From: Gammaproteobacteria bacterium
GTDB taxonomy: Bacteria; Pseudomonadota; Gammaproteobacteria; Eutrophobiales; Eutrophobiaceae
Direction: 5' to 3'
Assembly: GCA_965215365.1 (NCBI GenBank)
Contig: CBDCDS010000003.1
Location: forward strand, 1,664,001-1,728,000
Length of the DNA stretch: 64,000 nucleotides
Positions 1 through 64,000 of the stretch are shown piece by piece. The notes below the pieces were generated by a model, which worked only from the letters and a program-made list of their open reading frames with translations, ran no database searches and was not told the origin of the DNA. How positions within the stretch are numbered: position 1 is the stretch's first letter; every line of letters begins with the position of its first letter. A program made the translations under genes and the position numbers.

Positions 1-1179
<1,179 letters not shown>

Positions 1180-1189
1180 TTATCCCCCC

Positions 1190-2770
1190 TCATTCCAGCC
1201 GCGTAAACTGTTTCGGATCAAACGCATTACGCACCCCTTCGCCGACAAACACGCACAGCAGGATGACCAGGAACAGCGCCAGACTGGGGTACAGGATCAG
1301 CCACCAGTACGCCTGTCCCTGAGCCTGGGCCAGCAATTGCCCCCAGGAGGCGGTAGGCGGCGGCAGGCCGAAGCCCAAATAGTCCAGCGCCGCCAGGGTG
1401 CCGATGGCGCCCACCAGGGAGAATGGGAAGAAGGTGGTCAGCGGCACCAGCGCGTTGGGCAGGATATGACGAAACAGGATTTTCCGGTCCGGCAGCCCCA
1501 GGCAGCGGGCGGCCTCGACAAACTGCTGGTTGCGCAGGCGCAGGAACTCGGCGCGCATGTAGTAGGAGATGCCGATCCAGTTGAACAAACCGTACACCAG
1601 CAGTAACAGCGTGAAACTCTGACCATATACGGACCCCAGCAGGATCAGCACGTACAGGAACGGCAGCGCCTCCCAGATCTCGGTCAGGCGCTGGCCGGTG
1701 AGGTCTATCGCGCCGCCGTAGTAACCCTGGATGGCGCCGATGATGGTGCCCATGAACAGGGATGCCACCACCAGCAGCAAGCCGAAGTTGAGCGAGGTGC
1801 GCAGGCCGTAGAAGATCCGCGCCAGCACATCCCGACCGGTATCATCCAGCCCGAACAGGTGCGGCCCCACCGGACGGAACGGGAAGCGCACATCTTCCTT
1901 GTCAAAGCTGAGGCGGTACTGTGCGCCCTCATGCTCTAGGCGCAGGTCACCGACTGGCACCGTCACCCGGTTCTCGGCCAGCCGCCGGATTTCCTGCCGT
2001 TGCGCGCCCGTCAGCCCTTGCCATAAGTCTCCCGAGGCGCTGACCTGCCCGGCCTCAGGCGTGTACAGCCAAATTTCTTCCTGCTGCTGCGCCGCGCGTT
2101 CGCGTAGCACTACGCGTACCGTTTCCGGGCGCCGGTTGCGAGGTCGGTACGGCGACAGGTGCAGTTCCACCGCTGGCAGGTCCGTGAAAACCTGCATGTA
2201 AGAGTCGTCCGCCAGATTATCAAAACGCTGTCTTAAGGCCTGCAGAAATGGCTCCGGCAACGCATACACCGCGCTGAGGTCAGTCCCTGCGACAGCTTCA
2301 TACTCTGCCGGGAAAAACCACGCGGCGCGCTGTTCACGGCGTATGCTCAGGTCGGTGTCGATATCCACGGAACCCACCCGGGGGGTGCGGCGCACCCGGA
2401 TCTGCACCTCGTTGCCCACCGGAATGGACTCGGCCTTGATGATCTCCTGAGGTCCGAACGGCAGCAGCGGGAAGATCATGAAATTCTCTTCATTGTCCGC
2501 AAACGCAGGCGTGGCATTGATGGCCTTATAGTCCGGGCGGGTGAGCCGGCCACTGCCGGTAAAGGTATCCTCCGGGTAGAACAACAGTACCGGGAAATAA
2601 GACTTGCCCTGATACTGCACATACAGCGGCCGGTCGTTGCAGAACACCTCCGCCACTAGGCTGGTCAGGTACAAAAAGACGATGATCAGCAAGGAATAAT
2701 ACGCCCGTCGGTAGTCGCGAAACCGCTGCAGACGCTTGCGCGTGATCGGGTTGATAGCGCGGTTAATCAT
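1190..2770 (-). CDS. yejE: Peptide ABC transporter permease (YejE-like) with long periplasmic insertion
   Basis: HLFGLDDTGRDVLARIFYG, FVEAARCLG EAA loop, LGFGLPPPTASWG. Confidence 0.85.
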   Translation of the reverse strand: MINRAINPITRKRLQRFRDYRRAYYSLLIIVFLYLTSLVAEVFCNDRPLYVQYQGKSYFPVLLFYPEDTFTGSGRLTRPDYKAINATPAFADNEENFMIFPLLPFGPQEIIKAESIPVGNEVQIRVRRTPRVGSVDIDTDLSIRREQRAAWFFPAEYEAVAGTDLSAVYALPEPFLQALRQRFDNLADDSYMQVFTDLPAVELHLSPYRPRNRRPETVRVVLRERAAQQQEEIWLYTPEAGQVSASGDLWQGLTGAQRQEIRRLAENRVTVPVGDLRLEHEGAQYRLSFDKEDVRFPFRPVGPHLFGLDDTGRDVLARIFYGLRTSLNFGLLLVVASLFMGTIIGAIQGYYGGAIDLTGQRLTEIWEALPFLYVLILLGSVYGQSFTLLLLVYGLFNWIGISYYMRAEFLRLRNQQFVEAARCLGLPDRKILFRHILPNALVPLTTFFPFSLVGAIGTLAALDYLGFGLPPPTASWGQLLAQAQGQAYWWLILYPSLALFLVILLCVFVGEGVRNAFDPKQFTRLE

Positions 2771-3810
2771 GCGTCAAAATGTATGCGCGGATCCACGAAC
2801 ATGTAGCAGATATCCGAGAAAATTCTGCCCACCAGTCCCAGTATTGACGTCAGCGCCAGGATGCCCATGAACACCATGTAGTCGCGGCTGACGATGGCCT
2901 CTAGGCTGAGCAGGCCCATGCCGGGGATTTCAAATACCTTCTCTATCAGCACCGAACCGGCGAAGATCAGGGTGAAGATGCTGCCGAAGCCGGTGGCAAT
3001 CGGGATCAGTGAGTTACGGAACGCATGTCCCCATATCGCGCGGCGGAAAGTGGCGCCTTTGGCCAGCACGGTGCGCACGTAATCCTGGCTGATTTGCTCC
3101 AGCAGGCTGTTTTTCATCAGCAGAGTCAGCACTGCGAAGTTGCCGATCATGTAGCAGGTAACCGGCAGACACATGTGCATGAACAAGTCCTTGGCCTTGT
3201 CCACGGTGGACAATTCGGCAAAGTTCTCGGAGGTAAAGCCGCTCACCGGGAAGATGTCCCACAACCCCTCGGTCGTCCCGGACAGCAGCATCTTCAGCAA
3301 CATACCGAATGCGAACGCCGGGATGGCGTAACCGATGAACACCAGCACGCTGCTGGAGATATCGAACCAGGAGCCGTTGCGGATGGCCTTGGCCACCCCC
3401 AGTGGAACACACACCAGGTAGGTCAGGAAGAACCCGGCAAGGCCGAAGCTGAGCGATACCGGAAAGCGCTCCGTGATGAGCTCCAGCACGGTCTTGTTGG
3501 GGTACTTCCAGGAACTCACAGTCATACCGATGTGGTCCTGTGCCAGCCATTTCCAGTAGCGTTGCAGCAGTGGCTTGTCAAAGCCGAAATGCTGCTCCAG
3601 TGCCTGGCGCTGCTCCGGCGAGATGCCGCTGGGCCCGGCGCTCGCGGCGGCGTCAACCGAGCCCTCACCAATGCCGCGCATACTCATAAGTGCCTGCTCC
3701 ACCGGCCCGCCGGGGATGAACTGGCACAACGCGAAACAGGCAAAGGTAATGCCGATAAAGGTGGGAATGACCAGCAACAAGCGCCTGATGACGTAGTGGG
3801 TGCGTTCCAT
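2767..3810 (-). CDS. yejB: Peptide ABC transporter permease (YejB-like)
   Basis: YVIRRLLLVIPT, PGGPVEQ, FGFDKPLLQRY, DYVRTVLAKG, VDPRIHF. Confidence 0.85.
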   Translation of the reverse strand: MERTHYVIRRLLLVIPTFIGITFACFALCQFIPGGPVEQALMSMRGIGEGSVDAAASAGPSGISPEQRQALEQHFGFDKPLLQRYWKWLAQDHIGMTVSSWKYPNKTVLELITERFPVSLSFGLAGFFLTYLVCVPLGVAKAIRNGSWFDISSSVLVFIGYAIPAFAFGMLLKMLLSGTTEGLWDIFPVSGFTSENFAELSTVDKAKDLFMHMCLPVTCYMIGNFAVLTLLMKNSLLEQISQDYVRTVLAKGATFRRAIWGHAFRNSLIPIATGFGSIFTLIFAGSVLIEKVFEIPGMGLLSLEAIVSRDYMVFMGILALTSILGLVGRIFSDICYMFVDPRIHFDA

Positions 3811-3812
3811 CG

Positions 3813-5570
3813 CTACTCAAAGACATCATCAAAACGGATCACGGCATCCCGTGCCGGCAGCGGCAGTTGCGTCTCCTGCGCATACTCCAGGTCCGCGGCG
3901 GCATCTTCGTCGTACCACCAGAACAGGTAGGCGCCGGCCTCGCCGGCATACTTGGGCAGCACGGTGTCCGGCACGCCGAACTTGTTCCAGTACAACAGGC
4001 GCCGGTAGTTCAGGTTCCAGAGCAGTATATAGGGAATATCGTTGGCCAGGATGGTGTCAATCTCCCGTATCGTAGCGTGGCGCCGGTTGAGGTCGAACTC
4101 CGTGCGCAAGCCGTCTATCATGGCATCTACCGCAGGGTTTTTGTAACCGGTGATGTTCTGTCCGCCGGGACGGTCAGCCTCGCGCGAGTGCCACAGCGAT
4201 TCCGGGTCCTTGAACATGGACGCGCCCCAGGCCGCCCAGGTCATGTCGAAATTGAACTCGTCCATATCTTTCACCCAGGCCGCCCAATCCTTGCGCACGA
4301 TTTCCAGTTGAATGCCAACGTCATTTAAGTCTTCCCGGTAGATAGCCAGATACTTGTCCGAGGATTGGTTGCGGGTGAGGAAATGGATGATGAACGGCTG
4401 GCCGTTCTTTTCCAGCAGGCCGGTGTTCGGGTCGGCGCGCCAGCCGGCCGCCGCCAGCAGGTGCCGCGCCTGTTCCTTATCGAAGCGTAGCGCCGGCCCC
4501 TGGCAGGGCCGGTCCGCGTCGTACAGGTCTTCAAAGTAGCAGCGATGCAGAAAATAGGATTCATACATCAGCGTGCGGTTCATTTTTTCCCGGTTCAGCA
4601 GGTGCGCCAGGGCCAGACGCACGCGCCGATCGGCAAACTTGTCCCGGCGCAGGTTCATGGCAAAACCCTGGAAACCGATGGGGTTGTAGTTATAGACCTC
4701 CTGCTTGATAATCCAGTTGTTGTCGTAGGCCGCGCCGCGGGTTTCCGCGGCCCAGCGCGACGCGGTATAGACCGGGTAGAAGTCCAGGTTGCCGGTCTTG
4801 AACTCGGCGAAGGCGTTTTCCCGCTCGGCAAAAAAGCGGAACTTCAGGCGCTCGAAATTGGCAACGCCGGCGGCGCCCGGCAGCTGCCGACGCCACCAGT
4901 CCTGCCGACGCTTGAGAGTCAGCGCGCGCCCTTCCCGGAGCGTTGCCACCATGTAAGGTCCCGCCACCACCGGGAACTCGAAGTTGATTTTATTAAAGTC
5001 CCGGTCCTTGAAGACATGCGCCGGCAGCACGTGGAATGACCCCAGCGACAGCAGGTTCTTCCAGTGCACTTCCTTGGCAGTGAAGCGTAGCGTGCGGTCA
5101 TCGATCACTTGCGGCGCATGAAAGCGCTCAAAATTGATCTTGTGCGGCCCGGTGAGATTTTTCGGGTCCATCACTGCGGCGTAAGTCCAGGCCACATCCT
5201 GAGCGCGGATCGGCATGCCATCGCTCCACTTAGCGCGCGCGTCCAGCCGGAACTCAAAGCTCAGCCGGTCTGCGGACACCGACCAGGAGTCCGCCAGCCC
5301 CGGTTCGAACTCCAGCGTCAGGCCGTTGTTACTAAGCAGGGTTTCAAACAGCAGGTTGAACACCCGGCTGGAGGTCACGGTGGTGTCCAGGTAGTAATTA
5401 AAACTCTTGGGGAACGGCCCCGACCAGAACTTGAATTCCCCGCCGGGGTAGGCGTCAGGACTGGCAAACGGCGACGGACGCGGCTGCCACTCCGGCGCCG
5501 GATAAACCTGCGCCGCCACGCCGGGCAGCAAGCCGGGCAATATGCTCAGCAACAGGTAAAGTTTGTGCAT
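3813..5570 (-). CDS. yejA: Family 5 ABC substrate-binding protein (YejA-like)
   Basis: Signal peptide, ASPDAYPGG, AKWSDGMPI..DV, NLRRDKFADRRVRLAL, WWYD C-terminus. Confidence 0.85.
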   Translation of the reverse strand: MHKLYLLLSILPGLLPGVAAQVYPAPEWQPRPSPFASPDAYPGGEFKFWSGPFPKSFNYYLDTTVTSSRVFNLLFETLLSNNGLTLEFEPGLADSWSVSADRLSFEFRLDARAKWSDGMPIRAQDVAWTYAAVMDPKNLTGPHKINFERFHAPQVIDDRTLRFTAKEVHWKNLLSLGSFHVLPAHVFKDRDFNKINFEFPVVAGPYMVATLREGRALTLKRRQDWWRRQLPGAAGVANFERLKFRFFAERENAFAEFKTGNLDFYPVYTASRWAAETRGAAYDNNWIIKQEVYNYNPIGFQGFAMNLRRDKFADRRVRLALAHLLNREKMNRTLMYESYFLHRCYFEDLYDADRPCQGPALRFDKEQARHLLAAAGWRADPNTGLLEKNGQPFIIHFLTRNQSSDKYLAIYREDLNDVGIQLEIVRKDWAAWVKDMDEFNFDMTWAAWGASMFKDPESLWHSREADRPGGQNITGYKNPAVDAMIDGLRTEFDLNRRHATIREIDTILANDIPYILLWNLNYRRLLYWNKFGVPDTVLPKYAGEAGAYLFWWYDEDAAADLEYAQETQLPLPARDAVIRFDDVFE

Positions 5571-5580
5571 GGTACGGTTT

Positions 5581-5642
5581 TTCACAGACTGCACAGATTA
5601 ACACAGATTGTGCTTGCGTTAATCTGCGCCAGCTGCGGATAA
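5581..5642. repeat. Degenerate REP-like element (CACAGAT repeats ... AATCTGCG)
   Basis: cacagactgcacagattaacacagatt followed by partly complementary aatctgcgccagctgcgg in a divergent intergenic region. Confidence 0.4.
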
Positions 5643-5685
5643 ATCTTCCGGGTCATCCACCGCTAATCGTGGTATTTTATCTCCC

Positions 5686-6858
5686 ATGGCTCCTCTGCAC
5701 GAGATTGGTTTTTCCCTGTTCCTGATTTTCACCGGCGCCGCGGCGCTGGCTACCGTGGCGTTGTATGCGCGTCAGGCGATTATCGTCGCCTATATCATAC
5801 TGGGCGTGATCCTCGGCCCCTGGGGCCTGGGGCTGCTCAGTGATGCTCAGTTGATCGCCGATATCTCCCATATCGGTATCATTTTCCTGCTCTACCTGCT
5901 GGGCCTGGACCTGATACCGCAGGAATTATGGAAGATGCTGGGCGAGGCGATGTGGGTCACGTTACTGAGCTCGCTGGTGTTTTTTGTGGCAGGTTTCGCC
6001 ATTGCCCTGGGCTTCAGTTATCCGTTGCACGAAGCGGTTCTGATCGGTTCTGTCATGATGTTTTCCAGCACCATCATCGGTGTGAAACTGTTACCCACCA
6101 CCGCCTTGCATCACCGCCATTCGGGGCAGATGATTATCAGCGTCCTGTTAATCCAGGACTTGATTGCAATCGTCATCCTGCTGATGCTGCAAGGTTACGG
6201 CAAGAACGACCAGTTGCTGCTTGACATCACCCGGCAGCTGCTGACCCTGCCGCTGCTGATCCTGATTTCCTGGTTTTTCAATCGCTACGTGATCGTCAAA
6301 CTGATCAGTCGCTTTGACCAGATCCATGAATACATTTTCCTGCTGGCCATTGCCTGGTGCCTGGCTATTGCGGAAGTGGCGGCGCTGCTGGGTCTGTCGT
6401 ATGAGATCGGCGCGTTCATCGCCGGCATCACCCTAGCGTCCAGCCCCATCGCCCCGTTCATTACCATGAATCTGAAACCGCTGCGGGATTTCTTCTTGGT
6501 GCTGTTTTTCTTTTCCTTAGGTGCCGGCTTTAACATGGGTATCATCTCACAAATCATCCTGCCGGCGGCGGCGCTGGCAGCCTGTACCCTGGTGCTCAAA
6601 CCCTTTGTTTTTGAGAAACTGTTTGTCAAGGCCAATGAAAAACGGTCAATTTCCAGGGAAGTGGGCTATCGGCTGGGAACGATCAGCGAGTTCTCCCTGC
6701 TGGTTGCAGTCATGGCGGCACAGACAAATTTTATCGAGCAGAGCACGTCGTACATGATCCAGCTGGCGACATTGATTACCTTTGTCATTTCCTCGGGCAT
6801 TGTGGTGATGAATTTCCGCACCCCGATTGCGGTCTCAGCTCGCTTGCGCCGCGATTGA
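5686..6858 (+). CDS. Cation:proton antiporter (CPA2/Kef-like, no KTN domain)
   Basis: About 12 TM segments; GVILGP, FSSTIIGVKLL, LLIQD, IGAFIAG, PLRDFF, ISEFS motifs. Confidence 0.9.
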   Translation: MAPLHEIGFSLFLIFTGAAALATVALYARQAIIVAYIILGVILGPWGLGLLSDAQLIADISHIGIIFLLYLLGLDLIPQELWKMLGEAMWVTLLSSLVFFVAGFAIALGFSYPLHEAVLIGSVMMFSSTIIGVKLLPTTALHHRHSGQMIISVLLIQDLIAIVILLMLQGYGKNDQLLLDITRQLLTLPLLILISWFFNRYVIVKLISRFDQIHEYIFLLAIAWCLAIAEVAALLGLSYEIGAFIAGITLASSPIAPFITMNLKPLRDFFLVLFFFSLGAGFNMGIISQIILPAAALAACTLVLKPFVFEKLFVKANEKRSISREVGYRLGTISEFSLLVAVMAAQTNFIEQSTSYMIQLATLITFVISSGIVVMNFRTPIAVSARLRRD

Positions 6859-6963
6859 CTGTGCCCCAAGCGGTCCGGTTGAGCCGTAGCCGCAGTAACC
6901 GCCCTGCCGTTGCAGTAACCGTTATAATGACGGGTGCTCCCTGCGCAACACCGGAAAATAATC

Positions 6964-7572
6964 ATGTTTGAGAAAAAAGCGATCACCTCGGTTCCTGTGA
7001 ATAACCTGCTGGCCCGGCGCTGGAGCGGCGTGTCATACGACCCCGCACGGCCGGTGGAGGCGGACAAACTCAGCGCTTGTATCGAAGCGGCAAGGTGGGC
7101 GCCGTCCTGCTACGGCGCGCAGCCCTGGAGTTTTATTATCTGTGATCGCAGCCGCGACGAGTCGGCATGGCAGGCGGCCCTGGCCTGCCTGGTGGAGGGC
7201 AATCGTGATTGGGCGCAACAGGCGCCGGTACTCATCCTGGCGCTGGCTCGGGAGCATTTTCAGCATAACGACAAGCCCAACCGCTGGGCGCAGTACGACA
7301 CCGGCGCCGCCGCCGTCAGCCTGTGTTTGCAGGCTACCGAGCTGGGTCTGATGGCGCACCAGATGGGTGGTTTCGATGCGGACCGGTCTATAACAGCATT
7401 CGGCATCCCCGCAGGGCACACCCCCATGGCCATGATTGCCCTCGGCTACCAAACCGCACAGGAAGAGGTTCCGGCAGCACGCCAAGAGCGGGAATTTGCG
7501 CCGAGAAAACGCAATCCTGTTGCAGAACATTTCTTCTTTGGGGCGTGGGGGAAGGGTAGTCAAAGCAATTAA
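6964..7572 (+). CDS. Nitroreductase family protein
   Basis: RRWSGVSY, EAARWAPSCYGAQPW, YDTGAA, GLMAHQMGGFD. Confidence 0.9.
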   Translation: MFEKKAITSVPVNNLLARRWSGVSYDPARPVEADKLSACIEAARWAPSCYGAQPWSFIICDRSRDESAWQAALACLVEGNRDWAQQAPVLILALAREHFQHNDKPNRWAQYDTGAAAVSLCLQATELGLMAHQMGGFDADRSITAFGIPAGHTPMAMIALGYQTAQEEVPAARQEREFAPRKRNPVAEHFFFGAWGKGSQSN

Positions 7573-7640
7573 CATAGATGGACGGGATAGACAGGATTTC
7601 TTTGCTGTTCATCCTGTCTGTCCTGTACGTCAATGTTAAC
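7570..7640. repeat. REP-like imperfect palindrome (ACATRGATG..CAGGAT...ATCCTG..CATCCATGT family)
   Basis: taacatagatggacgggatagacaggat / atcctgtctgtcctgtacgtcaatgtta; half copies at 8934-8946 and about 62569-62589. Confidence 0.55.
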
Positions 7641-8937
7641 TCAACATAGCCGTCTGCTGCGTCTGGCGGGTCCGTTAGTCCTGTCCAACCTGACGGTGGC
7701 CTTGCAGGGCATGGTCGATACGGCAGTAGTCGGCCACCTGGATACACCGGCGTACATCGGTGCAGTGGCGGTGGCCAATGTGATCTTCAGCTTCCTTTAC
7801 TGGGGCATGGGCTTTTTGCGTATGAGTACGGTGGGCATCGTCGCCCAGCTCATGGGCGCTGATAATCCTGAGCGTCTGCGCGCGGCGCTGTTGCACAGTT
7901 GTTTTCTCGGCGCCGTCATTGCCCTGGCCATCCTGTTATTACAGACCCCGGTAGTGCGTCTGGGGCTGAACCTGCTCGGTGGCAGCGCCGCGGTCAGGGC
8001 CAATGCGCAGGTCTATTTTTACTGGGCGGTGTGGAGCGCACCGGCGGTCTTGCTGAATATGACCTGTGTGGGGTGGCTGCTGGGCCTGCACAATGCCCGC
8101 GCCACGCTGTACATCGCCCTGCTGATTGGCGCGCTGAATATGCTGCTGGACCTGGTGTTCGTGTTTGGTCTGCACCTAGATGTGCGCGGCGTGGCGCTGG
8201 CGTCGGTCGTGGCCCAGTATTGTGGTTGCGCACTCGCAGGGTATTTTATTGTCGGTGAGTTGCGGCGGCGTCCGGGGCCGTGGAGCAAGTCGGTTATTCT
8301 CAACCGCAAGGACTTTGCCGGTTTGTTGGCGCTGAACCAGAATATTTTTATCAGGACCTTGTGCCTGATCTTCGCCTTCGCATTTTTTACCCGGCAAGGC
8401 GCCCAGCAGGGGGAACTGGTGCTGGCGGCCAACGCCGTGCTGATCAATTTCATGTTGCTGGTAGCGCTCGGTCTGGACGGGTTTGCCAATGCTGCAGAAG
8501 CCCTGGTAGGCAAGGCTATCGGCGCCGGTGACCGGACGCAATTACAAAAATCTGTGCAGGCCGCCATGCTCTGGGGTGGCGCCGTGGCGCTGCTGTATGC
8601 CCTGTTATTTGTGCTGGCCGGCAACGGGCTGGTCAACCTGATGACCAACCTGGAGCCGGTGCGGGAGACCGCCGGCCAATACCTGCCCTGGATGATGGCA
8701 GCGCCGGTTATTTCGGTCTGGTGCTTCCTGCTGGATGGGATCTTTATCGGCGCCACCCGCGGGCGCGAGCTCAGAAACGCCATGCTGTTCTCCACCCTTA
8801 TCGTTTACCTCCCTTGCTGGTATCTGTTGCAGGACTTCGGCAACCACGGCCTATGGCTGGCGCTGATGGCATTTTTCATCGCCCGCACACTGAGCCTGTT
8901 GTGGTACTACCGCAATGCTTCAAAGTGGATTAGTTGA
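7633..8937 (+). CDS. dinF: MATE family efflux transporter (DinF-like)
   Basis: LAGPLVLSN, VDTAVVGHL, GFLRMST, LDGFANAAEALVG, DGIFIGATR. Confidence 0.9.
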   Translation: MLTQHSRLLRLAGPLVLSNLTVALQGMVDTAVVGHLDTPAYIGAVAVANVIFSFLYWGMGFLRMSTVGIVAQLMGADNPERLRAALLHSCFLGAVIALAILLLQTPVVRLGLNLLGGSAAVRANAQVYFYWAVWSAPAVLLNMTCVGWLLGLHNARATLYIALLIGALNMLLDLVFVFGLHLDVRGVALASVVAQYCGCALAGYFIVGELRRRPGPWSKSVILNRKDFAGLLALNQNIFIRTLCLIFAFAFFTRQGAQQGELVLAANAVLINFMLLVALGLDGFANAAEALVGKAIGAGDRTQLQKSVQAAMLWGGAVALLYALLFVLAGNGLVNLMTNLEPVRETAGQYLPWMMAAPVISVWCFLLDGIFIGATRGRELRNAMLFSTLIVYLPCWYLLQDFGNHGLWLALMAFFIARTLSLLWYYRNASKWIS

Positions 8938-8974
8938 CATGGATGCCCCACAAGAATCAAAAAAGCCTGTCCGG

Positions 8975-9137
8975 TGCAGCAGATTGGTCGAGGGCGACCT
9001 GCTATCGCTGGTTGAAGCGGTATCGTGAATGTGGGCTGAGGGGTCTGGGGACTGCCTCTCGTGCGCCGCGACGGCGGCGTGTGCGGCAGCGGGCACGCCA
9101 GCACGAGCAGCAGCAGGTCTTGCACCTGCGCCAATGC
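8975..9137 (+). pseudogene. IS481-family transposase HTH fragment
   Basis: SRATCYRWLKRYRECGLRGLG..SRAPRRRRV matches the ORF at 39436-40227. Confidence 0.85.
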
Positions 9138-9180
9138 TCTGCTAGACTGACCGCTCTTGTGTAACCTGTCAAGGAGCGCT

Positions 9181-10458
9181 ATGACCACATCGTTCCCGCA
9201 TGATTTCAGTGACGAACGCTACACCGAGGCACTGTTGGGCCTGTTCAAGCCCGGCACCGGCGTGGCCCCGCCCAAGCTCGCCGGGCGCGGTGATGAGACG
9301 AAGGTCTTTGAGCGCCAGCTGTTGATCGACTTGCGCAAGGGATGCGGCCCGGCAGGGGACTTGGTGCTCTTCGGGCCGCGCGGTAACGGCAAGACGGTGT
9401 TGCTCACTGATCTCAGTCGCCGCGCCGCTGAGCGTCAGATTGACGTGGTCACGCTGACTCCTGATGAGATCGATTCCCCGCTGCAGCTAATCAGAAACTT
9501 ATTGCAGCGTCCGCCGTCGACACTGGCGTCGGGCGGGCTCTGGCTCGGGCGCTTGTTGAGGCGGCGCGCACCGCGCACACAGAAGGCCTCGGCGGCGAGC
9601 TTACGCGTGGGAGCGGGCGATCTCAGCGCGGAGCTCAGTGCTGAGCTCAGCGTTGTCTCAGACGATGAGCTCAGGGTGTATGGTGAGGCCAAGCTGACTG
9701 CGCGTTGTCGCGCACAACCGCTGTTGGTCACCGTGGACGAAGCCCATACGCTCGATATCGAGACCGGGCGCCGGCTGCTGAACCTCAGCCAGCAGCTGCG
9801 CACGGCCGATGTCCCGTTCGTCCTCATCTTGGCCGGCACGCCTAATCTTGAAGCGCATCTGGGTAAGATGAGCGCCACCTTCTGGGATCGCTCTGAGATC
9901 CTGCCGATCGGCCGGCTGAGCGCTAAGGCCACGGCCGAGGCTTTAACGACTCCGCTGGCCCAATGGTCGGTGGCTTTCGAGCCGGACGCCTTGGCGGCGG
10001 TGGTGGATGACTCACAGTGTTATCCGTATTTCATTCAGCTTTGGGGGCGGGCGTTGTGTGGCGCCTTGGTCGAGCAAGGGGGGGGGCACACAGTGACCTT
10101 GGGTCTCGTCAAGCAGGCTGCCCCACAGGTCGCGGCACGGCGCCTGCGTTATTATGGGAGGCGATATCTGGAGCTCGAAGATCGTGGCTTGCTCGAGACC
10201 GCGTCGCTCGTCGCCGGCTGTTTCGAGAAGTCCGAGCAGGTGGCCAGGGCGACGCTCAAGGCGGCGTTGGGCGAGGGGCTCGGGTCAGACGCCGAGGCCG
10301 CCATGGCGGTGCTCGGCCAACTCGCCGACTTAGGCTACACCTGGGCGCCTGACGGCGGTCGGGAGATCGAGCCGGGTATTCCGTCGCTGATGAGTCATGT
10401 GCGCGAGGCGGTCGCTGAGGAGGCGATGGATTTTCCAGAACCGCCACCGCGGCCTTAA
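9181..10458 (+). CDS. P-loop AAA ATPase (AAA_16/ATPase_2-like) with probable C-terminal winged helix
   Basis: PGTGVAPPKLAGR, Walker A GPRGNGKT, Walker B LVTVDEAH, ILAGTP, CYPYFIQLWG; RBS AAGGAG. Confidence 0.85.
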   Translation: MTTSFPHDFSDERYTEALLGLFKPGTGVAPPKLAGRGDETKVFERQLLIDLRKGCGPAGDLVLFGPRGNGKTVLLTDLSRRAAERQIDVVTLTPDEIDSPLQLIRNLLQRPPSTLASGGLWLGRLLRRRAPRTQKASAASLRVGAGDLSAELSAELSVVSDDELRVYGEAKLTARCRAQPLLVTVDEAHTLDIETGRRLLNLSQQLRTADVPFVLILAGTPNLEAHLGKMSATFWDRSEILPIGRLSAKATAEALTTPLAQWSVAFEPDALAAVVDDSQCYPYFIQLWGRALCGALVEQGGGHTVTLGLVKQAAPQVAARRLRYYGRRYLELEDRGLLETASLVAGCFEKSEQVARATLKAALGEGLGSDAEAAMAVLGQLADLGYTWAPDGGREIEPGIPSLMSHVREAVAEEAMDFPEPPPRP

Positions 10459-10592
10459 CCCGCAGATATCACCAAGTCGCTTGTTGCCTTGTGCAACATG
10501 ATTGCTCTCAATAAGTTATGGTAACCTCTAAGCCTTCATGATCAACCCCTCACACAGCACAGTCTCATAGGCATTGAACCTGAACAAAAGTC

Positions 10593-10621
10593 TTGACTGT
10601 AGAGTGGAATTGTGTTAAAGT
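10593..10621 (+). promoter_or_regulatory. Sigma70 promoter TTGACT-17-TAAAGT
   Basis: -35 at 10593-10598, -10 at 10616-10621; GAGGAG RBS downstream. Confidence 0.65.
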
Positions 10622-10673
10622 TGCGATGTCGTTCAGCTTCTATACAATCACCCGTTTACTGAGGAGAACGAGA

Positions 10674-11235
10674 ATGAAAATGAAACTTACGGTTACCCCC
10701 CCCCCCCCCCCCCCCCACACGCCCTAGCCGCCTGACGGCACCGGCCACCCTGCTGGTGGCCCTGATGCTGGGACTGGCCGGCACCCTGCCGATGACAACA
10801 TATGCGCAGGTTAATCTGTGCCCGAATGGATTGCTTCAGTTGAATAACATCTATATGACCGTAACCGTGGGTCAGAACCGAGGGTCGACATACAACCCGG
10901 ACACAGCCCAGTTTACGACCGACACGACAAAACATTCGGCCACGGTTACGGTCAGAGAAGAGCAGGCGAATCTCCTTATCACCGGCCGGGGGTACACCTC
11001 TGGCCAATTCCGTTTTGGGATGCAGGGCGAAGGCGAGGCCCTTCTCCACCACGGCGTCATGTGGTCCGCCGGGCGCCTTCACAATGGTCAGTTGTCGGGG
11101 ATTGACATTCCGATCTCTTTCCATAACCTGGAGCCGGGCACAAAGTACGCTGTGGAACTTCTTGTAGAGAATACCAATCTCCACCCTGAGCGGCGCCTAC
11201 TATTCCGGAACTGTTTCCAGACGCCCGCGCCCTGA
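10674..11235 (+). CDS. Putative secreted protein with poly-C tract in the signal N-region, out of frame as assembled
   Basis: ATG 10674, C21 at 10696-10716, TAG 10725; removing one C gives MKMKLTVTPPPPPPTRPSRLTAPATLLVALMLGLAGTLPMTTYA-QVNLCPNG joined to ORF 10756-11235. Confidence 0.7.
10696..10716 (+). repeat. C21 homopolymer
   Basis: Direct count. Confidence 0.95.
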
Positions 11236-11329
11236 CCCCACGCCCTTCCTGCTGCTAGCGACTATGCTGGCACCTGCGGCGGTGACGGCGCAGATGGTTG
11301 GAGGCAGTGTCTGCCCGTCAGGCACGTTT

Positions 11330-11455
11330 GGTCACCTCTCACAAACACGAGGTGACCGTGCAGCACAAGGATGTGCTGCCAGTAACTGCAAGCACGTAAG
11401 TGCTTGAAAATGAAGGAAATGAAAAATCATACTTTTTCATTATCTCTGAGAGACA
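11330..11455. mobile_element. Partial copy of the 151-bp MITE
   Basis: ggtcacctctcacaaacacgaggtgacc, gcagcacaaggatgtgctgc, aagcacgtaagtgcttgaaaatgaaggaaatgaaaaatcatac match 57490-57640. Confidence 0.8.
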
Positions 11456-11596
11456 GTGATGGCGCTCTCGTCCATGGCGTGTGGCTTCACATGGGGACAG
11501 TTCGCAGTGGTCAGCTAGGAACGCACCTTTATGCGGGATAGAGGTGGTCGGTACATCCATGTTACTTTATACTCCTGGTGTTTCCGTGAGTAGAGC

Positions 11597-12115
11597 ATGT
11601 CCGAGAGAGCATTCAAACCGTTAAATATCGCCGTGCTGGTGGTTTCCGATTCGCGCACGGAGAAGACCGACAAGTCCGGGAAACTGCTGGTTTCCAGGCT
11701 GGAGGCGGCGGGACATTGCCTCTATGAAAAGTCTATTGTGCCGGATGACTGCCATCAAATTCGCGCACAGGTGGCGCGCTGGTGCGCCACCTCGGATGTG
11801 GACGCAGTGCTGGCTACCGGCGGCACCGGCGTGACTGGTCGCGACGGCACGCCCGAGGCCGTTGCGACGCTGCTCGACAAGCAAATCGAAGGTTTCGGCG
11901 AGCTGTTCCGCCACCTGTCCTACCAGGAAATAGGCACTTCATCCCTGCAATCACGCGCCTTGGCCGGCGTTGCCAACGGCACATATATTTTTTGTTTGCC
12001 GGGCTCTGCCGGCGCCTGCGCCACGGCCTGGGACAAAATTATCTCGCAGCAACTGGACTATCGTACCCGACCCTGCAACCTGGTGGAACTGATGCCCAGA
12101 CTCAAGGAACACTGA
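11597..12115 (+). CDS. moaB: Molybdenum cofactor biosynthesis protein B
   Basis: VSDSRT..TDKSG, TGGTGVTGRDGTPEA, GFGELFR, QSRA, LPGS, PCNLVEL. Confidence 0.95.
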   Translation: MSERAFKPLNIAVLVVSDSRTEKTDKSGKLLVSRLEAAGHCLYEKSIVPDDCHQIRAQVARWCATSDVDAVLATGGTGVTGRDGTPEAVATLLDKQIEGFGELFRHLSYQEIGTSSLQSRALAGVANGTYIFCLPGSAGACATAWDKIISQQLDYRTRPCNLVELMPRLKEH

Positions 12116-13110
12116 TGGCACTGGCCGCCGGTCAGGCTCACCGGGCGATACGACTGTGCCGGTCTTGCGGCCGGTTGCCGGGACGTTTGTCAGCGTATCT
12201 TTGTATGACGCTTGCGCTGGTGTGTTTGTTAGCGACGTTCCCGCTGCGGGCGACCGGGTCTTTTACCCTGGCGCAGCCAGTTGACTCGGTGGTCGGCGCC
12301 ATTCGCACTGTTACCGCCCGGCACGAAGACACGCTCCCGGACCTTGCCAGGGCGCATGGCCTGGGTTTCCAGGAAATTAAACTGGCCAACCCGGAGGTGG
12401 ACACCTGGTTGCCAGGGCAGGGCGCCGGGATTGTGCTGCCGACCTGGTATGTGCTGCCCGAGCCGCCCCATGTCGGCCTCGTGCTGAACATACCGGAAAT
12501 GCGCCTGTATTATTTTCCCGCCCAGGAACCGGACCAGGTGGTCACTCATCCGATCGGGGTAGGGCGCCAGGGTTGGGTTACCCCGTATCTCAATACCCGG
12601 ATTATCGAAAAGAAAACCCGTCCTTACTGGTATCCGCCCGCATCAATCCGCAAGGAACACGCCGAGCAGGGTGACCCGCTGCCGACACGGGTGCCGCCGG
12701 GGCCGGATAACCCTCTGGGAGACTATGCGCTGAGATTAGGCTTGCCCGAGTATATTATTCACGGCACCAACAAGCCCTACGGTATCGGCCTGCGGGTCAG
12801 CCATGGTTGCATCCGTTTATACCCGGAAGATATAGCCAGCCTGTACCAGCGGGTGGCGCTGTACACGCCGGTGCGCATCATCAACCAGCCCTACAAAGTC
12901 GGCCGGCGCGGCAATAAACTGTACTTAGAAGCCCATCCCTACCTGGAGGAAGATGCGGCGCAGTTCCAGGGTAGCCTGACCAGCGTGGTTAAAAGCCTGA
13001 TAAAAATTACCGGTGAGGACGCCTACGAGATAGACTGGAAACTGGCACAATCCGCCATCGACCAACGCGACGGCATTCCGGTTGCGATCGGCAGGTTAGT
13101 GGATAATTAA
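12115..13110 (+). CDS. L,D-transpeptidase (ErfK/YbiS/YcfS family)
   Basis: ANPEVDTWLP, PPGPDNPLG, IHGTNKPYGIGLRVSHGCIRLYPEDI; TGATG coupling to moaB. Confidence 0.93.
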   Translation: MALAAGQAHRAIRLCRSCGRLPGRLSAYLCMTLALVCLLATFPLRATGSFTLAQPVDSVVGAIRTVTARHEDTLPDLARAHGLGFQEIKLANPEVDTWLPGQGAGIVLPTWYVLPEPPHVGLVLNIPEMRLYYFPAQEPDQVVTHPIGVGRQGWVTPYLNTRIIEKKTRPYWYPPASIRKEHAEQGDPLPTRVPPGPDNPLGDYALRLGLPEYIIHGTNKPYGIGLRVSHGCIRLYPEDIASLYQRVALYTPVRIINQPYKVGRRGNKLYLEAHPYLEEDAAQFQGSLTSVVKSLIKITGEDAYEIDWKLAQSAIDQRDGIPVAIGRLVDN

Positions 13111-13166
13111 CCCGCAGCCTGACCCAATCCGGCGCGATCTTCGCATCACTTGGTGAGAGCTGCGGG
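13111..13166. mobile_element. 56-bp MITE (CCCGCAG...CTGCGGG) with TTAA duplication
   Basis: TTAA|CCCGCAG...CTGCGGG|TTAA; other 56-bp copies at 14880-14935 and 29632-29687. Confidence 0.8.
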
Positions 13167-13170
13167 TTAA

Positions 13171-13245
13171 GGGTGCCATCTGAAAATTAGAGATGCCTAT
13201 GCAGCACAGGGACGTGCTGCCATTTTTAATCATGCGAGTGATTCC
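13171..13245. mobile_element. Degenerate end of the 151-bp MITE
   Basis: gggtgccatctgaaaattagagatgcctatgcagcacagggacgtgctgccatttttaa resembles 57490-57548. Confidence 0.7.
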
Positions 13246-13354
13246 GACGATGTTATAAAAATGGTGTTACACTGGAGCTTCATGGCACAGGGTTGTACCG
13301 TTTCAAACCAAACATCAGCAAAAAGGGAGATGTAGCTCTCCTGTGGAGGAGATC

Positions 13355-13618
13355 ATGACTGAAAAAACAGATACTCTTGATGACAATATCAATGCATTTC
13401 AGAAGATATCCGATGAGTTACATGAACATCATTTGGGCAAGTTTGTTTTGATGCACAACAGTCAGTTCATTGCATCGTATGACAATTTCGACAATGCAGC
13501 GAGGGCGGCAATAGAGAGGTTTGGCAGAGGCCCTTATCTGATTCGTCAGGTTGGCGCTCCGACTGAAATGACTTTGCCTGCCTCCATTGCTTACCGGCCG
13601 GATTATGCCAATCATTGA
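13355..13618 (+). CDS. Small DUF5678-like protein
   Basis: HHLGKFVLMH...FDNAARAAIERFGRGPYLIRQVG pattern; overlaps the protease gene. Confidence 0.65.
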   Translation: MTEKTDTLDDNINAFQKISDELHEHHLGKFVLMHNSQFIASYDNFDNAARAAIERFGRGPYLIRQVGAPTEMTLPASIAYRPDYANH

Positions 13619-14051
13619 AGCCGGATTTATAAGTGATGATGGTAAACCGGACCCGGCTGCATTGGTTCGGTTTGGCCCGACTATTAAGGTTTTCGCAGGA
13701 CACTTGAAATCTGGCGGCAGTTCCAATTCGGTTACGGATGAATTTGTTCACGCATTGATTGACACCGGTGCCACTGAAAGCTGTATCGACATCTCTTTAG
13801 CGCAAAAGCTCGAACTCCCTGCTGTAGACAGAATAACTATTTCCGGTGTGGGTGGGACAAAGGTACACGATATGTACATGGCGCAAATTCATATACCGCA
13901 GCTTAATTTTACGCAATATGGCAAATTCTCTGGTGTGCAGTTGGCAGGCGGGGGGCAGCAACATTACGCGCTGTTAGGCAGGACTTTTTTGCGAGGAACC
14001 ATAATGATATATGACGGAATAAGGGGTCAGGTTACTGTAACCACTTCGTAA
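13605..14051 (+). CDS. Clan AA (retropepsin-like) aspartyl protease
   Basis: ALIDTGATESCI catalytic motif and ALLGRTFL. Confidence 0.85.
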   Translation: MPIIEAGFISDDGKPDPAALVRFGPTIKVFAGHLKSGGSSNSVTDEFVHALIDTGATESCIDISLAQKLELPAVDRITISGVGGTKVHDMYMAQIHIPQLNFTQYGKFSGVQLAGGGQQHYALLGRTFLRGTIMIYDGIRGQVTVTTS

Positions 14052-14124
14052 AAGTAGCAAATATTGCTCCCGGCAGGCCGCCTACGAACACCATCGTCGC
14101 CACCAGAACAACGCTCGTATTCAT
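14032..14124 (-). CDS. 30-aa hydrophobic peptide
   Basis: GAGGAG RBS then MNTSVVLVATMVFVGGLPGAIFATFTKWLQ*. Confidence 0.45.
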   Translation of the reverse strand: MNTSVVLVATMVFVGGLPGAIFATFTKWLQ

Positions 14125-14192
14125 TCAATCTTTCTCCTCAGGGCTTGCTGCCCGGATTAACAATAAACCAAGCAGCCTGACCCAACCATCTG

Positions 14193-14303
14193 CTACTCGG
14201 CGGGCGGGGCGGCGCGCTTTTTGCGGGTGCGATGGGCCAGATAGCTGAGCGCTGCACCGCCGGCGAGCAAGGTCAATAGCGGGGCCAGTATGTTCCAGGC
14301 CAT
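14193..14303 (-). CDS. 36-aa single-TM peptide with basic tail
   Basis: MAWNILAPLLTLLAGGAALSYLAHRTRKKRAAPPAE*; TGATG overlap with upstream ORF. Confidence 0.55.
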   Translation of the reverse strand: MAWNILAPLLTLLAGGAALSYLAHRTRKKRAAPPAE

Positions 14304-14469
14304 CAGTTCTCCAGGCTGCCGGCCACGCTCAGGGCCAGACCGCTTATCACGATCACCACGCCAGGCCCGGCCAGACTGGCATCGAGCGCCCCGGCAATCA
14401 GGCCGGTGGCCGCCACGATGGCGCCGGTCTGGCGCAGGCCGGCGCCGATATGGTCGGGTTGATATTCAC
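14303..14469 (-). pseudogene. About 55-aa two-TM protein needing +1 nt near its start
   Basis: GTG AAT ATC AAC then shifted frame PDHIGAGLRQTGAIVAATGLIAGALDASLAGPGVVIVISGLALSVAGSLEN*. Confidence 0.45.
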
Positions 14470-14493
14470 GGGTGAAGTATAATAGAGGCGCCC

Positions 14494-14775
14494 TTATTTC
14501 TGCATCGCCTTTTCAAACATGCGATCCAGCTTGCTTGAATTTTCGCTGCAGCAGGCATTTGCCGCGTCCGCCGCCGCCTGGGCCGCCCTGGCGGCATCCA
14601 TAGCCTGATCGGCTGCTGCCGTAGCGCTATCTGCTGCTGCCGCCGCCGCTGCCGCTGCCGCCTGTGCGTTTTCTGCCATGGATTTAGCCTCATTCACTTG
14701 CTCGACCGTTGCGCATCCCCCCAACAGCATCAGCACGGCTGCAAAAAATGTGACTTTGGTTAAAGTGTTTTTCAT
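14494..14775 (-). CDS. Lpp/OprI-like alanine-zipper lipoprotein
   Basis: GGAG RBS, lipobox LLGGC, poly-Ala coiled coil, KLDRMFEKAMQK with C-terminal Lys. Confidence 0.88.
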   Translation of the reverse strand: MKNTLTKVTFFAAVLMLLGGCATVEQVNEAKSMAENAQAAAAAAAAAADSATAAADQAMDAARAAQAAADAANACCSENSSKLDRMFEKAMQK

Positions 14776-14879
14776 ATCATATTCTCCAGTTTGCCCGGTT
14801 ACAGTAGTGGATTCGAGCGGGTATTGTAGCAAATTATCAGGTTAAAACAAGCAGTAGTGGCGGCAGTTGTATTGTCTGG

Positions 14880-14935
14880 CCCGCAGATCTCACCCGGTGA
14901 TGCGAAGATCGCGCCGGATTGGTGCTGCCTGCGGG
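14880..14935. mobile_element. 56-bp MITE copy
   Basis: cccgcagatctcacccggtgatgcgaagatcgcgccggatt...ctgcggg. Confidence 0.75.
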
Positions 14936-15301
14936 CTATCGTCCCATTCTGCCGGACGGTCGCTGGTAGCGATGTTCATGATGGCTGTCGACAAACTCCA
15001 ACAAAGACTGCTCCAGTCCGCTCATCGGGTTGGCCTCACAATAATCATCTATCCAGACCATAATCTCATCTAAGCTCAGGTTGCCGGAGATACTGTAGGT
15101 GTCCGGGACCATGGCGTTATAGGCGGTTAAATACCCCATAATGTAGGTCCGGTAAGGGTCTTTGCCATCGGTAGTGCGCTCCTTGAGATAGCGGTAGCAG
15201 GACTTCTGTCCTGCCCCCCAGATCGCATAGTTGCCTGACTTGTCCATGCCCTGGGCCGGCAGCCACAAGGCCGCGCTCAACGCGCAGCAGACAATCCGCA
15301 T
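14936..15301 (-). CDS. Small secreted hypothetical protein (two Cys in mature part)
   Basis: Signal peptide, GQKSC...YIMGYLTAYN...WIDDYCEANP; GAGG RBS. Confidence 0.75.
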   Translation of the reverse strand: MRIVCCALSAALWLPAQGMDKSGNYAIWGAGQKSCYRYLKERTTDGKDPYRTYIMGYLTAYNAMVPDTYSISGNLSLDEIMVWIDDYCEANPMSGLEQSLLEFVDSHHEHRYQRPSGRMGR

Positions 15302-15444
15302 AAAAAATTCCTCATAGCATTAACTCGTAGTATTGCAGGCACCTCTGACACAAACCACCCGCGAACCATTCTACCCGACCACGGGTTTATTGCAAGGGAA
15401 ATCCTCAGCGACGCAGGCGCGCAGGCACTTTCGCACGTGTGTCA

Positions 15445-15585
15445 TCAGCGATGGAACGCCCGGCTTGAAGAAATCATTCGCCCAACGAGGGTCGGCGGGC
15501 GCCCGCCCGTGCAGGCCATAAATAGCCTCTTTAGGCCTTTGCGGTAACAGGCATCACTGAAATCATGCGGGAACGGTGTGGCCAT
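15445..15585 (-). pseudogene. N-terminal relic of a diverged AAA-ATPase paralog
   Basis: MATPFPHDFSDACYRKGLKRLFMACTGGRPPTLVGR vs MTTSFPHDFSDERYTEALLGLFKPGTGVAPPKLAGR. Confidence 0.75.
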
Positions 15586-16130
15586 GGCACCCTCTCGATA
15601 GGACAAGTGGATGTAAATTGAAGTATCCTTTCTATGTTCAGCAGTGTACATTGCGGCGCGCCCTTAAGTCAACACAGGGAATTGACCAAGAACCATTTTA
15701 TATGCGGGTTAAGACCACTCTGCCCCGGCGCATTGATAAAACCTGTATTGGCTATTGAAAAAACAATGAGGTCGGGTTTCATTTTCGCTTGATATCAAAT
15801 ACCGGCTTTGGTTTAATGTCGGTATGTCATATTACCACGGTACTGTGTTGCTGATGTGAGAGGTAGCTGAAATGTCCTGCGATTCTTATTCTCTAACCCG
15901 TATGGAACGCCGGTTTTTCCGAGCTTGGGAAGAAATTCTCAGCAGGGCACCTCTCGTTTGGCTATCACTCTACCCCTCTATTTGATTACCGGCCGGCCAG
16001 ACCGGGAGCTGCGTCGGGTAATCCTTGCATGGCGCCAAGCCTCATGCTGTTAGCCACTGCGCTGAGCCGCTATGTGCAGTCGGTGCGGGCGGCCTCGATG
16101 GTGAGCCTTCAATAGGCAAGAGCTAAAGCC

Positions 16131-19100
16131 TTGTCTATGATCCGCATGATGTATCGAACGGCAGGCTTTGCGCACCGCCCGGCGCTCGCCGGGTTGCTGC
16201 TGTCAGTGGGGGTGGTCCTCGCCGTCTCCGGTCTGCTCCGGGCCGGGCCCGTTGCAACGCCCGGTGCCCGTCTCACCGCCGGCGACCTGACGGTCTCTAT
16301 GGACGAGACCGGCCTCATCACCGGCCTGACCGCTCCGTCCGGGCGCGACTATCACGTGAACGAGCCGCCCACTGCGCTGCTCAGCCTCATTGTTGAAGAT
16401 AAACCCACCGACCTACCGTCCGCCGGTACGGCCGCCCACTATCGCCCCCTCCGCTGGCGTTTTACACCCGGGACACCGCAGCTCGGCGAGACCGCCCGCG
16501 GCACTTACACGTTTGACTTTGCCGAGCACCTCAGCGTCACGGTGGCGTTCGTGGAAAAGCCCGGCTATGCCACTCTGGCCGTAACTGCCCTGCACAATCC
16601 CGCCGGCAAGGATGTGCGTCATATCTTGTGGGGGCCGCTCAGTACCTCTATTACCGAGAGTGTCGGCGAGACGGTGGGCGTGGTGCGCGGTCGTGACTTT
16701 GCCATGGGCTTATTCGGCACCAATGCTAAGACCTTAGGCGGCTGGGCGCGCGCATATCCGGCTACGGGGCTCAAATCCTTAGCCGCCGGTGAGGACACCG
16801 CCGGGGATGTGCGTACCGTCGCACAGGACTTTGCAACCGCCGCGGCGGTGCGCACGGTGCCGGGCAGTATTCTACAAGCCCATACCCAAGACTACACCCA
16901 AGGGCGCATGGTGGAGGTGGCGCCCACCGGTGGTCAGGAAGGGCGCCGCCGGTGGGTACCCGCTCTGACGGGAGAGTTCGCCACAGCCGGGCAACTAGTC
17001 GGCTCGCAGGTGGCGTTGTTCGGTGTCGCCGGCACCGATGCCGCCGGGGTGACGCATGCGTCACGGCGCGAGGCCTTGTATGCCAAGGTGCTGGCGCGCA
17101 TTGGCGCTATTGAGGTAGGGGAGGGCATGCCCCATCCGCAGCTCGATAAGGTCTGGGCTAAGCAAGCACTGCGCGCCAATGCGCCGTATTTGCTGTTAGA
17201 GGACTTAGACAGTCACAACTTAGACACCGCCTTGCGCTGGGCTAATGAGCTCGGTTGGGACACGGTCGCTAAAGACGCCTGCTGGGGCGTGTTCGCGCGC
17301 GGGGGTGACTTTCCGATCAGTGATGCCTTCGGCGGCTCGGACAATGCCTTGCGCTCGGTCATCGAGCGGGCGCAGTCCCGACACACCACGCTGGGCGTGG
17401 ACATCCGCTCGAACTGGTTACCGGCACCCTATGCCACGACCCACCTCGGCGGGTTAGCAGCGGCACAACATGCCACCTTAGCCGCACCCGTCACCGCCAC
17501 GGCCACGACACTGACCGTGGCACCGTTACCCGGCGGTGACTTGCAGCCCGGGTTCGCCACCACGGGGTACGTGGTCATCGGCACGGAGCTGATGGGTTAT
17601 ACCGAGACCACCCCTGTGGCCGAGAACCTGGTATTGTCGGGACTCACGCGCGGGGTCGATGCCACCTTAGCCCAGGGCCATGCAGCCGATGCACCGGTCA
17701 AGCGGGTGATTCGCAAGACGCAGTGCGGGGAATATCTGGCCGGCTTGACGCTGATGCGCGGGCGGGTTGCCGAGCGGCTCATCGAGGTACTGGACTTAGG
17801 CCTGGGCGGCGTGTCCTTAAGTGGTGCTGAGGCGCTGGCGGCAGATGGCTACGGTGCGCTGGCGGCGAACCTGGTGATGGACAAAATCTATCGCGCCCTG
17901 GCCGGCCACGACAACCTCATTACCGAGCTCAGTGTGCTCACGCCTTATACCTGGCATGTCAACACCCGTGCCGGTGCGGTCAATCAGGACCGGCGCATTT
18001 TGTCATCGGGCTTAGCCGCCCCGCAGGTGTCTTATCCGTGGGGTGCGCAGGTCTCTGCCCGGCGTAATTATCTGGCGCGCCCGATGCTGGGACGCTGGCA
18101 TATCCCAGACGCCAATGGCTGGCGTTGGGCGCTGGGCAAGGCCGCCGCGCTCGATGCCGGGTTGGCCTATGTCGGGCGCGTGCGCGATGCGGCCCGGCAT
18201 GACGCCCCGTTGCGCCGTGAGATTCGCCACTGGCGCTATGCCGCACTGGCCGGTGCCTTCGATGCGCCCAATCGCTTAGTGATGCAAGAGCAGGGCGCGT
18301 ATTTTAAGTTAGACCGGGTGTCCCACACCGGGAGTATCGGCCCGACCTGGAAGTTATCGGACTGGGCACCGCTCGGCGCTGCCGGCGGGCAGCGCCGCAA
18401 CAGCCGTTACCTGGCCCCGCAGCTGCGGGGTTTTCCCACCGCCAACTTAGCGCGTGATGCCGAGGTCACGGTATCGGGCGCCTTAGCGCCGGAATTTGAC
18501 GGCGCGCACGCGCTCGATGGGTTCACGGTGACCGGTCACGATGGCGGTGCCGGGGAATGGGCGCTTGCCGCCGGTGCCCGTGAGAAGTGGATTGAGCTGA
18601 CCTGGGAGACCCCCCGGCGGGTGCGTGAGATCATATTGTTTGACCGCGCCTCCCCGCAGCAGAACGTGCGCGCCGGGAGTTTGACATTGACCCGGGCCGA
18701 CGGCACCACCACCACGCAGCGGGTCGATGCCTTGCCGCTGACCGGCGGGGCGAAGCGCATCGCCCTGTCCGACCAAGCGCTGGTCAAGGCGCGTTTCACC
18801 CTGCACGCGACCCAGGGCGCCGCCCCGGGCTTAGCAGAGTTCGCAGTGTTAGGCCCCGCGCCGGTCTATCAGGTTAGCAACTTAGCCACAGGCGCCGTAG
18901 TCAGTGGCGTTGCAGCCGGTCAGGGCGCGCGCATCACTGACGGGGTGATAGCACCCGGCGCCGAGCCGGCGGCGACACTGACCGGTGCCTTTGCACAGTT
19001 GGACTTAGGCGGGCTGCATTATATCGGCGGGCTCACTGTCTGGCATGCCTTCGGTGACGGGCGGCGCTACCAGGATGTGGTCTTCGAGCTGGCCGACAAC

Positions 19101-22100
19101 CCGGCCTTTACTAACTCGACTATCGTCTTTAACAACGATGCGGACAATTCTCTGGGGCTCGGTGCCGGGACCGACGCCCCGTACACCGAAACTGCCGCCG
19201 GCAAGCAGGTGCTGTTCGCCCCGACCCCGGCCCGTTACCTGCGACTATGGTCACAGGGCAATACCGTCAACGATGCCAACCACTTAGTGGAAGTGGAAGT
19301 CTATGGCGCCGGTCACGGCACGGCAGCCGCCACGCTCAGCGCCTCGAGCACCGCGCCCGGGGATCTCCGCGCGGCGATAGACGGCCACCCCGACACCGCC
19401 ATCGATCTCGGCACCGGCCCACAGTACTTACAGCTTGACTTAGGCACCCCTCGGCAGGTGAACAGCTTAGTCGTGCTGCGCGAGGGGGACTTGCGCGCCT
19501 ACCGCAACGTGGTCTATCAGTTATCGAACGACGCCGACTTCGCCGACACAGTGACCACGGTGTTTCACAACGACTATGACGCGGTGCACGGCTTGGGCCT
19601 CAAAGAGCCGTCCCAAGGCGAGTATGCCGAGACGCCCAACGGCCACTATGTGCGCTTTGCACCCCGCCCGGCGCGCTATGTGCGCCTGTATTCCAACGGC
19701 TCAGACCGCGACCGCCACAACCGCTATCACGAAGTACTGGTGGGCACTGAGCATGCGACCCGGTTGCCCACACCGACGCCGGCCTGGGCACCGGCCGAAT
19801 CAGCGCCGGCCGACAACACGGCGCGGGCTGACAACGCAGCGCAGCAGGGCGCCCCGCCCGGCGCCCCAATCCCCGGCCCGGCGGCGCGCGGCGGTGGCGG
19901 ACTGGGCGCGCGGGCGTTGCCGACGGCGCGCCAGACTGCCCTGGAACTGTCGATTAACAACGTGGCAGTGACGGAGGGGGCCACGGCGTATTTTACGGTG
20001 ACCCTGTCGAAGGCGCACACCGCTGACGTCACGGTACAGGCGGCCACCTCGGACGGCACCGCCACGGCAGGCAGCGACTACACGGCGAAGACGGCCACAC
20101 TGACTATTGACGCCGGCGCTACCAGCGCCACCTTTGCGGTAGCGACGACTGCCGACAGCATTGCGGAGTCCAGCGAGACGATCAAAGTCACCCTGTCCAA
20201 CTCCAGCGGCGGCGCTACCATCAAGTCTGGCGCTGGTGTAGGCACGGCCACCCTGTACGATGGTGGGGGCGGGTTCGTCAATGATAATGACAGTGCTGTC
20301 AGCTATGAGAATGGCAGTAACGGAACAGGCGTGGCATGGTTCTATGGCGCTCGCCACGGGGGAGACTTCAACAGCTACGATAATGACGGCTACGTCACCT
20401 CCAGACCGGGTGCTTATTTTGAATATACGTTTACCGGCACCGGCGTGGATTTTATCTCGGAGACTAACAAAGACCACGGCGAGGTTGACCTCTATATCGA
20501 CGGCGCCAAGGTGGCGCGCGTGTCGTTGAACAGTGCGACCCGTGTCGGCAAGGTGCTGGCCTACAGTGTGCGCGGGTTGAGTCTTGGGGAGCACACCATC
20601 AAGGGTGTGAAGGTGGGCAGTGGCACTCCCAGCAATTATTTAGTGGTCGATGGCTTTTTTGTGTACGCCCCCTTAGACTTCGTCACCTGGCACTTGCCTC
20701 GTGAGCTGCGGTATATGAAGGGTGAAGCGATATTGGCCCCGACCCGGCTGCCGCGGGTCGATGGCGGCACGGGGACGGTGACTTATGCCTTAACACCGAC
20801 GCTGCCGACGGGCCTGCAATGGGACCCCAAGGAACGCACGATTTCAGGTACGCCCACCGCAGATAAGGCGCGCGCGCAATACACCATGACGGCGACCGAT
20901 GCGGCCAGTCGCACTGCCACTTATACCTTCCACCTGACGGTGTCCGCCACGGACAACAAGCCCACCTTCGGCAACAAGACGCAAGACGACCTGCTGCTGA
21001 AGAAGGAAGCGGCCATGACCACCGTCACGCTGCCGGCGGCGACCGACGGCGATGGGTCTTTGACCTATCAGTTGTTGCCGTTGAAGTGGACGAACATCGG
21101 CGGCGATTACGTGCCGCAGCCGGCTAATACGCCGTTGGATTACACCGGGGTGGCGAACCTGCCGGCGGGGCTGAGCTTTGATATCGACGCGCGGGAGCTA
21201 TCGGGGACCCCCACTGAGAAGTGGACGCGCGGCCAGTACACGCTGGTGGCTACGGATGCCGATGGCGACACGGCGGCGCTCAGCTTCCACTTAGGGGTAG
21301 TCGATACGTTAACCCCGGCGACCCCCTCCAGCGTCCTGAAGATGTGGACGGCCGATGCGCTCACGCGCATCAATGACGATGCGACCGGTCCGAACTCGCC
21401 GTCGACCCGCATTGATTTACATGCGGTGCGCAATGAGTATGAAAGCGGGCAGGTGGTGTTGCGCAGCAATGCGGACTTGACCATTACCGAGGTGGCGTTT
21501 ACGGATCTGACCAGTGGCAGCAACACGATTGCCAAGTCTCACCTTAACTACCATTTTGCCGAATACCATGTGCCGGTCATGCCGACGCACCCCAATATCA
21601 CAGGGGAGAAGCACCGCCCGATTTATCCGTATTTCAAACGCAGACCTGATCCGTTGTCGAACGCCCGCTCTATCGTGGTGCCGGCGAATGTGACGCAGCC
21701 GATTTTTGTGAAGGTGTATGTGCCGAAGGGTCAGGCGGCGGGGACCTACACTGGCACGGTGACGGTGAAGGTCAACACGGCGCAGGGCAACGATACCAAG
21801 ACCGTGTCTTTGAGCGTGAAGGTTTATGCGGTGGAGATTCCCGATGCCAAGGACAGTGGGCACTTGCAGTATAACTGGGCGAACACCAACATTTATTCGA
21901 TAGAGAACACCAGTGATTTCGGCTTTGAGTACTACGGGATTGCCAAGTACTCCGATGAGTGGTGGGAGTTGATGGGCAATATGGCGGACACGATGGTGGC
22001 GCATCGCCAGAACGTGGCCCTGCTGTGGACGGTGAGCCAGCTTCGTGACGGCGGCACCAAGGTCAACGCCGACGGCACGTATGATTGGAATTGGGGCTTA

Positions 22101-25100
22101 GTGGATGAGTTCGTTGATCTCTACCACAGTCGCGGCATCACTCATTTCGGCGGCGGTCATCTGGCGCGTCACTGGAAAGGGCAGCCGGGGACTTACGCGT
22201 ATGGCCGGGCCAACGGGCTGGTGCTGCTGACCCGTGATAGCGTCAGCGGCGAGACGCTCGTCGACAGAGGGGACATTTCCACGTCGCTGAGCAATGAGAA
22301 CAGCCATCCCACCAGCCGGAACTGGTTAAATGCCTACCTGGCGGCGCTCAATACTCACCTTAAAAGTAAGACCTTACCAGGCGGCACGAAGTTATTCGAC
22401 CGCTGGTATCAACATGTCTGGGATGAGGCGTCCACGTCCAGCCAGTGGGCGTATCTGGCCGATAAAATTGAGCAGCACGCGCCCGGCTTGGAGACCATCG
22501 ACGCATTGGCTCGCGAAACGACGTTTAACGGCCTTAAAACCGCGGCCAACGTGGGCAAGGTCAAGAACTGGGTGCCCCTGCTCGATGCTGTTTACAAGGA
22601 AGACACAAAGGCTTTTTTCAGGGGTCAACGGCAGGCTGGCAAAAAGGTATTCGCTTATGTCGTCGGCACGATTCCCAAGGCGCCCGACGAGCTCAATCGA
22701 GAGTTGGGCAACCATTTGCTGGCGATGACGATGATGTCCTGGTATCTGAACCGGGAGCAATTAGACGGCTACCTGCACTGGGCGTTGAACGCGTGGAGCT
22801 ACGGGTTTCACAGGGGTGACACCACCATCACCTACCCGGATGTAGCCGGCAGGACTTTGAAGTCGTCGTTGCGCTATGAGTCCGAGCGCGGCGGACTGGA
22901 GGACTGGGAGCTGCTAACGCTACTGCGTGACAGCAATGATGCCAAGGCCGATGAGCTCATCGCAGAAGTGCTGCCAGCGACCGGGCTGGGCTATACCCAG
23001 GATGTGTCGCTGTACCGCAGCGTGCGTACCGAGTTGCTGGGGGCCCTCACCGGCGCACCGGGGAGATTTACGGCGACGCCAGGCGACGGGCAGGTGACGC
23101 TCACCTGGGCTGATCTTTCTGACGACACCATTACCCAATACCAGTATCGTCAGGGCGCCGGCACCCCCGTCACTTGGGGCGATTGGGCGGGCGTTCCCAA
23201 CAGCTCGGCCACCACCACCTCGCACACGGTGACGAAACTGACCAACGGCACGGCCTACAGCTTTGAAGTGCGCGCCGTGAGGGGGGCGACGCCCGGCCCG
23301 GCCTCGGCTGTCGTGAGCGCCACCCCCGGCGCCCTGCCGGAGCTGTCCATTAACAACGCAGCAGTGACGGAAGGGGGCACGGCATATTTTACGGTGACCC
23401 TGTCGAAGGCGCGCACCGCCAATGTCACGGTACAGGCCGCCACCTCGGCCGGCCCGGCCACGGCGGGCAGCGACTATACGGCCAAGACGGCGACATTAAC
23501 CATTGCGACCGGCAGCACCAGCGCCACCTTTGCGGTATCGACGACTGCCGACAGCATTGCGGAGTCCAGCGAGACGTTCAAAGTCACTCTGAGCAAGCCC
23601 AACGGTGGCGCCACCATCAAGTCCGGCGCCGGGGTAGGCACGGCCACCTTGTACGATGGCGGCGGCAGCGTGTTTGTCAATGATAATGACAGCGCCGTTA
23701 ACTACGAGAATGGCGGCAGCTCAAGCGGTGTTAAATGGACGGACGATACTGGTCGTAACACAAGCGCCTTTAACAACTACAATAAAGACGCCTACGTCAC
23801 CAACAGGCCGGGCGCTTATTTTGAATACATGTTTACCGGCACCGGCGTGGATTTTATCTCTGAGTCCCACGCTGGCCACGGTGAGGTTGACATCTATATC
23901 GACGACGCCAAGGTGGCGCGCGTGTCGCTGTACAATGCCACTCGCGTCGGTAAGGTGCTGGCCTACAGTGTGCGCGGGTTGAGTCTTGGGGAGCACACCA
24001 TCAAGGGCGTGAATGTGGACAGTGGCACTCCCAGCAATTATTTAGTGGTCGATGGCTTTTTTGTGTACGCCCCCTTAGACTTCGTCACCTGGCACTTGCC
24101 TCGTGAGCTGCGGTATATGAAGGGTGAAGCGATATTGGCCCCGACCCGGCTGCCGCGGGTCGATGGCGGCACGGGGACGGTGACTTATGCCTTAACACCG
24201 ACGCTGCCGACGGGCCTGCAATGGGACCCCAAGGAACGCACGATTTCAGGCACCCCCACCGCAGATAAGGCGCGCACGCAATACACCATGACGGCGACCG
24301 ATGCGGCCAGTCGCACTGCCACTTATACCTTCCACCTGACGGTCGCCGCCGCCGACAAAAAGCCCACCTTCGGCAGTAAGACGCAGGCCGACCTGCTGCT
24401 GAAAAGAGGCACGGCCATGTCTACCGTCACACTACCGGAAGCCACCGACGGCGATGGCACGCTGACCTATCAGTTATTGCCGTTGAAGTGGAGTAACATG
24501 GGCTACAACCAGGGGGTACGAGAGAACAACCAACCCTTGGACTACGCCGGGGTGGCCAACCTGCCGGCGGGTGTGAGCTTCAATGCCACCACCCGCGTCC
24601 TCTCGGGCACGCCCACGGCGAACTGGACACGCGCGCTCTATACCTTAGTCGCCACAGACACCGATGGCGACACGGCAGCGCTGAACTTCCATGTGGCAGT
24701 AGTGACCGCACTGACCCCGGCCACCGGCTCGAGCACCCTGGAGGTATGGACGGATGATGCGCTGAGCCATGTCAACCGCGATGCCACCAAGCCCAATTCC
24801 CCGTCGACGGACATTGATTTACATGCGGCGCGCAATGAATATGAGAGCGGCCAGATAGTGCTGCGCAGCGATGCGGATTTGACCATCACCGAGGTGGCGT
24901 TTGACGACCTCACCGATGGCAGCAACACGATTGCTAAGACCCACCTTGACTACCGGTTTGTAGAATACCACGTGCCGGTGATGCCGACCCGGACGACCCA
25001 GCTGCTCTACCCGGCCAATAATCGCCCTGATCCGTTGTCCAATGCCCGCTCGATTGTGGTGCCGGCGAACGTCACCCAACCCATCTTAGTGACGGCGTAT

Positions 25101-28100
25101 GTCCCCAAGGGGCAGGCGGCGGGGACTTATACCGGCACGGCGACGGTGAAGGTCAAGACGGCCCAGGGGAACGACACCAAGGAGGTGCCCTTGAGCGTTA
25201 AGGTCTATGCGGTGCAGATTCCCGATGCCAAGGACAGCGAGTTCTTACAGTACAACTGGACGGAGACAAACATGTACTCTATCCGCAATGAAGAGGACAT
25301 GGGGCGCTCGTACTACGGGATTGACAAGTACTCCGATGACTGGTGGGGCTTAATGGGCAACATGGCCGATACCATGTCCAAGCATCGTCAGAACATGACC
25401 ATTGCCTGGACGGTGGCACTGCTGCGCGACGGCGGCACTAAGGCCAAGGCCGATGGCACGTATGAGTGGCAATGGGGGCTGTTCGATAAGTTCATCGACA
25501 CTTATAACCAGCGCGGCATGACCCACTTCGGCGGCGGGCATTTGTCGTTGCACTGGACCGGGCAGCCCGGGAGTTACAATATCCAGCATGCCCTCCAAGT
25601 GGCGCGCCTTGCGCCCGATGCGAACGGTGAGACACGCATCGCCGGCGCCCTGGTGCCGACCTCGACGAGCAATGCCGACGACGAGCGCACGGTGGCCCGG
25701 GATTGGCTCAATGCTTATCTGACGGCGCTGAATACCCATATTAAGGCCAAGACCTTGATGGATGGCGTCACCACCCTGCGCAGCCGCTGGTTTCAGCATC
25801 TCGGCGATGAGCCGCACAAGGACGAGCATGTCCAACAATGGGGCTATATGGCGGACACGCTCAAGGTCAAGGTGCCGCAAGTGCGCAACTTAGATGCGAC
25901 GCATGATGGCACAGCAAAACTCTTGCAGGATGCTTACAAGCCAAAAGTGACGGCCTGGAGTCCTTATCTCGACGACTTTGACCGGCGCAAAGACTTATTT
26001 GCCCAACAGCAACAGGCCACCAAGCCGGTGTTTGTCTACGTGATGCTGATTCCCCGTGAACAGGAGGACTATAACCGCCTGTTCGCCAACCACCTGGTAT
26101 CGACTTCCACGCTGTATTGGTATTACTTCCGCCATAATGTGGACGGCAATTTGCACTGGGCGCTGAACGTGTGGTCCATCGGGCCGGATGGCCGCTCTAA
26201 AGGCGATACCCACATTGTCTATCCGGACATCGGCGGGCGCACGCTGCGCTCATCGCTGCGCTATGAAGCCGAGCGTGGCGGGCTGGAGGACTTGGAACTG
26301 TTGAAGCTGTACAAAGCGACCTCTGCCAGCGCCGCCAACACACTGGCTGAGAAGCTCACCACCACGACCCGCACCAACCACAACAAGGATGTGTCAACGT
26401 ACCGCACCGTGCGTACCGAGTTGCTGGAGGCTGTAGCGCCGCCCCCCGTCGCCGCCGTCACCATCGCCGCTACCGACACCACCGTCACCGAAGGCGATAC
26501 CAGCGCCACGGCGACCTTCACGGTAGTACTGGACGCCGGGCCGTCCGCCGATGTCACCGTCACCGTCACCGCACCCACTGGCTTAGAGCTCGACGGCCCG
26601 GACAGCGCCACCACCTTCACCTCCAGCGAGGCGCTGACCTTCACCGACAGCACCTGGAGCACCGCCCAGACCGTCACCGTGCGCGCCCCCGACGACAGCA
26701 CCGACAGTCCCAGTCAACCGGAACTGACCGTCACCTACGCCACCACCTCGACCGACAGCGACTACAGTGGCCTGACCGGCGATGCCGCCACCGTCACCGT
26801 CACGGATAATGACGCCACCGAGGTCACCTTAGCCGGTAGCGCCGGGGATGTCACCGAGGGCAACACCAAGGAGTTCACCGTCACTCTGGGTCGCGGTCTG
26901 GTCAATGGCGAGACGCTGGCCGTACCGATGACCTTCGGCGGTGATGCGACGCAGGGCACGGACTACACGACGGCGTGCGAGTCACCGCTTCCGACCGGGG
27001 TAACCTGCGCGAACCTGGACATCGGCAACGCGGCGGTGACCTTTACCGGTGCGAGCGGGCGCACGACGGCGAAGACGGTGACGCTGACCTTAACAGCGAC
27101 CCCCGACAACACCGCGGAGGTCGGTGGAGAGAGTGTGACCATTGGGTTAGGCACGCTTAACGCCCGCTCTGGCACCGGTCTCAATGGCGGCGCTTCGGGC
27201 ACCGACAGTCTGGCTGACTTTGACATCATCGATCCAGACACCACCGCGCCGACGGTTGAGATCACCGGCGTGCCTGAGAAAATTAACGCCCGTGACCCGT
27301 TCACGGTGACCTTTACCTTCTCTGAAGCCGTCACTGGCTTTGCTGCCGATGACATCAGTGTCACCAACAACGCCAACAAAGGCACGTTCACGGAGACCAG
27401 TGCCACGGTCTATACCCTCACGGTCACGCCCACCGCCGATGCTGATGTGAAAGTCACAGCGCGCGCCAATACCGCCACCGATGGCGTGAACACCGGCCCG
27501 GCCAACGCCGTGAGCGACACCGCCATCTGGGATGCCAGTGTCCCGACCGTGACCATCACCGGCGTGCCTGCTGAGATTCTTAACCGTGACCCGTTCACGG
27601 TGACGTTCACCTTCTCCGAAGACGTCACCGGCTTTGCTGCCGACGATGTCAGCGTCACCAACGGGGATAAGAGTGCATTCGCCGGCAGTGGCGCCAGTTA
27701 CACTCTCGCCGTCACCCCCAACGCCAACGCCGATGTGACCGTCGGGGTCGCCGCCAATGCCGCCAGTGACGGTATTAACACCGGCCCGGTCTCAATGGTG
27801 GCCCAGACCGCCGAGTGGGATGTGGATGTGTCGTTCTCCACGAACGCCGCCAGCATCACCGAAGCCAACGGCGCCGAGGTGTCCCTCACCGTGCGCCTGA
27901 CCTCGGCGCGCGCGGCTGCCACGGTGGTGTATATTCAATACCAGGATATCACCGCCACACGCGCCGGCAATGCCGACTACACCGGTAGCCCGACCTCGAT
28001 CACCCTCCCCGCCGGGGACACCCGCGCCACGCTGACCATCCCCATTACCAACGATGATGCCACCGAGTCCACCGAGACCTTCTTAGTGCGCCTGCTCGAT

Positions 28101-28586
28101 ACGCAACTGCCGACCGGTGTCACCTTGGGCAGCCCGCGCGAGGTGACCGTGACCATCACCATCACCGATGATGACGCCCCACCGGCAGCACCGGGTGCGC
28201 CCACCGGCTTGACCGCCACCGCCGGCGATAGGCAAGTGGTGCTCGCCTGGACGGATCCGTCCAACGCCGACATCACCGCTTGGGAAGTACGCCAGGGCAG
28301 TGGCAGCCCGCTGAGCTGGGGTAGCTGGACGGAAATTGCCAGCAGCACGGCCACGACCACGACGCACACCGTCACCGGCCTGACCAACGGCACGGCTTAC
28401 AGCTTTGAGCTGCGCGCCAAAGCCGGCACGGTCATCTCTGCTCACGCTGCCCGTAGTGGCGCTGGCGCACGAGCCGTTATGGGTGCCGGTCACCCCCGCC
28501 GGCGTCAGCCCGTGCGAGCTGCCCCGGGCGCACTGCCCGCTCTCGTTGCGGCGTATCCACAGGCACCTCAGCGCAGCAGTACTTGA
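16131..28586 (+). CDS. Giant secreted multidomain protein: unknown N-terminal domain, about 3 discoidin/CBM32-like domains, 2x[Calx-beta, CBM-like, 2 Ig (He_PIG), GH123/DUF4091], FN3, Calx-beta and Ig repeats; 3' end broken near 28437
   Basis: 4151-aa ORF; ATSDGTATAGSDY (Calx-beta), LPTGLQWDPKERTISGTPT (He_PIG), RNEYESGQ..PDPL..DE..GYLHW..SSLRYE..RGGLEDWE (GH123-like), TPGDGQVTLTW..LTNGTAYSFEVRA (FN3). Confidence 0.85.
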   Translation: MSMIRMMYRTAGFAHRPALAGLLLSVGVVLAVSGLLRAGPVATPGARLTAGDLTVSMDETGLITGLTAPSGRDYHVNEPPTALLSLIVEDKPTDLPSAGTAAHYRPLRWRFTPGTPQLGETARGTYTFDFAEHLSVTVAFVEKPGYATLAVTALHNPAGKDVRHILWGPLSTSITESVGETVGVVRGRDFAMGLFGTNAKTLGGWARAYPATGLKSLAAGEDTAGDVRTVAQDFATAAAVRTVPGSILQAHTQDYTQGRMVEVAPTGGQEGRRRWVPALTGEFATAGQLVGSQVALFGVAGTDAAGVTHASRREALYAKVLARIGAIEVGEGMPHPQLDKVWAKQALRANAPYLLLEDLDSHNLDTALRWANELGWDTVAKDACWGVFARGGDFPISDAFGGSDNALRSVIERAQSRHTTLGVDIRSNWLPAPYATTHLGGLAAAQHATLAAPVTATATTLTVAPLPGGDLQPGFATTGYVVIGTELMGYTETTPVAENLVLSGLTRGVDATLAQGHAADAPVKRVIRKTQCGEYLAGLTLMRGRVAERLIEVLDLGLGGVSLSGAEALAADGYGALAANLVMDKIYRALAGHDNLITELSVLTPYTWHVNTRAGAVNQDRRILSSGLAAPQVSYPWGAQVSARRNYLARPMLGRWHIPDANGWRWALGKAAALDAGLAYVGRVRDAARHDAPLRREIRHWRYAALAGAFDAPNRLVMQEQGAYFKLDRVSHTGSIGPTWKLSDWAPLGAAGGQRRNSRYLAPQLRGFPTANLARDAEVTVSGALAPEFDGAHALDGFTVTGHDGGAGEWALAAGAREKWIELTWETPRRVREIILFDRASPQQNVRAGSLTLTRADGTTTTQRVDALPLTGGAKRIALSDQALVKARFTLHATQGAAPGLAEFAVLGPAPVYQVSNLATGAVVSGVAAGQGARITDGVIAPGAEPAATLTGAFAQLDLGGLHYIGGLTVWHAFGDGRRYQDVVFELADNPAFTNSTIVFNNDADNSLGLGAGTDAPYTETAAGKQVLFAPTPARYLRLWSQGNTVNDANHLVEVEVYGAGHGTAAATLSASSTAPGDLRAAIDGHPDTAIDLGTGPQYLQLDLGTPRQVNSLVVLREGDLRAYRNVVYQLSNDADFADTVTTVFHNDYDAVHGLGLKEPSQGEYAETPNGHYVRFAPRPARYVRLYSNGSDRDRHNRYHEVLVGTEHATRLPTPTPAWAPAESAPADNTARADNAAQQGAPPGAPIPGPAARGGGGLGARALPTARQTALELSINNVAVTEGATAYFTVTLSKAHTADVTVQAATSDGTATAGSDYTAKTATLTIDAGATSATFAVATTADSIAESSETIKVTLSNSSGGATIKSGAGVGTATLYDGGGGFVNDNDSAVSYENGSNGTGVAWFYGARHGGDFNSYDNDGYVTSRPGAYFEYTFTGTGVDFISETNKDHGEVDLYIDGAKVARVSLNSATRVGKVLAYSVRGLSLGEHTIKGVKVGSGTPSNYLVVDGFFVYAPLDFVTWHLPRELRYMKGEAILAPTRLPRVDGGTGTVTYALTPTLPTGLQWDPKERTISGTPTADKARAQYTMTATDAASRTATYTFHLTVSATDNKPTFGNKTQDDLLLKKEAAMTTVTLPAATDGDGSLTYQLLPLKWTNIGGDYVPQPANTPLDYTGVANLPAGLSFDIDARELSGTPTEKWTRGQYTLVATDADGDTAALSFHLGVVDTLTPATPSSVLKMWTADALTRINDDATGPNSPSTRIDLHAVRNEYESGQVVLRSNADLTITEVAFTDLTSGSNTIAKSHLNYHFAEYHVPVMPTHPNITGEKHRPIYPYFKRRPDPLSNARSIVVPANVTQPIFVKVYVPKGQAAGTYTGTVTVKVNTAQGNDTKTVSLSVKVYAVEIPDAKDSGHLQYNWANTNIYSIENTSDFGFEYYGIAKYSDEWWELMGNMADTMVAHRQNVALLWTVSQLRDGGTKVNADGTYDWNWGLVDEFVDLYHSRGITHFGGGHLARHWKGQPGTYAYGRANGLVLLTRDSVSGETLVDRGDISTSLSNENSHPTSRNWLNAYLAALNTHLKSKTLPGGTKLFDRWYQHVWDEASTSSQWAYLADKIEQHAPGLETIDALARETTFNGLKTAANVGKVKNWVPLLDAVYKEDTKAFFRGQRQAGKKVFAYVVGTIPKAPDELNRELGNHLLAMTMMSWYLNREQLDGYLHWALNAWSYGFHRGDTTITYPDVAGRTLKSSLRYESERGGLEDWELLTLLRDSNDAKADELIAEVLPATGLGYTQDVSLYRSVRTELLGALTGAPGRFTATPGDGQVTLTWADLSDDTITQYQYRQGAGTPVTWGDWAGVPNSSATTTSHTVTKLTNGTAYSFEVRAVRGATPGPASAVVSATPGALPELSINNAAVTEGGTAYFTVTLSKARTANVTVQAATSAGPATAGSDYTAKTATLTIATGSTSATFAVSTTADSIAESSETFKVTLSKPNGGATIKSGAGVGTATLYDGGGSVFVNDNDSAVNYENGGSSSGVKWTDDTGRNTSAFNNYNKDAYVTNRPGAYFEYMFTGTGVDFISESHAGHGEVDIYIDDAKVARVSLYNATRVGKVLAYSVRGLSLGEHTIKGVNVDSGTPSNYLVVDGFFVYAPLDFVTWHLPRELRYMKGEAILAPTRLPRVDGGTGTVTYALTPTLPTGLQWDPKERTISGTPTADKARTQYTMTATDAASRTATYTFHLTVAAADKKPTFGSKTQADLLLKRGTAMSTVTLPEATDGDGTLTYQLLPLKWSNMGYNQGVRENNQPLDYAGVANLPAGVSFNATTRVLSGTPTANWTRALYTLVATDTDGDTAALNFHVAVVTALTPATGSSTLEVWTDDALSHVNRDATKPNSPSTDIDLHAARNEYESGQIVLRSDADLTITEVAFDDLTDGSNTIAKTHLDYRFVEYHVPVMPTRTTQLLYPANNRPDPLSNARSIVVPANVTQPILVTAYVPKGQAAGTYTGTATVKVKTAQGNDTKEVPLSVKVYAVQIPDAKDSEFLQYNWTETNMYSIRNEEDMGRSYYGIDKYSDDWWGLMGNMADTMSKHRQNMTIAWTVALLRDGGTKAKADGTYEWQWGLFDKFIDTYNQRGMTHFGGGHLSLHWTGQPGSYNIQHALQVARLAPDANGETRIAGALVPTSTSNADDERTVARDWLNAYLTALNTHIKAKTLMDGVTTLRSRWFQHLGDEPHKDEHVQQWGYMADTLKVKVPQVRNLDATHDGTAKLLQDAYKPKVTAWSPYLDDFDRRKDLFAQQQQATKPVFVYVMLIPREQEDYNRLFANHLVSTSTLYWYYFRHNVDGNLHWALNVWSIGPDGRSKGDTHIVYPDIGGRTLRSSLRYEAERGGLEDLELLKLYKATSASAANTLAEKLTTTTRTNHNKDVSTYRTVRTELLEAVAPPPVAAVTIAATDTTVTEGDTSATATFTVVLDAGPSADVTVTVTAPTGLELDGPDSATTFTSSEALTFTDSTWSTAQTVTVRAPDDSTDSPSQPELTVTYATTSTDSDYSGLTGDAATVTVTDNDATEVTLAGSAGDVTEGNTKEFTVTLGRGLVNGETLAVPMTFGGDATQGTDYTTACESPLPTGVTCANLDIGNAAVTFTGASGRTTAKTVTLTLTATPDNTAEVGGESVTIGLGTLNARSGTGLNGGASGTDSLADFDIIDPDTTAPTVEITGVPEKINARDPFTVTFTFSEAVTGFAADDISVTNNANKGTFTETSATVYTLTVTPTADADVKVTARANTATDGVNTGPANAVSDTAIWDASVPTVTITGVPAEILNRDPFTVTFTFSEDVTGFAADDVSVTNGDKSAFAGSGASYTLAVTPNANADVTVGVAANAASDGINTGPVSMVAQTAEWDVDVSFSTNAASITEANGAEVSLTVRLTSARAAATVVYIQYQDITATRAGNADYTGSPTSITLPAGDTRATLTIPITNDDATESTETFLVRLLDTQLPTGVTLGSPREVTVTITITDDDAPPAAPGAPTGLTATAGDRQVVLAWTDPSNADITAWEVRQGSGSPLSWGSWTEIASSTATTTTHTVTGLTNGTAYSFELRAKAGTVISAHAARSGAGARAVMGAGHPRRRQPVRAAPGALPALVAAYPQAPQRSST
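19945..26430 (+). repeat. Tandem intragenic duplication of an approx. 3.4-kb module
   Basis: About 19945-23045 vs 23339-26430; block 20551-20941 is near-identical to 23953-24343 (offset 3402 bp). Confidence 0.9.
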
Positions 28587-28683
28587 GACCGATCAGGCGG
28601 CGCTGGATTACTGGCAGCGGCGCCTGCGCATCTGGTACAGCTTTAACCCCGACTACCGCCACCACCTGCATCCGCACCGCTAG
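28437..28683 (+). pseudogene. 5'-truncated small secreted-protein gene fragment
   Basis: LLTLPVVALA-HEPLWVP... signal-like stretch lacking a start, fused out of frame to the giant gene. Confidence 0.35.
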
Positions 28684-28719
28684 ACCGCCCTGTCTTATTC
28701 GTTGTTCTTCCCATGGCGC

Positions 28720-29455
28720 CCAAGGCCGTCCCGACGGCGCCGCCGATATGGTACAGCTGGGCTCGCCGCACCGGATGAGGACTATCTACCGTACCAACAT
28801 CGAGGTCGGCGTGGCACACGGGCGCTATCGCCGTCAGGTCGATAACGCCCAAAATCGCCCGTACTGGAAGTACGAGGCCATCATGGACGCCGCCACCCGA
28901 CCCGCCCACGCCGCCATGCACGGCAAAGTGTTCCGGGCCGACGATCCGATCTGGAAAACCCACTACCCGCCGAACGGATTCGGCCGCCGCTGCTCGGTTA
29001 TGGCATTGACCGAACAGGAAATGGAAAAAGAAGGACTGAGCGTCTCGGACAGCGCCGGACACCTGCGCCCGGTCGAGCAGCAGGCTGGAGTCAACCAACG
29101 CACCGGTGAGGTCGTCACCGTGCGCGGCACACAGTACCGGTTCACCGGCACCGATGGGCAGGCACGAGTGATGATCCCGGACCCGGGCTGGAACTACAAC
29201 CCCGGCTATGCGGGCGGCGCCACCACCCGGCGCCTGCCTAAGAAGATAACGCCACAACAGACCTTAGCCGACGAGCTGGGCAAGATCAGTGTCCCCAAAC
29301 TGGAAGGGGCGCCGCCGGCTATCGCCCGCGCGCAGGTGCAGGACTTGTTACAGGCACCGCGATTCGACGCCGCAGTACAGGCGCGCACCGTCGGCAACTG
29401 GCCGATGGCGGACATCTCCACGGGCTCCCCGGCACAATCCGCTATGGATAGCTAG
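28720..29455 (+). pseudogene. Mu gpF-like minor head protein, N-terminally truncated
   Basis: VQLGSPHRMRTIYRTN, RPYWKY, TRPAHAAMHGKVFRADDPIWKTHYPPNGFGRRCSV (usual CRC here RRC), PDPGWNYNPG. Confidence 0.85.
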
Positions 29456-29497
29456 GTTCTACGGCCACCCTGGGCTCTACCTCACTTCCCAAGACAC

Positions 29498-29527
29498 AGT
29501 ATAGAACAATTCATACCAGGAGATCAA
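29498..29527 (-). promoter_or_regulatory. Sigma70-like promoter TTGATC-18-TATACT
   Basis: -35 at 29527-29522, -10 at 29503-29498; 6 bp from IS end. Confidence 0.45.
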
Positions 29528-29631
29528 CCATGATGTTCAGGTTCAATGCCTATGAGACTGTGCTGTGTGAGTGGTTGATTATGCTCCGTCTGCAAATGAA
29601 CAAGCACCGCCTTCCGGCGCTCAGAGGTTAA

Positions 29632-29687
29632 CCCGCATATCTCACCAAGTGATGCGAAGATCGCACCGGATTTTTTACGCCTGCGGG
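29632..29687. mobile_element. 56-bp MITE copy inside the IS derivative
   Basis: ttaa|cccgcatatctcaccaagtgatgcgaagatcgcaccggatt...ctgcggg. Confidence 0.75.
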
Positions 29688-29786
29688 TGCCTGCGAACGA
29701 AAGCATAGCGGTAGCTGAGGTTACCATAACTTATTGAGAGAAATCATGTTTCACAAGGCAACAAGCGACTTGGTGATATCTGCGGG

Positions 29787-31048
29787 TTAAGGCCGCGGTG
29801 GCGGTTCTGGAAAATCCATCGCCTCCTCAGCGACCGCCTCGCGCACATGACTCATCAGCGACGGAATACCCGGCTCGATCTCCCGACCGCCGTCAGGCGC
29901 CCAGGTGTAGCCTAAGTCGGCGAGTTGGCCGAGCACCGCCATGGCGGCCTCGGCGTCTGACCCGAGCCCCTCGCCCAACGCCGCCTTGAGCGTCGCCCTG
30001 GCCACCTGCTCGGACTTCTCGAAACATCCGGCGACGAGCGACGCGGTCTCGAGCAAGCCACGATCTTCGAGCTCCAGATATCGCCTCCCATAATAACGCA
30101 GGCGCCGTGCCGCGACCTGTGGGGCAGCCTGCTCGACGAGACCCAAGGTCACTGTGTGGCCCCCCCTTGCTCGACCAAGGCGCCACACAACGCCCGCCCC
30201 CAAAGCTGAATGAAATACGGATAACACTGTGAGTCATCCACCACCGCCGCCAAGGCGTCCGGCTCGAAAGCCACCGACCATTGGGCCAGCGGAGTCGTTA
30301 AAGCCTCGGCCGTGGCCTTAGCGCTCAGCCGGCCGATCGGCAGGATCTCAGAGCGATCCCAGAAGGTGGCGCTCATCTTACCCAGATGCGCTTCAAGATT
30401 AGGCGTGCCGGCCAAGATGAGGACGAACGGGACATCGGCCGTGCGCAGCTGCTGGCTGAGGTTCAGCAGCCGGCGCCCGGTCTCGATATCGAGCGTATGG
30501 GCTTCGTCCACGGTGACCAACAGCGGTTGTGCGCGACAACGCGCAGTCAGCTTGGCCTCACCATACACCCTGAGCTCATCGTCTGAGACAACGCTGAGCT
30601 CAGCACTGAGCTCCGCGCTGAGATCGCCCGCTCCCACGCGTAAGCTCGCCGCCGAGGCCTTCTGTGTGCGCGGTGCGCGCCGCCTCAACAAGCGCCCGAG
30701 CCAGAGCCCGCCCGACGCCAGTGTCGACGGCGGACGCTGCAATAAGTTTCTGATTAGCTGCAGCGGGGAATCGATCTCATCAGGAGTCAGCGTGACCACG
30801 TCAATCTGACGCTCAGCGGCGCGGCGACTGAGATCAGTGAGCAACACCGTCTTGCCGTTACCGCGCGGCCCGAAGAGCACCAAGTCCCCTGCCGGGCCGC
30901 ATCCCTTGCGCAAGTCGATCAACAGCTGGCGCTCAAAGACCTTCGTCTCATCACCGCGCCCGGCGAGCTTGGGCGGGGCCACGCCGGTGCCGGGCTTGAA
31001 CAGGCCCAACAGCGCCTCGGTGTAGCGTTCGTCACTGAAATCATGCGG
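29787..31048 (-). pseudogene. Near-identical AAA-ATPase copy lacking the native start and frameshifted near 30160
   Basis: Reverse complement matches 9196-10458; G7CC vs G9C gives a 1-nt deletion. Confidence 0.9.
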
Positions 31049-31053
31049 ACACC

Positions 31054-31245
31054 ATGAAATCAAACGACACGCACCTGGAGCAGGCCATCGAGAGGCTGAA
31101 GTCTCAGATGGAAACGCAGCAACGGTACATAGATGATTTAGAACTGCGACTGACTAACCTGACCGTTGACCTCTATGGGCATCTGGCCAAATGGAAAACT
31201 GGCCAGCGAAACAAAGATGTAGGCCGACGGCAGGACTCTCGATGA
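31054..31245 (+). CDS. 63-aa coiled-coil hypothetical protein, separated from its RBS by the IS derivative
   Basis: ATG lies in the CCATGA duplication; AGGAG at 29518-29522 is 7 nt upstream in the reconstructed empty site. Confidence 0.6.
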   Translation: MKSNDTHLEQAIERLKSQMETQQRYIDDLELRLTNLTVDLYGHLAKWKTGQRNKDVGRRQDSR

Positions 31246-31455
31246 ACATATCACTGATTTTTTGAACGAGCGTCGATGACGACTAAAACAGAACTCGATG
31301 TCAGCGTCGAGCAAGAGGATGTCATCCTCACACTCCGGGTGCGCTGGCCGGCCGCCTCGTTCCTGGCTATCGCACGTCAGGTGCACGAGGTACTGCACCC
31401 GGTGCGCACCATCCGGCCAGAGCGCCCGCCCATTGAGCATCAGGACAGCGATTAG

Positions 31456-31911
31456 TCAATCGCCCGTTGCAGGTGCCGTCGGATAATGTCTCCGATCTCG
31501 TTTCGAGCGTTGACCCGACCGACCACGTGCCGTCCGGGCAACCACCGAAAAACTGCCGAACTCGCCGCGCCTTGCACCCTCCTGGTGAGTGGACGCATAC
31601 GGCACATCAGTCCCCACCACCACACTGCGACGGTCATAAGCCGTAGTGATACTGCGCTTTAGCCGGCCAGATAAAACCAACGGGTTGTTGGCCGGCTTGC
31701 TCCGCTTGAGCCGCCGAGCCTGTGTGGCCTTCGATAACGCAGCCCACGCGCTGCCATCCGGCGCCCGCTTGGTGTTAAACCTGTTTTCCGTCGATGTCGC
31801 CAGAAGACCAGCCACCTCCTGCATCGCCGGCGACATATCATCCGCAGCATCACGCAACTGCCGCAACGCCCGCCTCACGTCACTATCACTGAGAGATATT
31901 CGTATGTTCAT
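31456..31911 (-). CDS. Phage virion morphogenesis protein (Mu gpG-like)
   Basis: MSPAMQEVAG..STENRF..APDGSAWAALS..LVLSGRLKRSI..VVGTDVPYASTHQEG; C-terminus looks degenerate. Confidence 0.85.
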   Translation of the reverse strand: MNIRISLSDSDVRRALRQLRDAADDMSPAMQEVAGLLATSTENRFNTKRAPDGSAWAALSKATQARRLKRSKPANNPLVLSGRLKRSITTAYDRRSVVVGTDVPYASTHQEGARRGEFGSFSVVARTARGRSGQRSKRDRRHYPTAPATGD

Positions 31912-32061
31912 GGCTCTCTAATATTTGTCCCGTATTCCCCCGCAATATCCCGCATTTTTCCGTCAACACTTTGTTGATTTTCCCCCGCTTCAAAAACCCC
32001 ATACCAGCCCCGTGCAACATTTATCGCATGAATCAGAGATAATTTATCGCATGATTCTACA

Positions 32062-34378
32062 CACGACCCTCACGGCCACGACCGACAGTACCGATGAGCC
32101 GTATAACACCGAGGCCGTGGTCATCGAATTAGGCACGCCGCCCGCCGGCACCAACAAGGGCAGTCCCGCCGAGGTGACCGTCACCCTCATTGACAACAAC
32201 CCCACCACCGTGACGCTAGCTGCCACCGCCGGGGATATCACCGAAGGCGCCACCAAGACCTTCACCGTCACCTCAGCGCGCGCCCTAGTCGCCGGCGAGG
32301 TGCTGCCGGTGCCGCTGACCTTCACCGGTACGGCCACCCGCAACACCGACTACACCGTAGCTTGTCCGGACACCCTGCCCACCGGGGTGAGCTGTAACAA
32401 CCTCAATACTGCCGCCACCCCCACCGTGACCTTCACCGGCCCGGCTGCTATGGCCGTGACCGTCACGCTGACGAGCACCACGGACAATACCACCGAGAGC
32501 GGCGGTGAGACCGTGGATATTGGTTTGGGCACACTCAATGCCAGCTCCGGCACGAACTTAGGCGGCGGTGCTGCCGGCACGGACAACTTAGACACCTTCA
32601 CTATCAATGACCCGCCCGCCGCCGGCGCGCTGCCCTTAACATTAGCCGCCATCGCCACGGACAATACCATCAACCTCGCCGAGAGGGCCGCCGGCTTTGC
32701 TATTAGTGGCACCACCGGCAGCGAGGCCGGCGTGGCGGTGACGGTGACGGTGACTGCCAGTAAGAACGGGCTCACTGCCGCCGCAGTGACCCGCGCCCTC
32801 ACGGTTGATCTCAGCGCACCCACGGCACCCACCTACACCGCGCCGGATACGCTGACGGTGGAAGATGCCGCCGGCAACCCGGCTGAGACCACGATTGATT
32901 TCCCGGCGGTGGACGCGGAAATAATCAGGGTTGTTGGAGGAGGCGAAGACGTTGCTGTGACGGTTGTTGAAATGTCGACAGCCGTTGAACTGGAGGCTAT
33001 GGCGCCGACATCCGAGGCCGTGCGTCGGCAGGTGTCACCTTCGGAAGATGTCGTGTTTGCGGTGTCTCCTGTAGTGATAGAGCAGGTGGGTGACAGGCAG
33101 CTTGCCGAGGGTGAGGGGAGGTTTACGTTCTGTCTGCCGCGCGGCTCGGTTCCTGCCGGTTATACGGCGGTGATTTACCTTGCCAGCGGGGGTGATGGCA
33201 GTGAATCTTCGCATTGGGTGGCATTGCCCAATCAACAAGATGAGCCATTGCGGCAACGGGTGTGTGCGACCGTGTCAGGGTTTTCCATGTTTCGGGTGGG
33301 TTATGATGCACAAGCCGCACAAGATGAGGTGTTGGGCGTATTATCGATAAGCAGTGCCAGTGTGCGCGAGTTTGTCGGTGCACTGTTCTTCGATGTCAGG
33401 TTGAACAAGCCGGCGGCGCAGGTGGTGACGGTGGCTTATGCCACACAGGCGGGTACGGCCACGCGCGAGGTGGACTATAAGCATACGTCAGGTACACTGA
33501 GGTTCGAGGTGGGTGAGACGCACAAGCAGGTTAAGGTGAATATATTGGACGATGATGTGGTTGAGGGGATTGAGTACTTCGAGCTGGTGCTGAGCGCCCC
33601 GGTTAATGCCAGCTTGGCGCAAGCTGTGGCGACCGGCACGATTGTTGACGATGATCGCGTGCGTCTGTTCCTTCGTCATGCCAGTGCCGCTGAGGGCGCC
33701 GGCGAGATGATTTTCAGGATGGAGCTTGAGCCGTGGAGTGAAGAGCAGGTGACGGTGGACTATACAACTGTTGATCGCGCGGCACTGGCGGGCGTTGATT
33801 ACACTGCGGTCGCCGGCACGCTTACATTTGCACCGGGGCAGCGGCGCAAGGTGCTGCGGGTGCCGCTGATTGATGATGCGGTGCATGAAGACACGGAGTC
33901 GTTCACGGTGCAGTTCAGCAATCTGGTCAATGCTGAGTTCGAGCGGCTCAAGGCGGTTAATGGTTGGGTGTATGATGACGATGTGCGCGCCATCAGGGTG
34001 TCCCCGTCGATGATGCAGATGAGCGAAGGGTCAACGGAGCGTTGCACGATAGTGCTGGCCACGCAGCCCACGGGTGAGGTGACGCTGGAATTGACTACGA
34101 ATAACCGAGCTGTACAGTTGTCGCCGGCGCGACTGACTTTCGATGCGAGCAACTGGTCACGTCCGCAGCAGGTGACGGTAACGGTGCCGGCAGATACGAA
34201 TATGTTCGATGACGAGGCGCTGTTGACGTACAAGGCACGCGGCGCTGACTACGAGGCGATGCAGGGAGAGACGATATTGTACATTGAAGATATGAACCGC
34301 CCTGATAATGACGGGTTGCGCGATACGGCGCCGATCATATATCCTGACAGCCCGTTCACTCCGTTGGGTAACTTCTGA
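32062..34378 (+). pseudogene. C-terminal part of a Calx-beta/Ig adhesin without native start, with internal deletions
   Basis: Module TTVTLAATAGDITEG..DYTVACPDTLPTGVSC is homologous to about 26815-27230; two Calx-beta domains (GTATREVDY, AALAGVDY); ORF 31925-34378 opens in unrelated sequence. Confidence 0.75.
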
Positions 34379-34426
34379 CGTGATGCTTTCTTCGCATCAC
34401 TTGGTGAGATCTGCGGGTTAAAGCAG

Positions 34427-34530
34427 ATGCGATTTGAAGAGGCTTATTGTGGTTGGACGGAACGACTCTTGAAGCAGGAGGAACTGGCGCAGTTATTGGG
34501 TGTGTGCGCCCGGACCTTCCAGCATTACAT
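34427..34530 (+). pseudogene. ISNCY/IS1202-like transposase N-terminal fragment
   Basis: MRFEEAYCGWTERLLKQEELAQLLGVCARTF HTH start. Confidence 0.65.
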
Positions 34531-34555
34531 GGCCGGTATGTTGTTCGGAGTTTGC

Positions 34556-35110
34556 TTAGGCCGCAAGGGTTTCGATGACATCGCCCTTGCGTTGCAGTAC
34601 GGTCACGCCCTGCGCCAGGGCCGCCTGCTTCAGCGCGTCATGGAAGTGGAAGGCGGCCAGCGCCAAGCGCTGCCGGCGGTCGGCATGTTCCGGGAATAAG
34701 CGCCGGAAGTTGGGCGCTTTCTGGTCCAGCAAGCGCGCCAAGTCGTTCTCATGTGCCTTGTACTTCACTTCCACGACAAACACTTCGCGACCGTTCACTA
34801 ACAGCAGGTCAAACTCGTCCTCAAGGCCGGCGCGGCTGCGGGTGATGTTCCGGTCGACGAAGTCGAAGCGCACCCCGGCCAGCACCGGATTGGCCTTGAG
34901 GCTGTTGTGATAGAACTCCTCAGCCGCCGCCCCCAGGCTGTTGCCAACGCCGCCATACATTTCCGCCAGACGGTTCAGCTTGGCCTCGGTCTTCGCCTGC
35001 TGGACAGCGTTTTTCGCCAGCTGGGCATCAGTCCTCGCCAGCTGGGCATCAGTACGGTCTTGCGCGACGGCCAAGCCGGCAACCAGCGCTTTCAGTTCCT
35101 CATCAGTCAT
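34556..35110 (-). CDS. Coiled-coil plus PD-(D/E)XK-like domain protein (DUF3782-like)
   Basis: Heptads RTDAQLA x2 (21-bp repeat); AAEEFY, EFDLLLVNG, VVEVK. Confidence 0.75.
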   Translation of the reverse strand: MTDEELKALVAGLAVAQDRTDAQLARTDAQLAKNAVQQAKTEAKLNRLAEMYGGVGNSLGAAAEEFYHNSLKANPVLAGVRFDFVDRNITRSRAGLEDEFDLLLVNGREVFVVEVKYKAHENDLARLLDQKAPNFRRLFPEHADRRQRLALAAFHFHDALKQAALAQGVTVLQRKGDVIETLAA

Positions 35111-35139
35111 GGCAAAACCCTCTCAACGAAGCGGCGGCT

Positions 35140-35271
35140 CAGTACATCCTGTCGGCGTTCGCGCCGGCATTGATGGCGCCAACAACAGGCTTTCCTGACA
35201 TCGGGCTGCTGCACCCTGTCCCCTGCCTGCGCCGCGCACGGTTTACCACCGGTTTCTATCACTGCATACAT
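35140..35271 (-). pseudogene. rplU: Decayed ribosomal protein L21 relic
   Basis: MYAVIETGGK(PCAAQA)GDRV, then GKPVVGA-INA in another frame. Confidence 0.6.
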
Positions 35272-35341
35272 AGCCCTTACATCTGTTAACAGCTCAGGAG
35301 AGACATTCTATATCACTCAGGTTTGAAATAAAAAGGCCCGG

Positions 35342-35917
35342 CTACTGCCTGTGGAACGGCATCTTGCGCCCGGAAAACCGGGTTTTCAGGAATTCCATCT
35401 GGTCGGCCAGTATTTTCCTGTTGGACAGAGCCAGATACTCGGCCCAGTTGGGCACGTAAGGCACTGCCAGCAATGACATCTTCGCCTCGTCGGGAGTCTT
35501 GTTGCCCTTGCGGGTATTGCAGGAACGGCAGGCGGTGACGACATTGGACCAGCGGTCCTTGCCCCCGCGTGAGATGGGAATGACATGATCGCGGGTCAGG
35601 GCGCCGCCGCGGCCGCTGTTGTTGCCGCAATACATGCAGATATGGGCGTCGCGTAGAAACAGCTCGCGGTTGGTCAACGGCGGCACGTTACGGTACACAT
35701 GCTTGTGATTGCGCGAATGCTTGATGGCAATAATGGAGTTGATCGAGATGCTGGAACGCAGCCCGGTCAACCTGCAGTTGCCGCCATGGAACGTGAACGT
35801 TTCATCGCCGGCGGTCCAGCCCACCATGTCGCGGCAATACAGACTCACCGCGTCCTGCCAGGGGATCCAGGTCACCGGCATACCGGAAATATCAAGTCGC
35901 AAGATAAGTGGTTTCAT
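35342..35917 (-). CDS. HNH endonuclease
   Basis: LFLRDAHICMYCG, LTRDHVIPISRGG, NVVTACRSCNTRKG. Confidence 0.92.
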   Translation of the reverse strand: MKPLILRLDISGMPVTWIPWQDAVSLYCRDMVGWTAGDETFTFHGGNCRLTGLRSSISINSIIAIKHSRNHKHVYRNVPPLTNRELFLRDAHICMYCGNNSGRGGALTRDHVIPISRGGKDRWSNVVTACRSCNTRKGNKTPDEAKMSLLAVPYVPNWAEYLALSNRKILADQMEFLKTRFSGRKMPFHRQ

Positions 35918-36057
35918 GTGTTAATCTAGTACTACAGTCGATTTTTGTATCAACCCCGGCGGGTCCTCGTAACGCAGACCTAAGGCCGCCTCTAAAAATG
36001 CCACGGAGGGTATTTTTACAGGTTCCCATAACAATAGCTCGCAAAAATTACCGGAAT

Positions 36058-36870
36058 ATGAAGATATTACAGGCAATGCAGGAACTGATCAACATCATGG
36101 CGGCCTTGCGCGACCCGGATACGGGCTGCCCCTGGGATCGGGAGCAGACCCTGCAATCCATTGTTCCCCATACCCTGGAGGAAGTCTATGAACTGGTGGA
36201 TGCCATTGAGCATGGCAGTATGGAAGATCTTCGGGATGAGTTGGGTGATTTGCTGTTCCACGTCGTGTTCTATGCGCACCTGGCCATGGAGACCGGCGCC
36301 TTCGACTTTGCGGAGGTGGCAGCGGGGGTCTGCGCGAAGCTCAGGCGTCGGCATCCTCACGTTTTTGCCGGGCAGCAGGTAGCTTCAAGTGCAGAGGTAC
36401 AGCGTAACTGGGAGCAGCTCAAGCGGGAGGAGAACGGCGCCCGGCAGTCAGGCATGTATCTGGATAATATCGCCCGCGCGCTGCCGGCAGCGCTGCGCGC
36501 AGAGAAATTACAAAAGCGCGCCGCCACAGTCGGTTTCGACTGGGCTGAGTCCGGCCCGGTGCTGGCCAGGCTGGAAGAAGAAATCGGTGAACTGAAACAG
36601 GCCATGATCGAAGCGCAAGGAAGCGCCCGCCTGCACGCCGAACTGGGCGATGTGCTGTTTGCCACCGTCAACCTTGCCAGACATCTTGAGTTAAGCTCTG
36701 AAACCGCACTGCGCGCAGCCAACACCAGGTTTGAACAGCGTTTTCACTACATTCAGGCGACCCTAGAGGCGGCCGGGGAAGACCTGGACAGCGCCTCTTT
36801 GGAACGCATGGAGGAACTATGGGAGGAAGCGAAACAGGCTGAAGATCAAGGCAAGCTGGGGCTTACTTAA
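36058..36870 (+). CDS. mazG: Nucleoside triphosphate pyrophosphohydrolase
   Basis: LRDPDTGCPWDREQT, EEVYE, DELGDLL, RRHPHVF, GFDW, ELGDVLF. Confidence 0.95.
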   Translation: MKILQAMQELINIMAALRDPDTGCPWDREQTLQSIVPHTLEEVYELVDAIEHGSMEDLRDELGDLLFHVVFYAHLAMETGAFDFAEVAAGVCAKLRRRHPHVFAGQQVASSAEVQRNWEQLKREENGARQSGMYLDNIARALPAALRAEKLQKRAATVGFDWAESGPVLARLEEEIGELKQAMIEAQGSARLHAELGDVLFATVNLARHLELSSETALRAANTRFEQRFHYIQATLEAAGEDLDSASLERMEELWEEAKQAEDQGKLGLT

Positions 36871-37048
36871 AGTACCTTATCAATTACGCCCAGTGCAATC
36901 AGGATGCTGACGCCAACGACCAGCATATTCAATTTAGTGTCTATGCGTTCCAGACGACGCCCCAATCATTGAGCTCGTCCGAGGCTTTTATAGCCTTGTC
37001 TTCGGTTGCGCCAGCGTCGACTAGCACTCTGTACAGTGCGGTTGTCAT
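36867..37048 (-). pseudogene. About 60-aa coiled-coil plus TM protein, 1 nt short at a G run near 36961
   Basis: MTTALYRVLVDAGATEDKAIKASDELNDWG / RRLERIDTKLNMLVVGVSILIALGVIDKVL*. Confidence 0.6.
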
Positions 37049-37065
37049 GCTGGCAGTATAGCATA

Positions 37066-37956
37066 TTAATTCTCTCTTTCCACAATATAACGCGCAAGCT
37101 CACGTAGCGTCCCGGCTTCGGCGCCGAAATCCGCCAGATTCTCCAGGGCCTCGTCCAACGCCTGACGCGCGGCGCGTTTTGCGCCCTCCAGTCCCAGCAG
37201 GCTGGGATAGGTAGCCTTGTTGCGCTCCAGGTCGGAGCCCTGCGGTTTGCCCAGGGTTTCGGTGTCGCTTTCAATGTCGAGCACATCGTCATGAATTTGA
37301 AAAGCCAGACCGATGCATTGCGCGTAACGGGACACCCGTTCAAAGCGCTGCTCAGCCACCGGCGTCGAACAGAGTGCGCCCAGCTCAACGCTGGCCCGGA
37401 TCAGCGCGCCGGTTTTGTACGCATGCATGGTTTGCAGTTCTGCTAGGGTCAGCCCCCTGTTTTCGGCTTCCAGATCGATGGCCTGGCCACCGGCCATGCC
37501 CAGCGACCCGGCAGCATGCGCCAGCACGCCGAGCATCCGTAACCGCTGTGCGGGAGGAACCGGTATGGCAGTATCCTGCGCCAGCGCCTGGAACGCCAGC
37601 GCTTGCAGGGCGTCGCCGGCGAGGATGGCCGTGGCCTCGCCGTAAGCCTTATGGCAGGTAGGGCGCCCGCGTCGCAGGTTGTCATCATCCATCGCTGGCA
37701 GGTCATCGTGGATGAGTGAATAGGTATGGATCATTTCCACCGCACAAGCACAGGCATCGAGGGCTGCCGGTTCGACCTTGAAGGCCTCGCCACCGGCATA
37801 GACCAGCACCGGCCTGATACGTTTGCCGCCGGCGAAAACCGCATAGCGGATGGCTTCATGCAGGGATTTGGGCGCTACCGTTGACGCCGGTATCCAGCGC
37901 TCTAGGGTGGCGTTGACCCGGGCCTGATAGTCAGACAGTTTTTCGGCAAAGGTCAA
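37066..37956 (-). CDS. ispA: Farnesyl diphosphate synthase
   Basis: GGKRIRP, LIHDDLPAMDDDNLRRG, GQAID, FQIHDDVLD. Confidence 0.95.
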   Translation of the reverse strand: MTFAEKLSDYQARVNATLERWIPASTVAPKSLHEAIRYAVFAGGKRIRPVLVYAGGEAFKVEPAALDACACAVEMIHTYSLIHDDLPAMDDDNLRRGRPTCHKAYGEATAILAGDALQALAFQALAQDTAIPVPPAQRLRMLGVLAHAAGSLGMAGGQAIDLEAENRGLTLAELQTMHAYKTGALIRASVELGALCSTPVAEQRFERVSRYAQCIGLAFQIHDDVLDIESDTETLGKPQGSDLERNKATYPSLLGLEGAKRAARQALDEALENLADFGAEAGTLRELARYIVEREN

Positions 37957-37972
37957 GGGCGACTATCCCCAT

Positions 37973-38221
37973 TCATAGTTCTTGCGCGCGTTCCGGCGCA
38001 AATCCGGCCAGTTCCCCGCTGTCATTATCCTGAGTCAAAATTCGCACTTTCTGCTCGGCCGCCGCCAGGGCTTGCTGGCAGCTGCGGGTCAGGCTGACGC
38101 CGCGCTCGAACTGTTGCAGGGATTCTTCTAGGGTCAGGTCGCCTTTCTCCATGGTTTCGACCAGCTGCTCCAGTTCCGCCAGCGCTTTTTCAAAATCGAT
38201 TTCAGGTTTGGTATCGGACAC
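37973..38221 (-). CDS. xseB: Exodeoxyribonuclease VII small subunit
   Basis: FEKALAELEQLVETME..LEESLQQFERG; upstream of ispA. Confidence 0.95.
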   Translation of the reverse strand: MSDTKPEIDFEKALAELEQLVETMEKGDLTLEESLQQFERGVSLTRSCQQALAAAEQKVRILTQDNDSGELAGFAPERAQEL

Positions 38222-38334
38222 AAGCCGGCCTCCGGTGAATAATGGCTTCGATTGTACCGCACATTTACCGTCCAGGTAAAAATCCGGTGTATTCCCTAAT
38301 CGACAATTAGAAATCGGTATAAATAGAAAAATCC

Positions 38335-38400
38335 TGTCCGGGTTCAGAGCAGCACCTCCCTGTGCTGCACGGGTGCCTCATGTTTGTGAGAGGCACCCGT
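38335..38400. mobile_element. Isolated 14-bp IS481 left end followed by a MITE fragment
   Basis: TGTCCGGGTTCAGA is the exact reverse complement of 40268-40281; then gcagcacctccctgtgctgcacgggtgcctc..gaggcaccc. Confidence 0.75.
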
Positions 38401-38434
38401 TAGTTTATTGGCCAGCTGTGCGGCCCGCACTCGG

Positions 38435-39068
38435 CTACTGGTTCCCTCCGAGAAGCTCACCCGCCAGACCGACCCTCGCGCAGCCCCTGCCGCCCATGAA
38501 CAGGAAGTAGGCGCTGCCAGTTTCCGTCCATTGGCGGGTGTTTACGGGCGGGCTGAAGACCGGCACCACCATCTCACCGGGGCCTTGATTGGGATTGTTG
38601 GCATTGCGGTTGGTCCAGATGCGGGCACCGGCCTTGGGGCGCACCTCGATGATGTTCTCGCCAAGCACACCGCCGGAGAAATTGATACTCCTATTCCCAT
38701 CCGGGTTGCGCCACTGGTTGTTGCCGATCGCCGCAGTCCGCCACTCCCAGTCGCTGAAAGTGGAGCCGAAATCGTTTGCTGAGGTAATGAATCCTATGTT
38801 GATGTTGAAGCTTTGCCGCGTCACGCTGGAATTGGTGGACGACAGGATCAGCTTCATGCGGCCGGGCGTGGCGTGGTCACCGCAGCCGTCCACAACTTGC
38901 GAAACCGATGCAAGCGAGACGGTGCAGATGCTGCCGGTGCAAGTAGGAGGCGTTTGCGCCTGCGCCGGTCCTGCAAGCAGCAGGAAGCAGAGCATCGCGG
39001 CGGCGGGCGCCGCGAGGGCCGTCAGTCTAGTGGGGGGGGGGGGGGGGTAAAAGTGTATCTCGTTTCAT
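38435..39068 (-). CDS. Putative secreted protein with poly-C tract in the signal N-region, out of frame as assembled
   Basis: AGGAG RBS, ATG 39068, C16 (G16 at 39032-39047), TAG 39027; C15 gives MKRDTLLPPPPPTRLTALAAPAAAMLCFLLLAGPAQA-QTPPTC joined to ORF 38435-38995. Confidence 0.72.
39032..39047 (-). repeat. C16 homopolymer (G16 on + strand)
   Basis: Direct count. Confidence 0.95.
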
Positions 39069-39111
39069 TGTCTGTCTCCTGATGGTTGAGTAAAACAACT
39101 CATCGGCACCG

Positions 39112-39140
39112 ATTATACTATAATGGTCAGGAAAAGTCAA
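39112..39140 (-). promoter_or_regulatory. Near-consensus sigma70 promoter TTGACT-17-TATAAT
   Basis: -35 at 39140-39135, -10 at 39117-39112. Confidence 0.8.
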
Positions 39141-39146
39141 AAAAAC

Positions 39147-40281
39147 TGTCCAGGTTCAATACATATGAGACTCAGAGGCAGGCTGTGTGAGTTGTTGATA
39201 ATACTCCATTGGGGTTAATAAACCCATACCGTCATGCGGCCGGTAGGTATTGTAGTATTGCTGATACTCGGCCAGTTTGCGGTTGATGGCGGCCACGGTC
39301 AGTGGACCCTCGTAGAACGGATAGAACTCATAGCGGCTGGTGGCATTGGCGCGTTCTACACAGCCGTTGTATTCGGGTTTTTTCGGGGGCAGCACGTACA
39401 GGGGGATTCCTAAGTCCTGGCAAGCCTGCTCGAACTCATCTTAAGAACTCCGAGCCGCCATCGACTTGGATAGAACGGATGGGAAACGGCGCCTCACCGA
39501 GCAGCGCCTTTAAGAAGCGCCGGGCATTGCCACTGGTGGCCCGACTGTAGGCTCGCAGCGCACTCCATTTGCTCACCGGACAGACGGCCTTGAACTCCTT
39601 CACCGTGACGCCGTCCGTGAAGCCGACACTCATGTGGTCTATCTGCATCAACTCCCCCGGCGCCTTAGCCTTCATCCCGTAGCGCCAGCGCTTGGCATGA
39701 TGGGTAAACGCCCGGCGGCGCTTAGGCTTCACCCGGCCATAGTAAAACGCCACCGGCTTGACCCGACCTAGCCGCACCCGCTTCGCCACGATGCGCCCGA
39801 CCGTACTCTCGCTCAAAGTCCAGCCCTGCTCGCGCACCCCCACCCGCCAGAGCTTACGCTTGCCCCATAACGGATAACGTTGGCGAAGGTGCAAGACCTG
39901 CTGCTCGTGCTGGCGCGTCCATTGCGGCACACGCCGCCGCCGCGGCGCACGAGAGCCACACCCCAGACCCTTCAGCCCATGTTCACGATACCGCTTCAAC
40001 CAACGGTAGTAGGTCGCCCTCGACCCACCTACTGCTGCCAGTGCCGTCGCCTCACCACACCCATCCTCGCGTAACGTCGCAACTAATTCCAACTGCTGCA
40101 AACGACCGAGCGCGTCAGCATCGGTAGTATCATCGACGCGCCAACTGCGATATGATTTCACCCGCTTACCTTTTGATCTGCATCGGGTAGTCCTCCTGTG
40201 TAAGTTAATCGAAATCACTTTACACACTTAACTACCCGATTTCTTTATCTAAAGAGTCTCACTTGTTTCTGAACCCGGACA
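39147..40281 (-). mobile_element. IS481-family insertion sequence (1135 bp)
   Basis: TGT..ACA imperfect IRs TGTCCAGGTTCAATACATATGAGACTC / TGTCCGGGTTCAGAAACAAGTGAGACTC; flanks do not form a duplication. Confidence 0.88.
39156..40227 (-). pseudogene. IS481-family DDE transposase with +1 frameshift near 39440
   Basis: HTH, PGELMQID, IQVDGGSEF, then (shifted) LPPKKPEYNGCVER..YNTYRPH. Confidence 0.88.
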
Positions 40282-40285
40282 GAAG

Positions 40286-40313
40286 TTGACACCGGTGCGG
40301 GAATGAGTAGAAT
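40286..40313 (+). promoter_or_regulatory. Sigma70 promoter TTGACA-16-TAGAAT of the rubrerythrin operon
   Basis: 4 bp outside the IS left end. Confidence 0.6.
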
Positions 40314-40359
40314 CGACTCGCCATCAACCATAACACAGTAATCCCGAGGAGAAACACAG

Positions 40360-40779
40360 ATGAGTTTGAAAGGCACCAGAACTGAAGATAACCTGAAAGC
40401 GGCATTTGCCGGGGAGTCCCAGGCTAACCGTCGTTACCTGTATTTTGCCCAGAAAGCCGATGTGGAAGGCTTCAACGACGTATCTGCCGTGTTCCGCTCG
40501 ACTGCGGAAGGCGAAACCGGCCATGCCCATGGCCACCTGGAATACCTGGAAGAGGTGGGCGATCCGGCCACAGGCGAGCCGATCGGTTCCACCGCGAACA
40601 ACCTGAAAGCCGCAATCGCCGGAGAAACCCACGAGTACACCGATATGTATCCCGGCATGGCGAAGACTGCGCGGGACGAAGGTCTGGACGAGATCGCCGA
40701 CTGGTTCGAAACACTGGCCAAGGCGGAACGTTCCCATGCCAACCGCTTTCAGAAGGCGCTGGATAATCTTGACGCCTGA
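40360..40779 (+). CDS. rbr: Short (aerobic-type) rubrerythrin
   Basis: [29 protein letters not shown]. Confidence 0.93.
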
Positions 40780-40837
40780 TTTGAGCGGGCTTCGAGTAAC
40801 ATCTAAAAATGCCATCCATGGCATTTTTAGAGAATAC

Positions 40838-40869
40838 CGAGCCGGGCGCTGTCCCGGCTCTTTTTTATT
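40838..40869 (+). terminator. Intrinsic terminator
   Basis: gagccggg-cgctgt-cccggctc followed by tttttt. Confidence 0.75.
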
Positions 40870-40905
40870 GCCATTGGTATCATCTCTGACTATCGGTGTC
40901 GCCCT

Positions 40906-42249
40906 GTGAGTGGCAATCTGCGCGAGGGCAGCCTGGACGCGCCCACCCGACATCCCATTGACTGGAAACAGCCGGATTACTACGACCAGGGCAGCTTGTT
41001 CGCCGAACTGGAGCGCGTGTATGACATCTGCCATGGTTGTCGCCGTTGTGTCAGCCTGTGCCAGGCCTTCCCCACCTTGTTCGAGCTGGTGGATGAAGCA
41101 GATACCATGGAGGTGGATGGGGTAGCAAAGGAGGATTACGGCAAGGTCGTGCAGCATTGCTACCTGTGCGACCTGTGCTATATGACCAAATGCCCATACG
41201 TGCCGCCGCATGAGTGGAACGTCGATTTCCCCCACCTCATGTTGCGTGCCAAGGCGGTGAACTTCAGCGCCGGCAAGACGAAGTGGCGCGATCGAGTCCT
41301 GACCTCGACCAGGACCGTGGGTAATCTGGCTGGCATCCCGGTGGTTGCCCAGCTGGTGAACGCCGCCAACAAGACCCGTCCGCTACGCCAGCTGCTGGAA
41401 AAAACCGCGGGTATCCACGCCGCTGCGCCCTTGCCTCAGTTCCATTCCAGGTCATTCCGCAGCAGGGAGCAGGCCCGGCAATCGGTGCCGCGGCGCGCAC
41501 AGGCCGCCGGCCGCACCACCGGCAAGGTGGTGCTGTTTGTCACCTGTTACTGTAACCGCAATACCCCGCAGGTGGCGCAAGACCTGATAGCCGTATTCGA
41601 GCATAACGGTATTCCGATCACCTTGGCACAAAAAGAGGAATGCTGCGGCATGCCCAAGCTGGAACTGGGTGACCTGGAGGCGGTGGAGCGGGCTAAAAAC
41701 GTCAACATACCTCAGCTGGTCAAACTGGTGGAGCAGGGTTGGGACATTGTTGCGCCCATTCCTTCCTGCGTGCTCATGTTCAAGCAGGAACTGCCGCTGA
41801 TGTTCCCGGACGATGCGGCTGTGGAGCAGGTACGCCAGGCGTTTTTTGACCCGTTTGAATACCTTATGCTGCGCCATAAAGAGGGTCAGCTGAACACCGA
41901 CTTCAAGCAGCCCCTCGGTAAAATCCTTTATCACGCGCCGTGCCACCAGCGGGTGCAGAATATCGGTTTGAAGACCCGCGATATACTGGCGCTGGCGCCC
42001 GACACGGAGGTCGAGGTAGTGGAACGCTGCTCCGGTCACGACGGCACCTACGCGGTCAAGGCCGAATCCCATGAAACAGCCAAAAGAATATGCCGCCCGG
42101 TGGTGAACAAAGTCAAGCAGGCCGAGGCCGACCATTACCTCAGCGATTGCCCCATGGCCGGCGCTCAGATCGAGAACGGCATGGGCGAGGCCGGACCGGG
42201 CGTGACCGAATCTGCCTTTGCGCTGCTGAGAACCGCTTATGGAATATGA
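40906..42249 (+). CDS. Fe-S oxidoreductase (GlpC/HdrD-like)
   Basis: CHGCRRCVSLC, CYLCDLCYMTKCP, CCG domain. Confidence 0.9.
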   Translation: MSGNLREGSLDAPTRHPIDWKQPDYYDQGSLFAELERVYDICHGCRRCVSLCQAFPTLFELVDEADTMEVDGVAKEDYGKVVQHCYLCDLCYMTKCPYVPPHEWNVDFPHLMLRAKAVNFSAGKTKWRDRVLTSTRTVGNLAGIPVVAQLVNAANKTRPLRQLLEKTAGIHAAAPLPQFHSRSFRSREQARQSVPRRAQAAGRTTGKVVLFVTCYCNRNTPQVAQDLIAVFEHNGIPITLAQKEECCGMPKLELGDLEAVERAKNVNIPQLVKLVEQGWDIVAPIPSCVLMFKQELPLMFPDDAAVEQVRQAFFDPFEYLMLRHKEGQLNTDFKQPLGKILYHAPCHQRVQNIGLKTRDILALAPDTEVEVVERCSGHDGTYAVKAESHETAKRICRPVVNKVKQAEADHYLSDCPMAGAQIENGMGEAGPGVTESAFALLRTAYGI

Positions 42250-42334
42250 AAGCGCCTGAGCATAAAGGGTGCGCAATGTAGCATTCCTCCATTGTCTCTG
42301 CCGCTGACGGAAGGACGCCGGGGGAGGGGATGAC

Positions 42335-42922
42335 ATGACCAGAAAACTAACCAGAAACGACTTATATGCGCTTGAGAAATATGCGCAGATCCGCAAGGAA
42401 TTTCGCGCCAGGGTCATGGCGCACAAGCAGACGCGCCGGCTGGCGCTGGGCGCCAACGCCAACCTCTATTTTGAAGATCAGTTGACTATCCGCTATCAGG
42501 TGCAGGAAATGCTGCGCATTGAGAAGATCTTCGAGGCCGAGGCCATCGAGGAGGAACTGGCGGCGTATAACCCGCTGATTCCCGACGGGCACAACTGGAA
42601 GGCCACCTTTATGCTGGAATACGACCAACCCGCCGAACGCCGGGATATGTTGGGGAAGCTGGTCGGGGTGGAGCACTGCGTGTGGTTGCGGGTCGGCGCC
42701 GGCTCCTTGCTGGTGCCGATGTGTGACGAAGACCTAGAACGTGCAACCGCAACCAAGACCTCATCGGTACATTTCATGCGCTTTGAATTATCGCCCGAGG
42801 ATATCAGCGCCCTGCGGCAGGGCGCCGAAATCTCCGCCGGGATCAGTCATGCGGCCTATACCGTTCAGGTCGCGCCGGTACCGGCACCACTGCGCCAATC
42901 GCTGGTTGCTGATATTGATTAA
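42335..42922 (+). CDS. DUF3501 family protein
   Basis: RYQVQEMLRIE, YNPLIP, KTSSVHFMRF; canonical neighbour of rbr. Confidence 0.9.
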   Translation: MTRKLTRNDLYALEKYAQIRKEFRARVMAHKQTRRLALGANANLYFEDQLTIRYQVQEMLRIEKIFEAEAIEEELAAYNPLIPDGHNWKATFMLEYDQPAERRDMLGKLVGVEHCVWLRVGAGSLLVPMCDEDLERATATKTSSVHFMRFELSPEDISALRQGAEISAGISHAAYTVQVAPVPAPLRQSLVADID

Positions 42923-44830
<1,908 letters not shown>

Positions 44831-44844
44831 GCGGGCGCCGTTAA

Positions 44845-45292
44845 CCCAAGTTTAACATTTTTCGCCTGTTGGGGCGGGAAATCGGGGTAATTTTGGCAGG
44901 TTTTCGGTTGTAAGTCATTGATTTATTATGGTGGTGGTGGCGGGAGGCAGCAATGTAGTGCCATAATCTTTATTTTTCTGTTGACACACCTTGTCATCGC
45001 CGGTAGGCTGTCCCGTATGTTCATCCGCCGCACCAAAACCCGTACCACCGCCACCTTCCGCCGGGACGACGGGCGCACCCTGCATGTGCGTAAGGCTACC
45101 CTCGCCGAACCGCCCCAGCAGGCACTCTACGAGGCACTCGGTATCAGCACCGCACCGGGAGGAGTCCGAAAGAACATCGTCTGAGCCCGGCAACACGTAT
45201 TCCAGTACCCACTTGTAGTGCCACTCGGCCCGCCAGAACTGCGTAACCGGCTGATATACAACAAGTTCGTTCAGACCTATGTTAAACTTGGG
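44845..45292 (+). mobile_element. Internally deleted IS1634-like element (448 bp)
   Basis: IRs CCCAAGTTTAACAT / ATGTTAAACTTGGG, flanks TTAA/CTAA; MFIRRTKTRT fused to TATFRRDDGRTLHVRKAT..YEALG..PGG. Confidence 0.75.
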
Positions 45293-45551
45293 CTAACCAG
45301 CAGTTCAAAACCGCGCGTAGCAGAAATAAAAGCGAAACCAGCTAATATCACGGGTACGCCTGTCAGCACTGTTCTGCGACCCTGAAATTGAAAAATTGCC
45401 GCAAACCATTACCCCTTTATATTTCTTCGATGAGCCAATACCATGGCGGATGCTATTAGAGGAATTGGACGGATGGACAGACATCTATCTCATCGGTTTG
45501 GACGCCGCCTATCATTATGGGAGCCAGCTACGTAATTTGGCTTTGCCCTGA

Positions 45552-45884
45552 CTATTGCGCAACACTCTTCTCCAGCGCTTGCATAATCCAACTGTTAATA
45601 CTGATGCCGCGTTGCGCTGCGGAGCCGGCAACGCGGCGATGCAGGTCTGGTCCGAGGCGAACACTGAGCCTGCCCGAAAAAGGTTTACGGGGTTCAACGC
45701 CATCCTCCTTACAGGCATTGAGATACTCGTCGATGGACTTGTGGAACTCGTTTCGAATGCCTTCCACATCGGTTGCTTCGAACGTGGCAATCGGATAAGC
45801 GCCACTGTTTACAACGCGCCCGTGCAGACGCCCTACAGAATCGTCAAACTCGATCACAGCAGCGTATTCTTTGTACTCAATCAT
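45552..45884 (-). CDS. hicB: HicB antitoxin
   Basis: YKEYAAVIEFD, FHKSIDEYL, PRKPFSGRLSVRL..LHR, SINSWI. Confidence 0.92.
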   Translation of the reverse strand: MIEYKEYAAVIEFDDSVGRLHGRVVNSGAYPIATFEATDVEGIRNEFHKSIDEYLNACKEDGVEPRKPFSGRLSVRLGPDLHRRVAGSAAQRGISINSWIMQALEKSVAQ

Positions 45885-46135
45885 GGCTTTACTCCCACGG
45901 CATTAAGGAATGCAGCAATGTCACGTACCGTCGCCCTCCCGGTTTCAGGTTCAGGATGCGGTCGGTGTACAACCATTCGTTCTGCGTTCTTCCTCATCAG
46001 CACACGCGCCCCCGAACGCTGGGTGACCTCTACACCTGCTGCTCTCAGCATGGAAACGATGTCCATCCAACGGATTCCTGCAGGTGTCGGTGTCCTGAAC
46101 ATATCCTCCAAGGTGCGTTGGTGCTTCGCTCTCAT
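45881..46135 (-). CDS. hicA: HicA toxin
   Basis: KHQRTLE..IRW, HRPHP; ATGA overlap with hicB. Confidence 0.9.
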   Translation of the reverse strand: MRAKHQRTLEDMFRTPTPAGIRWMDIVSMLRAAGVEVTQRSGARVLMRKNAERMVVHRPHPEPETGRATVRDIAAFLNAVGVKP

Positions 46136-46215
46136 GGAGGGCAAATCCTACCAGATTAAGCGCCATTCTCCAAGGGTATTCTCCAAGGCAGGCAACTTCT
46201 GCAGGAATCAGTTAA

Positions 46216-46366
46216 GGTAACCTCTAAAAATACCCTCCGTGGTATTTTTAGAGACGGAAATGAAAAAGTGTGATTTTTCATTTCCTTCATTTTCAAGCAC
46301 TTACGTGCTTAAAAATGGCAGCACATCCCTGTGCTGCACGGGTGCCTCTAATTAATAGAGGCACCC
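46216..46366. mobile_element. 151-bp MITE with TTAA duplication
   Basis: TTAA|GGTAACCTCTA...TAGAGGCACCC|TTAA; inverted near-identical copy at 57490-57640. Confidence 0.9.
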
Positions 46367-46409
46367 TTAAGAGCTGCGCTTTTGCTAAGACCGTTAGGAA
46401 GTCCCCTCC

Positions 46410-48954
46410 CTACAACGTCAATAACGCAGCATTCCCGCCGATTGCGGCTGTGTTGATGGTGCAAGTTTGTTCCGTGGCGAAGCGTAACAGGTAATGCGGG
46501 CCGCCCGCTTTGGGGCCGGTGCCGGACAGGCCGCAGCCGCCGAAGGGTTGCACGCCCACTACGGCGCCGACCATGTTGCGGTTGACGTAGATGTTGCCGA
46601 CCCGTACCCGTTCACGGATGTAGTGCGCGCGTTGTTCGATTCTGCTCTGGATGCCGAGGGTCAGCCCGTAGCCCAGAGCGTTGATCTGTTCCAGCAACGG
46701 CGCCAGTTCCGCGGCGTCATAACGTAATACGTGCAGTACCGGGCCGAACAGTTCTTCTTGCAGTTCGGCAACCTGGAAAGCCACCAGGGTGGCCTGCTCT
46801 GCCGGTTTGGCGATGACCGTATTCCCGGCGGCCAGCGCCGCTGCGATCTGGCCGGTAAAGATGGCCACGGGAAAGTTCCACGGGCTGATGCAGACAAACA
46901 CGCCGCGCCCGCACAAGCGCAGGCTGTTGCTTTCACCTGCGGGCCCCGGCAGCGCGGTTTCAGCGCCCATCAGGGTACGGCTGCAGGCGGCATAGTAGCG
47001 CAGAAAATCCACCGCTTCGCGCACCTCGTCATGGGCGTCGCGCAGGCATTTGCCGGCTTCCAGCACGCACTGCGCGGCTAGCTCCGGCAGGCGTTCCTGC
47101 ATCAGGTCCGCCGCCTTGTCAAGCAGGGCGGCCCGATAGTGTGCAGTGGTGTTGCGCCATGACGGGAATGCCTCAGCGCAAATGGCCAAGGCCTGAGACG
47201 CGACCCCTGTCGTAGCATCCCATACCCGACCGCTACGTATTCTGGTGTGCGCCGGGTTATAAACGCTTCTGGACTTGCCGCGCAGGGATTGGCCGTTGAC
47301 CAGGGGCGCAGCGGTCCACTCTATGCTACGGGCGCGGGACAGGCTATCTAGCAGCAACGCCTGCTGTGTGCGCTCAGCGAAATTGAGGCCGCGGGAGTTC
47401 TGTCGCTGCGGGCGGAACAGGTCCGGCGGTGTCGGTATGCGGGGATGCCGGGTTGTTTGGTTGGCTGGCGTTACCGCCGCGACCGGGTCGGCTACCAATT
47501 CGGACAGAGCGACTCCCCGGTCGGCAATGCGGTTGATAAAAGATACGTTGGCGCCGTTTTCCAGCAAGCGGCGCACGAGGTAGGGCAACAAGTCCTCGTG
47601 CGCGCCTACCGGTGCATAGACGCGGCAGGGGACATTCAAGCCCTGCGGGTTAGTGACATGCGCATACAAGTCCTCACCCATGCCGTGCAGGCGTTGGAAC
47701 TCGAACTCCCGGCCGTCGGCGTGATGGTGGATATAGCTGACAGTGTGCGCGTTATGCGTCGCGAACTGAGGGTAAATGAACGGGCACTGTGTGAGCAGGT
47801 AACGGGCGCAGGCCAGATAGGATACATCGGTATGGTGTTTTAAGGTAAACACCGGGTAATCTGCCAGTCCCTGTTCCTGCGCGCGCTTGATCTCCATATC
47901 CCAGTAAGCGCCCTTGACCAGACGCAGCGGCAGCAGGCGTTGCTGCGCCTCGGCCAGTCCGTTCAGGTATTGCAGCAGGGGTAGGGCACGCTTCTGGTAA
48001 GCCTGCACCGCCAGCCCCAGACCCGCCCAGGCGCGCAGGCTGGCGTGGCCGAACAGGTAGGCAAAGACTGCTATGCTCAATTCCAGCCGTTCTGCCTCCT
48101 CTGCATCGATGGTGATGGCAATCCCGGCGCTGCAGGCAGCTATGCACAGTCGTAGCATGCGCGCGCAGCTCGCGTAACGCACGCGTTGATTGAGTGGGTT
48201 CAAAACGCGGGCAAAGCGACGATAACTTCACTGAAATGCCCGGTTTTTCCAGAATAGTCGTTGCCGCTTCGACCGTCCTGCCCAGGGCCTGAATGGCATG
48301 GGTGTAAGATTGTTCGTAACGGTCCGCAGCGCTGGCGGTCAGAGCCGCTTCCCCGAGCATGTCATAAGAAAAACGATAGCGCCGCAGCATGGGCTTGCCA
48401 CTGCGCTGTAGCGCCTCGTTAATGTTGCGTCCCAGCACGAACTCGGCCGCCATGATTTTCATGGCACTCTTCAACGTGGTACGCAACACCGGTTGCTCCA
48501 GCCGACCCAACAACTTGCGTAACAGATCAGGCAGTGCCCGGGCGCCGTCCTGCTCCCGGTAAAGCAGTTTTCCGGTCAGCATCAGGCCCCAAGTGGAAGC
48601 GTTGACAAATAGCGACGGATCCTGGCCCAGATGCTGCTCCCAGTTTGCTGACGTGAGTTTGTCGGCAATCAGGGAGTCCATGGTGCCGGCATCCGGGATC
48701 CGTAACAGCGCCTCGGCCAGACACATCAGCGCCACGCCCTCCTGGGAGGACAGGTCATAATGGTTGAGAAATGCGTGCAGACCGGAAGCCTGCCCCTGCT
48801 GCGCCCGCACCGCCGCGGCCAGCGTCCGGGCGGTCTCTGCTATCTGCTGCGCCCGTGCAGGTTGCGCCCGCGCCAGCGGCAGCAAGCGCGCGACAATCAG
48901 TCCTTCATCGGCAAGGTAATCGCGGTTGATAGTGGTAAATGGGTCGTCTGTCAT
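46410..48954 (-). pseudogene. putA: Proline dehydrogenase/P5C dehydrogenase, frameshifted near 48160 and with a large deletion near 46765
   Basis: ALMCLAEALLRIPD, YDMLGE, RLVKGAYWD, ISPWNFP, then KPAEQATLVAFQVAEL joined directly to QEELFGP. Confidence 0.9.
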
Positions 48955-49123
48955 TGGCACAGGTATGAAGCGCTTTCAGCAAGGTGTCGCTAAAAATCAG
49001 CAGCGCTCTTGAAAAAAATTATTTCAAAGAATAGCATTTTATTGTTAAATTAAGTTTTTATTATTTGAAATAAGTAAAATTTAATTCTTTATTTTTTATT
49101 TTTAATAAAATAAAATTATAGTT

Positions 49124-49594
49124 ATGACCATGAAAGACCAACTCGACCGTATCGACCTGAAAATCCTGCGCTTGTTGCAGGGTAACGGCAGGATTTCCAA
49201 CCTGGATCTGTCCCGGCGTATCCACCTCAGCCCGGCGCCCTGTCTGGCGCGGGTGCGGCGCTTGGAACAGGCCGGCTATATCAGCCGCTACCGGGCGCAA
49301 CTCAACCCGGAGCTGCTGGGCCTGGCGCTGCTGGCATTTATTGAGATTACCCTAGATCGGACTACGCCGGATGTGTTCGAGAAGTTCAAACAGGCGGTTC
49401 AGGAGGTGCCGGAAATAGAAGAGTGCCACATGGTAGCCGGCGGGTTTGACTACCTAGTCAAGGTACGCAGCGCCGACATGGAGGCCTACCGGAAAATCCT
49501 GGGAGAGAAAGTAGTAACTATTCCGGGCGTGCTACAGACCCATACCTACGTCGTTATGGAACAGGTGAAACAGGCCGGGGAGCTGAATATCTGA
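49124..49594 (+). CDS. Lrp/AsnC regulator (PutR-like), divergent from putA
   Basis: LDRIDLKIL, PCLARVRRLE, ECHMVAGGFDY; very AT-rich intergenic region. Confidence 0.92.
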   Translation: MTMKDQLDRIDLKILRLLQGNGRISNLDLSRRIHLSPAPCLARVRRLEQAGYISRYRAQLNPELLGLALLAFIEITLDRTTPDVFEKFKQAVQEVPEIEECHMVAGGFDYLVKVRSADMEAYRKILGEKVVTIPGVLQTHTYVVMEQVKQAGELNI

Positions 49595-49636
49595 TGGCGC
49601 ATTAAAAATACTACGGAGGGCATTTTTGGAGGTCAT

Positions 49637-49766
49637 TCACATTACCTCCCACGGGTTAGCCACCTCCAGGCCTGTTGCGATAAACGGGCCTGTATCTCTT
49701 GTAGCGATGATCATGCCGTTGGCGGCAGCCGTTGCCGCGATATAACCGTCAGCCGTACTGAATCAT
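49637..49766 (-). pseudogene. VapC/FitB PIN toxin relic (start codon and C-terminus only)
   Basis: ATGA overlap, MI then out-of-frame STADGYIAATAAANGMIIATRDTGPF..NPWE. Confidence 0.85.
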
Positions 49767-50017
49767 TCAAAACTCACATCTCCGGCGGGACTCCTATCAC
49801 GTACCTGGTTGATAATCGTGACTTCTTCGTCGGTGATGTTTATTTCACGCCCCAGTTCGAACAGCATCGTTCCCAGTTTGGCGCGCCCCTCGGGCGTTAC
49901 ACTTTGTTTCAGGATAGCGCGCACCTCGGCCTCGGCGCTGTTCCCATTCCGGGCCGCCTTGACTCGCAAGGCGCGATGTACGTTATCGGGTAAATTACGT
50001 ATTGTCAGACTTGCCAT
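49763..50017 (-). CDS. FitA/StbC-like RHH antitoxin
   Basis: MASLTIRNLPDNVHRALRVKAARNGNSAEAEVRAIL. Confidence 0.9.
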   Translation of the reverse strand: MASLTIRNLPDNVHRALRVKAARNGNSAEAEVRAILKQSVTPEGRAKLGTMLFELGREINITDEEVTIINQVRDRSPAGDVSFE

Positions 50018-50042
50018 AATCATTACCATTAATCGCTTTCAA

Positions 50043-50070
50043 TGATAGCAATCATACTCTTATGCTATCG
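50043..50070. promoter_or_regulatory. Putative antitoxin operator
   Basis: TGATAGCA-N12-TGCTATCG inverted repeat; half-site resembles the Neisseria FitA site TGCTATCA. Confidence 0.6.
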
Positions 50071-50249
50071 CTAAGACAATAAGGTGCCTCTAAACCCTCA
50101 TGCTCAGGGCGCTGCACACCCCGCCGGTATGTAAGTTGTTGTTCGTCATACCGGACCGGGAATGGCTGGTATCTAGTCACAGGGACGTAAACAGGCAGGG
50201 GCAGGTAAATTTACACAGCAAAAATTAGGCATCCAGGTACGGCGTTGCC

Positions 50250-52019
50250 TCAGAACTGCGCTTCCCCCAACGTCATTATCGACTCGCTGCCGGCCCGGAT
50301 GGCGGCGCAATGACCGGCGCTGCGGGGCAGGTAGTGTTCGGCATAGAAGCGGGCGGTGATGAGCTTGGCCTGATAGAACCCATCACTGCTGCTGGCGCCC
50401 TTGCTGGCGGCAATCATGGCGGCTCGGGCCAACTGCCAGCCGCCGCAGACATAGCCGCTGAGCATCAGGAAGTTCATGGCAACCGCGCCGGCCGCATTGG
50501 GGTCGTGCTGAGCGTTTGTCAATAACCAGTCTGTTGCCTGCGCCAGCTGCTCGACTGCGTCGCCCAGGGCGCGTTTAATGACGGCCTGATTGACCTCATC
50601 TGTGGACAGATTGGTTACGGTCTGCCTGATCTCGGTGATGAGTTCCCGCAATGCCTTGCCCTGGTCCCGGATGACCTTGCGGACGACCAGGTCCTGGGCC
50701 TGGATGCCGTTGGTGCCTTCGTAGATACTGGTAATGCGGGCATCGCGAAAATGTTGCGCGGCGCCGGTTTCCTCAATGTAACCCATGCCACCGTGTACCT
50801 GTACCCCCAGCGAAGTGATTTCCTGCGCCAGTTCGGTGCACCAGGCTTTGACTACGGGGGTCAGCAGGGCAAACCTCTCGGCGTGACGGGCCGGCTCCGA
50901 GGAGCGGTTCATGTAATCAAGCTCGGCGGCGGCAACATAACCCAGCGCGCGCATGGCCTCGCAACCGGATTTCATCAGCATCAGCATCCGTCGTACATCC
51001 GCGTGTTGAATAATGCGGGCGCGGCCGGTCTGACCGGGCGCCTTGCCCTGCTCGCGTTCCTGTGCGTAGCTGCGTGCCTGCTGGTAGGCGCGTTCGGCGA
51101 TACTCAGGCCTTGTATGCCGACTGCCAGGCGGGCGTGGTTCATCATGGTGAACATGCAGGCCATGCCGTCGTGTCTGGCGCCCACCAGGTAGCCATGCGC
51201 GCCGCCGTTATCGCCATAGCTCATCACGCAGGTGGGGCTACCGTGGATACCCAGTTTATGTTCGACGGAAACCGCGCGGACATCGTTGCGCCGGCCGTCG
51301 GAACCGTCTGCATTGACCAGGTATTTGGGCACCAGGAACAGGCTGATGCCCTTGACTCCGGGCGGCGCCTCGGGCAGGCGCGCTAGCGCCATGTGCACGA
51401 TGTTGTCGGTGAAGTCATGGTCGCCCCAGGTGATGAAGATCTTGCGCCCGGTGAGCAGATAACTGTCCCCGTTGGGAACCGCCCGGGTCTTTATCCCGGC
51501 CAGATCGGAACCAGCCTGGGGTTCGGTCAGGTTCATGGTGCCGGTCCACTCCCCTGACACCAGTTTTGGCAGAAAAACAGCCTGCAATTCGGCTGAGCCA
51601 TGGCTGCCGAGCGCCACCGCGCAGCCTTCCGTGAGCATGGGGCAGAGGGCAAAGGCCATGTTGGCCGATTGCCAGATCTCGTTGGTGGCGGCGGCGACCA
51701 GTTCCGGCAAGCCCTGGCCGCCGTACTCGGGCGCAAACGGCAACGAGCCCCAGCCGCCTTCGGTAAACGCCCGGTAAGCGTCGCCGAACCCTGCCGGGGG
51801 AATGACCCGGGCGTCTTCACAGCGGGTGCCGGCGATGTCGCCGGCACGGTTTAATGGCGCCAGGACTTGTGTGGCAAACCGGGCCGCCTCGTCCAGCACC
51901 GCAGCTACGGTATCGGCCGTGGCATCTTCCAGCCCCGGTAGTTGGTTGAGCGCCGATAATCCCGCCAGTTCGTTCAGTACGAAGCGCATGTCGCGGGTGG
52001 GGGCGGAGTAGTCATTCAT
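50250..52019 (-). CDS. Acyl-CoA dehydrogenase
   Basis: GTMNLTEPQAGSDL, KIFITWG, EHKLGIHGSPT, GGMGYIEE, IYEGTNGIQ. Confidence 0.95.
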   Translation of the reverse strand: MNDYSAPTRDMRFVLNELAGLSALNQLPGLEDATADTVAAVLDEAARFATQVLAPLNRAGDIAGTRCEDARVIPPAGFGDAYRAFTEGGWGSLPFAPEYGGQGLPELVAAATNEIWQSANMAFALCPMLTEGCAVALGSHGSAELQAVFLPKLVSGEWTGTMNLTEPQAGSDLAGIKTRAVPNGDSYLLTGRKIFITWGDHDFTDNIVHMALARLPEAPPGVKGISLFLVPKYLVNADGSDGRRNDVRAVSVEHKLGIHGSPTCVMSYGDNGGAHGYLVGARHDGMACMFTMMNHARLAVGIQGLSIAERAYQQARSYAQEREQGKAPGQTGRARIIQHADVRRMLMLMKSGCEAMRALGYVAAAELDYMNRSSEPARHAERFALLTPVVKAWCTELAQEITSLGVQVHGGMGYIEETGAAQHFRDARITSIYEGTNGIQAQDLVVRKVIRDQGKALRELITEIRQTVTNLSTDEVNQAVIKRALGDAVEQLAQATDWLLTNAQHDPNAAGAVAMNFLMLSGYVCGGWQLARAAMIAASKGASSSDGFYQAKLITARFYAEHYLPRSAGHCAAIRAGSESIMTLGEAQF

Positions 52020-52030
52020 AGTGTTGGAGC

Positions 52031-52978
52031 TCAGAGACTTTTATAGAGCCGGGCGGCATAGCGCAGCCGGAACTGTTCGCAATCTTCCAGTAGCGTCTGT
52101 GTGGTCTTTGGCATCGGCACCCGGTAGTTGGCCAGATCTTCCATCAGCGTGCCGCAACGGTGAATAATGTCGATGCCGCGCTTGCCCAGGGCATGCTCGC
52201 GCCGGGTTGCATTGCCGGGCAGGGCTGGCCGGCAGTCGGCGACTCGCTCGGCGGCGCTGACAAAACACGGCCAGATTTCGATGATGGCCGGATCGCTACG
52301 CAGGGTCTCCATGGCGCTTTTGCCACTCTCGGCCAGTTCCTCAACCAGTTTTACCAATCTGCTGAACAGGGGCGCCTGCGCAAACACCTCGTTGATTTTA
52401 TCGAGCAACTCGTCGATTTCCCGCATGGTGTGTGCAATTTTGATATAGCGACTTTCCAAAAAGCGGGCAACCGGCGTACTGAAAGCCCTGAAGGGTTCCC
52501 CCCAGAGTTCCTCCAGGCCCTCCCTGCCGTGTTTGACCCGGATATATTTTCCGTACTCCAGCGCGCCCATAAAACACAGGCCGCATTCCTTCAGCAGTTC
52601 ATTTTCCGGCTTGATGGTGACGCCAAGCTGTTCCAGCTCCACGGCATGGGTGAGGATATCCGCCCCCCGGTTCAGCAGGGCGCCGGCGAGCATGGCGGCC
52701 AGTACCCGCTTTCTTGAAGCATTGCTTTCCTCCTCATACCGACACCGCACCTCTTCGAGTTTGTCGCCAGGCGTGTTAATGCCGGGTTCCGCATGATGGA
52801 ACACCCGCCGGGTCAACTGGTCGATGAGGCGTTTTTTGTAAGCGAGGTTGTTCGGCACGTTATAGTGCCGGATCCAGTAACCCTCGTAGTAGATACGCTC
52901 CTGCCCGTCTATCTCCCTGAGGGTGCCGTGTGCGACTTCTTGCAGCATACCAGCCGGGCCAGCGCTATCAGGATGCAA
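52031..52978 (-). CDS. Hypothetical protein co-oriented with shc
   Basis: 315-aa ORF filling the gap; no motif recognised; start may be 52948. Confidence 0.75.
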   Translation of the reverse strand: MHPDSAGPAGMLQEVAHGTLREIDGQERIYYEGYWIRHYNVPNNLAYKKRLIDQLTRRVFHHAEPGINTPGDKLEEVRCRYEEESNASRKRVLAAMLAGALLNRGADILTHAVELEQLGVTIKPENELLKECGLCFMGALEYGKYIRVKHGREGLEELWGEPFRAFSTPVARFLESRYIKIAHTMREIDELLDKINEVFAQAPLFSRLVKLVEELAESGKSAMETLRSDPAIIEIWPCFVSAAERVADCRPALPGNATRREHALGKRGIDIIHRCGTLMEDLANYRVPMPKTTQTLLEDCEQFRLRYAARLYKSL

Positions 52979-55043
52979 ATCTCGACTGGTAAGAATGACT
53001 GTTCAGCACCGGCAACGCGCCCAGGTCGATCGGGCCTTCCCGTACCAACCGCTGCTGACGGGTTTTTAGCCCCTGGCGGTGGCGCGCATACACGCCCAGC
53101 GCCCACAGCGGGAAATAGTGGCTGTAGCCGTGATAGCGCAAATAGAACACCCGCGGAAAGCCGGTGCCGGTAAAAGCCTGTTCCTGCCAGCCCTTGGCGT
53201 TGTCGAAATTACGCGTCAGGTAATGGATGCCTTGTACCACTGCTGCTGATTCAGCCTCGCCCATTGCCATCAGTCCCAGTAGCGCCCAAGCCGTTTGCGA
53301 GGGCGTACTGTCTCCCGAGCCGCCCAGCGTGGCGTCGTCATAGCTGTCACAGCGCTCACCCCAGCCACCATCACTGTTCTGGATGGCCTGTAACCAGTTT
53401 ACGGTCTTGCGCAGGTAAGGTTGCTTCGGGTCCTCGCCCAGCGCACCCAGGGCCACCAGCACTGCCCAGGTGCCGTAGATATAGTTGACGCCCCAGCGCC
53501 CGAACCAGGCGCCGCAGGGTTCCTGGTCGCGTTGCAGGAATTCGAGGCCGCGGGCGATGGGCGGGAAGGTCTTGTCATAGCCGAGCATGGCCAGCATTTC
53601 AATGCAGCGCCCGGTCAGGTCGGCGGTGCTGGGGTCAACCAGCGCGCCGTGGTCTGCAAACGGGATATTATTCAGATACTCATAATGGTTGTCGATATCG
53701 AACGCGCCCCAACCGCCGTCGCGGTTCTGCATGCCGATAGTCCAGTTCACCGCCTGGGCAATGCGCTTTTTGCGGTCGGGGTTACGGTGGGCGCCGGCGC
53801 GCAGCAGTGCCATGACTACCATGCTGGTGTCATCGACATCCGGGTAGAAATCATTTTCAAACTGGAACGCCCAGCCGCCGCCTTCCAGGTCCGGCGCCTT
53901 GCTGATCCAGTCGCCACGGGTAAATACCTGCTTGTCAAACAGCCAGTCCACGGCCGGTTTCACCGCCTTGTGGTCCGTGTTGAGGCCGGCTTCGGACAGG
54001 GCCGACAGGCTCAGGCAGGTGTCCCAGATGGGAGAGACACAGGGCTGCACATAGGTCTGTACTGCGTCTTCAATAACCAGATCTTCTATGGCCTGTACGC
54101 CGCGTTGCAGGTCCGGGTCGTTCAGGTCACAGCCGAGCAGTTTGAGCGCGTAAACCGCATTGGCCATGGCCGGGAAAATTGCGCCGATGCCGCCCTCGCC
54201 ACGCATGTGTGCCCGCATCCAGGTTTCCAGCCGGCGCATGGACAGCCGTCGGATAAAGCCCGGCACCAGCGGTTCCAGCAGTTTGAACAGGCGGTCGAAG
54301 AGGATGAATGTATTCTTGACGTGGTTGCCGGGGCTGAATTGATCGATATGTTTCAGCGTGTCCGGGTCTTTGTTGAACAATTCCCTGAGGTTCGTGCCGT
54401 GATGCACCGGCCGCTGTGAGAAGATCAGCAACAGCGGGATGATCACGCAACGTGACCAGTAGGACACCTTGTCCAGGTTGAACACCCACCAGCGCGGCAG
54501 CCAGACAATCTCCGCCAGCATGGCCGGCACGGTGCGCCAGGGCAGCTGGCCGAAGGTGGCCAGCAGGATGCGGGTGAACACGTTCACCCGCTCGGCGCCG
54601 CCGTTATTACGCACCCAGACACACGCCCGTTGCAGGGCATCTTCAGCGGGTTCATGGCCGACTGTTTTCAACGCGAAGTAGGCCTTGACGGTGGCGCTGA
54701 TATTACCGGCGCCGCCTTCGTACAAGGGCCAGCTGCCGTCGGGCAGTTGCCGGCTGAGAATATAATCGGCCAGCCGCCGCTCGCGCGCCGGGTCCACCGT
54801 GTCGAGCAGGTGCTGCAGCAAAATATATTCCGCGGGGATAGTAGTATCCGCCTCCAGGTCAAAGCGCCAGTAACCGGCCTCAGACTGGCGTTGCAGCAAT
54901 GCCGTGCCAGACTGCAGCAGCGTTGCAGCCACCGGCTCGCGGGGTAGGGCCGGGACCTCGGCCTCCTCCCGTTGCAGGAGACGAGTTGCAAACAATTCTC
55001 CAAGCGCGGGTGAAGTGACAGTTGCCGTAAGTTGTTGAGACAT
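52968..55043 (-). CDS. shc: Squalene-hopene cyclase
   Basis: DXDD motif (PDVDDT), QW repeats, GRWGVNYIYGT, GTGFPRVFYLRY. Confidence 0.96.
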   Translation of the reverse strand: MSQQLTATVTSPALGELFATRLLQREEAEVPALPREPVAATLLQSGTALLQRQSEAGYWRFDLEADTTIPAEYILLQHLLDTVDPARERRLADYILSRQLPDGSWPLYEGGAGNISATVKAYFALKTVGHEPAEDALQRACVWVRNNGGAERVNVFTRILLATFGQLPWRTVPAMLAEIVWLPRWWVFNLDKVSYWSRCVIIPLLLIFSQRPVHHGTNLRELFNKDPDTLKHIDQFSPGNHVKNTFILFDRLFKLLEPLVPGFIRRLSMRRLETWMRAHMRGEGGIGAIFPAMANAVYALKLLGCDLNDPDLQRGVQAIEDLVIEDAVQTYVQPCVSPIWDTCLSLSALSEAGLNTDHKAVKPAVDWLFDKQVFTRGDWISKAPDLEGGGWAFQFENDFYPDVDDTSMVVMALLRAGAHRNPDRKKRIAQAVNWTIGMQNRDGGWGAFDIDNHYEYLNNIPFADHGALVDPSTADLTGRCIEMLAMLGYDKTFPPIARGLEFLQRDQEPCGAWFGRWGVNYIYGTWAVLVALGALGEDPKQPYLRKTVNWLQAIQNSDGGWGERCDSYDDATLGGSGDSTPSQTAWALLGLMAMGEAESAAVVQGIHYLTRNFDNAKGWQEQAFTGTGFPRVFYLRYHGYSHYFPLWALGVYARHRQGLKTRQQRLVREGPIDLGALPVLNSHSYQSRFAS

Positions 55044-55264
55044 GATTCCTGCTTTGGGAGGATGCTAAACGGCCGATTCTAATTTATCCTGTTAAGTTTG
55101 CAAGTGATTTTTTGTTGTGCAAAATTCGCCTTGCGTCCGGCGTTATTCGTGGTTACACTCTGTAATCAGATTGGAGGCGCCGTTTTATGCCGCGCCCTCG
55201 ACCGATAACGGCTGCCGTGGTAGCTCTCAGTAGCAAGGCGCTTTATGGAACAACCGGATACCCC

Positions 55265-55729
55265 ATGGAGGTCAACCACATGGAAACAACGATGAACGAG
55301 CTGCTCCCCGACAAAGCCGCCGCCACTGCCGGCGCCCCGCAACCGGACGCTGCGCCCCGCACCACGCCTCGCACAGGTCGTTCGGGCGATGATGTAGTGC
55401 GCTGGGCTGAGTTCCGACTGGCGGTGTGGGCAGGGGCCTTTGCTCTGACTGTCCTTATCAGCAGCCAGGGTTTGTTGTACTCGGCCATTCTGAGCTTGAA
55501 AGACGACATGGGTATCCTGCGCGCAGAAATTGGTGTCTTGCGTGCAGACATGCAAACACAGTTTGGCGAGATGCGCGCAGATATGCAAACACAGTTTGGC
55601 CAACTGCGTGCAGATATGCAGCAACAGTTCGGCGAACTGCGTGCAGAAGTACAAGAACTGCGCGAGCGCATAGTCAGGATAGATGCCCACCTGGGCATAG
55701 GTAGCGCTGCTGCAGATAAGGGCAACTGA
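55265..55729 (+). CDS. TM plus 11-residue-repeat coiled-coil protein
   Basis: RADMQTQFGEM/RADMQTQFGQL/RADMQQQFGEL (33-bp repeats about 55540-55645); start uncertain. Confidence 0.7.
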   Translation: MEVNHMETTMNELLPDKAAATAGAPQPDAAPRTTPRTGRSGDDVVRWAEFRLAVWAGAFALTVLISSQGLLYSAILSLKDDMGILRAEIGVLRADMQTQFGEMRADMQTQFGQLRADMQQQFGELRAEVQELRERIVRIDAHLGIGSAAADKGN

Positions 55730-55978
55730 CCGATCAAGGTGCTTTCCAATACTGGAATAAGTCCGAAGCAGAGAGGCTCTGCCCCGGTCTCAAGCTCGTA
55801 GTGTATGCCGGGGGGCTGGGCCTGTCGGCCTGCGGCCAATGCTTGACTATATCCGGCAATGTCGTATGTTTGTTGCGCGACATTCAAGCGGCAGGCATCA
55901 GCTGAGCATTAACCGGGCACCCGCCGTGACACCTGCTCCGACTATCCCCGAAATCAAGACACTCAGGTAACACTACCC

Positions 55979-56740
55979 ATGCTGGCAGTTGCAACAACCA
56001 ACCCCATAGACATCCGGCGCGAGCAGGTATTTTTGCTGTTGGCCGGATTTTTTCTGTGTGCTATGACCTTGCTCAATGTGATCGGCATCACTCGCTTCGT
56101 GGAGCTGGGGCCGCTGTCCCTGGCGGTGGGGGTGTTGCCTTATCCGTTGACATTCCTGTGCACCGATCTGGTGAGTGAGCTGTACGGAAAACGCCGCGCC
56201 ACGTTCCTGGTGACGGTGGGTCTGCTCCTGAATATCTTCATTATTGTTGTACTCACTGTCGCTAACTACCTGCCGTCAGTCAGACCCGACACCATGCCGC
56301 CGTGGCAGCTGCTGGAACTGGCGCAAGATGTAACCCTGCCCAGCGGTCAACTGGTGTCTGGCTCCGTCGAGCTGTTCCAACTGATCTATGCCTGTACTAC
56401 CGGGTCGGTGCTGGCATCCATGCTGGCCTACGTGGCGGCGCAGTACTGCGATGTGTACCTGTTCCATTTCTGGAAGCGCCTGACCAAGGGCCGCCACCTG
56501 TGGCTGCGCAACAACTGCAGCACGCTGATCAGTCAGGGAGTGGACTCATTTACGGTAGTCAGCATCACCTTCGGCGCCACCTTTCTGGCCGGCGCTATTT
56601 CGCTGAAGCAGTTACTGCTGCTGATGGGCAGCAACTACCTGTTCAAGATGCTGGTGACGCTATTTGACACCATCCCGCTGTATATCCTGGTGCATTACCT
56701 CAGACGTTACCTTGACTTGGAGGATGATTTGCAGGGGTGA
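55979..56740 (+). CDS. Queuosine precursor transporter (YhhQ/VUT family)
   Basis: YPLTFLCTDLVSELYG, AQYCDV, LWLRNNCSTLISQGVDS, DTIP. Confidence 0.88.
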   Translation: MLAVATTNPIDIRREQVFLLLAGFFLCAMTLLNVIGITRFVELGPLSLAVGVLPYPLTFLCTDLVSELYGKRRATFLVTVGLLLNIFIIVVLTVANYLPSVRPDTMPPWQLLELAQDVTLPSGQLVSGSVELFQLIYACTTGSVLASMLAYVAAQYCDVYLFHFWKRLTKGRHLWLRNNCSTLISQGVDSFTVVSITFGATFLAGAISLKQLLLLMGSNYLFKMLVTLFDTIPLYILVHYLRRYLDLEDDLQG

Positions 56741-56750
56741 GATCTGCGGG

Positions 56751-57455
56751 TTAGCGTTCCAACTGCCCCAGGTTGGCCTGCACAACGGCACCGTTCATAA
56801 CCGGATGGGTAGCACAGAAATACAGGGTTTCGGCAATTTCCACCGGGTCAATCAGGCGCCCCATGGTGGTTTTTTGCGCCAGCTCGGCCAGGGCCGCAGC
56901 GTTGTGAGCGGCCAGCTTGCGTAACATGTCCGTTTCGGTGAGGCCCGGACAAATACAGGCAGTATGAATGCCGCTGCCGGCCAGGTCCTGGCAGGTGGCG
57001 CGCATCAGTCCTGCGAGGGCGTGTTTGGAGACGCTGTATGAACAGGTATTGGCCACCGCTTTTACGCTCAACGTCGAGCCGACATAGAGCACGGCGGAGC
57101 CCGGTTCCATCAACGGCAACAGCAGCCGGTTCAACTGCACCGGCGCGACCAGATTGATTTGCAATACCTGTCGCAACGCCGCTGCGGTCAGGTCCGAGGC
57201 CGAGTCTGTGTCCAGCAGCGCCGCGTTGTGAACCAGGACGATAGGTTGTTGATGCGGGATGAGCGCGTGTAACTCTGCCGCGGCGGCCTGGTCCCAGTCC
57301 GGTTCACTCAGGTCAACCGTCAGGTTCACCACGTCCTCCGGCGGCGCTGGAGAGCGGGAAAGGTTAATGATTCGGTAACCCTGTTCCCGAAACAGTTCAG
57401 TCGCCGCCAGACCAATCCCCTTGCTGCCGCCGGTAATAATCAAATTTTTTGTCAT
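56751..57455 (-). CDS. Short-chain dehydrogenase/reductase
   Basis: TGGSKGIG, HNAA, YSVSK, CPGLTETDM. Confidence 0.92.
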   Translation of the reverse strand: MTKNLIITGGSKGIGLAATELFREQGYRIINLSRSPAPPEDVVNLTVDLSEPDWDQAAAAELHALIPHQQPIVLVHNAALLDTDSASDLTAAALRQVLQINLVAPVQLNRLLLPLMEPGSAVLYVGSTLSVKAVANTCSYSVSKHALAGLMRATCQDLAGSGIHTACICPGLTETDMLRKLAAHNAAALAELAQKTTMGRLIDPVEIAETLYFCATHPVMNGAVVQANLGQLER

Positions 57456-57489
57456 ATTCTAACCCGCATATCTCACCAGGTCGCTTCAA

Positions 57490-57640
57490 GGGCACCTCTA
57501 AAAATTAGAGGTGCCCGTGCAGCATAAGGACATGCTGCCATTTTTAAGCACGTAAGTGCTTGAAAATGAAGGAAATGAAAAATCATACTTTTTCATTTCC
57601 GTCTCTAAAAATACCACGGAGGGTATTTTTAGAGGTTACC
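57490..57640. mobile_element. 151-bp MITE with TCAA duplication
   Basis: TCAA|GGGCACCTCTA...TAGAGGTTACC|TCAA. Confidence 0.9.
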
Positions 57641-58141
57641 TCAAGACTTTCCACCCTCTGCAGTCCAACTGGCCGAGCCCCATTGTCCCGGCCCTGAAGA
57701 TACCTTAAGAACGATTGCGCTGACGGTATCGGCGACAAAAAATGCGTTATCCTCCACCAGACGGGATAACAGGTAATGTGCGTACTCTTCCACCGTGGTG
57801 TTGCGTAACGGCAGCAGTTTCGTATCCTTCCCGGCGAAATACAAGGTCTCGTCATTGAAGTTGACCACGTACCGTCCGTCATTCTCAACGATCTTCAGGT
57901 ATGGGGAATGCGCCGGCAGCAAGGTGTATTCATCCAGTTCCCGGCATAACGCCCTGAGGCGGGATTTCAACCCGGTGTAGTTGAAACACATCCCGTTCTC
58001 ATCCACCGGCGCGGTCACGGCCACGCGCACCCCGAAGTTGTGACCATGCAGACGTTCACGTTCGGTGGCCGAGAAGATGGTGAAATGGGCGGCGGAAAAC
58101 TTCAGGTCTTCCTTGCTGATTTCAATGGTGGTAATACTCAT
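57641..58141 (-). CDS. 6-pyruvoyl-tetrahydropterin synthase family protein (PTPS-III-type motif)
   Basis: FSAAH, ERLHGHN, TTVEE; no Cys before HGH. Confidence 0.85.
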   Translation of the reverse strand: MSITTIEISKEDLKFSAAHFTIFSATERERLHGHNFGVRVAVTAPVDENGMCFNYTGLKSRLRALCRELDEYTLLPAHSPYLKIVENDGRYVVNFNDETLYFAGKDTKLLPLRNTTVEEYAHYLLSRLVEDNAFFVADTVSAIVLKVSSGPGQWGSASWTAEGGKS

Positions 58142-58332
58142 CCTGCGCGGTTTCGTAACGGTTTGCCGGTTGCTCGTGGTAATACAAGCTGAAAATTAAA
58201 GGTTGCCACACTCCTTATACCACACCTTGCCGTCCGATATACGGTAATATGGTGCTATGCTGCACGGGTGCCTCGTGTTTGTGAGAGGTGCCCGTGTGGT
58301 GATAACTCACTATTCCGGTAGATAAAACGGTA

Positions 58333-59418
58333 ATGACTGTATCTGTAACCCCCAAAGTCGGGGTGATATTCAAATCCTACGAACCGTTGGCGTCCATGCA
58401 GGCGTACGCGCGCCAGACTGAACAATCCGACCTGATGGGTGGGTTCTGGATTGCCGAGGCCTACCACTGGTTCCGCCAGTACGGGCTGGAAGCGCGCGGT
58501 TGCTTCACCACGCTGGCCGCAGTGAGCATGGCGACTGCCAAAATACCCGTCGGGCTTGGCATCACGTCGCCATATATGCGCCATCCCACCATACAGGCGT
58601 CTGAGGCCGCGGCCATAGACGAGCTGTCCGGTGGACGTTTCATCATGGGCATCGGCGTGGGCAAGGTAGGTATTGAGTACCTGGAATACGACATCGAAAA
58701 ACTGCGGCCGGTAGGTGTCCACCGCGAGTCCATCGAGATCATGCGCAAGGTGTTTGCCGGAGAAGCCTACCAGTACCAGGGGAAATATTTCGAGTCATCC
58801 ATGCCGGCGTTTGACCGCACCGGCGCCGGTCTGCGCACTGAAATACCGATCTATGTGGGCGCTACCGGGCCGTTCATGCAAAAGCTCAGCGGTAGTGACA
58901 GCGACGGCATGTTGCTGGCGGGTTTGACGTCGCCGGCATTCGTCAAATATGCCCGCGCCAACATGGCGGCCGGTGCCGAAAAGGCCGGGCGCGCGCTGCC
59001 GTCGGACTTTCCGGTGGGCGGCGTAATCCTGTGCGCCTGTTCCCGCGACGGTGACAGGGCGCGCGCCGCCACCCGCCCCTATACGGGCACCTACGTGGTC
59101 AACAAGATCAGGAATATCAAGAATGACGTGATTCTGGCCGGTTCGGGTCTGCCGGATTCCGCCTGGGAGCCGTTTCGCCAGGCCATCGCAGACGGCACTC
59201 AGGACAAAGTCGCCCGGTACGTAACCGACGAGATGATGCGCAAGTTCACCGTGATCTCCGGTACGCCGGAAGACTGTCTGGAGATCACTCAGGAACTGGT
59301 GGATGCGGGCTTGAACCTGCCGTTGCTGGAGGTGGTCGGTGCCAGCGAAGCCGATAATCTGGAGACCATCCGCCTCATGGGCGAGGAGGTCGTGCCCGGA
59401 CTGAGGCCGGCGGCATGA
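58333..59418 (+). CDS. Luciferase-like (LLM) flavin/F420-dependent oxidoreductase
   Basis: WIAEAYH, GITSPYMRHP, DELSGGRFIMGIGVG, IPIYVGATGP. Confidence 0.9.
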   Translation: MTVSVTPKVGVIFKSYEPLASMQAYARQTEQSDLMGGFWIAEAYHWFRQYGLEARGCFTTLAAVSMATAKIPVGLGITSPYMRHPTIQASEAAAIDELSGGRFIMGIGVGKVGIEYLEYDIEKLRPVGVHRESIEIMRKVFAGEAYQYQGKYFESSMPAFDRTGAGLRTEIPIYVGATGPFMQKLSGSDSDGMLLAGLTSPAFVKYARANMAAGAEKAGRALPSDFPVGGVILCACSRDGDRARAATRPYTGTYVVNKIRNIKNDVILAGSGLPDSAWEPFRQAIADGTQDKVARYVTDEMMRKFTVISGTPEDCLEITQELVDAGLNLPLLEVVGASEADNLETIRLMGEEVVPGLRPAA

Positions 59419-59450
59419 TGACTTAAAATTGAGCATGGACGGAAAAAACC

Positions 59451-60368
59451 ATGAAATTAGCAACATTTGACATCAACCGCAGTGGCAAGCGCACCATAGG
59501 TGTGCACCATAACGGCGCCTACGTGGATCTGGTTGCCCGCTCCGGCGGTACGTTGCCGGCGGACATGATCGAGTTTCTCCAGGGTGGCCCGGTGCTTATG
59601 GAGCAGGCCCGCAGCCTGTTGGACGGGGTCGAAGGTGGCACCGACCAGCACGTTTACGCAGAAGATGAAATAACTCTGCAATCGCCGCTGCCGTTGCCCG
59701 GCAAGATCGTGCATACCTCCTGCAATTTCGGTTCTCATCTGCAGGAGCTGACCACCTGGAAAGACCCGGTATGGGAGTCCCATAACTGGGGTGATTTCCA
59801 CTTCGAACACCCCACCGGCTTTTTGGAAGCGCCCTCATCCGTGGTGCCCAGCGGCGCAGCGGTTGAGATACCGGTATTCACCCGGCAACTGGACTACGAG
59901 ATCGAGATCGCTATCATCATCGGCAAGGAGGCTTACCGGGTCGGGGTCGAGGAAGCGTTTGATTACGTGGCAGGTTATACCATCTTCAACGACTTGTCCG
60001 CCCGTGACATACAGGCGCGCGAGCATTCCAACAAGGTGATCCTGATGGGCAAGAGTTTCAAAGGCTCCTGCCCGCTGGGGCCGTGGCTGGTCACCCTCGA
60101 CGAACTGGACGACCCCCACGACCTGGATATGCAACTGCGCGTCAACGGCGAGGTGCGCCAGGATGCCAATACCGGGCAAATGCACTATAAGACCGCAGAA
60201 CTGGTCTCCTGGTGGTCGCACATGGGCCTGTACCCGGGCGACGTTATCACCAGCGGTTCGCCACCGGGCGTGGCCGCCGGCATGGCTGAATCCAAGTGGT
60301 TGCAAGCGGGCGACACGGTGGCTGCAACCATCGCCAGGCTGGGGACACTGACTACCCGCATCATCTGA
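59451..60368 (+). CDS. Fumarylacetoacetate hydrolase family protein
   Basis: LDYEIEIAIIIG, NDLSARD, GKSF, PGDVITSGSPPGV. Confidence 0.92.
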   Translation: MKLATFDINRSGKRTIGVHHNGAYVDLVARSGGTLPADMIEFLQGGPVLMEQARSLLDGVEGGTDQHVYAEDEITLQSPLPLPGKIVHTSCNFGSHLQELTTWKDPVWESHNWGDFHFEHPTGFLEAPSSVVPSGAAVEIPVFTRQLDYEIEIAIIIGKEAYRVGVEEAFDYVAGYTIFNDLSARDIQAREHSNKVILMGKSFKGSCPLGPWLVTLDELDDPHDLDMQLRVNGEVRQDANTGQMHYKTAELVSWWSHMGLYPGDVITSGSPPGVAAGMAESKWLQAGDTVAATIARLGTLTTRII

Positions 60369-60389
60369 TCTGTAAAGAAGGCATGAACA

Positions 60390-61676
60390 ATGAATACTGA
60401 AGTGAACAAGGCGCTGCCGGCCAAGGCCATAGCCAAAGCTATCGACCATATAGACCGCCAGCGTCTGGTAAAACTCGTTATGGACCTGGTGGACATCCCC
60501 AGTCCTACCGGTGAAGAGGAAGGTGTTGCCCGTGCCCTGCACGAGATTTTCGGCACGGCAGGTTTTGACTCCACGCTGCAACCCATCGGTGATGATCGCT
60601 ACAACGCCATCGCTCGCCTGCAAGGGGAGGGTGGCGGCAAATCCCTGATGTTCAACGGCCACTTGGATACCTCGTTTGGGCCGGAACAGGCGCATCGCGG
60701 TATCGGCTACCAGTGTAAGGCGACACTGGTCGATAACGAATGGATCTACGGCATGGGTTCGTTCAACATGAAGAGCGCCATGGGCACCTATATCGTCGCC
60801 ACGGAAGCGATCCGCAAGGCCGGTATCAAACTTGCTGGCGATGTGGTCATCGCCGGGGTCGCCGGTGAAATTGAAAAAGCGCCGGTGAATGACTTCGAGG
60901 GGCGGCAGTACCAGGGTTACGGCGTTGGCACCAAATTCGCAATCACCCACGGCGCAGTGGCTGATTTCTGCATCCTGGGCGAGCCCACCAACATGATGCT
61001 GATCCCGCGCCACTGCGGCACCACCTGGCTCAAGCTCACCGTGCCGGGCCGCCTGATCCATACCGCCTGGTCGAAGACGGAGACCAACGCCATCAACAAG
61101 GCGCGCAAGGTCTTAGAGGCCATCCATGACTGGATCCCCGGCTACTGCGAGCGCAATCAGGTGGACGATTTCCAGCCGCGGGTGAACGTCTCCGCCATCG
61201 AAGGCGGCTGGCCCTGGCGCGGCGCCAGAACCCCGGATAACTGCTGCATCTACATGGATGTCAGGACTGTTCCGGGCGTGATGCCAGTGCAGGTCTATAA
61301 CGAAGTACGCGCAGTTATTGCCGGGGTTGTCGAGGCCAATGAAGAATTGGCCGGCACCAAGGTGGAGATCTTCCTGTCCGCGCCCGGCACCTCCATCCCC
61401 GACGACCACGAACTGGTGCAGACTGTCATTCGCGCGCACACCGACCAGTTGGGACAGCCGCCGCAAATGGGCATGGAAACCTGGTACAGCGATGCCGCGC
61501 ACATGAATCGCTACGGCATACCCACGGTAAATTACGGCTCCGCCGGCCGCATCCGCACCACCGGCAGCGGCGGTTTCTCCACCGCCCAAGGCGAAGCAGT
61601 CCACATCGGCGACATGCTGGATATTATCAGAGTGTACATCCAGGCCATCCTGACGATCTGCGGCGTCGCGGAGTGA
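60390..61676 (+). CDS. M20/ArgE-like amidohydrolase with atypical metal ligands
   Basis: DIPSPTGEE, FNGHLDT, YGMGSFNMKS, GEIE, GEPT, SDA. Confidence 0.85.
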   Translation: MNTEVNKALPAKAIAKAIDHIDRQRLVKLVMDLVDIPSPTGEEEGVARALHEIFGTAGFDSTLQPIGDDRYNAIARLQGEGGGKSLMFNGHLDTSFGPEQAHRGIGYQCKATLVDNEWIYGMGSFNMKSAMGTYIVATEAIRKAGIKLAGDVVIAGVAGEIEKAPVNDFEGRQYQGYGVGTKFAITHGAVADFCILGEPTNMMLIPRHCGTTWLKLTVPGRLIHTAWSKTETNAINKARKVLEAIHDWIPGYCERNQVDDFQPRVNVSAIEGGWPWRGARTPDNCCIYMDVRTVPGVMPVQVYNEVRAVIAGVVEANEELAGTKVEIFLSAPGTSIPDDHELVQTVIRAHTDQLGQPPQMGMETWYSDAAHMNRYGIPTVNYGSAGRIRTTGSGGFSTAQGEAVHIGDMLDIIRVYIQAILTICGVAE

Positions 61677-61792
61677 TAGAGGAACCCGTGTGCTGGCGAA
61701 GACGGGTGTGCCACCCAGAATAGCCGGATTTCTGTCTATTACGGCATCAGGTCACCTCTAATTAATAGAGGTGACCTGTACATAACTGTCTT

Positions 61793-62095
61793 CTATTTTG
61801 ATGCTGCTGAAACTTCTCTCAAAATCCTTTGCGTCGATTCACGATCTTCGATCTCAAGATAGTCTTTGATCGCAGTAATCCCAATTGCTATTTCAGATAT
61901 AGCATCCTTCTGCCATTTCATCTGTTTATCTACGTCGCCGAATCGTTTATCTACGTCGCCGAATCGTTTATCTACGTCGTCGAATCGTTTATCTATGTCA
62001 TCGAATCGTTTATCTACGTCGTCGAATCGCCTATTGATTTGTTGCATTGCTTGTTGAAACTCTGCTTTTGTCAGTGCTTCGTTTGATGTTGACAT
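61793..62095 (-). CDS. Small coiled-coil protein with heptad tandem repeat
   Basis: RF(D/G)D(V/I)DK x5; GAGG RBS. Confidence 0.7.
   Translation of the reverse strand: MSTSNEALTKAEFQQAMQQINRRFDDVDKRFDDIDKRFDDVDKRFGDVDKRFGDVDKQMKWQKDAISEIAIGITAIKDYLEIEDRESTQRILREVSAASK
61925..62029. repeat. 21-bp tandem repeat x5
   Basis: tttatctacgtcg(c/t)cgaatcg units without spacers. Confidence 0.9.
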
Positions 62096-62117
62096 GTCTC
62101 ATACCTCTTTTGGTTAC

Positions 62118-62379
62118 TTACCGCCTTTTCGGTGGCGCAAGCAAAGCCCACGCGATCAATTCGTTATGATCCAGTTCCAAGTAACGCTTATCATCAAAAG
62201 TCCTGTCGCAGCCCTGACACATCATACCGTTTTGCTCAAGCAGAAAGTCACACATAGCCTTAGGCTTGAGTAAAAGGGGGGTCGGTGGCAATCAAGTCAA
62301 CCGACTCGGAGTTCATGGCGCGCATGAAATCCAGATTGTCTCCATGAAACAGCGTCCGATTTTTGAAGTTGGCATCCAT
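62118..62379 (-). pseudogene. DNA methyltransferase-HNH fusion relic, middle deleted
   Basis: MDANFKNRTLFHGDNLDFMRAMNSESVDLIATDPPF then out-of-frame MCQGCDRTFDDKRYLELDH. Confidence 0.75.
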
Positions 62380-62582
62380 GCTACAATGCTACTGTACGAT
62401 TAAAGGAATCTCAATTTTTCTTTGGTAGCTCAAACAAACCCGGAACCAAAATGATAAGTGTCAACAAATGAACAAATCAAACCTCAGCAACACCTTACTG
62501 AAATTCATAATGGATAACATCAATAAAGAAAACTTTCCAGGTCTTGGTTTTCACTGTTCAAATCAGCTCATCCTGTACATCC

Positions 62583-64000
62583 ATGTCAAACATTAATGAA
62601 GTTCTGTCGTGGTCTCGTGCTGATGTACGCGAGTTGATGGCGCGTGCGGCGGTGCTGCGCGACCAGGGGCACGGGCGGGTTATTTCTTACTCGCCAAAGG
62701 TTTTCATCCCGCTGACGAAGCTATGCCGCGATGTGTGTCATTACTGCGCTTTCGCACAGCCGCCGCGAGCGGGGCAACGGGCTTATCTCAGCATTGAAGA
62801 GGTGCTGGACATAGCCCGGGCCGGTGCCGCGGCAGGTTGCCATGAGGCTTTGTTTACCCTGGGAGACAAGCCGGAGCTGCGTTATCAGGTTGCACGTGAT
62901 GAACTGCAGGCGCTAGGCCATGCCTCGACTCTGTCCTATCTGCGCGCGGCGGCGCAGAAGGTACTGGACGAAACCGGTTTACTGCCGCATTTGAACCCCG
63001 GTGTGATGACCCGCGCTGAACTTGAGGAGTTGCGTCCGGTAGCGGTATCCCAGGGGTTGATGCTGGAAAGTACTTCTGCGCGCCTGTGTGAACGGGGCGG
63101 GCCCCATTACGGTTCACCGGACAAGCAACCGCAGGTGCGCCTGGACGGCATTGCCGCAGCCGGGGCGGCGCGCACGCCGTTTACCTCCGGCATTCTCATC
63201 GGCATTGGCGAGACCCGGCGCGAGCGCCTGCAAGCCCTGCTGGCCTTAAAGGAACTGCATGACGCGCATGGACATATCCAGGAGATTATCATCCAGAACT
63301 TCCGGCGCAAGCCCGGCACGAAGATGCACAGCACACCGGAACCGGCGCTGCAAGAACTGCTGTGGACTATCGCCACGGCGCGCATTATCTTCGGTGCCGA
63401 CATGAATATACAGGCACCGCCCAACCTGACTGCGGCTGAGGCCTTGCCCGACCTTATCGAGGCGGGCATTAACGATTGGGGTGGGGTCTCACCCGTGACT
63501 CCGGATCATGTCAATCCGGAGGCAACCTGGCTGCACCTAGAGCGGCTGCGGGCAGTGACTGAGGCGGCCGGCAAGACCTTGACGCCAAGACTGCCGGTGT
63601 ACCCGGCCTATATCCAGGCACGGGAGACCTGGATCGAGCCGTCCCTGCATACCCGCGTGATACGGAAAACTGACGCCGCCGGCTTCGCCCGTCCGGATGA
63701 CTGGGCGCCGGGGAGCAGGGGAGTGTTGCGGGAATCGCAGGCCAATACGCCCTCGCCCCTAGCGGCAGCGAGCCGGGCTGAGGGGTGGAGCTATGCGGGC
63801 GCGGCGATGCAGGGGCTGGGTTCCATTATCGATCAGGCTGTGGTCGGAACGCGCCTTAATGAGGCCGACATCGTGGCGCTGTTCAACGCCCGCGGCGTTG
63901 ACGAAGAGGTGGTGTTGCAGGCTGCCGATGACCTGCGCCGGCGCGTGAATGGCGACTCGGTCAGCTTTGTCATCAACCGCAATATCAACTACACCAATAT
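62583..64000 (+). CDS. fbiC: Fused FO synthase CofG-CofH, truncated by window edge
   Basis: SYSPKVFIPLTKLCRDVCHYC, EALFTLGDKPE, GINDWGGVSP, in-frame NRNINYTN (CofH start). Confidence 0.93.
   Translation, partial: MSNINEVLSWSRADVRELMARAAVLRDQGHGRVISYSPKVFIPLTKLCRDVCHYCAFAQPPRAGQRAYLSIEEVLDIARAGAAAGCHEALFTLGDKPELRYQVARDELQALGHASTLSYLRAAAQKVLDETGLLPHLNPGVMTRAELEELRPVAVSQGLMLESTSARLCERGGPHYGSPDKQPQVRLDGIAAAGAARTPFTSGILIGIGETRRERLQALLALKELHDAHGHIQEIIIQNFRRKPGTKMHSTPEPALQELLWTIATARIIFGADMNIQAPPNLTAAEALPDLIEAGINDWGGVSPVTPDHVNPEATWLHLERLRAVTEAAGKTLTPRLPVYPAYIQARETWIEPSLHTRVIRKTDAAGFARPDDWAPGSRGVLRESQANTPSPLAAASRAEGWSYAGAAMQGLGSIIDQAVVGTRLNEADIVALFNARGVDEEVVLQAADDLRRRVNGDSVSFVINRNINYTN

Follow-up and report, generated by a model that had tools for sequence, protein, structure and literature searches.

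The window, the whole stretch of 64,000 nucleotides analysed, contains three related elements whose right ends border promoter-like sequences (Table 1). All three right-end junctions, at 10586, 29534 (minus) and 39147 (minus), read ACA, six nucleotides and TTGA, exactly as described in an earlier note on this DNA. The note had taken the elements for three copies of one insertion sequence (IS). This holds for the element at 39147-40281 (copy 3), whereas those at 8968-10586 and 29534-31056 (copies 1 and 2) are ATPase-carrying derivatives that combine an AAA-ATPase gene and a 70-bp repeat with an IS fragment and a right end of 50 bp. The transposase frame of copy 3 is broken by one TGA and one TAA, its longest open stretch being 263 aa, and the ATPase frame of copy 2 is split. 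The right end of copy 2 (29534-29583) is 96% complementary to that of copy 1, with which it shares the tip ...CTGAACA. That the six nucleotides are the target duplication at two sites was borne out only for copy 1, and there imperfectly (AAAGCC at 8962-8967 versus AAAGTC); no duplication flanks copy 3, and in copy 2 the left end is missing.

The predicted promoter at the right end of copy 3 (offset 6, score 17.9) is followed by a gene on the minus strand that starts near 39071, translates as MKRDTLLPPPPPH and stops after a homopolymer tract. Downstream of the copy 1 promoter, an ATG at 10675 precedes a C tract; the reading frame 10675-10727 translates as ...MKMKLTVTPPPPPPHTP and is in frame with a TTG-start ORF (10593-10727). 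The site beside copy 2 (offset 6, score 13.0) faces a convergent gene (28583-29455, Phage_Mu_F), whose 3' end lies 78 bp away, and may serve no gene. The sequence TTGACA-16-TAGAAT, which the earlier note placed 4 bp beyond the left end (40281), is indeed present at the coordinates in Table 1 and precedes a rubrerythrin gene (40360-40776; PF02915, 105 bits). It is the sole exception to the rule, described below, that promoters border right ends.

Table 1. Elements in the window and predicted promoters at their ends.
Feature	Coordinates	Strand	Remarks
Derivative element, copy 1	8968..10586	+	flanks AAAGCC / AAAGTC
Copy 1, left tip (7 bp)	8968-8974	+	TGTCCGG
Copy 1, internal IS fragment	8976-9134		matches IS positions about 245-400 at 87%
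Copy 1, AAA_22/AAA_16 ATPase gene	9181-10458		AAA_22 40 bits, AAA_16 32.2 bits
Copy 1, genome-wide repeat (70 bp)	10455-10524		
Copy 1, right end (50 bp)	10537-10586		
Copy 1, right-end promoter	10587..10621	+	aaagtc; -35 TTGACT 10593-10598; 17 bp; -10 TAAAGT 10616-10621
Derivative element, copy 2, left-truncated	29534..31056	-	about 1340 bp match copy 1 at 99-100% identity
Copy 2, right-end promoter-like site	29498..29533	-	tcatgg; TTGATC 29522-29527; 18 bp; TATACT 29498-29503
IS copy 3, full-length but decayed (1135 bp)	39147..40281	-	identity to the 25 other full copies 97-100%
Copy 3, inverted repeats	IRR about 39147-39174; IRL about 40254-40281		TGT...ACA, from sequence
Copy 3, right-end promoter	39112..39146	-	gttttt 39141-39146; -35 TTGACT 39135-39140; 17 bp; -10 TATAAT 39112-39117
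Rubrerythrin gene promoter, 4 bp from copy 3 left end (40281)	40282..40313	+	TTGACA 40286-40291; 16 bp; TAGAAT 40308-40313

The 2.73-Mb genome holds 26 full copies (8 identical) of the IS481-like IS of 1132 bp, along with many remnants. The IS is bounded by TGT...ACA inverted repeats; the left end reads TGTCCGGGTTCAG... and the right end ...TTGAACCTGGACA. All 8 identical copies, which are the youngest, carry an intact 348-codon frame. The single 341-aa frame per 1132-bp element encodes a DDE transposase with the triad D182, D241 and E276. Its best NCBIfam model is IS481 (NF033577), matched over the whole profile (2-284) at 180.6 bits; because this lies under the 224-bit cutoff, the assignment to the IS481 family made in the earlier note is only roughly right. 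The second-best model is IS3 (87.7 bits). The ISNCY_2 model, which we take to be that of the IS1202/ISAba32 group, matched residues 46-189 only, at 36.4 bits. Searches of Pfam returned HTH_32, rve_3, rve and a weak LZ_Tnp_IS481, and no Mutator or IS256-type family was found in Pfam or NCBIfam at E up to 0.01. In the AlphaFold model, N-terminal helix-turn-helix domains precede an RNase H-like core. The TGT...ACA termini, the single ORF and the length of about 1 kb are traits of the IS481 family as far as the available part of the source describes it (PMC10045372). In our preferred explanation, this is an active IS with one DDE transposase of the IS481/IS3 (retroviral-integrase-like) kind.

An N-terminal peptide of the transposase, MQIKSLRIKSYRSW, is conserved in 34/34 aligned members of the clade; Q2 and Y11 are invariant, and S5, L6 and R7 occur in 90% or more. 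It lies outside the IS481 profile and is predicted to be disordered (pLDDT below 50). Of five other IS481-like transposases inspected, only L006 (48% identical) has even a partial form, with MQIENL at its start; the other four lack it.

Promoters were called throughout by a weight matrix with approximate frequencies based on E. coli work; the calls are predictions backed by no experiment or RNA data. Gene context comes from our own crude gene finder, by which the genome is about 88% coding. The best sigma70-like promoter begins 5-7 bp past the terminal ACA (offsets 4-6) and points outward in 37 of the 44 unique right-end flanks, as against 4 of the 42 left-end flanks, so the fixed-distance, oriented arrangement observed in the window holds genome-wide. 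Promoter scores of at least 8 bits at offsets 4-7 were obtained for 35/44 right flanks, 1/42 left flanks and 0.65% of 20000 random genome positions, so the excess is well beyond chance, and all 8 identical copies fit the pattern (scores 8.3-12.1). When each box was scanned singly, a -35 box was found at offset 5-6 in 32/44 and a -10 box at 28-30 in 27/44 right flanks. A target duplication of 4-6 bp abuts the -35 hexamer in 18 of the 26 full copies (5 bp in 11, 6 bp in 5, 4 bp in 2); by our own reading of the list, CTAG is absent from all 18. The junctions are intergenic in 43/44 cases (12% of random positions), and in 36 of those 43 the first gene beyond reads in the outward direction (55% of random intergenic positions). 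Convergent genes end opposite 7/43 intergenic junctions, including that at 29534 in the window; targets thus need not all be working promoters. The rule is not met at 7/44 junctions of this genome; some misfits overall are nested or decayed copies, and others are unexplained. No such clustering at promoters was seen for other repeat families of the same genome or for two other IS481-like ISs in sibling genomes, in small numbers in both cases.

The rule extends to relatives of the IS. It is met by 40/54 flanks in 13 other genomes whose transposases are 45-88% identical (14/54 misfit) and by 37/53 flanks in metagenome contigs (16/53 misfit); an offset of 4-6 combined with a score of 6 or more was found in 30/53 metagenome flanks and at 17/1200 random positions of the same loci. 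The hosts differ greatly in base composition, and many are, according to record titles, uncultured bacteria, marine and sponge-associated; the clade is large, with 2908 homologues at E up to 1e-10. We show here that promoter targeting is a trait of the whole clade.

Overall, an active IS inserting at sigma70-type promoters is in our view the probable explanation, and we are highly confident that insertion is promoter-targeted and oriented. The promoter might instead travel with the IS, either as the element's own outward or hybrid promoter or as a flank mobilised with the right end: at both window loci compared, the IS is absent from the sister genome G006 and so are the promoter and gene beside it, which means that these two sites are not simple insertions, and copy-out-paste-in ISs usually have outward -35 boxes in their right ends, as far as can be judged from the accessible portion of the source (bioRxiv 10.1101/2022.12.17.520857). 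The hexamers nevertheless lie outside the duplication, and their sequence, spacer and downstream gene vary from site to site, while the duplication, in the 18 copies that have it, immediately flanks the 1132-bp unit on either side. Furthermore, G006 contains two empty sites with a promoter and no IS, one with a single CAAT followed by GGTGATA-17-TAGAAT and the other with a single CAAGA followed by TTGACA, and it also has the rubrerythrin promoter without the IS. At the empty sites the promoters therefore predate insertion and belong to the target, as had been claimed for the hexamers in the window, and a travelling promoter is hardly tenable. We give equally little credence to survivorship alone, that is, near-random insertion with persistence only where an IS is harmless, just upstream of promoters. 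Random insertions into such a densely coding genome would mostly break genes, and the junctions are almost all intergenic; however, selection could not set a distance of 5-6 bp and a single orientation, because sites further upstream are equally harmless. The youngest copies already fit, left ends seldom do, other repeat families are unclustered, and the rule recurs in hosts of very different base composition.

A further alternative is that the transposase reads the DNA directly, recognising a -35-like hexamer (TTGACA resembles its own right tip, TGGACA), with promoters being incidental. The earlier note had stated that TTGA without an enriched -10 would indicate a plain sequence preference, and this test was run: in 32/44 sites the -10 score ranked among the highest 10% of controls with a matching -35 score (620326 intergenic positions as controls; binomial p 6e-23), at spacers of 16-18 bp. 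That the enrichment survives matching argues for a bipartite promoter as the target, rather than a mere TTGA motif. The enrichment is strongest at sites with a weak -35 (13/14 in the top 10%), and poor hexamers such as TCCACC, GTGCCG and TGGGTA have a good -10 in register nonetheless. Direct read-out would account for TTG being the strongest signal in the unanchored logo, with T at +7 in 23/26 full copies, and for a ruler that is set from the -35 and not the -10, as inferred from an offset of 5 or 6 in 33/37 sites irrespective of spacer length. The right tip reads ...CCTGGACA, and after insertion TGGACA, the duplication and TTGACA form direct repeats, but the target hexamer, as read from sequence, lies on the other side of the cut than in the IS end. 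A defined DNA target with the same geometry is also on record for the ISAba32 group, within the part of the report available (bioRxiv 10.1101/2022.12.17.520857). Taken together, we consider direct read-out unlikely as the explanation, although the end-binding domain may to some extent read the -35 itself, given the likeness of TGGACA to TTGACA.

For an IS that inserts at promoters, we lean slightly towards recognition via bound RNA polymerase over direct DNA read-out; this is inferred, and no contact with RNA polymerase has been shown. The holoenzyme on the promoter is the likely object recognised because all that the sites share is a degenerate bipartite -35/-10 pattern whose spacer varies within the 16-18 bp that sigma70 tolerates, and because weak -35 boxes are accompanied by good -10 boxes. 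The geometry, unlike the recognition, is shown by the data: the staggered cut of 4-6 bp borders the -35 hexamer on its upstream side, at about -41 to -36 from the transcription start, with the right inverted repeat, at the 3' end of the transposase gene, turned toward the promoter. The core promoter and the gene are kept intact and all sequence upstream of the -35 is exchanged for the IS, which can thus spread in an 88%-coding genome while hardly breaking genes. The transposase might touch sigma region 4 or an adjacent subunit, at the position occupied by class II activators; it might also respond to the DNA bend that RNA polymerase makes at that place. The clade-specific peptide MQIKSLRIKSYRSW is a candidate handle. 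We propose, tentatively and with somewhat more doubt than belief, that in this IS481-like clade the holoenzyme at promoters is the target-selection factor and the short, disordered N-terminal peptide docks the transpososome at the class II activator position (sigma region 4 or its neighbour), with strand transfer exactly at the upstream edge of the -35.

The IS offers a second system for studying how a transposase reads promoters, and as an intact natural copy is present, experiments need no gene repair. Its insertion sites are a free promoter map; if the holoenzyme reading is true, each insertion marks an active sigma70 promoter in unculturable organisms. By replacing the DNA in front of dozens of promoters, such an IS could alter regulation in reduced symbiont genomes through loss of activator and UP sites while sparing the genes. 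Precise insertion of cargo at -36 in a single orientation could also serve as a promoter trap or insulator-delivery tool.

In the literature searched, promoter-directed insertion in bacteria was found only for Mutator-like TnGBS/ISLre2/ISKra4 elements, and the accessible sections of one paper call this specificity of a single Mutator-like lineage "unique" or "atypical" (PMC3942029). According to those sections, TnGBS ICEs and members of the ISLre2 family (p-MULT 3) and of the ISKra4 group (p-MULT 4) leave 13-17 bp between their insertion point and the -35 downstream of it, in agreement with the longer distance cited for ISLre2/TnGBS in the earlier note, and their orientation is linked to the asymmetry of the two inverted repeats (Guerillot et al. 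2014, PMC3942029). The present IS shares the single orientation at promoters (37/44 right versus 4/42 left ends). Within the same limits of the source, it differs in its transposase, which is IS481/IS3-like (rve, rve_3, HTH_32) where theirs is Mutator-like and kin of IS256, in its distance of 4-6 bp with the duplication abutting the hexamer, and in its candidate signature, the N-terminal peptide, where theirs lies between domains N1 and N2. The resemblance is thus convergent: promoter targeting evolved at least twice, here in a transposase of unrelated fold and with another, sharper geometry.

Another relevant comparison is with the IS1202 family, in particular its ISAba32 subgroup (Siguier et al. 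2022, bioRxiv 10.1101/2022.12.17.520857), whose transposases are, to the extent that the source could be consulted, distant kin of IS481/IS3. Its insertions are likewise oriented, with direct repeats of 5-6 bp, an end-to-site distance equal to the repeat length (5 bp) and a duplication abutting the site; whether it contacts a bound protein or recognises the architecture of the site is left open there. Its IRL, however, faces a XerCD recombination site, whereas in the present IS the IRR faces a promoter, and the flanks contain no conserved 28-bp site as at XerCD. With canonical IS481 and ISRe46, as described in the parts available of PMC3053399, PMC6794481 and PMC10045372, the IS shares the TGT...ACA termini, a single DDE transposase, a length of about 1-1.1 kb and a duplication around 6 bp, the size made by most family members. 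Their target NCTAGN is typical but not family-defining; the present IS differs in lacking CTAG in its 18 duplications, in scoring below the curated cutoff and in its extra N-terminal peptide.

The model for the inferred mechanism is Ty3, whose integrase works together with TFIIIB/TFIIIC where RNA polymerase III starts transcription (cited in PMC3942029; see also PMC6673722). Ty3 is a eukaryotic retrotransposon, and no comparable contact has been shown for the present IS; what the two would have in common is an integrase-fold enzyme set at a fixed distance from the transcription start by the initiation machinery. If the holoenzyme reading is true, the IS represents a second independent case of promoter tethering in bacteria and the bacterial counterpart of Ty3 with TFIIIB.

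The genome under study (2.73 Mb, three contigs, 58% G+C) contains 26 full-length copies of the insertion sequence (IS), 97–100% identical to the copy in the window and comprising 16 distinct sequences, as well as about 40 fragments and solo ends, all located by BLAST. The left end of the IS is TGTCCGGGTTCAGAAACAAGTGAGACTC and its right end ...GAGTCTCATATGTATTGAACCTGGACA. Eight copies are identical, with a length of 1132 bp and a 348-codon open frame; with the start set from relatives at the ATG of MQIKSLRV..., the transposase has 341 amino acids. One intact natural copy occupies C3 1528595-1529726. The window copy is decayed, with stops inside the transposase frame. The best NCBIfam model for the protein was IS481 (180.6 bits, whole profile covered, cutoff of 224 not reached), followed by IS3 (87.7 bits), and its Pfam domains are HTH_32, rve_3 and rve. 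An alignment of 34 clade members placed the DDE triad at D182, D241 and E276, and the AlphaFold model (mean pLDDT 82) shows an RNase H-like core and N-terminal helical DNA-binding domains. From what is known of the family, we infer that a DDE enzyme moves the IS, probably by copy-out-paste-in, the route thought to apply to IS481 (PMC6794481).

At position 2622110 of contig C3, which also carries the window, one IS copy is inserted in another at a promoter-like GTATCA-18-TATGAT. The site lies in the 5' portion of the transposase gene, in antisense direction, and could serve the IS as an antisense promoter. A circle-junction promoter using the TTGAAC of the right end was considered and dropped, because no -10 box could be seen by eye in the left end.

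When the window sequence was re-read, its three right-end junctions read as the earlier note had described them, with TTGA following six variable bases. The note had counted three copies of the IS; only one is the plain element, and the other two are derivatives carrying an ATPase gene. Likewise, of the target duplications it had proposed at two sites, only that of derivative copy 1 could be found within the window (AAAGCC versus AAAGTC).

Features of the window discussed in the text (window coordinates)
Feature	Position	Strand	Description
Plain IS copy	39147-40281	minus	1135 bp; TGT...ACA ends; imperfect terminal inverted repeats
Derivative copy 1	8968-10586	plus	Five pieces: 7-bp left tip, 159-bp internal IS fragment, P-loop ATPase gene, 70-bp repeat, 50-bp right end
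Derivative copy 2	29534-31056	minus	Left-truncated duplicate of the 8968-10586 element, 99-100% identical
ATPase paralogues	9181-10458; 29717-31056		
Counterpart of GTATCA-18-TATGAT site	about 40125-40170		
~70-bp repeat	10455-10524		110 copies in the genome; REP- or MITE-like look
Palindromic repeats	13108-13243; 14880-14938; 29628-29688		Related to the ~70-bp repeat
Further short-repeat set	11390-11441; 46211-46368; 57488-57644		
C-tract genes	10693-10716; 39032-39047		Frame broken beyond a C tract
Phage_Mu_F gene	28583-29455		Domain score 73 bits; 78 bp between its end and the solo right end (29534)
Long open frame	16131-28586		4151 codons; internal direct repeats of ~3.4 kb, 72-89% identical
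Tandem array	61903-62055		21-bp unit GTTTATCTACGTCGCCGAATC, about 6-7 copies

The right ends of the two derivatives align, are 96% complementary and share the ...CTGAACA tip. Copy 2 adjoins a promoter-like site unlike that of copy 1, showing that the derivative itself moved. The encoded ATPase matches AAA_22/AAA_16 (Pfam), and searches with PADLOC and NCBIfam yielded marginal matches only. It is not proposed to act in transposition, and it is missing from the plain 1132-bp copies. The gene has 13 paralogues with 69–100% nucleotide identity (besides those in the window, at 265-271, 585-587 and 1317-1320 kb of C3, among others). Several lie directly 3' of IS left-end fragments; in one case IS positions 1-439 plus the ATPase gene are repeated three times in tandem. 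The gene may be a passenger of the IS or may insert into it.

For a genome-wide analysis, all BLAST matches reaching the right or left IS tip were collected, and the unique flanks (44 right, 42 left) were scored with a simple -35/-10 weight matrix at spacers of 15–19 bp. The position frequencies of the matrix are approximate values after E. coli compilations. In 37 of the 44 right flanks the best predicted promoter within the first 40 bp was found at offset 4, 5 or 6 (offset 5 in 17, offset 6 in 16), which means that the -35 hexamer starts 5–7 bp past the terminal ACA; the predicted promoters are directed away from the IS. Reading the left flanks outward gave such offsets in 4/42 only, the remainder being scattered. 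The fixed distance and orientation claimed for three junctions thus hold across the genome. At offsets 4–7, 35/44 right flanks scored at least 8 bits; only one of the 42 left flanks did so, and the rate among 20000 random positions was 0.65%. The pattern also appeared in an unanchored logo of the full copies, with T at +7 in 23/26 and a second peak of T and A at +29/+30, and in single-box scans (-35 at offset 5-6 in 32/44, -10 at 28-30 in 27/44). All eight identical, and hence youngest, copies obey the rule. No offset clustering was seen in control sets, namely the 2285-, 1895-, 1403- and 4100-bp repeat families of this genome and two other IS481-like elements in sibling genomes, which offer only 1–11 flanks each.

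Preference for a TTGA motif alone was an alternative that the earlier note had itself proposed to recognize by a lack of -10 enrichment. For each site, the best -35 at offsets 4–6 was taken as the anchor, and the best -10 was scored at spacers of 16–18 bp; all 620326 intergenic non-IS positions, treated alike and matched on -35 score, served as controls. The -10 score fell within the top 10% of the matched controls at 32/44 sites (binomial p 6e-23) and within the top 5% at 27/44; among sites with a weak -35 (0–4 bits), 13/14 reached the top 10%. Because the -10 box is enriched beyond what the -35 score accounts for, the target is a bipartite promoter. Its distance to the IS is fixed from the -35 (offset 5 or 6 in 33 of the 37 good sites), unlike the -10 position, which shifts with spacer length.

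We found a direct repeat of 4–6 bp on either side of 18 of the 26 full copies (5 bp in 11, 6 bp in 5, 4 bp in 2); it reaches the hexamer in nearly all cases, as in CAAGA|TTGACA, TAGCGC|TTGAAT and CGGGG|TTGTCA. The promoter-proximal cut therefore falls at the upstream edge of the -35 box and the other cut 4–6 bp farther upstream. Upstream of the duplication we saw no conspicuous motif, and CTAG was present in none of the 18 duplications; it is the core of NCTAGN, given as the target of IS481 and ISRe46 (PMC3053399, PMC6794481). Tandem right-end remnants a few bp apart lie upstream of one promoter (C3 584756-584861; locus L034) and match the expected leftover of repeated insertion at one promoter followed by deletion. 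Tandem insertions at one site have been reported for ISAba32 too.

Gene context, taken from a crude home-made gene finder, placed 43/44 junctions in intergenic DNA, compared with 12% of random positions. The next outward gene is codirectional in 36/43 (against 55% of random intergenic positions), and such a gene starts within 300 bp in 31 (against 39%). The sister genome G006, which belongs to the same genus, has flanking genes 85–94% identical and no transposase match in the search made; it provided clean empty sites at two of eight further IS loci compared. Opposite the IS at C3 1603130-1604261 it reads ...GAGTTCAA CAAT GGTGATA-17-TAGAAT, with a single CAAT, and opposite that at 2121023-2122154 it reads ...CTGATA CAAGA TTGACA..., with a single CAAGA. 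At a third locus (L233/L240) the IS is absent and the intergenic DNA could not be aligned; in the remaining five, repeats, a second IS or larger indels complicated the comparison. At the two window loci examined in this way, the IS and its neighbouring gene are both missing from the sister genome; the rubrerythrin promoter beside the window IS copy is present there. Among the public sequencing runs listed for this DNA, none is recorded as RNA. Logan contigs of four public runs break at the IS, and within window positions 28600-42500 none joins across it; we conclude nothing from them. Insertion is oriented, and the duplication abuts the -35 box of promoters that existed beforehand.

The genes behind two of the three window target promoters start with MK..., followed by a C tract of 16–21 nt (also at C3 2482531-2482546 and elsewhere); in the whole genome, 15 tracts of G or C reach at least 11 nt. 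Either these are contingency genes subject to phase variation, or the tracts are homopolymer errors from long-read assembly. A paralogue at C3 2482569 likewise has a solo IS right end upstream. The Phage_Mu_F gene near 29534 indicates prophage-like DNA close by. A second abundant element of ~2285 bp (~16 copies; C3 222968-225251 and 15 other places; ends GTAACTACTCGCCCCC...) and the smaller families of ~1895, 1403 and 4100 bp showed no promoter adjacency.

Related loci were found in other genomes (67 loci, transposases 39–88% identical), mostly of sponge-associated or marine Gammaproteobacteria according to record titles, and share the right end ...TCTCAYAKGTAYTGAACCNNGACA. The 56 loci reaching the gene 3' end, all 45–88% identical, yielded 54 unique right flanks from 13 genomes; the best promoter lay at offset 4–6 in 40 of them and at offset 5 in 32, and one extra locus, misplaced by the regular expression, fits on inspection. 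Scanning metagenome contigs with the right-end motif identified 60 loci, from which 53 unique flanks could be used, in hosts from AT-rich through GC-rich. Here 37/53 had the best promoter at offset 4–6 (offset 5 in 30), and 30/53 combined such an offset with a score of at least 6, versus 17/1200 random positions from the same loci. Overall, 114 of 151 junctions fit. With an E threshold of 1e-10, a protein search returned 2908 homologues, the best 120 of which are nearly all unnamed.

What is recognized is probably a promoter occupied by sigma70 holoenzyme. We infer this from the target pattern, since the sites share only a degenerate two-box pattern with the spacer tolerance of sigma70 and a good -10 offsets a poor -35. 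A contribution of direct -35 read-out cannot be excluded, as the right tip TGGACA resembles TTGACA. The cut region, roughly -41 to -36, is the seat of class II activators, which touch sigma region 4. The N-terminal peptide MQIKSLRIKSYRSW is a candidate handle for recognition, for which there are no contact data. All 34 aligned clade members, down to 51% identity, conserve this peptide; it falls outside the IS481 profile, whose start is at about residue 30, and the AlphaFold model predicts it to be disordered. Four of five other IS481-like transposases examined lack it; the fifth, at related locus L006 (48% identical), has a partial MQIENL, and its flank carries TTGCTT at offset 5 with no -10 in register. 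Thermales plasmid relatives (41–43% identical) are without the N-terminal motif, and the only right end placed among them had no promoter at +5 to +7, a single case from which no conclusion is drawn. Complex prediction with alignments of the transposase and of RpoD region 4 gave no answer (a score of zero) and is evidence neither way.

Promoter targeting by this IS is strongly supported as real and, as far as searched, undescribed: we found no report of it for IS481-type elements in the literature searched, which did not extend to ISfinder/TnPedia or paywalled reviews. Large surveys, in the sections available, describe IS481-family elements as often near coding sequences and orientation-biased, with no promoter-distance rule given there (PMC13548323, PMC9208149). 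TnGBS, ISLre2 and the ISKra4 group are known to show promoter-directed insertion; they are Mutator-like elements and insert 13–17 bp upstream of the -35 box. In the case of TnGBS, Guerillot et al. suggested contact with an initiation-complex subunit, drawing an analogy to Ty3 (PMC3942029 for both points). The present transposase has another fold and inserts at another distance, and the likeness is therefore convergent. The geometry has a parallel in the ISAba32 subgroup of IS1202, distant kin of IS481/IS3 that target XerCD sites: it resembles the present IS in oriented insertion and in a 5–6 bp duplication abutting the recognized site (bioRxiv 10.1101/2022.12.17.520857).

Follow-up and report, generated by a model that had tools for sequence, protein, structure and literature searches.

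One described example of a mobile insertion cassette (MIC) is MIC231 of Bacillus cereus. MICs and MITEs derive from IS elements, lack a transposase and can be activated by a cognate IS (PMC3129680). IS481-type transposons with cargo are already known, as in TnRErm46 of Rhodococcus equi (PMC6794481), and most IS481 members make 6-bp target duplications (PMC10045372). TIMEs, miniature elements derived from Tn3, generate mosaic non-autonomous transposons (PMC4133298). Here we describe two related units, A (8968-10586, plus strand) and B (29534-31051, minus strand), in a window of 64,000 nt, the whole stretch of gammaproteobacterial DNA that was analysed. We propose, at a probability of roughly 0.7, that they are two insertions of one non-autonomous IS481-derived cassette, similar to a MIC and without its own transposase. 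In common with MICs and MITEs, the units have IS-derived termini, no transposase gene, a passenger apparently unrelated to transposition, target duplications and a cognate IS in the genome. They differ in having one full inverted repeat with a 6-7-nt tip at the other end, in belonging to the IS481 family and in carrying as cargo an AAA+ ATPase that is one of 15 paralogues. TnRErm46 likewise has IS481-type ends around cargo, several copies per genome and direct repeats at its junctions, but it is autonomous through its own ISRe46 transposase and spans 6.9 kb with seven ORFs, whereas A holds a 160-nt transposase fragment and one gene. TIMEs also have non-autonomous ends that bracket and move unrelated DNA with a transposase supplied in trans; they belong to another transposon family with another mechanism, and their mobility was captured experimentally, whereas that of A and B we infer.

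The sequence-only reading had reported two near-identical ATPase copies, and alignment bears this out: approximately 1.33 kb is common to both at 99.5% identity, together with a 50-nt right end (inverted-repeat pairs A/B 9188-10084/30160-31056, 10079-10528/29717-30166 and 10537-10586/29534-29583). Over the ~1,333 nt that align base by base there are five substitutions and one G-tract difference, and overall the copies differ by seven changes and a 133-nt indel. The features of the window are as follows.

8962-8967, plus strand: left target duplication of A, AAAGCC, with one mismatch to the right copy
8968-8974, plus strand: left tip of A, TGTCCGG, the first 7 nt of the IS left inverted repeat (TGTCCGGGTTCAG...)
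8976-9134, plus strand: internal IS481-like transposase fragment in A, IS positions 246-401 at 87% identity, from the HTH-coding part
9135-9180, plus strand: leader of the ATPase gene in A, with an AAGGAG ribosome-binding site at 9171-9176
9181-10458, plus strand: ATPase gene of A, intact, 425 aa (P0001), with a G9 tract at 10078-10086
10456-10524, plus strand: ~70-nt dispersed repeat that begins at the ATPase stop codon (hits to unit positions 1489-1557)
10537-10586, plus strand: right end of A, the last transposase-remnant codons and the right inverted repeat, ...CATTGAACCTGAACA
10587-10592, plus strand: right target duplication of A, AAAGTC
15401-15673 (about), minus strand: relic of another ATPase paralogue, with a 'type 1' promoter leader
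29528-29533, plus strand: low-side target duplication of B, CCATGA, with an AGGAG ribosome-binding site just before it
29534-29583, minus strand: right end of B, right inverted repeat region, 96% identical to that of A
29584-29716, minus strand: 133 nt found only in B, a REP-like element and ~45 more nt of the transposase 3' remnant
29787-31045, minus strand: ATPase remnant of B, without the first five codons, the leader and the ribosome-binding site
31046-31051, minus strand: left tip of B, TGTCCG
31052-31057, plus strand: high-side target duplication of B, CCATGA, which holds the ATG of a 63-codon ORF (31054-31245)
39147-40281, minus strand: full-length 1,133-bp IS481-like copy, one of 26 in the genome, with its frame shortened to 263 aa

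The leader of A is of 'type 2', also found in paralogues p265, p267 and p269, and the dispersed repeat that follows the gene has well over 100 copies genome-wide. The ~45-nt transposase remnant within B's extra 133 nt occurs a second time, downstream of paralogue p586. B's reading frame is shifted because its G tract (30160-30166) differs in length from that of A, which leaves an open frame at 30149-31063 only. As read from the DNA, B is a truncated, frameshifted pseudogene and the gene in A is intact.

The strongest evidence for insertion comes from uninterrupted sites. The different 6-bp flank repeats were read where they had been reported, but this criterion alone does not go beyond chance: in a genome-wide scan, the combination of a TGTCC tip and a 6-nt flank repeat stayed within chance (shifted-flank controls gave 0-2 perfect and 2-14 one-mismatch cases), so we place the weight on the empty-site comparisons. 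For A, the uninterrupted site is C3:621.3k in the same genome, the same promoter region running through caagaatcaaaAAAGTCttgactg, with 11 of 12 nt identical left of a single 6-mer and 94% identity over 179 nt to the right. This site is paralogous, not allelic, and itself lies ~100 nt from an ATPase paralogue, p621. For B, the homologous site in the related genome G006 is 91% identical over 130 nt up to a single CCATGA and then continues with no insert, and no homologue of B's high-side flank was found in G006 beyond 8 nt. At the locus of A, a mog-like gene comes next after the efflux gene in all four relatives compared (G006, G005, G008 and G018), and both the unit and the poly-C gene are missing from the interval. 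The insert boundaries of A and B are the break points of homologous uninterrupted sites, each of which collapses to one copy of the duplicated 6-mer. These alignments support the earlier view that the unit entered two places as one block. The mismatch within A's duplication counts against the cassette, as do the paralogous nature of A's empty site and the short homology of B's high-side flank. B separates the ribosome-binding site before one CCATGA from the ATG of the small ORF after the other.

The claim that IS481 ends surround both copies stands for the right ends, whereas the left ends consist of tips of 6-7 nt. One boundary of each copy is the exact last base of the IS right repeat. The terminus of A and B is ...CATTGAACCTGAACA, that of the active IS ...TATTGAACCTGGACA, and the same ~9 nt are missing from both units when the active IS is taken as reference. 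These shared changes had been called diagnostic, but they also occur outside A and B: C3:773.9k and 2042.6k have the short deletion too, and CTGAACA is seen again at C3:2042.6k and in paralogue p664 at its 3' end. A, B and the sister paralogue p586 have the same downstream arrangement of transposase remnant and repeat. Comparison of these termini shows the right ends to be true inverted repeats that belong to a diverged IS481-like subfamily. A's left boundary is set independently by the empty-site comparison. In B, the CCG of the tip is common to ATPase codons 5-6 and could equally be ATPase sequence, so that TGT alone is unaccounted for by the gene, which counts against the cassette. The fragment at 8976-9134 was considered as the IS left end of A and rejected, given that it matches the HTH-coding interior of the 1,133-bp IS. 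It is colinear with the IS(1-440), right repeat and leader found upstream of p267 and p269, minus ~83 nt that include the proximal right repeat.

Twenty-two of the 26 full-length copies of the 1,133-bp element have an intact transposase frame (334-356 aa), which makes mobilisation of the unit in trans by the resident transposase plausible. Domain searches of the transposase give HTH_32 and rve_3, with rve under its cut-off, and IS481 as the top NCBIfam match. Flank repeats of 5 or 6 bp accompany 17 of the 26 copies and also small non-autonomous derivatives, namely two 49-bp mini-elements and one 588-bp derivative. Since the genome contains no full-length copy of the variant subfamily closer to A's fragment (the best match is 87-90%), recognition of the variant ends by the resident transposase is assumed, a point against the cassette. 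The cassette would have arisen from a precursor as in p267 and p586, with an internally deleted IS shortly before the ATPase promoter and a solo right repeat after the gene. With the proximal right repeat lost, a single unit would have remained that had the IS left tip at one end and the distal right repeat at the other, and one of the 22 intact IS copies could have supplied the transposase in trans, leaving 6-bp target duplications. A would then have entered the upstream region of the poly-C-tract gene, and B would have landed ahead of the small ORF, splitting its ribosome-binding site from its start codon. The left repeat may have been reduced to 6-7 nt after insertion, or in the donor or during copying if a tip-only end is tolerated. 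To our knowledge, such left ends are far below the size of any repeat known to bind a transposase, which counts against the cassette, and because one end of each copy is a tip of this kind, A and B may both be immobile now.

The timing of this loss separates the cassette as proposed from a variant of it that is possible, although we hold it only tentatively. It is improbable that two deletions arising independently after insertion would both stop at the tip no more than 1 nt apart, which counts against the cassette as proposed. The units may instead have moved with a 6-7-nt left tip already, or through early template switching in replicative copy-out, such that an IS481-type transposase finishes with one full and one minimal end. 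The near-equal tips (7 and 6 nt) are joined at different points, in A to IS position ~240 and in B to ATPase codon 5-6, with short homologies at both joints (GG and CCG). The first 7-9 nt of A do not come from IS-internal sequence and the TGT of B is absent at the matching place in A and in the two paralogues read there (p1319 and the relic), so both tips would come from the true IS tip; if mobility is limited to tip-bearing derivatives, the shared tip is explained. However, scans anchored on either repeat found other tip-only units with a flank repeat no more often than by chance, and in the related IS3-family transposases inner repeat positions are needed for binding.

The cassette also has to be seen against the wider ATPase family, of which the genome holds 15 full-length, diverged paralogues, with identities down to 34%. 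In one lineage-specific, well-supported clade, 9 of 11 G000 members have IS-derived ends or tips within 300 bp, whereas none of the three members outside it (p129, p481 and p550) has an IS tip within that distance. Of the partial IS-derived loci, 7 of 31 have an ATPase paralogue no more than 300 bp away, where 0.33 would be expected. In other genomes the tie does not hold in general: an IS481-like transposase lies within 4 kb at only 1 of 75 family loci. The earlier suggestion of IS-borne amplification is thus retained for the clade expanded here and not for the family as a whole. Recombination and tandem duplication among paralogues are also evident (a 2,267-bp triple array and the p1317-p1319 pair), and leader type does not follow the gene tree. 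One lineage of the family probably expanded here through repeated capture by IS-derived ends along with tandem duplication; ordinary hitch-hiking on a mobile element seems to have helped the family to multiply in this genome.

A less likely reading, slightly behind early tip-only movement, is that at the family level the IS pieces beside the paralogues reflect repeated independent insertion at a preferred target upstream of promoters, or selection, with no co-mobilisation. In three 'type 1' paralogues a spacer of 5-6 nt, different in each (AGCTTA, GTCTA and CCCTA), separates the end of the right repeat from the same -35-like TTGACT, and identity to the active IS is 90-97% for the IS pieces, whereas the genes have only 57-82% protein identity to A. 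Against this, A and B moved with the gene inside, they share their downstream repeat arrangement with p586, and of the full-length IS copies just 1 in 26 has a paralogue within 300 bp. None of the four upstream IS derivatives beside other paralogues has a flank repeat, its own or at unit level, compared with the 17 of 26 full-length copies; this speaks against independent insertion and also counts against the cassette.

That the second copy arose without transposition, through ectopic recombination, another segmental duplication or an assembly artefact, with flank repeats by chance, is very improbable. The chance-level flank-repeat scan and the recombination among paralogues would allow it, and B's junctions were not seen when looked for in public-run contigs, which counts against the cassette. 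However, both boundaries match breaks in uninterrupted sites with exactly one 6-mer duplicated at each, and one boundary per copy is the last base of the IS right repeat. The seven changes and the indel, whose A-type version (8 letters in place of B's 133 nt, joint 29583->29717) is found in contigs of four of four public runs, argue against a collapsed or duplicated assembly.

The cargo is predicted to be an ORC/Cdc6- and STAND-like AAA+ ATPase with a C-terminal winged helix, in line with the AAA_16/ATPase_2 type proposed from sequence. The best Pfam family of P0001 is AAA_22 (E 5.7e-10), with no match to PF01637. In the fold search, P0001 is closest to the archaeal ATPases 2qen (Z 21.9, rmsd 4.1, 317 aligned) and 2fna (Z 20.6; Foldseek E ~1e-9 to archaeal ATPases), and not to TnsC, MuB or IstB. 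PAB2304 (2qen), SSO1545 (2fna) and Orc1/Cdc6 share the AAA+ core, lid and C-terminal winged helix with P0001 along almost its entire length, but these archaeal 'Walker-type' ATPases and Orc1/Cdc6 have only 12-16% sequence identity to it, and the cargo genes are bacterial, stand-alone and multi-copy, with no origin-related context around them. The protein probably works as an ATP-driven DNA-binding switch. As the family is multi-copy elsewhere without IS481 nearby, the ATPase is most likely carried along as a passenger, with no part in transposition. That it is a working transposase partner, cassette-supplied in trans for target choice or regulation in the manner of TnsC, MuB or IstB, is the least credible reading: it shares with them the AAA+ fold and the neighbourhood of AAA_22, a clan that also includes transposition ATPases, TnsC (Z 15.1-15.5) and MuB (Z 14.7) are among its fold matches, and the paralogue linkage to IS-derived ends is non-random, but its gene is missing from all 26 autonomous IS copies, the fold is matched better by archaeal ATPases, NB-ARC and ORC (Z 18-22; ORC2 18.2), the 15 paralogues are strongly diverged, and the family thrives without the IS, with 13 ATPase matches and no match to the 1,133-bp IS in G006 and 74 of 75 loci elsewhere without an IS481 transposase within 4 kb.

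A third, diverged relic of the same IS derivative had been placed at 15445-15585. No IS tip lies near it and this assignment was rejected: the relic is a paralogue that has lost its interior, keeps a promoter leader of its own and has no IS ends, with ~36 N-terminal codons (from 15585) fused to ~25 C-terminal codons.

Two near-identical copies, A and B, of an IS481-derived unit with an ATPase gene lie in the window (G000:C3:1664001-1728000) of a 2.73-Mb genome of 58% GC. They are defined jointly by three inverted-repeat pairs obtained in a repeat search of the window, and their extents come from base-by-base reading.

The two copies, the intact gene and the repeat pairs (window coordinates)
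8968-10586, plus strand: copy A, base-by-base reading
29534-31051, minus strand: copy B, base-by-base reading
9181-10458, plus strand: ATPase gene of A, intact, 425 aa, AAGGAG upstream
9188-10084 / 30160-31056: inverted-repeat pair 1
10079-10528 / 29717-30166: inverted-repeat pair 2
10537-10586 / 29534-29583: inverted-repeat pair 3

Alignment of the 1,333 truly homologous nucleotides (A 9196-10528) shows five substitutions between the copies and one difference in a homopolymer: the G tract is nine long in A (G9, 10078-10086) and shorter in B (30160-30166), which shifts the frame of B. B also lacks the leader, the ribosome-binding site and the first five ATPase codons, and its open frame ends at 30149; hence, it is a pseudogene as assembled. 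In the part between gene and right end, 133 nt of B (29584-29716) stand in the place of 8 nt in A. The A-type 3' version is present in all four public runs whose contigs were aligned to 11501-31500; among the 14 joints listed for these contigs none skips B, and none of the contig pieces listed crosses the junctions of B.

A BLAST search of the unit against the whole genome defined a resident IS481-like element of 1,133 bp with 26 full-length copies. Its termini, TGTCCGGGTTCAG... and ...TTGAACCTGGACA, are TGT...ACA inverted repeats as in the IS481 family, with a left repeat of TGTCCGGGTTCAGAAACAAGTGAGACTC... and a right repeat of ...GAGTCTCATATGTATTGAACCTGGACA. The transposase frame is 334–356 aa long in 22 copies and 255–263 aa in four, including the window copy at 39147-40281. 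The IS481 model NF033577 is the best NCBIfam match of the transposase (E 1.1e-53, 182.6 bits) though below the curated cut-off of 224, so the element is probably a distant member of the family. Against Pfam, HTH_32 and rve_3 exceed their cut-offs, and rve (28.5 bits, cut-off 32.6) and LZ_Tnp_IS481 (20.1, cut-off 22.2) fall below them. Flank repeats of 5 or 6 bp occur at 17 of the 26 full-length copies, as well as at two 49-bp mini-elements and a 588-bp deletion derivative, in agreement with the 6-bp target duplications that PMC10045372 attributes to most IS481 members.

The sequence-only reading had placed IS481 ends on both sides of the unit, and this is right for one side. The right ends of A and B are complete right repeats of a diverged IS variant (...CACACAGCACAGTCTCATAGGCATTGAACCTGAACA), while the left ends consist of 7 nt (A) or 6 nt (B) and do not form an inverted repeat. 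Two end changes that had been taken as diagnostic of A and B are shared more widely: the short deletion recurs in relics at C3:773.9k and 2042.6k, and the G-to-A change (CTGAACA) is also found at 2042.6k and at the 3' end of the ATPase paralogue p664. On the left, A starts with TGTCCGG, a 7-nt tip (the outermost nucleotides of the IS end repeat), and then jumps to IS positions 246-401 (87% identity), a 159-nt fragment from the HTH-coding interior of the element. B starts with TGTCCG and passes directly into ATPase codon 6; only the TGT is unexplained by ATPase sequence.

The flanking 6-mers were as first reported, AAAGCC/AAAGTC at A and CCATGA/CCATGA at B. Genome-wide, a TGTCC tip with a flank repeat is not rare by chance, given that shifted-flank controls give 0–2 perfect and 2–14 one-mismatch cases; flank repeats were therefore dropped as a stand-alone statistic and uninterrupted sites were sought instead. 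For A, the 179 nt to its right recur at C3:621356-621531 with 94% identity, and this locus continues leftwards as caagaatcaaaAAAGTCttgactg, with a single AAAGTC and no interruption; 11 of the 12 nt preceding the 6-mer match the left flank of A. The site is paralogous, not allelic, and lies approximately 100 nt from the ATPase paralogue p621. In all four related genomes compared (G006, G005, G008 and G018) the efflux gene (window 7633-8937) is followed by the mog-like gene (11597-12115), and both unit A and the poly-C-tract gene next to it are missing between the two. For B, G006 has a syntenic region in which the counterpart of 29404-29533 keeps 91% identity as far as CCATGA and, past this one 6-mer, runs as AAAAAG... 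into an ORF with no insert. This site is homologous, not allelic, and the high-side flank of B matches G006 for 8 nt only. At B itself an AGGAG ribosome-binding site precedes the first CCATGA and a 63-codon ORF (31054-31245) begins in the second, which indicates that B split a start region and duplicated six bases. The claimed target duplications thus collapse to one 6-mer in both cases, albeit at homologous, not allelic, sites, and a strain without B would be expected to read ...GGAGATCAACCATGAAATC... with one 6-mer and a strain without A ...caagaatcaaaAAAGTCttgactg....

With their boundaries set by the uninterrupted sites, both units begin with the IS tip; the chance of A starting with the 7-nt tip is approximately 6e-5 (4 to the power -7). 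We consider A and B to be insertions of one IS481-derived cassette moved in trans, with a probability of roughly 0.7. A composite transposon in which A and B moved the intervening 19 kb is rejected, as A and B are each flanked by a separate duplication and their complete repeats point inward.

The tip-only left ends can be read in more than one way. The left repeat may have been truncated in the donor or during replicative copying, with a tip-only end tolerated by the transposase. Alternatively, both left repeats may have been lost by two deletions after insertion, which would have ended within 1 nt of one another. The tips of A and B meet different internal points, at short homologies (GG; CCG). 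The choice of a look-alike left end inside the donor is excluded, because the first 7–9 nt of A do not align to IS-internal sequence and because A, the paralogue p1319 and a decayed paralogue in the window read GTTCCCG, not TGTCCG, at the joint of B. These odd ends could serve for asking what minimal end an IS481/IS3-type transposase needs.

The make-up of the cassette can be compared with that of the ATPase paralogues elsewhere on the contig. Upstream of p267 and p269 there is IS(1-440), a 17-nt right repeat and 25 nt, followed by a leader and ribosome-binding site. The upstream part of A is colinear with this region minus approximately 83 nt that include the proximal right repeat, and its leader and ribosome-binding site are those of p267/p269. 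Downstream, A, B and the sister paralogue p586 have a common layout of approximately 45 nt of transposase 3' remnant and then the right repeat. In the simplest reading, the precursor would have been an internally deleted IS upstream of the ATPase gene with a solo right repeat downstream, and with the inner right repeat lost, the left tip and the distal right repeat would have become the two ends of a cassette.

Fifteen full-length ATPase paralogues, 34–100% identical to A, are found in the genome in addition to one relic, and they include a triple tandem array and a tandem pair. The array (C3:265383-271158) consists of three copies, with a 2,267-bp period, of IS(1-440), the 17-nt right repeat, leader, ATPase and approximately 500 nt; between the members of the pair, p1317-p1319, lies a 50-bp mini-element that consists of the two repeat tips. 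At C3:584700-586930, an internally deleted IS precedes p586 and two tandem right repeats follow it, and the whole is bracketed by direct copies of the right repeat plus approximately 170 nt (CTCATCGTGAACACTTGA...); this locus looks like a decayed tandem duplication of the unit and its flank. The relic (15401-15673, minus strand) had been interpreted as a third, diverged cassette. It has a 'type 1' promoter leader, approximately 36 N-terminal codons from 15585 and approximately 25 C-terminal codons, with no IS tip within 3 kb, and is instead a decayed ATPase paralogue.

The main contig has 31 partial IS-derived loci, of which 7 are no more than 300 bp from a paralogue, compared with 0.33 expected (binomial P of approximately 3e-8); these loci are not all independent, and taking them as approximately four independent cases gives a rough estimate of 3e-4. 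The count is BLAST-based and was preferred to one of orphan 13-mer tips (314 clusters), which similar but unrelated repeats inflate. A quick tree of 40 rows (SH-aLRT support), which leaves out B, the relic and two of the G006 matches, places A, p586, p664, p2541, p1319, p621, p265, p267, p269 and p1317 in one clade (support 99). Five proteins of closely related assemblies also belong to it, and the G006 copies lie elsewhere in the tree. IS tips occur within 300 bp of 9 of the 11 clade members in this genome (B counted). Outside the clade, p129, p481 and p550 have no IS tip within 300 bp, and the only such sequence near p1635 is a full-length IS in opposite orientation at a distance of 259 nt. 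Simple repeated IS insertion beside the paralogues, rather than co-mobilisation, is still a live explanation of these pieces: the upstream IS derivatives are highly identical to the active IS and have differing spacers. However, none of the four upstream derivatives has flank repeats of its own, which argues against it.

Beyond this genome the ATPase family is large and shows no general tie to IS481. The closest orthologues, P0002 and P0003, are 82% identical and come from contigs of 0.44 and 1.14 Mb. Among 7,999 candidates scored there were 1,153 matches to the ATPase at E <= 1e-3, and uncultured Gammaproteobacteria, Spirochaetia, Vicinamibacterales and others carry it in multiple copies. In G006 the ATPase has 13 matches and the resident IS none. 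Of 75 loci in other genomes, only 1 has an IS481-like transposase within 4 kb. At this locus (L045, a public MAG contig of an uncultured gammaproteobacterium) the transposase (6107-6817, 87% protein identity to the resident) lies at the end of the contig, approximately 1 kb downstream of the ATPase homologue. A search of the 75 loci returned no conserved neighbour gene; the largest neighbour cluster covers 14 loci, and many neighbour ORFs may be spurious in high-GC DNA. When ten neighbour examples were compared with Pfam, seven had no family and the other three matched unrelated ones (transport permease, RTX/FG-GAP, glycosyl hydrolase 4). In another assembly, one contig of 303,127 bp holds at least 15 distinct ATPase homologues, 42–47% identical to A, an extreme local expansion of the family.

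The ATPase of A matches AAA_22 in Pfam (E 5.7e-10), with AAA_16 just under the cut-off and no other Pfam family. No NCBIfam model matches at cut-off, PADLOC gives weak, sub-threshold matches only, and nSTAND5 and nSTAND6 are below their cut-offs. A sequence search of solved structures returned generic P-loop matches only (spastin, p97), and the protein-atlas neighbours are likewise generic (AAA_22, AAA_16, KAP, BrxC and nSTAND1). The AlphaFold model, built with 53 homologues, has a pLDDT of 87.5 and a disordered loop at 114-149; Walker A (GPRGNGKT, 65-72) and Walker B (DEAH, 186-189) are invariant across the 53 sequences. Two archaeal ATPases head the fold matches, 2qen (Z 21.9; rmsd 4.1 with 317 aligned) and 2fna (Z 20.6), followed by plant NLR NB-ARC modules (Z 18.6–18.7) and archaeal Orc/Cdc6 (Z 16.5–18.2), all above TnsC (Z 15.1–15.5) and MuB (Z 14.7); IstB is not among the 50 fold matches listed. 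The model aligns over its full length to 2qen, 2fna and 1w5s, with an AAA+ core, lid and C-terminal winged helix. The earlier assignment to an AAA_16/ATPase_2 type with a winged helix, not IstB/TnsC, is favoured by this ranking, and the cargo is, as modelled, an AAA+ protein of ORC/Cdc6- and STAND-like type whose C-terminal part is a winged helix; the fold suggests an ATP-driven DNA-binding switch. STAND NTPases of the NB-ARC type have their NTPase module joined to sensor repeats and/or effector domains, whereas the 425-aa protein ends after the winged helix. Furthermore, TnsC/TniB, MuB and IstB are encoded beside a transposase, whereas none of the 26 full-length IS copies carries this ATPase.

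Mobile insertion cassettes (MICs), which are transposase-less IS derivatives with passenger genes, form an established category, as do ISs that carry passenger genes (PMC3129680). IS481-family transposons with cargo are also known, with TnRErm46 as the example (PMC6794481), and a further analogue is provided by Tn3-derived miniature elements, which mobilise mosaic DNA (PMC4133298). Like a MIC, the unit contains no functional transposase (A has only the 159-nt internal fragment, B none) and has a target duplication with a collapsing empty site, in this case by homologous, not allelic, sites. A transposase acting in trans might come from the 22 intact frames, a candidate source, and would have to recognise the variant right end and the tip-only left end. 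A MIC has an inverted repeat of a known IS at each end, whereas here only the right repeat is complete and just 7 nt (A) or 6 nt (B) of the left one are present; without two full repeats the unit fails one defining feature. Judged by its sequence, it appears to work like a MIC. In the literature searched we found no IS481-derived cassette carrying an AAA+ ATPase.

On this reading, the empty-site comparisons would document a transposase-less IS481-family cassette with a host-type gene, and IS-end capture with tandem duplication would be a concrete route for expansion of a widespread, uncharacterised ORC/STAND-like ATPase family. Apart from the cassette, this route and the tip-only ends, the region is an ordinary product of an IS-rich genome. 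A bolder reading, which we regard as quite improbable, is that the ATPase is no passive passenger and that its lineage was repeatedly captured and spread by IS481-derived ends, with cassettes moving on a 6–7-nt tip. If true, it would amount to an unrecognised, possibly ATPase-assisted, minimal-end transposition mode for IS481-type elements, and could help explain why the family is multi-copy in uncultured bacteria of several phyla. Minimal-end transposition and participation of the ATPase in its own spread are both unlikely.

The window has several other features. Shortly after an ATG at 10674, with an apparent signal-peptide-coding start, there is a run of 21 C (10696-10716); the frame from this ATG meets a stop as assembled, and a long ORF (10756-11235) follows in a different frame. 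The gene (10674-11235) probably encodes a phase-variable secreted protein, and its promoter and 5' module recur at C3:621356-621531, beside p621. The module at 29404-29533, approximately 130 nt ending in a ribosome-binding site and ATG, is found in tandem in G006 (L021) ahead of different small ORFs and partly at C3:650.7k, and is apparently a portable promoter/start cassette that serves small variable genes. A REP-like repeat of approximately 70 nt (10456-10524), which starts with the ATPase stop codon, is present in well over 100 copies, of which some form arrays with a 243-bp period; another, of approximately 95 nt (29628-29722), occurs with 84–93% identity in most genomes of the genus. Between A and B, a 4,151-aa ORF (16131-28586) with two internal repeats of approximately 3.4 kb, 72–89% identical, looks like a very large surface protein. 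Finally, six to seven tandem 21-bp repeats (GTTTATCTACGTCGCCGAATC) at 61903-62055 are iteron-like.

What the first reader, a model, noticed from the sequence alone, without database searches (positions are those of the whole stretch)
38435..39140. Second poly-C gene with the same leader architecture but an unrelated mature domain
Seen: TTGACT-17-TATAAT, AGGAG, MKRDTLL, C16, then TAG. C15 gives PPPPP-TRLTA..MLCFLLLAGPAQA-Q. Both poly-C genes share TTA-C(n)-AC, a stop within a few codons in the off frame, (T/S)RLTA after the tract, an A|Q cleavage site with an early Cys, a TTGACT promoter and an IS481 right end upstream. Inference: a reusable promoter + RBS + poly-C signal leader fused to interchangeable secreted domains, a genome-wide ON/OFF repertoire that may matter for host or phage interaction.
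Basis: partly seen in the sequence, partly recalled or inferred. Interest (0 to 1): 0.75.

Follow-up and report, generated by a model that had tools for sequence, protein, structure and literature searches.

The report
Poly-C on/off switch, secreted-protein gene
A run of 16 cytosines just after the start codon keeps this small secreted-protein gene out of frame, and it is one of about fifteen such slippage-switched genes in the genome, built from reusable start modules and shared between unrelated, apparently sponge-associated bacteria.

Summary
On the minus strand lie TTGACT-17-TATAAT, AGGAG, ATG (39068), seven codons, C16 (39032-39047), then TAG in the current frame. C15 or C18 would join the start to a 198-codon frame encoding a signal peptide and a ~17-kDa all-beta protein with no Pfam family. 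The genome holds 25 C/G runs of 9 or more. Fifteen sit 4-11 codons after an ATG, ahead of an export-signal-like segment. All 13 with n>=10 are out of frame.

Three 100%-identical copies of a 3.6-kb IS66-like element differ only in tract length (14, 19, 20). The gene-2 family was found in 0 of 30 same-genus or same-class genomes, but in 18 MAGs labelled Alpha-, Gammaproteobacteria and Acidobacteriota, at up to 87% identity where IspA is 42-51%. Of 72 loci there, 55 carry C7-C29 tracts; 16 of 53 scored are in frame. dN/dS is 0.10-0.50.

Leaders are genome-specific, whereas mature domains cluster across genomes. The IS481-like end upstream is not part of the module: this IS generally lands 5-6 nt upstream of -35 boxes.

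Best reading: a slipped-strand contingency gene, a new variant of a known kind. Tract heterogeneity in reads could not be tested. This scan noted similar poly-C cassettes on other DNA.

The parts
39112..39140 (-). sigma70-type promoter TTGACT-17-TATAAT
   Evidence: 11 of 12 consensus matches; sequence
39076..39080 (-). Shine-Dalgarno AGGAG, 7 nt before the ATG
   Evidence: read directly
39048..39068 (-). start codon plus six codons (MKRDTLL), the pre-tract leader
39032..39047 (-). poly-C tract, C16 (the switch); read as prolines in any frame
39022..39029 (-). stops of the two OFF frames (TAG 39029-27, TGA 39024-22) inside the conserved post-tract motif CTAGACTGA
   Evidence: enrichment of such stops
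38957..39031 (-). post-tract part of the signal peptide (TRLTALAAPAAAMLCFLLLAGPAQA), predicted cleavage after AQA
   Evidence: translation; signal peptide judged by inspection, no predictor available
38435..38956 (-). mature domain (173 aa plus stop): Cys-containing all-beta sandwich, no named family
38349..38400 (-). two strong hairpins 3' of the gene; a copy of a genome-wide repeat and a possible terminator
   Evidence: z -4.56; 34 copies of the core
39147..40281 (-). IS481-like insertion sequence, right end 6 nt upstream of the -35; neighbour, not part of the module
10593..11235 (+). the other poly-C gene of the window: TTGACT 10593-98, ATG 10674, C21 10696-10716, frame 10717-11235

Best explanation
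The gene at 38435-39068 (minus strand) is a slipped-strand, phase-variable (contingency) gene for a small exported beta-sandwich protein. A strong promoter and ribosome-binding site drive a start codon and seven codons, followed by a C16 run that lies in the n-region of a Sec-type signal peptide. Replication slippage changes the run by one or more C's. At n = 15 or 18 the run is read as 5 or 6 prolines and the full pre-protein is made and exported. At other lengths translation ends after 2-4 more codons, because both alternative frames carry a stop (TAG, TGA) in the conserved post-tract motif. The assembly shows the OFF state.

The gene is one of about 15 such loci in this genome. Their leaders (promoter, RBS, first codons, tract) are reused on unrelated cargo. 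The cargo family moves horizontally among co-occurring, apparently sponge-associated bacteria.

Shown here: the anatomy, the repertoire, tract-length differences between otherwise identical copies, in-frame poly-Pro forms in relatives, purifying selection, and phylogenetic discordance. Inferred: switching within a population, export, and the biological role. My guess at the role is variable surface or secreted binding proteins facing host or phage pressure.
For: Anatomy.

Repertoire: 25 C/G runs of 9 or more while A/T runs stop at 9. 15 of the 25 are leader-type.

Hypermutability: three copies of a 3.6-kb IS66-like element are identical over 2394+1195 nt but carry C19, C14 and C20. 28 of 33 leader-sharing paralogue pairs in other genomes differ in tract length.

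In-frame forms exist: 17 of 26 fetched homologues have a run of 3 or more prolines before the hydrophobic core. 16 of 53 scored loci are in frame, close to one third.

Not decaying: dN/dS is 0.10-0.50 in 13 pairs.

Off-frame stops: both OFF frames stop within 5 codons in 37 of 67 loci, against 4.2% of 1139 control positions.

Local instability rather than a mutator: MutS and MutL are intact.

Same design in kin: C12+ runs occur in 20 of 23 same-genus genomes, and 7 of 13 sampled tracts in congener G006 have the ATG-leader-Cn-signal-peptide layout.

Horizontal spread: 0 of 30 same-genus or same-class genomes have the family. 72 loci lie in 18 MAGs. IspA is 42-51% identical where the cargo is 79-87%. 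Genome labels are intermixed on the tree: 44 changes, minimum 13, shuffled mean 49.4.

Fold: pLDDT 90, all-beta.
Against: No read-level data exist for this tract. All four runs laid were contigs, and no listed piece spans it.

Homopolymer lengths in assemblies are error-prone, so the OFF call (C16 rather than C15) could be a one-base consensus error.

All 13 loci with n>=10 in this genome are OFF, which is fewer ON than the one third expected by chance ((2/3)^13 = 0.005). This could mean selection for OFF, systematic miscalling, or expression by another route.

No RNA holder was listed, so expression is unknown.

The signal peptide is judged by eye.

The fold matches are generic (best Z 8.0) and give no function.
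Confidence: 0.8

Rival explanations
1. RNA-level or ribosome-level slippage is the main route. On C13-C29 runs RNA polymerase, or the ribosome on CCC-C proline codons, slips often enough that every cell makes some in-frame product whatever the DNA length. The tract would then be a dimmer, possibly dependent on the elongation factor EF-P, rather than a heritable switch.
For: All 13 long-tract loci in this genome are out of frame, yet the family is under purifying selection. The tracts are far longer than needed for DNA slippage (up to C29). Polymerase slippage on long homopolymers and +1 shifts at CCC-C are established phenomena (recalled, not from a call).
Against: The fast stops in both OFF frames and the ~1/3 in-frame share across 53 loci fit a DNA-encoded stochastic switch. 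Tract lengths demonstrably change at the DNA level. No RNA data were available.
Confidence: 0.12
2. The gene is a decaying pseudogene. The frameshift is an inactivating mutation in a dispensable horizontally acquired gene, and the poly-C run is merely a mutational hotspot.
For: The gene is OFF in the assembly, as are its 12 long-tract companions. Fragments of the family are scattered in the genome (4 partial matches). An IS sits beside it.
Against: dN/dS is 0.10-0.50. The reading frame is intact for 198 codons after the tract. The promoter, RBS and off-frame stops are conserved. In-frame poly-Pro relatives exist.
Confidence: 0.05
3. The tract length is an assembly miscall. The true sequence is C15, and the gene is a constitutively expressed secreted protein with a fixed poly-proline stretch.
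For: Long homopolymers are hard to call. Contigs of four runs break at the tract.
Against: Differences of 5-6 bases between identical repeats and of up to 10 between paralogues with one leader exceed ordinary calling error. Lengths range over C7-C29.
Confidence: 0.03

Closest known systems
Neisseria pilC1/pilC2 (poly-G/C tract within the reading frame; PMC5953494, passages read, citing Jonsson et al. 1991). That the tract lies in the signal-peptide-coding part is recalled, not seen.
   Same: A G/C homopolymer of 9-20 near the 5' end of a gene for an exported protein; translational ON/OFF by slipped-strand mispairing; more than one copy per genome.
   Different: There is no sequence or fold relation to PilC (no Pfam hit). 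Here about 15 loci carry unrelated cargo behind shared leaders, tracts reach C24 (C29 in relatives), dual off-frame stops are conserved, and the hosts are uncultured environmental or host-associated bacteria of several classes rather than a pathogen.
Neisseria opa family (CTCTT repeats, 'Genic', listed in the table read). The signal-peptide location is recalled.
   Same: A multigene family of exported proteins, each with its own repeat switch near the 5' end, giving combinatorial expression.
   Different: A pentamer repeat rather than a homopolymer; one protein family rather than several; no evidence there of a leader shared across unrelated proteins.
Campylobacter / Helicobacter poly-G 'phasomes' (PMC8355987, PMC2823697: search listing and abstract starts only)
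   Same: Tens of G/C homopolymer contingency loci per small genome, many in surface-structure genes.
   Different: In those organisms the tracts lie at varied positions within enzymes and surface-structure genes (recalled, not from a call). Here they sit at a fixed position, 4-11 codons after the ATG and before the signal-peptide core, and are longer.
Ig-like beta-sandwich modules of adhesins (RTX-like adhesin domain 9cse, InvE 5n40, invasin 1cwv), Calx-beta and cohesins
   Same: The predicted fold of the mature domain aligns with Z 6.9-8.0 over 93-122 residues.
   Different: Identity is 5-17%. Z is in the range that the tool itself calls common for unrelated sandwiches. No Pfam model is matched. 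The protein is a single free-standing domain with no anchor.

Membership tests
Simple-sequence-repeat contingency (phase-variable) locus | A hypermutable repeat inside the reading frame or promoter | tested here: met
   C16 at 39032-39047, seven codons after the ATG
Simple-sequence-repeat contingency (phase-variable) locus | A change of repeat number switches the frame between a full product and early termination | tested here: met
   Frame arithmetic (ON at n = 15 or 18); TAG and TGA in the OFF frames; in-frame poly-Pro relatives
Simple-sequence-repeat contingency (phase-variable) locus | Repeat number differs between otherwise identical or clonal sequences | tested here: inconclusive
   Met for sister loci: three identical 3.6-kb copies with C14, C19 and C20, and 28 of 33 leader-sharing pairs differ. 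Not shown for this locus itself, because only contigs were available and they break at the tract.
Simple-sequence-repeat contingency (phase-variable) locus | Reversible, high-frequency switching in a population, with a phenotype | not testable with these tools
   Needs raw reads, a reporter assay or a culture
Sec (SPase I) signal peptide | Basic n-region, hydrophobic core, A-x-A cleavage motif | not testable with these tools
   Seen by inspection: K, R and R in the n-region, LTALAAPAAAMLCFLLLAG, then AQA|Q. No predictor was available. There is no lipobox.
Ig-like adhesin / Calx-beta / cohesin beta-sandwich domains | Match to a family profile or a clear structural match | tested here: inconclusive
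   Pfam gave 0 families. The best VIA match has Z 8.0, rmsd 3.5 over 117 residues. Foldseek TM is at most 0.37.
IS481 family (the neighbouring element) | Transposase with an IS481-type N-terminal HTH/leucine zipper and an rve integrase core; short target duplications | tested here: inconclusive
   HTH_32 scores 52 bits and rve_3 49 bits, both over their cut-offs. LZ_Tnp_IS481 scores 20.9 bits, below its 22.2 cut-off. Duplications of 5-6 bp were seen in two copies by eye, but none at this copy.
Integron gene cassette | A promoterless ORF followed by an attC site, in an array next to intI | tested here: not met
   The gene has its own 11-of-12 promoter. It is a single gene between xseB and an IS. 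The 3' hairpins are a dispersed repeat. intI was not searched for.

The most novel reading that the evidence does not exclude
The poly-C tract may be the joint of a community-wide modular system as well as a switch. Each genome would keep its own resident expression leader (promoter, RBS, first codons, tract). Horizontally arriving secreted beta-sandwich cargo genes, exchanged among bacteria of different classes and even phyla living in the same animal host, would become attached behind it by recombination at or just after the homopolymer. That would give every symbiont a private, stochastically expressed wardrobe of shared surface or secreted proteins, for instance to escape host phagocytosis or phages.
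Probability: 0.35. Interest if true: 0.85.

Novelty: new variant of a known kind. Interest (0 to 1): 0.7.

Why it matters
Contingency loci are textbook biology for a few pathogens. Here the same logic appears as a standardised part: a fixed position in the signal peptide, a poly-proline read-out and built-in stops in both wrong frames. It is reused on unrelated exported proteins, carried on mobile DNA, and shared among uncultured bacteria labelled as Alpha- and Gammaproteobacteria and Acidobacteriota.

If confirmed, stochastic surface variation would be a general strategy of animal-associated symbionts and not only of pathogens. The exchangeable proteins would become prime candidates for host or phage interaction factors.

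There is also a practical point. Gene callers annotate these genes as N-terminally truncated 186-aa proteins without the leader. In one search the window's own cluster and three of the closest clusters are exactly 186 aa long.

Tried and rejected
Read-level heterogeneity. One run search listed 12 holders in 6 studies, all kept as contigs. Four runs were laid. No listed piece spans the tract, and contigs fragment across the gene because the family is highly multi-copy there: summed word depth in the gene-body bins ranges from about 60 to 70,000, against 19-346 for the unique flank. This gives no information on tract length. No RNA holder was listed.

First structure job with 4 sequences: pLDDT 55, unusable.

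Foldseek against the PDB gave only weak hits, TM at most 0.37.

Protein Atlas gave no usable hit.

Viral contigs: 58 pattern matches, none a relative.

Rfam: no match in 38200-39300.

Terminator scan: none found, because the hairpins lack a T-run.

IS as part of the cassette: rejected.

The 3' hairpins as a cassette end: rejected, since they are a genome-wide repeat.

An upstream motif GCGGGATTTGGG shared by two loci was tested as a possible cassette end. It has only 4 genome copies, 2 of them at poly-C loci, which is not conclusive. It is absent beyond the IS at gene 2.

Exact breakpoint at the tract: ungapped windows show within-genome similarity on both sides of the tract, so the joint is not always at the tract itself.

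Literature. Searches found no paper on homopolymer phase variation in sponge or other marine symbionts. One search found nothing on promoter-directed IS481-family insertion. One search found no papers. Jonsson 1991 is not held.

Full report
OBSERVATION

The feature lies on the minus strand. A sigma70-type promoter, TTGACT-17-TATAAT, occupies 39140-39112 and matches 11 of 12 consensus positions. AGGAG lies at 39080-39076 and ATG at 39068-39066. The codons for MKRDTLL follow, then a run of 16 C at 39032-39047.

In the frame of the ATG the run gives five prolines, then CAC and TAG (39029-27). The third frame ends at TGA (39024-22). The remaining frame is open for 198 codons from 39031 to 38435. 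Joining it to the ATG needs n = 15 or 18.

The post-tract frame reads TRLTALAAPAAAMLCFLLLAGPAQA, then QTPPTC. By inspection this is a basic n-region, a hydrophobic core and an A-x-A site. No signal-peptide predictor was available.

C runs of 10 or more occur at two places in the window, giving 19 overlapping matches against 0.44 expected. The second is the other poly-C gene (ATG 10674, C21 10696-10716).

GENOME-WIDE REPERTOIRE

The whole genome is 2.73 Mb in 3 contigs with GC 0.579. It has 25 C/G runs of 9 or more, up to 24, while A/T runs never exceed 9.

- Fifteen of the 25 runs, and 12 of the 15 runs of 12 or more, lie 4-11 codons after an ATG.
- Each of these is followed by a 160-263-codon frame that starts with a hydrophobic, signal-peptide-like segment.
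- All 13 such loci with n>=10 are out of frame.
- The C9 locus at C3:310488 is in frame.
- By my own arithmetic, the C9 locus at C3:2527301 is also in frame from its RBS-proximal ATG.
- None of the 11 post-tract proteins scanned reaches a Pfam cut-off.

EVIDENCE THAT THE TRACTS ARE UNSTABLE AND THE GENES ALIVE

One of the genes is a passenger of a 3.6-kb element. The element has terminal inverted repeats and an IS66-family transposase (146 bits). Its three copies are identical over 2394 nt upstream and 1195 nt downstream of the tract, but carry C19, C14 and C20.

MutS and MutL are present as open frames of 863 and 670 aa, so the instability is local.

In 13 pairwise comparisons of the gene-2 family, dN/dS is 0.10-0.50. 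This does not fit decay.

Both OFF frames hit a stop within 5 codons after the tract in 37 of 67 loci, against 4.2% of 1139 control positions inside the same genes. The conserved post-tract words (CTAGACTGA here, CTAAATTAA elsewhere) encode (K/R)LT in the ON frame and a stop in each OFF frame.

THE PROTEIN

Gene 2 has three more full-length relatives in this genome (75, 30 and 30% identity) and four fragments. A word-based search found 108 clusters, none named and none with Pfam domains. A full HMM search of 1.84 billion representatives found only 41. The weak tail of those hits are Ig-like repeat surface proteins (Big_7, HYR, fn3).

With a 90-sequence alignment, AlphaFold gives pLDDT 90 and pTM 0.84 for an all-beta domain. 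Structural matches are generic sandwiches: RTX-like adhesin domain Z 8.0, InvE 7.5, invasin, Calx-beta and cohesins 6.9-7.0. Foldseek TM is at most 0.37. I read this as a single Ig-like binding-type module. Its function is unknown.

SPREAD

The family was not found in 18 genomes of the same genus or in 12 more genomes of the class. It was found at 72 loci in 18 MAGs.

The record titles of these MAGs name Paracoccaceae, Aestuariivita, Rhodospirillales, Alphaproteobacteria, Pseudomonadales, Pseudohongiella, Arenicellales, Ca. Poriferihabitans/-aceae, Ca. Azotimanducus, Ca. Azophilus, Gammaproteobacteria and Bryobacterales (lineages). The name Poriferihabitaceae occurs in a sponge genome note (listing only). 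I did not test habitat.

Identity to gene 2 reaches 87%. IspA of the same five genomes is 42-51% identical. dS is only 0.14-0.61.

A quick maximum-likelihood tree was built from 68 rows: 66 of the 72 loci (those with a frame of 140 aa or more) plus two G000 genes. Origin labels are intermixed on it, with 44 changes against a minimum of 13 and a shuffled mean of 49.4. Gene 2 groups with two 'Paracoccaceae' genes (97*), and its paralogue with a Ca. Azotimanducus gene. Groups there are title labels, so several MAGs share a label. This pattern fits repeated horizontal transfer.

No relative was found on viral contigs.

THE SAME SWITCH ELSEWHERE

Of the 72 loci, 55 have a C7-C29 run at the equivalent place. 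Of the 53 that could be scored, 16 are in frame and 37 are not, close to the one third expected for a freely drifting switch. Of 26 homologues fetched, 17 begin with a short peptide, 3-8 prolines and then (A/T)(R/K)LT.

C12+ runs occur in 20 of 23 genomes of the window's own genus. In one complete congener, 7 of 13 sampled tracts have the ATG-leader-Cn-signal-peptide layout with other cargo.

MODULARITY

In this genome two leader families exist.

- L-B serves gene 1 and C3:621466, whose mature parts share only 33% identity over 52 aa.
- L-A serves gene 2, its paralogue, a third family (C3:1974726) and C3:2482531.
- The mature part of C3:2482531 is 63% identical to gene 1.
- Gene 1 and gene 2 are unrelated.

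In the other genomes the 45 nt before the tract are shared (85% or more) by 33 of 85 within-genome pairs, but by only 1 of 1400 between-genome pairs. Conversely, 129 between-genome pairs have mature domains 85% or more identical, and only one of these pairs shares the leader.

Leaders are therefore resident and cargo is exchanged. The joint is at the tract in some cases (C3:142548, C3:2482531) and inside the signal peptide in others (gene 1 versus C3:621466).

THE IS AND THE HAIRPINS

The neighbouring element (39147-40281) has HTH_32 and rve_3 domains and a sub-threshold IS481 zipper. It has 26 full-length copies.

Its right end lies next to a promoter-like site, scoring 9 or more of 12, in 15 of 34 copies. 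The same holds for 1 of 41 left ends and 0.8% of 5000 random sites. The -35 box starts 5-6 nt from the IS end in 20 of the 23 flanks that score 8 or more.

This general habit explains why 5 of the 15 poly-C loci, which have near-consensus promoters, carry this IS end upstream. Three loci with the same promoters lack it. The IS is therefore a neighbour, not a component.

The two 3' hairpins (z -4.56) belong to a repeat with 34 core copies.

LIMITS

No raw reads were available. Contigs of four runs break in and around the tract, so population heterogeneity at this locus is not shown, and the C16 call may be off by a base. Expression, export and function are inferred.

COMPARISON AND NOVELTY

The mechanism is that of classical contingency loci. 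The closest are Neisseria pilC (G 9-20, genic; passages in PMC5953494) and opa.

The differences here are a fixed leader position, the poly-proline read-out, the built-in double stops, the reuse of one leader on unrelated cargo, the tract lengths, carriage on an IS66-like element, and the spread across classes of uncultured bacteria.

Three literature searches found nothing on this in marine or sponge symbionts. This scan has noted the same kind of poly-C cassette on other DNA (e1-3984292 and others). Those notes agree with mine but are not independent evidence.

Verdict: a real phase-variable gene of a new variant of a known kind. Confidence 0.8, interest 0.7.

Noticed in passing
window 39147-40281 and 26 full copies genome-wide (e.g. 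C3:1936441, 2122154, 2450958): The IS481-like element inserts in one orientation with its right end 5-6 nt upstream of sigma70-type -35 boxes. 15 of 34 right flanks score 9 or more of 12 as promoters, against 1 of 41 left flanks and 0.8% of random sites. The IS end itself contains TTGAAC, so it may target sequences like its own end. A search found no description of this.
   Followed up: partly
G000 C3:879837-883439, C3:~1921378-1924986, C1:~65622-69233: A 3.6-kb IS66-family element with inverted ends GTAACTACTCGCCCCC carries a 230-aa ORF with a DPPY motif (no Pfam hit), the transposase, and a poly-C secreted-protein gene as passenger. The three copies are identical except for the tract (C14, C20, C19).
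   Followed up: partly
window 38349-38400 and 11320-11440; 34 sites genome-wide: The double hairpin after both poly-C genes is a dispersed multi-hairpin repeat (core CTCACAAACAYGAGG). It is probably the hairpin-rich MITE family already noted for this genome (e1-777764).
   Followed up: partly
G000 C3:142320-143250 (L002): This is a chimeric locus. The gene-2 leader runs from the RBS to C24. It lacks its promoter (the hairpin repeat sits there instead) and is fused at the tract to a different downstream sequence (TGCTAGAGTTCACCCCGCGG...). In three other MAG loci (L022, L037, L072) that sequence follows a C10-C15 run in what looks like a promoter region. This suggests recombination at tracts.
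   Followed up: no
G000, all 13 leader loci with n>=10: Every long-tract locus is out of frame in this assembly, while both C9 loci are in frame. Other genomes show about one third in frame. No explanation was tested.
   Followed up: no
L089, L090, L092 (congener G006): C13-C24 runs sit in a shared non-coding context (ctgcttgcattta-Cn-gaaacaatatac), about 60 nt or more before a signal-peptide ORF. This may be a transcriptional or 5'-UTR type of switch.
   Followed up: no
window 39156-40227 and 40282-40300: This IS copy has its transposase frame split (263 aa plus 79 aa), and its two flanks show no matching target duplication. It may be the product of recombination between IS copies.
   Followed up: no
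window 8934-10586: Upstream of gene 1 lies a 433-aa AAA_22/AAA_16 ATPase gene between an IS transposase fragment and an IS right-end remnant. A paralogue at C3:586.4 kb also follows an IS right-end fragment.
   Followed up: no
window 38457-39041 in four metagenome runs: Summed contig depth over the gene-2 body reaches 70,000, against 19-346 on the unique flank. The family is therefore very abundant and diverse in those communities.
   Followed up: partly
G000 C3:962145 (G12), 967144 (C20), 1729989 (C14): Three long tracts are not of the leader type. Their contexts were not examined.
   Followed up: no
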